A DNA stretch of 63,797 nt, the filler included, from Reclinomonas americana ATCC 50394 (Eukaryota), in NCBI GenBank assembly GCA_048213135.1. It is 16 parts of 16 records of this genome, joined end to end, with 100 filler letters (N's around TTAATTAATTAA, not from the genome) between each part and the next. Parts side by side here need not be neighbours in the genome. Positions count along the whole stretch, not along the records: positions 1 to 5,318 come from AFZH01022401.1; positions 5,419 to 7,735 come from AFZH01022404.1; positions 7,836 to 10,052 come from AFZH01022405.1; positions 10,153 to 17,898 come from AFZH01022406.1; positions 17,999 to 20,481 come from AFZH01022407.1; positions 20,582 to 23,788 come from AFZH01022408.1; positions 23,889 to 27,410 come from AFZH01022409.1; positions 27,511 to 33,575 come from AFZH01022410.1; 8 more parts are not named here. One strand, 5' to 3'. Shown piece by piece: positions 1-63,797 of the stretch. Under the pieces are notes generated by a model. That model was given only the letters and a program-made list of their open reading frames with translations, was not told where the DNA came from and did no database searches. The stretch's first letter is position 1. Every line of letters starts with the position of its first letter. The position numbers were made by a program, and so were the translations under genes.

Positions 1-28
1 CGCTCACTTCTCTTCCCCGCTTCACAAG

Positions 29-166
29 TGCGAGCTCGACATCATGTTCAACATTGAAAAGGCGCACTTTATCGTGCAAGAGATGGTGGCCAACGGGTGC
101 GTGGTGGAGACCAACAAGAACAACATTCTCGAGCCCATTCGTCTCCTGGAAAAGGAGAAAATGTAA
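29..166 (+). CDS. AP4S1: AP complex sigma subunit, probably AP-4 sigma; last exon only
   Basis: After the acceptor CACAAG| the exon reads [45 protein letters not shown]. This matches the adaptin small-chain C-terminus; ELDIMF and G(C)xVETNK are AP-4-like. Confidence 0.8.
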
Positions 167-174
167 ATCGTGTG

Positions 175-3100
175 TTACTTGATCCACACGGCCTTGGCGT
201 TGCAGAACTCGTAGAGGCACAGGTGGGAGCACTCGCGACCAAAGCCGCTCATCTTGACGCCGCCAAACGGCAGGCGCGGATCGCTCTTGGTCATGCCGTT
301 GACAAAGGCCTGGCCCGACTCGAGGCTGAGGGCGATGCGCTCGCCCAGTGCCGTGTTGCGCGTAAAGACGGCGCCGCCGAGACCATAGTCGGTCTGGTTG
401 GCCAGCTGCAGGGCGTGCTCGGCGTCGCGGGCGGTGATGATGGGTGCCACCGGTCCGAACGTCTCCTCCTTGAAGGCCGTCATGGTGGAGGTGACGCCGG
501 TGAGTACGGTGGGCGCGTAGAACCAGCCCTTGTCGCCCACGCGGCGGCCGCCGGTTTGCAGTTTGGCGCCCTAAGGAGGGGGGAAGGGGGAGGAGGGGAA
601 CGGAGTGAGAGAGAAAAGAGGAAGGGATGGAGGAAGCGCGACACACTGTCGTACGGTCAGAGGCCCACAGCTTGCAGCTCTTGTCTTTTCTGCATTGTCG
701 AGTCTCTCTTTCTCTCTCTGTCTCTCTCTCTCTGTCTCTCTCTCTCTCTCCTGGGCTCAACTTCTGCATCTTGTGTACTCGTCATGCGAACGTCTCACGT
801 ACTCGCCCACAATTGGCGGCAATCAAAGCAACTCTCATTCTCTCTGTCTCGCGCATTTCTTCGTACCCAATTCTCTTCTGCGTCTCGTGAACACGCTCAG
901 TCTCATGCAGCAGTCTCCTTTCATCATCCACACTCTGTCGCACACCTTCACTTACTCATCTTGCAAGCGCAGCGATGAACTCAGACGTTTCTACTCTCAC
1001 CGTCGCTCTTCCCGCTCCCTCTCGCATAACTTCATCCCCAATCCTATTCTGCATCCCGTCAACACGCTCAGTCTCAAACAGCATTCTCCTTGCCATACTC
1101 GCCGCCCATTGATGCAGCTCTCTTTCTCTCTCCCCTTGCCCGACTGTGCCTCTACATTGCAAGGAAAAGCACAGACGTTCTTACTCTCTCCGTCGCTCTT
1201 CTCGCTCTAGAGTTACATCGCCTCCTGCCTGCTTCTGATCAAAGAGCTCTTATGGCAATCCTGCATTTCCCTCTCACAGAAAAGCTCAGACGTTCTTACT
1301 CTCTCCGTCGCTCTTCCCGCTCTCTCGAGTCACATCGCCTCCTGCCTGCTTCTGATCAAAGAACTCTTTCTTCCCTCTTACAATCGTCGCCCATTGACAT
1401 AGCTCTCTCTGCCTCTTCGCTCCTCTTGTGCATTCGAGAACTTTCTCAGTTTTTCGTGGCTCTTTCTCTACCACAATCGTCGCTCATCCAAGCGATTCTC
1501 ATTCCCTCTCGGTTCTTCATCTCCTCGAAAACTACCAGCATTCCTCCCACTCACACGTCCTTCACCCCCTCTCTCAGTCGCCCTTCCCCTCATTCCCCTT
1601 CCCTCCGTCCTCCCCTCTCACCTCCTTGATGGTCGCCTGCACCTGACGATCCAGCTGCTCCATGAGATCGCGACGAGCCAGCGGACCCATCTGCTCGCCA
1701 GGTAAGCACACAAACGCGCACACACACTCAATGCCCTTCCCTTGCCCAACACAAACCTGCGTGCGAGCATCCGTGGGATCACCGACCACCACCGACTCCA
1801 TGCGCTGCACGAGGCGGCGGCTGAACTCCTCGACCACCGGCGCCTCCACAATGAAGCGCTTCGCGGCGATGCAACTCTGGCCACTGCATCCCACAATTAA
1901 TGAGACGCGATGAACATCCCCTCCTCCATCCCTGTGCGAAAACGCAACGCATTCTGGATGCGAGCGGCGAGCGCCTGATCCGCGGCCAGATCCAAGTCCG
2001 CGTCCTTCAGCACAATGAACGGGTCCGAGCCGCCCTGCAGCAGCGGGGGAAATGAATGAGCTTTGAGTTCGTACATGTGAAGAAAATGGAGGCTACGCAC
2101 CAGCTCCAACACCGACTTCTTGATCACACTGCCCGCAATGCCGGCCACCGTCTGACCCGCGCGAGTGCTGCCCGTGAGGGTGACGGCCTTGATGTCGCGA
2201 TGACGAATAATGTCGGCCGCCTGGTCATTGTCAACGAACAGATTCTGCACGACATCGGCCGGGAAGCCGGACTCGCGGAAAATGGCCTCAATGGCCAGCG
2301 CGCTTTGTGGGACATTCGGGGCGTGCTGCGGAGGCAGGAGAAAAGGGGGGTGAGAGAGAGGTGAGGGCAAACAGGAAGATGCATGCAACCAAAGTAGAGG
2401 CCTGTTCGCCCACCTTCATCAAAAACACGTTGCCGACCATCAGCGTGGGGGCGGCGAAGCGGAAGACCTGCCAGAAGGGGAAGTTCCACGGGAAGATGCC
2501 GAAGACGATGCCGATCGGTTGGTAGGAGATGTAGGAGCGCGAGGCGTCGGTGGGGATCATCTTGGATTGGAGGAGGGACTCGCTTTCGTCGGCAAAGTAG
2601 CTGCGGGGCAGGGGGGAAGAGGGGGAAGAGGAGGAAGAGGGAGAGAGAGAGAGAGAGCGGAGAGGTGTAAGTGCGAAAAGGAGAGAATAGAAGAGAGACT
2701 GAAGAGAAAATGAGCAGAAGAAAACAAGAGAAAAAAAGAGAGACAGGTTAGTGATGAGGAAAGGAGAGGAGACAACAGACTGGCGATACGACGGAAGGAG
2801 AGGAGGGAGAATGAGGAGGTGGGGAGAGGAGTATGAGAAGGAGAAGAAAGAGAAAAGGAGAGGAGATCACACACTGGCGATAAGATGAGGCGGAGAGGAG
2901 GAAAGCGGACGAGGTGCGGAGAAACGAACAGAGAGATGGACGTGAGATGAGGAGCAGGGAAAAGAGAGTTGACGTAGAATGAGGAGAAAAAAGTGGGAGA
3001 AGAGAGGAGCGAGGGCAGAACAAGGAGACAGAAGCGAGACAAGTTGGAGAGAACAGAGAGGGACTAGTAGAGGGAGATGTGCGGAGGTGGATAAAAGAGG

Positions 3101-3580
3101 AAGAAAAGGGAGAAGAGAAGAAGAACAAAAGACATGGAAGTGAGTTAAGGAGATCAGAGACGACAGTGAGACGAAGGAGAGAGATCGCTGCGAGAGGCGA
3201 AGAGACAGGAAGAAGCAAGCCCGACAGCCACCTGCAACCAACACTCACCGCATGCCTATCGCACACTTCTGCACCTCCATGACGGCGTGCGCCAGCGGCT
3301 TGCCCATTTCCAGCGTCGCAAGGCTGCCGAGCTCCTTGGCACGCGAGTCACTGCACTCACACGAGCAGTGAACGAGCAGGCTGCTCAACCGCAGACAAAA
3401 AAAGCACGCAACAGCAACTGCGCTGCACGATGCAAGCACGAGGCACGAGCGGCAAACGACATGCCCTTCCACGTATCAAAGGCCTTCAGTCCCTTTTGAA
3501 TCTGCGAATCACAGGAAGTGGAAAAATCAGCGGGAATGCAATGCAAATGCGACGCCTAAACTCATGGAAAGTGCAAGAGC

Positions 3581-3617
<37 letters not shown>

Positions 3618-4075
3618 CAAATGAGAGGGAATGACAAAGCGAGAGAGAAGAAGAGACAAAGAGTGTGACGGTGTGCGACAAATAGGATGTGTGTGTTTGT
3701 GTGTGTGTGTGTACTCTGACACACACACTCACTCTCTCACTCACTCTCTCACTCACTCACTCACTCACTCACTCCCTCACTCACTCACTCTCTCTCTCTC
3801 ACTCACTCACTCACTCACTCGTCTCCCTCTTACACTCACTCACTCACTCACTCACTCTCTCTCTCTCTCTCCCTCTCCCCTCCTCTCCTTCCGCTCACCT
3901 TCTCCTCCACCTCCTTATTCGTGTGCGACTCGAAGCTCTTGAGGGTCTCACCCGTGACCGGGCTCACAGAGGCATACTTGGGAGGCGGAAGCGGATGCGC
4001 CGAGGTGTTACTCAGCAGTGGCGACGACAGGCCCGAGAAGCGACGAGCGACAGAGAGAAGGCCTCCGCGCAACAT
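175..4075 (-). CDS. NAD(P)-dependent succinate-semialdehyde dehydrogenase / aldehyde dehydrogenase (Sad/GabD1-like) with a mitochondrial presequence; 9 exons
   Basis: Spliced motifs: IFPWNFPFWQVFRFAAP, KHAPNVP, LTGSTRAG, LELGGSDP (catalytic Glu), QNAGQSCIAAKR (catalytic Cys), EETFGPV, PFGGVKMSGFGRE. The N-terminus MLRGGLLSVARRFS is presequence-like. Exons approx. 4075-3899, 3502-3413, 3350-3249, 2600-2414, 2325-2101, 2034-1949, 1883-1757, 1690-1622, 570-175. Confidence 0.9.
880..1400. repeat. Degenerate direct repeats (about 115-190 bp) inside the 1051-nt SSADH intron
   Basis: CAGACGTTCTTACTCTCTCCGTCGCTCTT at about 1172 and 1287 with a variant at 982; CATCGCCTCCTGCCTGCTTCTGATCAAAGA at about 1216 and 1333; CACGCTCAGTCTCA at about 892 and 1063. 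Confidence 0.75.
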
Positions 4076-4218
4076 GATCGGAACAAATAAGAGGGAATGG
4101 AGGACGCGCGACGAAGTTGAGTTGCAAGTCGTTCTGCACGCCGTGTTTACACGCACGGAGTAAGCTGCAATACCCGCGGGCCCTCAACCCTTGAGCCTTG
4201 CCAGTATGCGTTTGCGAT

Positions 4219-4228
4219 TCGACGTCGA
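4219..4228. promoter_or_regulatory. Palindrome TCGACGTCGA in the divergent SSADH/NHL promoter; it recurs at 29629, 35035 and 35197
   Basis: Same 10-mer in three divergent intergenic regions; regulatory function is inferred. Confidence 0.4.
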
Positions 4229-4388
4229 CGCGACTTCGACTTCGAATTCGCGTTGCCGTACGCGTTGCAACTCGATAGGATTGCAGTTGACAAAACCCGA
4301 TTCTTGGTCTTTGTATCGGTTCTCTGCAGAACAGGCAAGGGTCGTGCGCGATCGACAGTTAACGTTGCAAACAATCGCAAAGTCGCAA

Positions 4389-4402
4389 TTTTGGCGCCAA
4401 AA
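4389..4402. promoter_or_regulatory. Palindromic E2F/DP-type site TTTTGGCGCCAAAA
   Basis: Perfect 14-bp palindrome matching the E2F consensus, about 80 nt upstream of the ATG at 4481. Confidence 0.4.
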
Positions 4403-4480
4403 ACGAAGTTTCAACCGTTTCCTTCTTGTTGAATGAGTAGGTGACGTGCTGCTCCTCACAGAAACACGAGAACGTCTCAG

Positions 4481-5180
4481 ATGCACTTGCTCTTCCGCGT
4501 CTCTCTCGTCGTCCTCTTGCTCGTTCACTCGCTCGCTGGCACTGCAAGTTGCGTGTGTGTGCGTATGTGTGTGCGCACCCTTGTGTCTCACTCATTCCTA
4601 TCAACTACCCCGCAGACGCTCAAACAGTGACCACCGTCGTCGCCAACAACATCACAGGCACCACCGCAACGCTCAATGCATGGGTCAATCCCAACAATGT
4701 CGCTGGAGGCACCACCAACTCCTTTGAGTGGTCTCCATATGCTGCCACGATTGGTGTCTCCTCTGCTACTGTCTCCGCCTTTGTGGGCACAGCAGGCACG
4801 TCGGGAACGGCTGACGGTGTTGGAGCGAGCGCGCTTCTCCATTCACCGACGGTGCGTCATACTGTATACGTAGTTCATTCTACTTTGGCAAGCGTGTGCT
4901 TCCCATGCATATGTGCCTCGTCTGCAGGGAATGGCCTTTGACGCCATGGGCAACTTGTACGTGGCAGAAAACGGGTTTGTCATCTGCATTGATTCGTCCC
5001 CTCCTTTCCTCTCCATCTCACTCTTCTCACGCGCGATGACAGCAACTGTCGCATTCGACGCATCACACCCGCAGCCACAGTGACCACCTTTGCGGGAAGC
5101 ACTTGCGGCCTCGTGGATGGCACAGGAGTGGCAGCGCAATTCAAAAGGTGCGTGCTTGCTCTCTCTCTCTCTCTCTCTCA

Positions 5181-5220
<40 letters not shown>

Positions 5221-8200
5221 TTCAACAACTTCACGCGCAGTTTATCCGGCCTCGCCATCGATCAAACGACGGGAGTCATATATGTCGCCGATGTGAGTGT
5301 GTTCTGGCATGCACGATCNNNNNNNNNNNNNNNNNNNNNNNNNNNNNNNNNNNNNNNNNNNNTTAATTAATTAANNNNNNNNNNNNNNNNNNNNNNNNNN
5401 NNNNNNNNNNNNNNNNNNGGTGGGTGGCGCGAGCAGCGCATTGGTGACGGTTGTGTCTGGCAACCAGCTGCAGTTTGCGAATGCGGGCGTGACGGCGTCG
5501 CTGGTGGTGATAGTGCGCACGACCGACAATGGCAACCCTGCCATGTCATTCGATCAGACCCTCAACATTGCTGGTTCGTGTTATACTGATTCTGTGTGTT
5601 ATTGTGGTGCACAATGATGCTGATTTACCTTTCAATTGTGCAGCACCTAATGTGACATCACTGTCGGCGACATTCGTGTCGGCACTGGCTGGCCAGTTGA
5701 TAACACTAACGGGACCTGCGCTGGTAAACAACTCGGCCGATGTGTCGGCATATGTGCTTGGCACTCCTCTCTGTGGCGCCACAACACCACCGACGGCTGT
5801 GGCCAGCACCAGCATCAGCAGTGCATTCGGCAGCGCGACTAGCATCACGCTGACGATTGGAGCGGCGGGTGCAGCTGTTGGCACATACGAGCTGTGCACA
5901 CGATGGACTCCTGCCAAGACATACCTGGCTGTGTCTGCATTCGCGATAGGTGAGGAATGAGGGGAAGGGAGAAGTCGGCCTTTGTGTGCTTGTTTGTTTG
6001 TTTGTGGGTGTGTTTAGCTGTGCTTCTGTTCCTTCTTCTTTCCTTCTTCGTCTTTCTTGCTCTCTCTCTCCCTCTCTCTCTTTTTGTATATACGTGCGTG
6101 CGTGTGTGTGTGTGCATTCGTGTGTTTGTGTGTTTGTGTATTTGTGTGTTTGTGTTTGTGATCGTTTTTGTGAGCTGAACCCCAGTTGTTGAACGACTGT
6201 GCAGGAAATGTGGCGCCCAGCGACATTCTGCTGTCGGGTTCGCAGACGTATTCAAGTGCGGCAGTGCCATTCACCGTGGGCACACTGAGCATGGTGGATC
6301 TCAACACGGGACAGACGCCGACATTCAGCATTGTCGGTGGTGTGCATGCGGGTCTGTTCAGTCTGGTTGGCGGCAATCAGCTGACGATCTCGGTGGCACC
6401 GCCGCTGAGTCGGCGACTGCAAGTGTTTGTGCAAGTGAGCGACGGCGTACTGACGTACACCAAGCAGTTCATGATTGTGTATGGTGCGTGGGTGGGAGAA
6501 GGAAGAGGGGGGGGGGGGGGAGGAAAGAGACTTGCAGAGAGTATGGTCAAGAAAGGCGGAGGATGTCCTGAGAGTGAAGGAAAAAGAGGAACAGGGGAAG
6601 GGAGTAGAAGAGAATGGGAGAGGGAATTGTCGTAGAAGGGAGCGGGTAAAGGACCAGGTGTAGATGTAAGTGGTGAACGGCGGAGAGCGGAGGTGTTGAG
6701 AAGGAAGTATGGGGTGAAGCGCAAGAGTGGAGGCTTTGAGAGGGATGAAGAGTTATGGGGAACGGTGAGGAGCAGACCAGCGGTATCCAGGGGAAACAGG
6801 CATGCAGTGAGCGTCAGGAAGGCAGCAATGACAGGAATTAATGGACAGGCTTTTGGTAGCATGAGAGGTGAAGTAGCTGTGGGGGGAAGGATGAAGTGCA
6901 GAGCTGCAGCGATGTCACGGGGAAACGAGGAAGGGCGACGAATTAGGAGCACACAAGGCAGCGACATCAGAAGTTTTTAGCTCAGGCTCAGATCTAGTGT
7001 GAAGCGAACATGGTCTCGAGTTGTGAGGAGACGGTGAAGTGTACAGGAGGTGATTTCGACGTCACTGCCAAGGCACATGGTCTGTCGTTCTTGCCCGTTT
7101 TCGGCTGTGCAGATCGTCCTTTCTCTCCAGAGACGTGTGCTTGTCCTTGTTGATTCTTCCTGCTCCCTTTCTTTTCACTCGGTTCGTGGTATATATCATG
7201 CTCGATGTGCACTGTGAGACAAGGGAATATGTGAGTGGTGCTGACGACAATTGCGGATGCATGTACAGCAACGAATGCCGGTTGTTCAGCTGTGCAGAAC
7301 GGAGTTGTGGCTCGTTGCGTTGGTTGTCAGCTGGGTGTGTCCCATCACCGGCCATCTCACTCGCACACGCACCGATCAGCGGCATTGGAGGTGTGCCAGT
7401 TCGAGGCTGTGGATCGTCCTGGCGGCACGATCGTGGCCTCGCTCGTCACTGTGCGCAACGAAATCGGCTGCTGCGAACTGTGCGATCTGTACCCGCTGTG
7501 TCGATCGTGGACTTTTCTTGATGCTGCCGCGGCATCGAACACGTTCGGTGTGAGTGTGTGCACGCTGAAGGCATGTGATCGAGAGTAGTGAGCTTGTGTG
7601 GGAATGACAAGCTCACCTCCCTGTTGCTCACAGAGCACCGTACCGGCGACAGCAGCCAATGCAGAGACGAGCAATGTGTGTGGCTCGCATTTCTGCTTGG
7701 TTTCGGGACGCAAGACGAGTGCGGCTGCGTACGATNNNNNNNNNNNNNNNNNNNNNNNNNNNNNNNNNNNNNNNNNNNNTTAATTAATTAANNNNNNNNN
7801 NNNNNNNNNNNNNNNNNNNNNNNNNNNNNNNNNNNGCCGCTGTTCTTCGACAAGGCGTTCACCATCACAACAGGTGAGGCGCACAGGATGCTGCATTGTC
7901 GGTAACTCTCTGCCAGTCTCCGCTTTCCCTTTTCCTACTGCCTCGTCCTCCTTTCGCTTCCTTTTCCGTCGCTGGTTATTCACAGTTGCTTCTCTCCCTT
8001 GCTGATATTCCACAGCCACCCAGTCACTGGCCACGCTCGCTGCTAGCAATGTCACAACGTCGTCGGTGACATTGAATGCAGTGGTCGGCAACTCTGTGGC
8101 AGCCTCGACAATGAGCAATGCGTTCGAGTGGGCGCCTTCGGCGGCTGCGCTTGGCATCACGCCGGCCGTGTCGACATGGTTGGGTACGGCGGGCATGTAT

Positions 8201-10052
8201 GGCTCGACGAATGGCTCGGGCAGTGCTGCTCGTTTTTCCAATCCGGCAGTGAGTTGTCTGTTGAAACGTTTCCATCACTCATGACTCTATAGACTCACAG
8301 GGCGCTGCAGGGCATCGCCTTTGATGCGTCGGGCTCTGCATTCATGTGCGACATGTTTAACCACACGATTCGGCAAGTCACGAGTGGAGGTGTGACATCG
8401 ACATTCCTGGGAACTACTGGAGCTACTGGCTTGGTTGATGGCGTCGGTTCGGCTGCGCGGTTTAGCCAGCCCACTGACATATCGATCGACTGGACCACCG
8501 GCTACCTTTACATTGCTGATGTTGCGTTGCTGTCGTTGTCCATGAAAGAGCTCTTCTGCCCCTGACAACTGTTGCCTTCAGCAAAATAACCATGCCATCC
8601 GCGTGAGCACTGCATCTGGCTCTGTGTCGACGCTGGCTGGCAACGGATCGATCGGCACTGCGAATGGCGCCGGATCTGATGCGAGGTTTAGAAGACCGCA
8701 CGGCATCGTGGTTGATCCGTCAAACAAGGCAGCGTACGTTGGTGACTGGCAGAACAACGCCATCAGAAAGGTGCCTACGCGCATCTGCGACCGCCGTGCT
8801 AGTACGATGCATAACTGTACTCCGTTTCTTAGGTCACATACGGCGGCGAGGTCACCACCTTCTGCGGTACGATTGGGTCGTCTGGTATTGTTGACGGGGC
8901 ATGTTCAGCAACAGCACGGTTTGGTGGACCGAATGGTGTGGCATTGGACACGACAGGCAATCGGCTGTACGTTGGTACGTGTGTGCGGCGTGCGCGTGAG
9001 GGAGAGAGAGAGGCTTTTGTGACACTAGATGTGCGCTTACACGTCTGGGTGTGAGCAGCCGATCGAGATCGCCACAACATCCGGGTGATCGACATGCTGG
9101 CGATGACTGTTTCAGTTCTGGCCGGATCTCTCACCGCCGTGACAGGGTCGACTGATGCCACAGGCAGTGCGGCTCGATTCAATGCGCCAATTGGCATCCA
9201 GCTTGATCGAGCGCGTGGCGTTCTTTACGTTGCTGATGTTGCGTCTGGTTGTTATGCAGTGCGCGTGAAGTACTTTCTCGCATCATTTATTGGAGTGTCT
9301 TTTAAAGTTTACCAACTCCACCATTCGCCAAATCGTCATCGGCACCGGTGTCGTTACAACCATCGCCGGCGCTGCGGGAGCCACGGGAGCAATCGACGGG
9401 AGCCCAGTGACAAGTGCTCGATTTGATGGCCCGGTTCGTTCGTCTGGTACTTGTGACGACTAGTCCGTTTCGTCTCTCATTGGGTCAGTCCAGGTGTTTA
9501 TGGCGTACGATACCGCGTCATCCACTCTGTATATTGCAGGTGTGCGCTCAAAGAAGAGAACCATCGTCATCCCTTGTCTTCCTGCTCAATATCTTGCACC
9601 AAAGATTACTATGGTCTCACCATCCGCCGACTCACCATCGGCTCCTCCACCGTCTCGGCCACCCCGGCCACGTCTGGCGTCGCCTCAAGCACCGCCCTGA
9701 CCGCGTCACTCACGTCGCTCGCCGCCAGCTGGACGTACTACTTCCGTGCCCTCTCCACCTCCACCGTGCCCAGCACTCTCACCGGCTCTACCCTCTCGTT
9801 CACCACCTCCAACTCGGTGCCAAGTGATCTCGCCTGCACCGGAACGACCACCTACGTTGCGCCGTCGACAGCCAACGTGCCACTGTGCACGATGAGCACC
9901 ATCGACAATGATGGAGGCCAGTCGTACACGTACGCGGTCAGTGGAGGAGCGAACGGCAGTGCTTTTTCGGTGAGCGCTGGTGCGCAGCTGCAAATCACCT
10001 CGGCGGGCCAGTCGGCCAGTCCACTGGTCGTCACGGTTCGCTCGTTCGACAA
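4481..10052 (+). CDS. Large secreted/surface protein: signal peptide, FN3-like domain with inserted NHL propeller, cadherin-like domains, PAN/apple domain, then a second FN3/NHL/cadherin-like module. Partial and crosses gaps; may be two tandem genes
   Basis: Signal peptide MHLLFRVSLVVLLLVHSLAG. NHL repeats, e.g. DGVGSAARFSQPTDISIDWTTGYLYIAD and ARFNAPIGIQLD. Cadherin-like APSDILLS..VGTLSMVDLNTGQTPTFSIVGG..FSL. PAN-like CCELCDLYPLCRSWTF..CTLK. Most exons join in frame; the 6484-7235 segment could not be resolved. Confidence 0.75.
5319..5418. other. Artificial scaffold-gap linker, first of 15 (others start at 7736, 10053, 17899, 20482, 23789, 27411, 33576, 36584, 39416, 42637, 45213, 52067, 57339, 61801)
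   Basis: Identical 100-nt structure, 44 N + TTAATTAATTAA + 44 N, with stops in all six frames. Confidence 0.97.
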
Positions 10053-10155
10053 NNNNNNNNNNNNNNNNNNNNNNNNNNNNNNNNNNNNNNNNNNNNTTAA
10101 TTAATTAANNNNNNNNNNNNNNNNNNNNNNNNNNNNNNNNNNNNNNNNNNNNAGA

Positions 10156-10186
<31 letters not shown>

Positions 10187-10374
10187 AGGGATAAAGAGAC
10201 GCTTCAGCATCATGCTCATCTTATCACAGTTTCTCCGATTGTGATCGATATTGCAACACACGCACCGTTTCCTCCTCTTGCCCTTGCCACGAGTCGAGAG
10301 ACACGCATTGCAAAACGATTACTTGTATTTCACACAATACACCCGGAGCTCCTGCCGCTCTCGCTCTCACTCTT

Positions 10375-10996
10375 TCACAACTGAGAGGCATGATAGTTGA
10401 AGTCCTGCTCGAGACACTCGGTGCCACGCCAGCCGCGGAAGCAGCCACACTTGCCATTGCGCAGGCAGATGCCATTGCCGGAGCAGGTCACGTCGGGGTT
10501 GCATTCGCAGTTGGCGCCCGCAAAGCCCGGGTAGCACACGCACCGACCCTCGCGGCATTCGCCGTGACCGAGCGTGCAGTCCACCTCTGCACAAGCACTG
10601 AATGAGACACCCACAAGATGCGACAAGAACCTCTCTCATGATGCACAGCGACTGACCACTCTTGCATGAGGCGGGCGCCACCGTCTCGGTGCTGAACGCC
10701 TGCGTGTTGACACGCACTGCAGCAGAACGCGAGTCAGCGCACACACAGCGATGACAGTGTGAGCGAGTGGGAAGGAGGGAAGAAGAGACGCAACTCGCAG
10801 CGGCACTGCCCGCCAGTGCGCACAACACCACCAGTGCCGTCAGCACGGTGAACTGCAACGAGAAGCGCGTCGGAATAAGCGCAAGAATGAACATTGTTGC
10901 CTCACACACACAAAACACACAAAGAGAGAGTGCGTGTCGCTTTCGTGTAGGACAGACACGAACCGTGTCTCGGGTTCGTCGTGAGTTGTTCCACAT
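10375..10996 (-). CDS. Small secreted protein with two tenascin-type EGF repeats; 4 exons
   Basis: MWNNSRRTRDT|FTVLTALVVLCALAGSAAA (hydrophobic leader), then CTLGHGECREGRCVCYPGFAGANCE and CSGNGICLRNGKCGCFRGWRGTEC. Splice phases are consistent. Confidence 0.75.
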
Positions 10997-11339
10997 TGCC
11001 TCTTTTGCTCGCTTGCTTGTTTGCTTGTTTGCTTGACGATGACAGCACACACAGCCAGACAACCTCCTCTCTCCTTCAACGTGCGAAAATGAGCAGGTGC
11101 ATGTCTGGCAATGTGGTTTTTTTGCGGTTTGCGAGTGAGAGTGCGTGTGCGATCGATGATGACCGTTACAAAATCGCTCGCGCCAATTTGGCCCCACTCC
11201 CTTTTTTTCAACCCACACCTCACCAACAAGCGAGAGACTGCCCCGTCTTTTGTCACGCAGCAGCAGCAGCAGGCAATCAGTGAGTTGAGGCAGGAGGGAC
11301 ACACACACACAGACACGCAGAGAGAGACACACACACAAA

Positions 11340-37499: not shown

Positions 37500-38230
37500 T
37501 TGCTCACTGGTCGAAGAGTTGCGTCTGTGCCATTGCGTGTGAGACAGCTCAATCGTTGTGGTGACTGACAGACACGCTTTGGCCTGCAGGGACAGGAGGC
37601 CGTCGATGAACCGCCAGTTGGTGGCACTGCATCGTGGGAGACAACTCGGCTTGCACGCAACTAATGGACGCACGCCTTCCAAAGAAGAGTTGCGACTGCT
37701 TCGCAGCACGATAGACAGCTCTGTCGATGAGGTGACTGACTGACGCCTGCATTTACAGCGACGGCAGTGGTGCACTCGGCCAGTCCGCTTCTATCAAGGA
37801 TTGCAGTGCTGCCGATGAACCTCTTCACTTCGAGCTTGCCATTCAGGGGAAGAGTTGCGACTGCGCCGCAGGGAGAGACAGCTCGATCATCGTGAAACGC
37901 ATTTTTTGGTGGCTCTGTATCGTGGGAGACAACCCGCTGCGGCTTGCTGGGCAACTAATGGACGCACGCCTTGCCAAAGAAGAGTTGCGAGTGCGCCGCA
38001 GTGCGACGAGCGATGGGGTGACTGACTGACTGACGCCTGCTTTGCAGCGACGGCAGTGGTGCACTCGGCCAGTCCGCTTCTGTCAGGGATTGCAGTGCTG
38101 TCGATGAACCTCTTCACTTCGAGCTTGCCGTTCAGGAGGTACGTAGAGTTGCGACTGGTACCGCAGCGAGAGACAGCTCGATCGCTGAGGACTTACAGAC
38201 GCCTGCTTTTACAGGTCGCCACCGTCGCAT
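37500..38230. repeat. Degenerate tandem repeat, main period about 289 bp, with nested sub-repeats
   Basis: GCGACGGCAGTGGTGCACTCGGCCAGTCCGCTTCT..GATGAACCTCTTCACTTCGAGCTTGCC at about 37758 and 38047; AGAGTTGCG anchors at about 37516, 37686, 37852, 37981 and 38145. Confidence 0.85.
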
Positions 38231-38654
38231 TTCCCTTTCCCTTTGCAGACAACTCGAACTCGACCCTGCTGCACCACCACACACCCCTACTCTTACACCA
38301 GCGTCCACATGCAACACCCCGTTTGCCACCACGTAAGGCGGGATACCGATCGACGACGAGTCCATGTCACATTTGCCGCGCGCGGCAAAATAAAGTTACC
38401 CACAAGCGACTTCGCGACGCACTCGGTATGACTCGGTCCGGCCCCCGCGCCCACGGCTTTCCCTCATCTTTGCACAAGGTGTCTTGACATAGTCAATGAG
38501 GGCAACTGAATGACATGTCGACCTGCTAGTTGAAAACTTTCCCAACTCAAGGAAGTTGATCGGAAACGACAACTTCAATTTCTGTAGCCCGTCAGGGCCC
38601 CCCCTCATCACAAAAAGGAATTATGAAAAGAAACGCAGAGAGACAGAGAGCGCG

Positions 38655-39025
38655 TCACTTGCGATCGCTGTCATTGTCGTGCGCTGGTGGCTTGACATCG
38701 GGAGGAGTGTGCGTGCGCTCGGGTGAGGCACCCGACTGTGGCAATCGTCGTCGAATCTCCGAGGCCCACCCTGACACCACCTCCACCGACGTGCGCGCAA
38801 TGTCTTCCACGCGTGGCACGGCGTAGTTTTGCGCAACGTACATGCCAGCGGGAACGCCTTTGCATAGAGAGAGAGAGCAGAGAGAGTGAGTGAAATGTCG
38901 TGCAGCACTCACGCGTTTTTTTTCGTTGTTGTTTGTTGCGTGTGTGTGCGCGCGATGCTGCGGTGTGTGAGCGTGTACGCACCGATCAGTGTGCCGAGGA
39001 AGATGCCGCGGAAGAGCTTGGACAT
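38655..39025 (-). CDS. STMP1: STMP1-like short transmembrane mitochondrial protein; exons 39025-38983 and 38857-38655
   Basis: MSKLFRGIFLGTLIGVPAGMYVAQNYAVPRV contains the family motif GxYxAQNYxVP. Confidence 0.75.
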
Positions 39026-39130
39026 CGTGTGCACGCGAGTGTGTGACGCAAGAGTGAATGGTTCATCGATCGGATCGTCGACTCATCACACTCACTACAC
39101 TACTCTCGCGCTCTCACAGTGTGCGATCAG

Positions 39131-39222
39131 ATGCCGTTGAGATGTGTGATGTACTGCGAGGTGAGTGAGAAAGAGAAAGAATGAAAGAAAGAGAGAGATT
39201 GACGGAGACTGAAACAGTGAGT

Positions 39223-39315
<93 letters not shown>

Positions 39316-39515
39316 TAGTACGTAACGTACTACTACTCTCTTCGTTCGTACGTACGTACGTACGTAACTAACTACGTACGTACGGTAGGTAGGTAACGAA
39401 CGAACTAACGTACGTNNNNNNNNNNNNNNNNNNNNNNNNNNNNNNNNNNNNNNNNNNNNTTAATTAATTAANNNNNNNNNNNNNNNNNNNNNNNNNNNNN
39501 NNNNNNNNNNNNNNN

Positions 39516-39572
<57 letters not shown>

Positions 39573-39914
39573 TGTGGAACCCTGTCGAGTCCCCTACGTG
39601 CTTTCAGTGGAGCGTCTTCTTGAAGCAGAGTCGAGTGCCGTTCTTCGTTGGTGTTGCTTCTCTGAGTATTTTCGCTTTCTTTCTTCACCGATAGCGCTTA
39701 TGTCGAGAGCTTGAGCTTGATCAGAGTCAAGGGCGTTCTCTGTGATGCTGGTATTGTTTACGATTACCCTCGCCTGACTCTTCTCCCCCGCAGCTTCCTC
39801 GACGGCAAGCACCCCATGGACGCCATCTGCATCGAACTGTGCGTCACCAACCAGCGGTTACGCGACCGATTAGAGCCCCACCTCAAGGATAAGATCTGTG
39901 TAATATACAACTAA
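39131..39914 (+). CDS. NPRL2: NPRL2/Npr2-like GATOR1 subunit; first exon and C-terminal exon visible, middle hidden in the gap
   Basis: First exon MPLRCVMYCE|GTGAGT resembles the NPRL2 N-terminus (IxCIFFSEFH). Last exon FLDGKHPMDAICIELCV..RLRDRLE..ICVIYN* resembles the NPRL2 C-terminus. Confidence 0.55.
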
Positions 39915-39987
39915 AGCGAGAAGCAAAGAGTACGTAGCTTGTCCTCATCGTCCCACGTTATCGAATCATCGTCTCTCCTCGGAGCAA

Positions 39988-42170
39988 ATGCTTCTCACTG
40001 CTGCCTCTCGCCGCCTGTTCAGCAAGGCACCAGTGCGTGTGCACACACAGATGCGCATCTCTCTCACTGTCACTCACACTGTCTCTGTGTGCATGCAGCA
40101 TGGTGTCTCTCAGCTCGGAGTCGTGGGTGCCGGTCAAATGGGCACAGGCATTGCTCTGACTGCGGCCATGCGCGCAGGAGTCTCAGTGACTGTCATGGAC
40201 CCGATTGAGGCGAGCCTGAGCAAGTCAAAGGCACAAGTCGGTCAGTCAAACATGCATGCATGCATGCAATCACTCATTCACTCTCACTCACTCCTTCCCT
40301 TCCTTCGTCACTCACTACTCACTCACTCCCTCACTCACTGACTCACTCTTTTTCATTCAGTCTCGCTTTCTCTCTTCTCAGTCTCTCTTTCTCTCTTCTC
40401 ACTCACTCACTCTCTCGCTCACACGGTCACTCTTTCTCATTCAGTCTCTCTTTCTCTCTTCTCAGTCTCTTCTCTCCTTCCTCCTCTCACTCTCTCGCTC
40501 ACACGCTCACTCATTCACTCACTGTGCTGCTCTCTCTCTCACACACACTCCCTTCTCCCCCACTCCCTTCTCCTCACTCCCTTCCCTCGCCTTCTTCTCA
40601 CATTCTCTTCTCCTTCGCCTCCCCTTCCCCTTGTCCTCCCTCCACAGAGAAGCTCCTGAGTGGCTACGTAAGCAAGGACCGCATCAAGGCCGAGGAGAAG
40701 TCGGCAATCCAAGGCCGCATGCGCTACGTGGCCAGCATGCCGGAGCTCGCCCAGTGCGACTTTGTGGTGGAGGCCGTCACCGAGGACATCCACATCAAGC
40801 AGAACATCTTCCAGGAGCTGGATCGCCTGATGGCACCCAATGTGACTCTCGCCTCGAACACCTCGTCCATTTCGATCACGGCGCTGGCGTCGGTCACCAA
40901 GCGCCCGCAGCAGGTCATTGGCATGCACTTTTTCCATCCGGTGGTCGTGCTGCAGCTGGTGGAGCTGGTGCAGGGGCTGCAGACGTCGGAGGCCACGGTG
41001 CAGCGCACGACCGCGCTGGCCGAGGCCATGGGGAAGACGGTGACACGGGCGAAGGATACGGCGGGGTTCATCTCCAATCGCGTGCTGATGCCCTACATTA
41101 ATGAGGCGATTCAGTGTTTGGCGGAGGTGCGGGAAGGGGATTTTAGGGAAAGGGGGGAAGAGGGGAAGGGAGGGAGAAAGGGAAAGGGAGGGAGAGGGGA
41201 AGGGAGGAAAGGTGAAAGAGACACGGAGGTAGGGAGGGAAAAGGAGAGATGAGGTAGTGAGAGAGTGAGAGAGAACGAATTAGAAAGAGAAGCATTCGGT
41301 TGAAGAATTGCAGCAATGCGAAGGAGAACACCCGGCAGCACTTGCTCTTTTGATCTCGCAACCTGTGCAATAGTCTAGAGAGTTCGTCTCAGTAGGTTGC
41401 AATTCTGCGTCCATTGTTTTGTCTGAGTGGAGTCGCGAACGGCACGCACGAGCACTCTTTGGTTGACCTGCTCTGTATTCCGCGTCTGCGTGTCTTTTTG
41501 GTCGTTTCTGTCACAGATAGCGCAGCTGAAATCGCGATTCTGTGCTCCTGTCTCCCTGTTGGTTTCTGTATCGCTGGAGTCGTCGTGACTAGTTTCTCTG
41601 GTGTTTTGTTCTCCCTGACTGTTCTTGCCCTCGTCGGCGCGACGCGATACTCGATACATCTGCCTCTTTCTCCGCCACTGGCTCCCCCTCTCGCTCCCCA
41701 TCTGCCTGCTCTGCCTCATTGCAGAGAAATCGAGTGGCTGTTCTCTCTCACTTTCCTTTTCCCTCTCTCTCCCTTTCCCCTTTTCCTCTCCCTCTCCCTC
41801 CCTCCCTCTCCCTCCCTCCCTCTCCCTTTCCCTCCCCCTCACCCTCCCTTTGCCCTCCTTCGCAGGGCGTGGGCACTGTTGCCGACATTGACACGACGAT
41901 GAAGCTCGGCACCAATGTGCCGATGGGTCCCCTGACGCTGGCCGATTTCATCGGCCTCGACACCTGCCTCAACATTCTGCGCGTGCTGCAGGGCGAGCTC
42001 GGCGACAAGTACCGCCCGCACCCGCTGCTGGTGCAGTACGTCACCGCTGGATACCTCGGTGAGTGTGCGCATCACGACGAGGGCCAAGGAGCGCGCACTC
42101 ACTCTTTTCCTGTGCAGGCAAGAAGTCGGGTCGCGGCTTCTACGACTACTCGGCGCCACCGGCCAAATAA
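39988..42170 (+). CDS. 3-hydroxybutyryl-CoA / 3-hydroxyacyl-CoA dehydrogenase with a mitochondrial presequence; 5 exons
   Basis: [87 protein letters not shown]. Confidence 0.92.
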
Positions 42171-42278
42171 TCGCCTCCGCCCCCTCATTCTCCTCCTCGC
42201 TGTTCGCAACGAGAGTACAAATCACCGATGGCGTGCTCACATATGATCATTATACACCTAGATATTCATTATTAAGAG

Positions 42279-42636
42279 CTATGAGACGGGCGACGCGAGA
42301 CACCGGCGGCACAGCGGGCAGTCGCGCATGCGCCCCTGCGACTCGCACGCCGCAAACCACGTGTCCACGCACTGCGCGTGGAACAAGTGACCGCACTCGA
42401 GCTCACGCAACAGCCGTGGGCGCGCGGCGGCCTCGCGCCGCCGGCCACCACCACACGCACCGAATCCGCTGTAGCACACCACGCACTTGTGACCGCGCGC
42501 GCGCGCCTGCAATCGCACCTGCTCCGCCTCCACGGCCTCCGCCTTGGCGCGGCGCTCCACTCGTCGCCGCCACCGTGCGACCATCACTCCGCCGCACGAC
42601 ACTGTGGCCATCATGCACACACACAGCGCATGCCAC
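42279..42636 (-). CDS. RING-H2 E3 ligase, C-terminal part; 5' end lies in the gap
   Basis: CVVCY..LECGHLFHAQCVDTWF..CPLCR. Confidence 0.8.
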
Positions 42637-42879
42637 NNNNNNNNNNNNNNNNNNNNNNNNNNNNNNNNNNNNNNNNNNNNTTAATTAATTAANNNNNNNN
42701 NNNNNNNNNNNNNNNNNNNNNNNNNNNNNNNNNNNNATGTTGCTCCATCGTTCTCTCCGTGGGTGCGCGGTGGAAAGAGGGACGACGCGGGAAAATATTG
42801 TTTCTCCGTGATTACAGTTTTCGGTCGCGCGCAAACTGCAAGTTGCAATTGGGTTGCAGTTGGGCATGCAACATTGCTG

Positions 42880-43520
42880 CAGGAACTTCATGAGTGGTAG
42901 GCGATGGGAGCGATTATGGCCACTGCTGCTGCGATCTCGATCGAGAATTCGCGATATCGATCGATATCCAAAGCTGTCTCTTTGAACGCGGTGCTGCAGC
43001 CTGCTCCTCTATCGCGAGGCTTGGATCTGCTAGCTACAGGACACAAGCTGCTGAGTGCTACGCGATCCCACAGCGATCGCAGCTGGTGATACGAGTGTGA
43101 CGACAAGTGGATCGCTGCGATCGATCGCGACACAGCAAATTCGTTCCATCACAAACGATCGCTGTGAGCGCTGCGTCGATCGCGCGGCTTCGATCTGCTT
43201 CTGCAGGACACAAGCTGTTGAGGGTGACACAGTCCCCTGTCGATCGTCGTCGCTGTGGCAAGTGCGACGACGCGTGAATCGATCGATTACGAATTCGTTC
43301 CATCACAAACGATCGATGTGCACACTGGAGGCCTGCGTCGATCGCGAGACGTTGATGCGGACACTGTATGGCACAAGCCCATGAGCAATGCGTGATAGGA
43401 ACGATTGCAACTGGGGATGCAGGTGCGGCGACGACTTGTCGCAACATCGATCGGTTGATGATCGAACGCGGAGACTTGCAATTGGAGAGCGATCGTTTCG
43501 ACGACGGTCCGCACGCGACT
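42880..43520. repeat. CGATCG/palindrome-rich degenerate repeat (period about 155-167 bp)
   Basis: TTCGTTCCATCACAAACGATCG at about 43140 and 43294; CAGGACACAAGCTG at about 43037 and 43204; perfect palindrome GATATCGATCGATATC at 42953-42968. Confidence 0.65.
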
Positions 43521-45020
43521 TCGTACGTGCGTCAAGCTCTACATCTCCGAAAGCATGGAGATCCATTGACAGCTGCGTCTGCAACTTCGGATTGCTTGCA
43601 ATATCGACAAGTTGATCGCGAAAACTTCAACTTGTTCGAATTCGAAGCTCTGAATGATAAGAGAACCTGCCGCTGTCGAGCCGGTGTCAACAAACAACAA
43701 TTCATGCACCCACAAACAGATAAGGTGAATGGATTGTTGTTGTTATGTTGTCTGCAAGGACGACATTGATTCGCGCGATCTGCAACAGCAACAGGTGTCT
43801 TGATGACCAAGTCCAACCATATCCAAAACATCAACACAAACACCAGTCTTGAGGCAGCAGCAGGTTCTTTGTGTGTGTGTTTGTGTGTTCGCTCTTGGGG
43901 CGCCGAACAAGTCGAGAACTGCGATCTTCACCGCAGCGTGGCTGAACAGTGGTGGATTTGACGCACTTGCATAGACGCATAGCGTTTTCTGCGATCGTAC
44001 ACAGCACATCGAATTCGGGGCCCGGGAAAGGCCAAAAATGCAAAGCCAGGCACACAAAGCAAAGCCGGGTCCGGATCGATATCCGTGAAGCAAGCAACGC
44101 AGTGGAGGCAACGTCATTGTCACAAGAGAAAACCTTCGTGTTCGCCGCTCTCCTCTCTCCCAATCAAGAGAGCAACACTGCTGCACCGAGCTCGCTGCAA
44201 GAAGTCGAGGAAAAGATGACTTTTGTGCTCTCGGTTCGCTTCCGTTGGCTTCCTCTCTTCGGAGAGTAAGCCAAAGGTGATACTGCAGTGCTTCGGACTT
44301 TCTCGATGACAATGAACCACATGGATGCGCCTCTTCATTTCGTTGGCGATATCACGCGGGCTATTCACATTCTCACAAACTGCAACACACACACACACGT
44401 ACAAAAGAGGGGGGTAGGGGCCCGCCCTCCTCGCACACCGAGAAGGCGTCGCCCAGATCGTGCACCACTCGCCCCCGATAGGGCGAGGGATCTTTACACG
44501 AACAAGCGCGCCTCCTACCGGAAACGAGGGGGGAGAAAAGAAAAGAGAACAGACGGGCATTGGGGGGAGGGGGAAGGAACTTTAGGTAGGTAGCTGAACA
44601 GGAATTGTACAACAAAACAGAACTATACAAGTACAGACACACTCGCGACTGAGTGTGCCTAGGATGGGGATGGCGCCAGCAAACACAACAGACACACAAA
44701 GAGAGGAGGGGGAGGGGAGGCGGGGGGAATTATTGCACGCGACAAGGGGTGCGGAGCACCGAGAGCGTTGTGCGCAGGCGGTGGGTAAGGTGCGGGATAA
44801 GGCACGCAATTTCGCGGCCACCACAAACCCCACACACGCCTGCGGCACCGACGGTCATCGGGCACACATACCGCACCCCACCATTACTCGCGGCAAGACC
44901 ACCTCCACCACCACACATACCACCAGACAAGACGACGCCAGGAGCCCCGAGATTAACGCACGCAAGACAAGAGGGATAGGTAATGAATGTAGAGAGAGAC
45001 AACTAGGAACGAGGGAAAGT

Positions 45021-46776
45021 TCACAGCGAGTACGCCCACTGCAGAGGAGCCTTGACCTCCATCTGCATCGACGACGACTCCATCGGCCGGGTGATGTGGA
45101 TGGCCGGGTACTGCGACGCCGACTGTGCGTGGGCCAGCGAATAAGCAATCGAGCCGGGGGTCGGCATCGACGGCATTGGCGGTGGTGGCGGCGGCGGTGG
45201 CGGCACGCCAGCNNNNNNNNNNNNNNNNNNNNNNNNNNNNNNNNNNNNNNNNNNNNTTAATTAATTAANNNNNNNNNNNNNNNNNNNNNNNNNNNNNNNN
45301 NNNNNNNNNNNNACGGGGGTGGCGCCAGGGGCGAACGAAAGCGCCAGAGGCAGCGTATTGCGGCGTTTGAGGCACGGCGCACCAAAGTCCATGTCGTCGA
45401 CGTTCTCGTCGGTCGGCAGCAGCGTGCTGAGGCCGTCCACGTCGTCCTCCACCATGGAGTCCTCGTTGAGGACGAGGATCATAGACGGAGGCGACGACAG
45501 CGACGACGATGAGGAGGAGAGCGAGGTGGAGGAGGCGGCGGGGGAGGAGCGCACGGGCGACGAGGCCTGTGAGCCACTGGCGCTGTTGCAGGCGTACGGG
45601 TGGTGGTGGGGCGACGAGGTCACCGACGACGGCACCGCACTCGTCATCATCTCCTACGGAGGCGAACATCGATTGGTCAATAAAAATAATGCGCATGTGG
45701 GGAAAGGAGAGAGGGAGGAGGAGAGAGAGGGTGGAGGTGAGGGCGGAGAAGGAGAGGGAGGGAGTGGGAGAGGAGGAAGGGACGAAAGGAGAGGGAGCCG
45801 ATGAAAGGACGATAGGAATCGCTCAATAAAAAAAGACAAAAAGCGATTGAAGAGTCGGCGGAGGAGGTAGAGTCGGCGGCGGAAGTGGAGGAGGAAGAGC
45901 GCGAGAGAAAAAGGTGCGTGAGACACAGAGGCAAAGATACGCGCGGCGAAAAACCGGCCACCGGGGGAATAGCACCGAAAACATGCACAACACACTCGTC
46001 TCACGGAGAAAAAAGCACGCCACGCACCAGCACACTGCGAGACAACACAAAGACACGCGCGCGACACAAAAGAGAGGCGCGGGGGAGCGCGAAACACAAA
46101 ACACAGCAATTTCCATTCGTGGATATCGGAGGAAGGTCCCGCACAAAAACACACACATCAAAAAAAGAGAAAAAAAGCTGTGCACGCGCTCAGCACACAC
46201 AAGAAGAGAATCGCACACACACACTAGCGGAGACAACGGCACAAGAATCGCAGAGTGTGAGACACACACACAGTGGTGCGCCTCAAATCCGCTCGATTTG
46301 AGGTGGTTGCTCTGCTGCTCGGCTCCCACCAAGCATGCATAAATATATAAAAGGAAGAAACAGTGACTGGCACCCACACACGCACACAGAGACACACAGA
46401 GAAGGCGAGAGAGTGAAAGAAAAAGCAGTGGCCGCACATACAGCAATCGCGCGGGGGAAAAAGAAAGAAACAGCTCACACAAGTCACTCACCAGTTGTGC
46501 GCCTGGCGAGGGCATAAAGGCGACAGCAGCCGAGCGCTTCTTCTTGAGCAAGGCGGGGTTGGGCGTCGCGTGGAGGACGACGTTGGCGCGGCCGAGTGAG
46601 CACGATTCCACTGCGCCCGTGAGCGCGTTGGAGGGCACACTCTGCTGCACAGGCGGAGGTGGCGGAGGCGGAGGCAAGAAGACCGTTGCTACTGGCTGCG
46701 CAGGTGCTGGTGGAGGCGGCGGAGGCGGTGTCGTGAGGAACATCGAAGGGTGATTGTAGGTCCACGTCGAGGCCAT
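45021..46776 (-). CDS. Hypothetical Pro/Ser-rich, probably disordered protein; intron 45654-46491 and one gap
   Basis: MASTWTYNHP..polyP..KKKRS..AQL|EMMTSAVPSS.. joined in phase 0; GC-rich coding-like sequence on both sides of the gap. Confidence 0.55.
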
Positions 46777-48099
46777 GATTGCAAACTGCACACACACACG
46801 ACGTGACGCACACAACCAGTGAGTGAACTGTGTCATGACACGCACGCTCTTGTCTTGAACACGTTTGCGAGGGTGGTGATTACCTTGGCTCGCAGGCAAT
46901 GAAGCGAAGAAAATGTGTGATGATTTGAATTTGGACGGCGTGTTCTTCTCCCAAAATGGTCGACTGGGGCGTCAACGAAAAAAATTGCAATCGGGCGTTC
47001 TTTGCGATTTTGCTGTTTGCGGCGATGGGTTTTCGCTGTGTTCATTGTCGCGTAATTATGAGGGAGATATTGAGTGGGTGCGCGTGTGCGTGCAGAGGGC
47101 GGCGGCGGTGTGTGGAGTGAGAATTCGAGTGAACAGCAGTTTGGTGATGTGGTCCTGATGAGTGTGATGATCAGCCGGCGAATTGTTGCATTTGTGGAAG
47201 CTGTGTTGCAGTTGGCAGCGGCTGCTCTGCTGATTGCGTACCGTTGGAACGTGGCTGCAAGTGAGAAGGGAGGAGATTTTTTGTGGAGGTGTGTGTACGG
47301 CAGTGTATGTGTTGTGTTGGTGTGTGGCGCGCGCGGGCAGCACACGTGCGGCACGCGCGCGCGCGCTCCGGCATCGTTCCCGCGCCACTTTTTTTCCCCC
47401 TCTCGTTGACCTGTGCGCTCCACTGTTGCCGGCGCCGGCACGTGGCCTCTCTGGCGTCCGGCAGTGTGCGCAGCGTGTGATGGGCGCGCGGCGGTGTGGC
47501 TGGTTTTCCTGGATCCGTGTGCCGACCAATTATCGAACCACTGTGCTTCGCAGCAGATGCGAGACCAATACAGTGCGAGGGGCGACCAATTCATCGCATG
47601 TTGGTGATGTGCGGTGAACAGGAGGCGGAGTGGAGGGGCGGAGATACGACGGTGGAGTGGAGGGGAAGAAATTTAATCGTTAGATTGTGTGGCTCGGGAC
47701 GATTGGCTATTGGTGTGAAAGGCGGGGACGGAGAAGGAGACGGGGGAGAAGGGGGTATAGGGGAAGGGGGGAGGGAAGGAGGGGGAAGGGGGAGTGAGGA
47801 CAACTGGGCAAGGGGGATCGATATCGAAGTTCTCCGATGGTTTGTGTCGGTGGACGCAGCGCTTGATTGCGGGCTGGCAACGTAGCGGCGTGGCGAGGAG
47901 GACGTGGCGATGGGAGTAGCGGTGTGTGTCGATCGGGAAGACTGCGTGCGATCGGCGACTGCGACGATAATTATTCTCTGGGCCTAAAAACGCAGTACTA
48001 GTCGTCTTTCAGTCATGAATGGTGATAATGTAGCAAGAGGCCAAGGGGAAACGGCACCGCTATATGGGAATCGGGCGGGGCGAAGGGTGGAGACAGGGG

Positions 48100-48850
48100 C
48101 GAAGGAGTAAGGGAGGGCGATAAGAGAGATCGGTAGCCATGGTGAAGCGCGCGCTGTCGCACTGCGGTGGACGATTTTCTATCGGAGGCAGTGAGAAGCG
48201 AGCAGCATCGCTTGCACACCGGTGTGGCGTAAGGAGGATTGCTAAGAGTGGTGTGGGCGATCGTGAAGAGAGAGAGAGAGTGCATGCAGTGAAAAGCGAT
48301 TGGTGGACGATCGGAGGTGGTGTGGAGCGATCGGAATAGATCGGTGGACGTGAGAAGCGATCACCGTTGCTGCACACCGGTGTGGCGTGACATTCGGGAA
48401 GATTGCTAGCTCTGAGTGGTGTGGGCGATCGCGAAGAGAGGGAGAGTTCATTCAGTGAAAAGCGATCGAAATCGATCAGTCTCAGTGAGAAGCGATCGCC
48501 GTTGCTGCACATCTATGCGGCGTGTCGCTCGGTGTGATCAGTGAGTATGAGGCAGTGCGTTCTTGCCACGCCCGTCAGTCGGTCGAGTGCAAGAATCGAT
48601 GGAAAGAGAGAGGAGCGATCGTAAAGAAGCGAGGTGATGCTGCGATACATGCAGTGTGGAGCGATCGCCTTCGCCACAAGGCGTGCCTCCGAAAGTTGCA
48701 GTAAGCGGGGTGGACGATCGCACAGAAAGACAGTGCAAAGCGTGTAGTGAACGGCGATCGGTGGGCGATCAGTGGCGGTGAGGAGCGATCGCCATCAGCG
48801 GCGCGCTGTTCGGAAATATCGAAGTGAGCGGCGTGGATGATCACAACGAG
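48100..48850. repeat. GCGATCG-rich degenerate tandem repeat (period about 135-170 bp)
   Basis: GTGAGAAGCGA at about 48191, 48350 and 48486; TGCACACCGGTGTGGCGT at about 48213 and 48371; AGTGGTGTGGGCGATCG at about 48247 and 48415. Confidence 0.7.
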
Positions 48851-50228
48851 AGAGAGAGAGAGAGAGAGAGAGGTGGTGGTGGAGGAGGAGGAGAGTACGA
48901 CAGCGTGCATTGCTGCGAGACAACCACGAGCAGCATCGGTGCAGGTGAGACGAGAGCGACGATGACAACTCGGAAAGATTGCCATGAGCGGCGTGGAGAT
49001 CGCATGCAGTGAGTGGCGAGAGTAGCATTGCGCACACCCATCGCTGAGTGAGATGGCAGGAGGAGCCATCGCTTGTACTGCCATCCCTCTCTCCACGCCC
49101 GGACGACAGATCGTACGCGTCGTCGATCGATATCTCGATATCTCGATATCATGACGCCCGGTGACGCGCGCGGCACTCCTTGCGATCGCTGCGCGCGTGC
49201 TCGTGTGGAGGTGTCGAGAGTGAGCGTCTTCACACTCACCCCACAAGCGCGCCACTGCGATTCTCGCCAATCGGAGTTAACGTTGTTGGCGATCGCGATC
49301 GATATCAATGGCCACGATCGCGATCGTGGGCACGCCAATGTGGCAGAGACACTGGCACGCTGCGATATCTCTTATTGAGGAAGCGCCACTGGCGGCGAGT
49401 GCGTGCCACAAGATACGGACAGCGAGGGGATCTGCGGCGCGCGACAGCACTTCTCTCATGATCTGCGGCAATACAACGGCCACCACTCACTTCTCTGGTT
49501 GCCTAGCCACCCAGTGCATCTCATACACAGTGTGTGGGACCAATGGCGCAGATGCTCACGCGCAGCGTAGTGCGACCCCCACTCGATGCCTTTTTAGACG
49601 TATTGACCAATAGACTCTCGCACTCTTGATTTATTCTCATTGTGCGCACATCGCGCTCACTCGCCTCCTTCGCCACCGCTGTCACCACGCGTCGCCCCTC
49701 CGCGCCGCCATCATGAAAGAAGTGCGAGAAAATGGGCTCGACAAAAATGGAAAAAAGCTACGGAATCTCAGTTTTCACTCGCCGCTTCTGGCGGGTGTGG
49801 CGCGTGTGTGTGTCTCACAGTGTGTTAGTGAGAGAGGACGAGGTGTAGCGGCGACTCGCTACATCACATCGCCATTGGCGGTGGCGGTTTGCATGGCCGC
49901 ATATGCGCAACGTCCACCGCGCGAAATCGCTGTCGTTGACGAGCAAGTTTGATCGGGACGTGGCGCGCTTTTCGGTGAATGGCGTGCGAGGGCGTAAACT
50001 GGCAACCAGCACTCTTGCGTCATCCGCGCTTCCTGTTTTGCCCCCCTCTCCCTCCCTCCCTCTCCCTCCCCCTCGTCAATCCACACATCAGCTCGTGTGA
50101 AATGTATCGATCTCGACCTTACCGGGCAGGCACGGGCAGCAGCTTCATTTTCATGTGTGAGTGTATGTTGCCGTGGGCGGACGAAGAAAAAGGGGGCAAA
50201 AATCGGGGAAATGTGTGTGTGCGTGCTC

Positions 50229-51812
50229 TTAGTTCTCCATCATGGCGTGCGTCAGGGCGAGGCGCACGAAGGGGTCTTGGAGGAGCGGGTGCGTCCATTC
50301 GCCGTTGTCGTTGAGGGTGGCGGAGAGGCCGCAGGAGCGGGCGCAGTTGGTGGCTGGTAGCGGGAGAAGGGGGGGAAGGGGGAGAAGGGGGTAAGAGGGG
50401 GATAAAAGGGGAAGGGGGCGAGGGGGAAGAGTGAGGGAGGACATTACGAGAAAAAGCAGTTTGAGAGCATAAGAGTGGGAGAGGTAGGAAAGACAAGACA
50501 CACAGCCAGCCATATAGGCAGCACGCAGCCAGAGAGAGAAGAAAGCAAGAGAGAAAGGAAATAAGAGAGACTGAAAAAGAAATGCAAGCAGGCAAAAGAG
50601 CGGAGTGAGGCGGGCGCGAAGGCAGACAACCAGGGAAGAGAAGGAAAAAATGTAAGAAAGCGAGAACGGGGAGAGAGGGAGGGGGAAGGGCAGCAGTGGG
50701 GGAAAGAGAGAGGCAGCGAGAGAAATACGAGAAGCAGTGGTGCTGAACAGAGACTGATATCGGGGTCGAGAAGGACGGGCAGTCAGCTACGGACAGCTAC
50801 GGACAGACAACGAGGGAGAAGATTGAGGGAGGCAACGAGCAAGCGCGTGGAAGGAGAGGGGGAGAAAGGAAGAAAGCAACAAGCAAGTGAGCGGGGCGAG
50901 AGAGAAATATACTAGCATGAAACTGAGGGATTCCAAAGATAAGAAGGAGAGAATTGTGCGCCTGTGGCACAAGTGGGGTGAGGAAAAGGAAGCACAAGCA
51001 CACAATGGAGGAAAGACAAGACACACAGCCAGCCAGACAGGTAGCAAGCAGCCAGCAGGAGAAGAAAGCAAGAGAGAGGGAGAAAGGAAAAGCAAGCTGG
51101 CAAACAAGTAGAGCGAGGCGGTCATGAGGCAGTGAGCGCAAGCAACGGTGGACGAGAAGGCAACCAACCAGACAGGTAGAGGACGGAGGGAAGCAAGGAG
51201 AGGAAGCGAGGAAGGAGAGGAAAGCAAGCAGGTGATACTGCACGATGTAGCTGTGCAGGAAGAGAAAGGGAGGCAGAGTGACAGCTTGCCAGACAGACAA
51301 ACAGCGTGTGTGGTAGTGGTGTACTCACGAGGCAAGTTGAAGATCGAGGGGTCCTGCATGAACAATGTGAGCATCGCAGTCATCGCACGAGGAAGTGCGA
51401 GCACAGCGCACCTGGGTCTTCACGGTGAAGTCGCCAAAGTTCCAGAAGGTGCCGGTGTCGCCGTCCTTGAACTGCGCAGTCGTTTCGTCAGTGTGAGGGG
51501 AGGGAAAGGTGGTGGAGAAGGACAAGTCAAGAAACGGAGAAGTTGTGCTGGCATGGCCTCTCGGGGGAAAACATGGAGCGCTGAGACGGTGTGATCGAAA
51601 GAGAGAAAGCTGAAATCAAAGGTTTTACGACCCCGAGAAAAAAACGGGAAGCATGCAGCGTGGCGACGACGCAGCCGAAAGAGAGGGAGCGAGAAAGAAA
51701 ACTCGCTGTCTCGTCTTCCTTCTCTCGCACTCACCTTCACATCGAAACCGGTGGTGGCATCAGTCCAGTAGCCGAAATCGTCGGGGCCCGTCCAGCGGTT
51801 GCACTTGTGCAC
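50229..51812 (-). CDS. Ependymin-related (EPDR-like) protein, last 4 exons; 5' part lies in the gap
   Basis: VHKCNRWTGPDDFGYWTD..|FKDGDTGTFWNFGDFTVKTQ|DPSIFNLP|PTNC resembles the ependymin-family C-terminus (CxxW..F.NF..DPSxFxxPxxC). Splice phases are consistent. Confidence 0.5.
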
Positions 51813-51982
51813 CTACACCGCGCCAATAATAAGCACGCTATATTCAACAACAGTGACACACACACACACCCACACTCTCTCTCCACACACCCAACTGCTC
51901 CCTCAACGGTTTCCCTTCTCCCTCCTCGACTCCACTATCCGAGCAGCTCGTACCTTTTCCTTTTTCACTCCGTCACTCTCCC

Positions 51983-52066
<84 letters not shown>

Positions 52067-52186
52067 NNNNNNNNNNNNNNNNNNNNNNNNNNNNNNNNNN
52101 NNNNNNNNNNTTAATTAATTAANNNNNNNNNNNNNNNNNNNNNNNNNNNNNNNNNNNNNNNNNNNNGTTGCATTGTGATGGATAAG

Positions 52187-55100
52187 TTACGAGAAGCTGC
52201 AGCTCAAGATTCGGGGCAAACATGACGCACGTGCTCTCGGCACACGCAGTAGCTGTACCAGCTCCGCCACCACTGTGTAACACGAGTCACGATGTGTCAG
52301 CAAATATTGGACGGAGAGAAAAAGGCAGCATGAGTGCGGCACCTTCTGAGATGTGTGCTCCGGAGCGCCAGTTCTCTCGCGACAGCGACTCCATGTGCAC
52401 AATGCCACTGTCGTCAATGTTCGGATGCAGCAGCCTCGTGACACACGTTATCGTCGGTGGGTAGAACGGGTAGCCACTCGACAAATCCAGCAAGAAGGTG
52501 AAGTTGCCGCCCTCATACGGCGTGTTTTCCTGCAAAAGCACGACTGTCGTGAGTCGCCTGTAGGAGTAAGCGAATGCTGCACTCTGTGCGCACAGACGCA
52601 CCGGTCCGAGCACAGTGATCCGCCAAAAGTAGATGTTGTCATCCGGGTTGACAAACAGGCCTTCCACGGGTCCGCCGGAAAAGTTGACAGCACCACGGAG
52701 CATAAAGTCCAGCTCCTGCGTTTCACAAACAGCAGCAGTGAGAGAGAAGAAGAAGAAGAAGAAGAAGAAGAAGGAGGAGGAGGAGGAGGAGGAGGAGGAG
52801 AAAGAAGAAACAGAGAAGACGAGAAAGACACATACAGGTAAACATGCAGCCAGAGACTCAACAAGAGAGAAAGGTAGACAGAGAACGAGAGCGAGGGAAA
52901 CAGAGTGAGCACGCAATCTGAGAAGCGGAGAGGATAAGAAAGATCCGAGCTCGCCACACATGTGTGCACATGAGAGGAGGGAAAGCCACACCTTGCGCAG
53001 CCAGGCGCGTCGTGCCCGTGCATACAATGCACGACATCTGTCGACTTCTTCAGTGGATGCCGAATCGCCACTGTCGAGTAGCGGTGAGCACACAAGCTTC
53101 GTACTGCGATGGCGTGCGTGTTCACGAAACTCTTCCTCGGCCTCGCCCACCGCTCGCCACATAATGTCCTCCTCCAGTCGATCGATCGTGTGTCGATGCT
53201 CGTCAATGATGCGCATGAATTCCTGTTCGCACGCAGCATAAGACTGCTGCTATCCCGTGGCCAGCACCGAGTACGGGTGACGCAACTGCCGTTCGCGAAC
53301 CACGTCTACGATACAAGTACAAACACTCGCGACCAGCAAACACCCACAGCCACAGCAGATTTTCTACCGCTTCCCTGCAAGCCGCCACAGTCACTAACTG
53401 AACCGCAGTGGAGGACATCTCGTTGCTCATTGCCGAACCTTCTGTCACAAGCCAATGCCACGTCCTCCAGATTGTTGCAGGCCTTGCGAGTGGCGTCAAC
53501 TTGCTTCAGAAGCAGCTGTCGAGGAAGAACGATAAGATACAGAGTTGCCACTGCAAGGAACACATGCATATGGGCGCGAATGCCAAAACCTCTGCGTTGG
53601 CGTCTCCACGACGGTAGTGCTCCACGGCTTCACGAGAAGCAACCGAGCAGTCGTACAGTGTTGACTCCACTTCGTCACTGTCGCGAGTTTCGAGTGTGAG
53701 TTCAGGAGTCGATGTAAGAGAATCCTCAAGACAACGAAACGTAAAGTCAATGTCGAGCACGGCATCCTCCAGCCGATTAATGCTCTTGCGCATGCTGTCG
53801 ATTCTTCGATACAACTCCTATCAAACAATGCAGTCAGAGGCAGCAGAACTTACACACGCACTCGTTCGCAACAACAGCCTACCGCTTTGCTGAGAGTGTG
53901 TTGTACGTAGTCTTCGTGGTATCGCCGCGACTTTTCGGCACACGCTCTCAGGCCCTCTTCGATTTCATCGGTACTGCAGTGATTCCAGTGAGATGTTGAC
54001 GATAGCAAAGGGAGTGGAAAACAACGGTGGACAAGCACAGAGGAGAGAGAGGGAATGATGAAAGAAACAGTTCTCTGTCTCTCGTAAGGTGCGTGCGCCC
54101 GGTGCTCGCCACGCAACGAGTTGTGATAGATCAGTCTCTCGAGACGCTCCAGGGTAGCGCGATGCAGTTCCACCTGTCCCTGCAGTGCCTGTGAAACACC
54201 AGGGTTAGCACGACTGGCGTGCAACGCGCGCTACAAATACACATTAACACACCCTGTCGTGCAGACTGCCGCACTGAAACACGGTGAGGGTGTCACTGGC
54301 GGCTTTGATGAGCCCGCGGAGAGCACCCTCGATTTCCGCAGTTGGATCCGTCGTCACGGTCGTGGCCACTACAAAAGCGTTCGTCACACCTCCCGACGGA
54401 TGCATGTTGACAGCAGCAGGTCGAGCCGGTGAGTCGTCTCCGTCAAACATGCCCATGCCATTGGCTTGTCGGGTGGCTGCAGGCATCGGCGACGCGTCGT
54501 GCAATCGCATTCCCAACGAGCTCGAGCTGCCACCGTGCATTCCACCGTGGCTGTCTGACACCATTCGCTGTGTTGGCGACGACGCCTCACTGGCCGAGCG
54601 CAGCGCCGACGACGGTGACTCATCGCCACAAGTGTCCACAATGAATGCACTCGGTGTGGTGGCGCGTGAGCTCGCCACGCTGCCTGGCGATCCAGCACGA
54701 GGCGGTCGCCCGTGCGTATACGCAGCAGGGGGCAGTGGCGGCAGACCGACGGCTGTTGCGCGTGGCTGACCGCTCTCGTGAGCATACACGGATCCGGACT
54801 CCGTTGAGAAAAATACCGGGCGCTGCGCACTGCGTGTCGGACTGTGCGACATTTTACCGGTCGCTCCGTTGTCGCCTCCGTACGGCGACGAGGCACGCAG
54901 CCTCTCGTTCTCGCTCAGCGCCTGGGTGATTCAACGGGAGTGGGAAAATGACGACGAGACAGGGAGAGAGTGGATGAGTGGGTGAGTGTGACTGTGTGGG
55001 TGTGAGAGTGAGTGAGAGACGGAATTGCACTTGCCTCGGCGAGCATGGCTGCGAGGCGCTTGTTGTCCTCACGCACATCGTGCAGCTCACTGTCGAGGTC

Positions 55101-55297
55101 GACATAGTCCACGTCCTTCGGTGGGTGCGGTTCGTGCATCGATGACGACAACTGTGTGTGTGGGTGTGAGTGTGAGCACGCAGCGCAGAGCACACACTCG
55201 CTCTCCTGTGTGCGCGTGTGTGGCCAACCTTGGGTGGGTGCGGTGCCGCGTCGTAGGTGCGCTCGGTCGGGCCCCCGGCGCTCATGTGCGAACTCAT
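52187..55297 (-). CDS. Low-complexity/coiled-coil protein with a C-terminal ubiquitin-conjugating-like (UEV) domain lacking the catalytic Cys; 3' end uncertain
   Basis: AWLRK|ELDFML..DDNIYFWRITVLGP|ENTPYEGGNFTFLLDLSSGYPFYPPTI..LLHPNIDDSGIVHMESL. Upstream exons join in frame from MSSHMSAGG at 55297. Confidence 0.7.
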
Positions 55298-55416
55298 GTC
55301 ACTTTCTCTCCACTCTCGTGACAAAAAAAATCGGGCTCAACGGTCAGTATTCTTCTGCCGCGCGTTCCAAGTATGTCAGGGAACTTCAACGGATTCTCAA
55401 GCACAGCGAGTCTGTT

Positions 55417-58155
55417 TCACTCTGCGGTGTTTGCATCCCACGCTTCGTCTTGGCCCTGCTCGGCGTCGAAAGGCTGCGGACTTGGTGCGTGCTGAGCAAA
55501 TGCATTGAGTAACGGTCACGATCCATATACAATCACACACACGAGCTGGACTGCAAGAGTCACATGCACGCAACGACAGCAGCTGCCTCCACCTCCGTGA
55601 TGTGCTCCGTCAGGGCACCACGTAGCCGTATGATCTGGCGATTCAGCGAAGAGCTGTGCGATCCGCCCAGGGAATCAGCACACAAAAAACAGGCAAGAGA
55701 GGGTGAGACGTAAAAGTACGAAACACGAGCATCCTTTCGTCCTCGAGCTCCTCGCGCAGCTCGTCGTTCTCTTGTGACACTTTTCTGTACATGCTCTGCA
55801 GTTCCAGAGCCTCGTGATGCGCCAAGTGGAACGATTCGCGCTTCTCCTTGCTGATGCCCTCCTTCAGTCGACTGTTGCGTGCGCGCAGAGCCTCGCCCTG
55901 CGCCAAGTATGCGGCCTTGAGCGAGTCTAGTTGCTGCTGGAGCAAGTCGTACCGACGACGCCACTCAAGCATGATTTCCTGCGCGCGCCACAGCGGTATC
56001 AGCAGAGGAGGCACACACCAAAAGCGGATTGTATCGCGATGCGCACATGCTTCTCGGAGTGGCACTGCGCTCGCAACGTCTCTGCACGGCGCGATGAGTC
56101 ACACACTGGTGTCATGCAATAGAGGAGGAGAGAAGAAAACACACCGAGGCCCACAGTGCTGTGTTTCAGCATGCTGATCTCCTCGAGTGCCAGTCGCAAC
56201 TGCGTCTCGGTCTCCACAAGCGCCGCCCCGAGAGTACTCCGCTCCTCCTCCGCGTCCCTCTGTAATCGCTCGACTTCCTCCTCCAGATCGCCCACCCGCG
56301 ACTCCAGCTACGCGTGCAGAGGAGCGTGAGCGACAACTCCGAGTGTGCGCGGATGCACAACGACAAACCTCGCCGATTCGCTCTTGCTGCTTCTCGGCCT
56401 GCCGCTGGAGAGCCACATGCTCGTCCGACGACACCTGCAGTCGCTCGACAGTGCCCTCCAGCTCCGCCACTCGCGCGTTGGAGGCCGCCAGCATCGCATC
56501 GTAGATACGCAGACGACTCGCCAAGTCCTCCGCCGACATGTCGTCCGTCACCTGCACCACAGGCCGATTGATGATCTGATCGCTCACGGCCAGCGAGTTC
56601 ACCAGGAGCATTGGATCGGAGGCCGGATGCTCTTCGAGACACGCGAGAAGCGACTGCGGTGGTTGTGATGATATAAGAGAGTGTGAGTGCACGTGACTCT
56701 TGTGCCAAAGTGCGTGTCGCTCACCGTGATCGAATTGCCGCCGTAGGCGTCGCGCAGTAGAGCGACCAGGCGAGACTCTCGAAACAGTGCCGGCTCTGCT
56801 GGCGTGCCGCTGGCCAACGTCTTCACAAGCTTGGCATGCGCCACCATGTCCTTGTGATCGCGCCCCACATACTCCACGTCAAAGATCTGCATGCGCGACT
56901 CGAGGACCACCGGGCGGCCTGGCAAATATGGTTGTGCATGTGCATGAGTAGACAAAACGACGACGATGGCGGCAAGACGCCTTCAGCACCACACCTTCGT
57001 GCCCGGTTCGCTGTGTGAGGTGAATGTTGACAACGAGATGTGTCACATGCTCGACGCCTGCCTCGCGCTGCTGACGGCCTTGCTCCAGTGCTCGCCGGCG
57101 ATGAAGTGCGGCCTGGTTCATTAGTCTGGCAAGCACACTGTGGTGAGCACAGAACTTGTGGTGCTCAAGAGCGGATGATACGTGCGCAACAATCTCATGT
57201 GCTCCTCACTCTCCACCGACACCACTTTCAGGCCCAACACTGTAACACTGTCGCCGTCGAGCTTCAGGCCCACTGCCGACGTGGGCGACTGTGGTGGTGG
57301 TGGAGGTGGGGGAGGAGATCTGTGGCATACGAGTGAGGNNNNNNNNNNNNNNNNNNNNNNNNNNNNNNNNNNNNNNNNNNNNTTAATTAATTAANNNNNN
57401 NNNNNNNNNNNNNNNNNNNNNNNNNNNNNNNNNNNNNNCCCGAACAATGAACCACACCGGGCAGGCATGAATAATACGGGCAATGGTGGGCACGGCAATC
57501 GCAACGGCATGGGGCAGCGAATGAAGAGGGGCGAGGGGGCACACAAACAACACAGATAACAGGCGCAACAATGGTTGAATAATGGAGGCCACAACAGATC
57601 ACAGGCGCGGGTCCGTGCGACCAAACCACAAACCTCACCGCCGACCACCACCAGTGCCGTGTTGCGTCCACGAAAGAGTTGCAGCAGCAGCGGTTTGACC
57701 ACCGAGCGATACACATTGGTCTGTCGCACCCATTCACATCAACAAACCTTCATCGGTCACCATCGCTCCTGCCCCCAACTCACCTGGTACCCCTCATCGC
57801 CCTCCTCAGCCGCAAACACCTCGGCCACGCGAAACTCTTGCACAGCTCCCGTTGCGGTCTCCGTGACAGCGATCGTGTCGGGTCGTCGCACGCGCACCAC
57901 AAACGGCGATGATGAGGAGGAGGAAGAGAACGCAGGCGGAGTCGCCACACATGCCACGTATGGACGAAAGGTGTCGGTGGGCGCAATGTCGTCGGGAGTG
58001 AACGAGGGCGCCGAGCGGAGACTGTCGTGCACGAAGCGGAACTGACTGGAGAGCGTGCTGCTGGCGGAGGACGCGGAATCGTGTCGCGCGTGTCGCGTGT
58101 GTCGCGTCATGTGCAACAGAGGACTGCGTTGTGTGGGACTGTTGCGCACACCGCC

Positions 58156-58187
<32 letters not shown>

Positions 58188-58362
58188 AGGGCGTCAGAGA
58201 GACGCAGAGTGTGAGCATTCGCGATCGATGGTGATTACCGCTTTGGGAGGTGAAGAGTGGAGAGAGTGGTGGAGCAGAGTGATCGCTCAGTGAGCTGCCA
58301 TCATCGTCGTCGTCGTCGTCATCGCTAAAGCGGTCGAGTGTAAAGTCGCGCCGATCGCTCAT
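55417..58362 (-). CDS. Divergent kinesin-like (probable pseudo-motor) protein with a coiled-coil tail; one gap
   Basis: QTNVYRSVVKPLLLQLFRGRNTALVVVG, VTVLGLKVVSVES, SRMQIFDV, LFRESRLVALLRDAYGGNSIT and IINRPVV appear in the order of kinesin motor elements. Confidence 0.7.
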
Positions 58363-58532
58363 CGCTACGCCCAAAGACTGACGGATGGGTTGCTTGACGC
58401 AGGACAGCTCCTTCCACTTCATTCTCTCCGTGTCTCTCTCAAAAAGTACAATGCGTTTCCGCTCTCTTTCTTTTTCTCCCTCTCTTGCTTAACACGCTTA
58501 CTCGCTCGCTCTTTCTCTTTCTCCTGTCTCGA

Positions 58533-60465
58533 TTACACCATCATGCCACCGTCCGAGTCCACGTGCGGTGGTGTCTTCTCGGCGCTGTCTGCAATGCCGT
58601 CCATGTCGGAGATCGCGTGCACGTGCATGCCGGCGCTGGACATGCTGCCGGCGATGGACTTGACGCCCGAGTGCTTCTGCAACGGCGATGCGTGTCAGCG
58701 ATTTGAAAGGGAAAGGAGTGTGTCGCCAGCGAGAAGCACGCACCGAGTACGGTTGCAAGTAGGCTGGTACGTCGTCGGAGCGACGAATGCGCTGCCAGTC
58801 GACCCACCAATCGAGGGCACACTCGGCGAGGAAGTCGTGCGGACTGGCGAGCGCAGCTCGCACTCGTGGATTCTCCTCACGAGTCTCGCGCTGCTCCAGT
58901 GCAGCCGCCGCGGCTTCACGGATCTCCATGATGGGGGTGCCAATGGTCACGGCCTGCACGCCGGCGCCGACGTTGAGCTTGATCGAGTTCTCTGTGAAGG
59001 ACGGGTGAGAAACTGATCGGGAGGTTGATTTTCTAAAAAAGTTGCGCAACTCGACGACAGCATCACGCAGGCTTCCACGGCACACACTCGTGTGCGCCAC
59101 GAATCAATACCGCGCTGCATGCGCAGAAGCTGCTCCAGTCCCGGATGGGTCATCTGTGCAGACAGAGAGAAAGAGAGAGCGTGATGAGTGACCAAATCCG
59201 GCAGATATCGGAAAAACAGGTCAACGTGTACCTCGTGCAGTCCCGACCACGCCTGCAGAGCCACTGACTTGAACTCAGTGAGGTAGATGATCTTGAGGAG
59301 GTTCTGCACGATAACAGTGCGTCCGCGCCAGTCAAAGTTGTGCTCGCCGGCGCGCTCTTGCAAGAATGTAAGTGCCTCGGCGGCCTTGTTTTCGGGAGAA
59401 GATTCGTAAGCAACGACAACAACGACAAAACAAAGAGTAGTGACACACACACACACACAGACCTCGCCCTCCACAGTGGCCGACAGCACGAGCGACGACA
59501 GCAGTTCTACTTGCAGCACCTCCTCGTACCACGTGTCGCCTTGCCGTTCGCGAACCATGGCCCACACCTCCTCCAGCTCTCGCTGCACGGCTCGGCTGTC
59601 AAACCCTGGCCCGACCCGCGGTCCCTCCGTGCTCAGCCAGCGCGCCACCTGCACCAGCTGCTTCTGCGACGCGGCAAACAGCGACGCATCCATGGCCACT
59701 CGTGCGCACTCAATCTCCAGTCGCACGGCCGTGGAGAACACCGTCTCGTCGGCAGGCGGCAACACCGACGCCACCTCGTCCAGCAGATCGCGCAGACCGC
59801 CACTCTCCTCCTATCAAAGAGAGAGAGTGTGTGTGAGAGAGACACAGAGACGTACAGGAGACTGACGGAGATCGCACCTCAGTCGCCTCGGCACACGCAC
59901 AGTGCACGTGCACCAACTTGCGAATCATTCTGGCAATCGCCCGCTGCAATCGCGGATCCAGCTTGCCCGCGCTGTCCACCAGTGCCCGACACAGAGGATA
60001 CAGCAGGTGAATGGGTTGCGTCCATGCGGCCTCCGAGTGTGTTCTGCACGTGGGTATGTAAGAGAGAGAGAGAGAGAGAGAGAGGCAAAGGCGATGAGTG
60101 CACACGCACCGGCACGCCCAATCGAGCTCACTCAGCGCATTGATGACGCCCTGTGTGTTGGGTGCGGCATCGGGTGGAGACGTGCACGAGATGGTGTCGC
60201 TCTCCGGCACACCGAGCGCACATCGTCGCAGGCGCTCACACAGCTCGGCCGCGTGCTGGTGCGGTGATCCGTAGATCGGAGGGTGCGCCTCCAGCCAGCG
60301 ACGCAGAGAGACCGATGGTGTCTGTGCATACATGCAGTGTGAATTGTGAGTGCAAAGAGTGCACGACGCGTGCCGGCGGAGTGTGACATGAACCTTGATC
60401 TTGCTCTCGGTCTTCTTGCGGCTGAATGAGGCGCCACCACCGCACAGACGAACAGTGGCTCGCAT
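58533..60465 (-). CDS. Hypothetical protein, about 7 exons
   Basis: Coding-like segments joined by GT-AG introns (MRATVRLCGG..|TPSVSLRRWLEAHPP..|EESGGLRDLLDEV..|..DGGMMV*); no family recognised. Confidence 0.55.
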
Positions 60466-60929
60466 GATTCAAGATGACGGGAGAGAGAGGGAGGCGGGGT
60501 GTTGGTGTTGTTGCGAGGTGGAAGAGAGATCAGGGTTGTGTTTGCTCGAAAGACGCTTGAAAAACCGACGGTGCGCGAGCACTTGTCCACAATACAGGAT
60601 GCGCTTGCCACGGACGAGAAAGGTACACTGGGCAGCTGGGAAGGGTGGCAGTGCGATCTCCAAGTGGTGGATCATGGACTCTCAGAATCCATTACCTGCA
60701 GCGGCGTATAAAGCTTCGCTTATCGTGGTACAGGTTGAAAAGCATGAGACTTGTTGGCGATCACTGGTAGATGCTCATTGTTGTGTATGGATCAGTGAAG
60801 TTTCTATTATTATTATTATGGCCTCGACTGCCTGGCGCGAACTCCTTCAAGTGGGGATCTCGCCGGGTGCCAACAACAAATTCATTCACCAACAAACAAG
60901 CAACAGCCGCCTTCATGACAAGTTCAACC

Positions 60930-62310
60930 AAAAAAGAAAAAAGCAAAAGAAAGGAGAGCGGCAGCGCTAGGATCAGATCGCGGCAACCGAGGTTGCTGCA
61001 ATCATGTTGTGAAATCAATGAAAGCGCTTACCAGTGCCTTTCTCGAAGCAGAGAGCCGGGTTCACAGCGCACCTCAAATGTGCGCATCGGCGGGTGTTCG
61101 AGTTGGATTGTGGGACAGACAAATTGGCAGTGAATAATTGCAAAAAGAGAGTGAAAGAGATACACGCAAAAGAAAAAAGAGAGAGGAGTGCGGCAGCGCC
61201 GTTGGATGACCAAGCACCCTTCCGAATCCGAGGATAACGGATTAGGTGTTCGTGTTGCAGTGTTTCAATGAAGGCGATTGCCAATGCCTCCCTCGAACTG
61301 AAGTTGTGGGTGCGATGAAGATAAAGTGTGCCAGGTGCAGGGTGCTCGACTGCGGTTGTGGGACCCAAAAGAAACTCCCAATCGAATTCGAATTCGAACG
61401 CGTCATTGCAAAAACCTGTACGATATTTTCTGGTCTCCTCGACCCGTCCGGTTTACAACAAACTTGACCTAAAATGCAGCAAAAAGAAAGAGAGGAGTGC
61501 GGCAGCGCCATTGGATGAACAAGCGCCTCTCCGAATCCGAGAATCCGGAAGAGGCGCTCGTACGCACAGCAGTATTCAATGAAGGCGATTGCCAATGCCT
61601 CTCTCAAACTAAAGTAATGGGTATGATGATGGTAAAATGTGCCAGGCGTAGGGTGCATAGCTGGAGTTGTGGGACCCAAAGGAAACTCCTAATCGAATTT
61701 GGATTCGAAGCTTAGAAGTTGAAGGATCGATTACAAAACTGAGTCATGTCAGGTTTATAACTCTCCACACCACAAAAGAAGCAAAAAGAGAGGAGTGCAG
61801 NNNNNNNNNNNNNNNNNNNNNNNNNNNNNNNNNNNNNNNNNNNNTTAATTAATTAANNNNNNNNNNNNNNNNNNNNNNNNNNNNNNNNNNNNNNNNNNNN
61901 TCAGACCTACTACTGTGCCGCATGGTGTAGTTAACTGCGTGCAATGCTGCTTGCTTGTTTTCTGGTTGTGGGACTTGCAAAAGCAATCGAATTCGAATTC
62001 GAATGCCAAAAAAGGAAATACTCGCGATATCGTACGAAACCAAACAACAAAACACTTCATTCACCACATTCACAAATCCCTTGCCAATAATGACCAAGAG
62101 TTATGGTGGAAAAAAGAGCAAAAGAGAGGAGTGCGGCATCGCCAAATGTCAGAGCGCCTCCTCCTAGGAAGTGGCACCCATGCACGTTACCAGAGTCGAA
62201 GAAAGCGATTACCAATGCCTCTCTCGGTGTAAAATAGTCGACGCTGCATACTTCATGTGCGCAGAGTGCAGAGTTCTTGTGCGTGGTTGTGGGACTCGGG
62301 AATGTTCGCA
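60930..62310. repeat. Diverged tandem repeat, unit about 300 bp, at least 5 units, crossing a gap
   Basis: GAGGAGTGCGGCAGCGCC at about 61183 and 61492, with variants at about 60953, 61790 and 62126; shared TTCAATGAAGGCGATTGCCAATGCCTC, GTTGTGGGAC and AATCGAATTCGAATTCGAA. Confidence 0.85.
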
Positions 62311-63797
62311 AAGTCGATTGTGATAGTTACTGTTTAGTATACTGAGGTTTCTGGAAGAGAAGAACGGAGCAGTCACAATCGTAATCCAATTGTATCTGTC
62401 CGTTCTTCTCTTGTTTGTATTCACAAAGAGCAGAAGTACACATACCACCACGGCTGCATGACGATGTGTTTCAGATCTGCTTCTACCGTCCTTTGTCTTG
62501 CACTCTCTTGAGGTTTCTGGTGTTGGAGGGCTATGAGTTTGACGCTCGCTCGTACTTGGCGATTGGTGTGACTGTTTTTATGATTATTCGGATATTTGTA
62601 CTTCTGCTTGAGACGCCTAAGCGACAGGGAACGACTACTCGAGGTTGTTTCCTTTGCTGACGCTCTGCTCTTACTCTTATGGTCTTACTGAAAAGAGTGA
62701 TTGCAAATGAAAAGCCCCCGTTTGTTGTGACTGCTGTTCCTCTGGAAGAAAGTGAATTCGACGGCATGCAATCGATGCGATCGCGAATTCGGAATTAGCG
62801 CCACAAACCTCTGTGACCTCTGAAGACGTCGTGGCGTGACACTGTCAGTCAACGGCATTCCGACAAATATGGAAAGCAAAAATGGCGGGAAAAGCAGTCA
62901 GGAACGAGCATGCGCAGCAATTGACAGGGAGGGGGTGCAAGCTCACCTTTCACCTGCAGGCACAGAGTGCGCCCAGCAAGAGACACAGAGAACATCAGTC
63001 AGGTGAGTACCGCGGTCAAAAAATCGAAGGCAGAAACGTGGTCGCGCAACTATTTCTTTCCTGTTGATGACCACAGAGAGAGAGAGAGATTGAGCACCAA
63101 CGCCATCCAAATGAAACAGCAGGAGCACCACCGTACTCACAAGTTTGGAGATACTTCTTGGAAACAACCGCAAGCACGGATGCTCGCAGCTCGACAACGC
63201 GTGAGCGTCGCCGTGGAATTTACGGTGTTCGATGTGGGAATGCACCAAGCCCGGCACTGCAAAGCAGAATGCACACACATTAACATATATCATTCCGGAT
63301 CCGCGCACCGCTATGTTTAACACGTACTCACCAAGTGCCGATCAACGTGACAGACGCAACCGAAGCCGTCGCGAAGACCCAGGAAGGGTCGACGCAGGTC
63401 TCACATTCGGAATCCCGGGCCCCCGAGGAAACAGATCCAGAGCGCACAGCAAGAGAGGAGAGACGTGCAGAAGAATGCAGAAAAAAAGCAGAAAAACAGC
63501 AGAGAGAGAGAGAGAGAGACGCTGCGTCACAACACTCGTCCGTGACCACCAGTGACGGTCTCGCGAGAGCGAGCTGCGCTTGCGCGCATCAGTGTGCGGA
63601 CGTGTCTCTCTCAACAGGCAGAATAAAAAAACTGAGAACCCGAGAATTATGCGAACGAGAATATATGCATAGGTACAGAGGAATCGCTGCAATCGCCAGA
63701 TCCTGTCTGTCACAGAGAATCGACACGACGAGACCAAGATTCCTCCGTCAGTGTTCCACACTTCCTGTTCTCACCAGTTTGTTAACGTTGTTGCAAC

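Follow-up and report, generated by a model that had tools for sequence, protein, structure and literature searches.

Human 5′ splice sites provide the closest described parallels to the donors considered here. According to Tan et al. (2016; PMC4856993), a U1 register shifted by one base (+1) was reported by Roca and Krainer (2009), and all validated non-canonical registers together account for ∼1.5% of sites. As described there, shifted sites are cut at GU while the consensus-matching block lies one base deeper in the intron; they pair well with U1 after the shift and are backed by U1 suppressor experiments. Bulged 5′ splice sites (bulge at +3 or +2; PMC4856993) consist of GU, one extra U and then the consensus block.

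Second donor classes are known in other forms. A reviewed scheme sets an exon-anchored, degenerate class against a mutually exclusive, intron-anchored class, GURAG, with its G at +5. U12-type introns, which belong to the minor spliceosome, have a donor class of their own with a long, near-invariant intronic word (consensus RTATCCTT) and no exon requirement. Human vU1 variant snRNAs are extra U1-like RNAs, some of which are said to differ in the end that binds the 5′ splice site.

The intron-rich genome of Reclinomonas americana has H|GTTGCGT (H = A, C or T) as a second 5′ splice-site word, and a type of site that is a rare exception in humans is mainstream here. The DNA analysed (the window) is a stretch of 63,797 nucleotides. 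It comprises 16 contigs of a fragmented assembly, with linkers between them. An initial annotation had listed 20 GTTGCGT sites, all of which were found at their coordinates and on their strands, and had proposed an abundant second donor class; homology-fixed junctions and donor-blind tests bear out that the class is real and abundant. Like the human +1 shifted sites, these donors are cut at GU with the consensus-matching block one base deeper in the intron, and the intron G+1 would occupy the usual place of the exon G-1. In contrast to the small share that Tan et al. (2016) give for all non-canonical human registers, GTTGCGT opens 8 of the 25 introns in the checked genes on whose position half or more of the homologs agree, and the initial annotation's own count puts the share at about a fifth; overall, between about one fifth and one third of introns start with a donor of this class. 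We regard both the class and its -1 rule as almost certainly genuine.

Spliced protein-to-DNA alignments constrained to GT..AG alone, without a donor model, chose GTTGCGT as the junction at nine sites (two in SSADH, six in importin, one in kinesin-5), and a tenth junction, in PHF5, was placed by Pfam profile coordinates. The ten introns are:

1884..1948, minus strand: SSADH intron of 65 nt adjoining the catalytic-Cys region, tgc|GTTGCGT, phase 2; 20/20 homologs, junction without indel
3351..3412, minus strand: SSADH intron of 62 nt, gct|GTTGCGT, phase 2; junction in 20/20 homologs
14265..14337, plus strand: kinesin-5 tail intron of 73 nt, cac|GTTGCGT, phase 2; 10/24 homologs (plurality), donor-blind 99.9th percentile
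24242..24306, plus strand: PHF5 intron of 65 nt, gat|GTTGCGT, phase 0 after an Asp codon; Pfam PHF5 profile contiguous over the junction
24974..25036, minus strand: importin intron of 63 nt, gca|GTTGCGT, phase 2; 22/30 homologs
25329..25400, minus strand: importin intron of 72 nt, att|GTTGCGT, phase 0 after an Ile codon; 20/30 homologs
26483..26549, minus strand: importin intron of 67 nt, gct|GTTGCGT, phase 0; 28/30 homologs
27763..27829, minus strand: importin intron of 67 nt, cga|GTTGCGT, phase 0; 24/30 homologs
27960..28052, minus strand: importin intron of 93 nt, att|GTTGCGT, phase 2; 19/30 homologs
28754..28813, minus strand: importin intron of 60 nt, agt|GTTGCGT, phase 2; 30/30 homologs

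Over its 431 matched residues the SSADH alignment has a single deletion and no insertion, and the PHF5 profile match (15-81) ends at the last codon before the 24242 donor and resumes directly after the acceptor. On the sense strand of the four checked genes, 10 of the 11 GTTGCGT words are donors; the corresponding figures are 0/3 for H|GTGCGT, 0/4 for H|GTGAGT and 0/9 for H|GTGTGT. The PHF5 intron position is shared with three other eukaryotes, whose donors are canonical (T|GTGAGT, T|GTAAGT and C|GTGCGT), and the change therefore lies in how the R. americana lineage marks an old intron. At the importin donor 25400, a GTGAGT lies 5 nt downstream, and 3 of 30 homologs use the downstream GT.

In the set of 25 introns agreed on by half or more of the homologs, each of the 17 ordinary donors comes after G, whereas the eight GTTGCGT donors are always preceded by A, C or T (Fisher p = 9.2e-7). 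The proposal that such donors are used where the exon does not end in G thus holds for this 17/17 versus 0/8 split, for every listed GTTGCGT site (0/20 with -1G) and for all but one of the seven listed variants (1/7). The protein dictates the -1 base in 8 of the 10 verified cases, six being in phase 2 and two following Asp or Ile codons. Such exclusiveness recalls the reviewed two-class scheme, with a more extreme split (-1G in 17/17 vs 0/8), but here GUUGCGU, which has C at +5 and its G at +6, takes the place of GURAG as the intron-anchored class. The review itself contains neither 'protist' nor 'bulge', and 'register' appears in it just twice. Describing the word as an ordinary donor plus one T also proved apt: one T added to G|GTGCGT, the most frequent ordinary donor, gives GTTGCGT and puts TGCGT(G) one base farther from the cut. 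In a two-class donor model, G, C, G, T, G stands at +3..+7 in ordinary donors and at +4..+8 in the second class.

GTTGCGT occurs 31 times in the window against 11.23 ± 3.28 expected, a count reached in 0 of 100 dinucleotide shuffles. H|GTTGCGT carries the enrichment (29 observed, ∼10 expected), and G|GTTGCGT is not enriched (2 observed, 2.0 expected). A donor-blind local score, ranked over 7168 GT sites, placed 11 of the 19 scored listed sites at or above the 98th percentile (10794 and the ten homology-placed sites), with 4548, 8521, 9238 and 18966 at the 86th-94th. By this score GTTGCGT is intron-like at 12 of 30 sites, none with -1G, and GTGCGT at 7 of 93, all seven after G; the figures for GT[A/C/G]GCGT and GTTGCG[C/A/G] are 0/29 and 1/39. 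When words were added to a grammar that allows -1G donors only, the 31 GTTGCGT sites gained 112.9 nats over the -1G-only parse, H|GTGAGT gained 3.0, and H|GTGCGT, GTCGCGT and GTGGCGT each gained 0.0. T is the sole extra base tolerated. Some H|GTGAG sites are plausible, one of them (20926) at the 96.9th percentile.

Beyond the donor, GTTGCGT introns resemble ordinary ones, with CTCAC-type branch sites, YAG acceptors and a median length of 66 vs 72 nt. They share with U12-type introns the existence of a second donor class with a long, near-invariant intronic word and no exon requirement. Unlike U12-type introns, however, their word is not RTATCCTT, their share of introns is far higher, and they have ordinary CTCAC branch sites at 13-33 nt and YAG ends, as other introns do. 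Judged from sequence, they are best explained as genuine GT-AG introns that would be removed by the ordinary (major) spliceosome and carry a second near-invariant 5′ splice-site word, H|GUUGCGU(G).

The sites, the -1 rule, the need for T as extra base and the common 3′ signals are shown; from these patterns we infer the RNA or protein that reads this word, and its register. The reading we prefer, in which as a whole, mechanism included, we place about half of our confidence, is that the word may be recognized as G|GUGCGU(G) displaced by one base, with U1 in a shifted register, as a mainstream class. Both donor classes contain an element G-[G/U]-U-G-C-G-U-(G), which U1 would bind in one fixed register. 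A G as second letter places the cut after the first G, and a U places it before the first G. Intron G+1 would then fill the usual place of exon G-1 and U+3 that of U+2, and later catalytic steps would cut at GU wherever it is located. GUUGCGU is deployed when the last exon base, mostly set by the encoded amino acid, is not G.

The initial annotation had left the register as either shifted or bulged. The shifted register fits better, because the unbulged counterpart H|GTGCGT is unused and brings no gain, although canonical U1 pairs poorly with the motif. In a bulged duplex, U1 (and U6) would pair canonically with G+1 and U+2, U+2 or U+3 would bulge, and GCGU would pair as +3..+6. GTTGCGT donors do share the order of GU, one extra U and consensus block with bulged sites; the extra base is always U, and a U beside a U can bulge at either position, a bulge at +3 (or +2) being proven for human sites as described in PMC4856993. 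Yet H|GTGCGT would make identical pairs without the bulge penalty and should work at least equally, but is unused (0/3 sense-strand sites, 0.0 nats), and a G at -1 would supply a further pair and should be welcome, but G|GTTGCGT shows no enrichment; we consider a bulged register unlikely.

The shifted register has difficulties of its own. With the canonical U1 5′ end, its sequence as printed in PMC4856993, ViennaRNA duplex energies were -1.1 kcal/mol for U|GUUGCGUG, -2.0 for U|GUGCGUG, -6.4 for U|GUGAGUG and -8.6 for G|GUGCGUG, and no stable shifted duplex of the motif with this 5′ end was found. Whatever the register, its pairing is weaker than that of H|GUGCGU or H|GUGAGU, and shifted pairing with ordinary U1 alone therefore leaves the choice of word unexplained. 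In this the motif differs from the human shifted sites as described, which pair well after the shift. Canonical U1 would favour GUUGAGU or GUUAAGU, neither supported in the window, where GTTGAGT is intron-like by donor-blind score at 0 of 6 sites and GTTAAGT has zero occurrences. Nor does a shifted register by itself predict the missing -1G. A separate argument is needed for this: selection for the motif may be absent where the exon ends in G, or G may be generally scarce at register position -2 (1/17 ordinary donors). The motif also has no G at +5, and the U6 stage would need either no U6 pairing or displaced pairing.

Such poor pairing with the canonical U1 5′ end makes an altered or additional reader a serious rival. 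GUUGCGU would then be a separate consensus read by a variant U1-like snRNA (5′ end ...ACGCAAC...) or a sequence-specific protein, and canonical U1 would serve G|GU... and a few H|GUGAGU donors. This possible, if rather doubtful, arrangement would cover all the patterns with no added assumption: no position of the heptamer varies, not even the C at +5, with which canonical U1 cannot pair; H|GTGCGT is unused, whereas some H|GTGAG sites are plausible; and G|GTTGCGT lacks enrichment. Human variant U1 snRNAs exist and would be a precedent, but the R. americana window contains no such RNA, nor any U1, U5 or U6 gene. The UGCGUG common to both donor classes would be a coincidence, and ordinary GTGCGC donors have their counterpart in possible GTTGCGC variants (59050, 20800). 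The U1 5′ end is, moreover, very widely conserved. A different origin, in one burst of an introner-like element carrying a terminal GTTGCGT, without special recognition, would suit an invariant heptamer and insertion sites not ending in G. It is very improbable: the introns show no similarity past +8, their lengths and 3′ signals are like those of other introns, the PHF5 position is common to three other eukaryotes with canonical donors, and a word kept intact while the rest diverged would be under selection anyway. The division of the assembly into 16 linker-joined contigs might suggest an artefact, whether a T overcall, wrongly placed junctions or the use of a GC donor 3 nt downstream (GTT|GCGT). 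This we find scarcely credible, as a sequencing error can neither depend on the preceding base nor strike donors only, the sites are scattered over many contigs, and homology places the junctions without indels, as in the SSADH alignment above. A GC donor downstream would add one residue inside SSADH N-x-G-Q and between PHF5 EKD and RDG, where Pfam PHF5 profile positions 81 and 82 are contiguous.

Weaker evidence supports 9 of the 20 listed sites, which are given here with 10794 and with variant or additional candidates:

4548..4554, plus strand: plausible candidate donor, caa|GTTGCGT; donor-blind 89.9th percentile
8521..8527, plus strand: plausible candidate donor in an NHL/teneurin-like gene, gat|GTTGCGT; 92.6th percentile
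9238..9244, plus strand: plausible candidate donor in an NHL/teneurin-like gene, gat|GTTGCGT; 93.7th percentile
10717..10794, minus strand: intron of 78 nt in an EGF/teneurin-like gene, cga|GTTGCGT; donor-blind 99.5th percentile, chosen by the donor-blind parse
18135..18141, minus strand: candidate donor in a gene with a TFIIS zinc ribbon, ctc|GTTGCGT; chosen when a trained donor model guided the parse, gap too close for a local score
18960..18966, minus strand: candidate donor, gtc|GTTGCGT; 86.4th percentile, selected in the donor-model parse, where its acceptor is doubtful
20743..20800, minus strand: listed variant donor of a 58-nt intron, aaa|GTTGCGC; 97.5th percentile
22800..22806, plus strand: probable PHF5 exon-1 donor, ATGGCCAAGCATC|GTTGCGT (M-A-K-H plus one base), set against exon 1 of L001
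26265..26327, minus strand: possible extra member outside the earlier list, in-frame 63 nt in the importin acidic loop, cga|GTTGCGT...GACAG; 99.0th percentile
33954..33960, minus strand: candidate donor, gct|GTTGCGT; 68th percentile as a short intron
54111..54117, minus strand: candidate donor, ctc|GTTGCGT; 38th percentile as a short intron
55568..55574, minus strand: candidate donor, gtc|GTTGCGT; 49th percentile as a short intron
58992..59050, minus strand: possible variant donor outside the earlier list, 59-nt intron, cga|GTTGCGC; chosen by the donor-blind parse

The PHF5 exon following the 22800 donor was not found and probably lies within an assembly gap; the intron runs into the gap, and the local score has no ORF-compatible short solution for this donor. 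All seven listed variants are present at their coordinates and on their strands, but the local scores lend little weight to the claim that they mirror ordinary donors: apart from 20800, five fall at the 85th-93rd percentile and 20646 is not scorable. Of the GTTGCGC sites, 59050 alone reaches the 98th percentile. Within the importin acidic loop, the interior of 26265..26327 has a coding log-odds of -1.5 vs +6.7 and +12.3 for the flanking sequence, and 3 of 30 homologs splice it out.

Donors of the form H|GTTGCGT (H being A, C or T at exon position -1, the bar marking the exon-intron boundary) are confirmed as a real, abundant and rule-bound class, and the observation is statistically strong. 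Counting both strands, the heptamer occurs 31 times, against 11.23 +/- 3.28 in 100 dinucleotide shuffles (maximum 21; 0 of 100 reach 31). The surplus is restricted to sites where -1 is A, C or T (29 observed, about 10 expected under an order-3 Markov model); G|GTTGCGT is not enriched under the same model (2 observed, 2.0 expected). That the heptamer is a general property of eukaryotic DNA is ruled out by 35 metagenome PHF5 loci, in which it is depleted (10 against 28 expected in 315,364 bases, some loci being near-duplicates). The initial annotation had listed 20 GTTGCGT donors and seven variants; all lie where it placed them, with an intron-like stretch after each.

The window (63,797 bases) is eukaryotic, with a G+C content of 52-62% and short, densely packed introns. 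It comprises 16 contigs and 15 linkers of the form N44-TTAATTAATTAA-N44 (e.g. 5319-5418, 27411-27510), and CT/GA-rich low-complexity runs are frequent at contig ends. Genes continue across linkers, the importin gene over 27411-27510 and PHF5 over 23789-23888, where one exon has apparently been lost in the gap. Gene content was taken from Pfam scans of stop-free ORFs.

Genes of the window found with Pfam
178-3530, minus strand: SSADH (succinate-semialdehyde dehydrogenase)
11380-15800, plus strand: kinesin-5
24520-29380, minus strand: importin, IPO4/5 type
plus strand: PHF5
PAN/NHL and EGF teneurin-like genes
alpha/beta hydrolase; gene with a TFIIS zinc ribbon; aldo-keto reductase
WD40 gene; 3-hydroxyacyl-CoA dehydrogenase; RING and UBC genes

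Junctions in SSADH, importin and kinesin-5 were fixed with a protein-to-DNA spliced aligner written for this analysis, which requires only GT/AG intron ends and uses no donor matrix. In SSADH, the junctions at 3412 and 1948 (site numbers give the first base of the donor) are recovered with 20 of 20 full-length homologs, and the best spliced alignment has 431 matched residues, no insertions and one deletion. For importin, word-based searching of proteins with one exon returned no matches, and an exhaustive protein search supplied 30 full-length homologs. GTTGCGT donors are chosen by 30/30 of these at 28813, 28/30 at 26549, 24/30 at 27829, 22/30 at 25036, 20/30 at 25400 and 19/30 at 28052, rival GTs at these donors by at most 3/30 each. 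The kinesin-5 donor at 14265 is the commonest solution (10/24 homologs). At the PHF5 donor 24242, Pfam profile positions 15-81 end at ORF residue 117, the codon directly before the donor, and the profile picks up at position 82 with the first codon past the acceptor (a 65-nt intron by hand count). The earlier claim that these heptamers are real donors is thus borne out by alignments without a donor matrix and by the PHF5 profile. Moving the cut three bases downstream to a GC donor (GTT|GCGT) would preserve the frame but insert one residue per junction, which the alignments and the profile forbid. With GT and AG ends, with branch motifs of the YTNAY type close to YAG acceptors (below), and with the frame restored by intron removal in the spliced alignments, the introns belong with those of the major GT-AG spliceosome.

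The best protein matches are remote and spread over many lineages: for kinesin-5 they come from plants, Andalucia, Naegleria and labyrinthulids, with identity no higher than 51%, and the top importin matches are from a heterolobosean, Volvox and Cyanophora. Among the protein matches, no close relative fit for a survey was found. The closest full-length SSADH relatives in the database (452-471 residues, 57-66% identity) include several with bacterial names (Thermoanaerobaculia, Chloroflexi, Acidobacteria). Seven spliceosomal introns interrupt the SSADH gene, which may be of bacterial type and long resident in this eukaryote. Two of its introns, 571-1621 (minus strand, 1051 nt) and 2601-3248 (minus strand, 648 nt), far exceed the usual 60-90 nt; opposite-strand ORFs at 58-975 and 575-1207 overlap the first.

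The class is tied to exons that do not end in G, as the initial annotation had proposed. Among the 25 introns whose junctions are supported by half or more of the homologs, -1G is found at 17/17 ordinary donors and at 0/8 GTTGCGT donors (Fisher's exact p = 9.2e-7), the latter carrying T five times, A twice and C once. Past G|GT the ordinary donors are degenerate (GTGAGA, GTGGGC, GTCTCT, GTTAGC, GTATGT, GTGAAA and others). The kinesin candidate 11613, ggt|GTGCAT (11/24 homologs), would count as an unshifted donor after a base other than G; it sits in a variable loop, has an in-phase alternative with a far better acceptor at 11598 (tgg|GTGCGT), and was left out of the donor counts.

Sense-strand occurrences used as donors in the four checked genes (SSADH, kinesin-5, PHF5, importin)
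GTTGCGT: 10 of 11
G|GTGCGT: 3 of 4
H|GTGCGT: 0 of 3
H|GTGAGT: 0 of 4
H|GTGTGT: 0 of 9

The ten verified members comprise six in phase 2 (-1 being the second codon position) and four in phase 0, two of which follow Asp (GAT) or Ile (ATT) codons, without a G-ending synonym; the non-G base at -1 is therefore mostly forced by the protein. Selection most simply accounts for the absence of -1G from the class: where -1 is G, the heptamer is not maintained because any G|GT... works there and the heptamer is costly. The eleventh sense-strand occurrence, 26327, opens an in-frame stretch of 63 nt in the importin acidic loop (26265-26327, minus strand; cga|GTTGCGT to GACAG), whose coding log-odds is -1.5 inside, while its two flanks score +6.7 and +12.3. 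This stretch may be one more intron of the class, perhaps an optional one.

Across the window, all 7168 scorable GT sites were given a local score that ignores the donor; it combines an acceptor matrix with the length and composition of the intron, the coding potential of the flanks and open frames. The 20 claimed donors fared unevenly: 11 of the 19 scorable ones reach at least the 98th percentile, and the other nine of the 20 have weaker evidence, with 4548, 8521, 9238 and 18966 at the 86th-94th percentile, 33960, 54117 and 55574 at the 38th-68th when scored as short introns, and 22800 without an ORF-compatible short intron solution. Outside the original list, 26327 is the only GTTGCGT site to score high. 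The seven variant donors proposed alongside are weak by this score, with the exception of 20800 (97.5th percentile); among GTTGCGC sites, just one exceeds the 98th percentile, and it is missing from the initial annotation: 59050 (minus strand, cga|GTTGCGC).

Scored sites at or above the 98th percentile
GTTGCGT: 12 of 30, none with -1G
GTGCGT: 7 of 93, all with -1G
GTAGCGT, GTCGCGT, GTGGCGT: 0 of 29
GTTGCGC, GTTGCGA, GTTGCGG: 1 of 39
GTTGAGT: 0 of 6

A grammar test, in which donor types were added to a parse limited to -1G donors (1704.7 nats), gave a similar contrast.

Gain over the -1G parse
31 GTTGCGT sites added: +112.9 nats, ten more introns
H|GTGCGT added: +0.0 nats
H|GTGAGT added: +3.0 nats
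GTCGCGT or GTGGCGT added: +0.0 nats
GTTGCGC added: +10.0 nats

Restricting the -1 base alone discriminates poorly (total log-odds of 1704.7 nats for G, 1693.8 for T, 1572.8 for C and 1451.0 for A), the numbers of candidate sites being unequal and larger for T-only than for G-only parses. Donor-blind Viterbi gene finders were weak (about 50-60 introns, 11/25 verified donors recovered) and count as secondary evidence only; in one such run GTTGCGT was the commonest donor heptamer (6 sites). A parse with a trained two-class donor model found 15/20 of the claimed sites, but its errors against the homology truth (2389 for 2413, 27000 for 27004, 29229 for 29199) mean that it yields no intron census.

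At PHF5, an upstream site, 22800 (ATGGCCAAGCATC|GTTGCGT, encoding M-A-K-H), lies about 1.2 kb before the PHF5 body and resembles exon 1 of the metagenome locus L001, which is suggestive of a putative exon-1 donor. The stretch 22781-24060 yielded no second PHF5 exon, which probably lies in the assembly gap. Twelve distinct metagenome loci carry a PHF5 relative (identity at most 76%, donors canonical); three have an intron at the exact position of 24242 and nine have none there.

Metagenome introns after ...EKD of PHF5
L001: 6202-6345, T|GTGAGT
L004: from 1562, T|GTAAGT
L005: 6181-6276, C|GTGCGT

From these alignments the position appears to be old and patchily retained, being present in three unrelated metagenome eukaryotes and absent from nine; its presence in the three loci rules out a recent gain of the PHF5 GTTGCGT intron.

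Several identities for the class can be set aside. CTCAC-type branch motifs lie 7-33 nt from the acceptor in 7/8 verified members, all of which end in CAG, and both donor classes share such motifs, YAG acceptors and like lengths (median 66 nt for GTTGCGT, 72 nt for ordinary introns), which excludes a separate spliceosome at the 3' end. U12-type introns have the donor RTATCCTT and the branch site TCCTTAAC near the acceptor; neither is found in the donor and 3' sequences. An introner or repeat family is contradicted by the 20 contexts, which by eye have no similarity past +8, and by the PHF5 position common to other eukaryotes. Overcalling of a T is rejected as the source, because such an error has no means of tracking the base before it or of singling out donors.

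The initial annotation had read these donors as a shifted or bulged U1 register. In the two-class model, ordinary donors read G(0.88) C(0.44) G(0.93) T(0.62) G(0.54) at +3 to +7, and the second class G(0.79) C(0.93) G(0.76) T(0.70) G(0.46) at +4 to +8. Since the block is the same and displaced by one base, both classes contain G-[G/U]-U-G-C-G-U-(G), which is cut behind its first G when a G follows and ahead of that first G when a U follows. We infer a fixed recognition register, in which G+1 of the intron would take the place of G-1 of the exon. This shifted form is favoured by the one-base displacement, the strict need for T and the disuse of H|GTGCGT. The bulged form is disfavoured: a bulged U makes the same pairs at a penalty, so H|GTGCGT should be preferred, whereas all seven intron-like GTGCGT sites follow G, H|GTGCGT serves as a donor at none of its three sense-strand occurrences, and its addition yields 0.0 against 112.9 nats. 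Counted by hand against the canonical U1 5' end AUACUUACCUG, the shifted register makes four Watson-Crick pairs and one wobble, the canonical register two and one. ViennaRNA finds no stable duplex of GUUGCGU with canonical U1, which may not be the host's, in either register (-1.1 kcal/mol).

Duplex energies with the canonical U1 5' end
G|GUGCGUG: -8.6 kcal/mol
U|GUGAGUG: -6.4 kcal/mol
U|GUGCGUG: -2.0 kcal/mol
U|GUUGCGUG: -1.1 kcal/mol

GUUGAGU and GUUAAGU, which a canonical U1 would favour, are not used, and the constancy of the C points to a pairing partner for it. Weak pairing to canonical U1 combined with this C leads to three options: the lineage's own U1 may differ from the canonical one; a second U1-like RNA or protein, rather improbable in our estimate, may read GUUGCGU; or pairing of the G at the helix end nearest the exon may count far beyond nearest-neighbour energies. 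It is possible, though doubtful, that the 5' splice-site reader has been re-tuned or duplicated, as an altered U1 or an extra U1-like RNA whose 5' end is complementary to GUUGCGU (predicted ...ACGCAAC...) and which would serve a fifth to a third of introns, those whose exons cannot end in G. Of the readings available, that of a shifted register is the best, though unproven, and an altered or additional reader is a serious alternative to it.

In humans both shifted and bulged U1 registers have been proven, and the validated ones together make up about 1.5% of sites (PMC4856993); there they are rare exceptions, unlike the fixed mainstream class with a clean rule of use seen here. A division of donors into exon-anchored AG//GUNNN and intron-anchored NN//GURAG, each excluding the other, is established for animals and plants (PMC11732430; PMC9803359; PMC11842720). 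As in that split, -1G anticorrelates with the intron-side signal, here to an extreme, but NN//GURAG has G at +5, while the intron-anchored class of the window, GUUGCGU, has C there and its G one base later, at +6. Full-text literature searched by motif with splice-site terms, registers and classes yielded no description of GUUGCGU-type donors.

A genome with a mainstream non-canonical register would open to direct test the long-standing question of how independent U1 recognition is from the choice of cut (U5, U6, Prp8). A re-tuned or duplicated reader, if true, would add a third natural means of donor marking to the U1-type and U11-type ones, and would be a natural experiment in which recognition and cleavage sites are uncoupled by one base genome-wide. 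For annotation, a large share of this genome's introns will be misplaced or missed by gene finders that rely on one donor matrix; the parses made here did so whenever the class was unmodelled. The class also gives a sharp prediction for the organism's snRNA genes. Rfam, at the gathering threshold and at E <= 1, found no U1, U5 or U6 gene in the window; its only snRNA gene is a full-length U4 at 38466-38598 (plus strand; RF00015, 54.3 bits), whose U6-pairing stretch UGCUAGUUGAAAACU agrees with the family consensus.

Some GTTGCGT sites have GTGAG 5 nt past the donor (GTTGC|GTGAG), at 25395-25400, 18136-18141 and 42406-42411 on the minus strand and at 22800-22805 on the plus strand; at 25400 the downstream GTGAG is chosen by 3/30 importin homologs. 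These could be tandem alternative donors. Over 32001-52000, plus-strand GC skew is strong (+0.19 to +0.23 in four of five 4-kb bins; -0.08 at 40001-44000), AT skew reaches +0.22, and Pfam matches are sparse over much of the stretch, where there may be a single minus-strand gene, very large and poorly conserved, with a UBC domain at its end (52290-53249).
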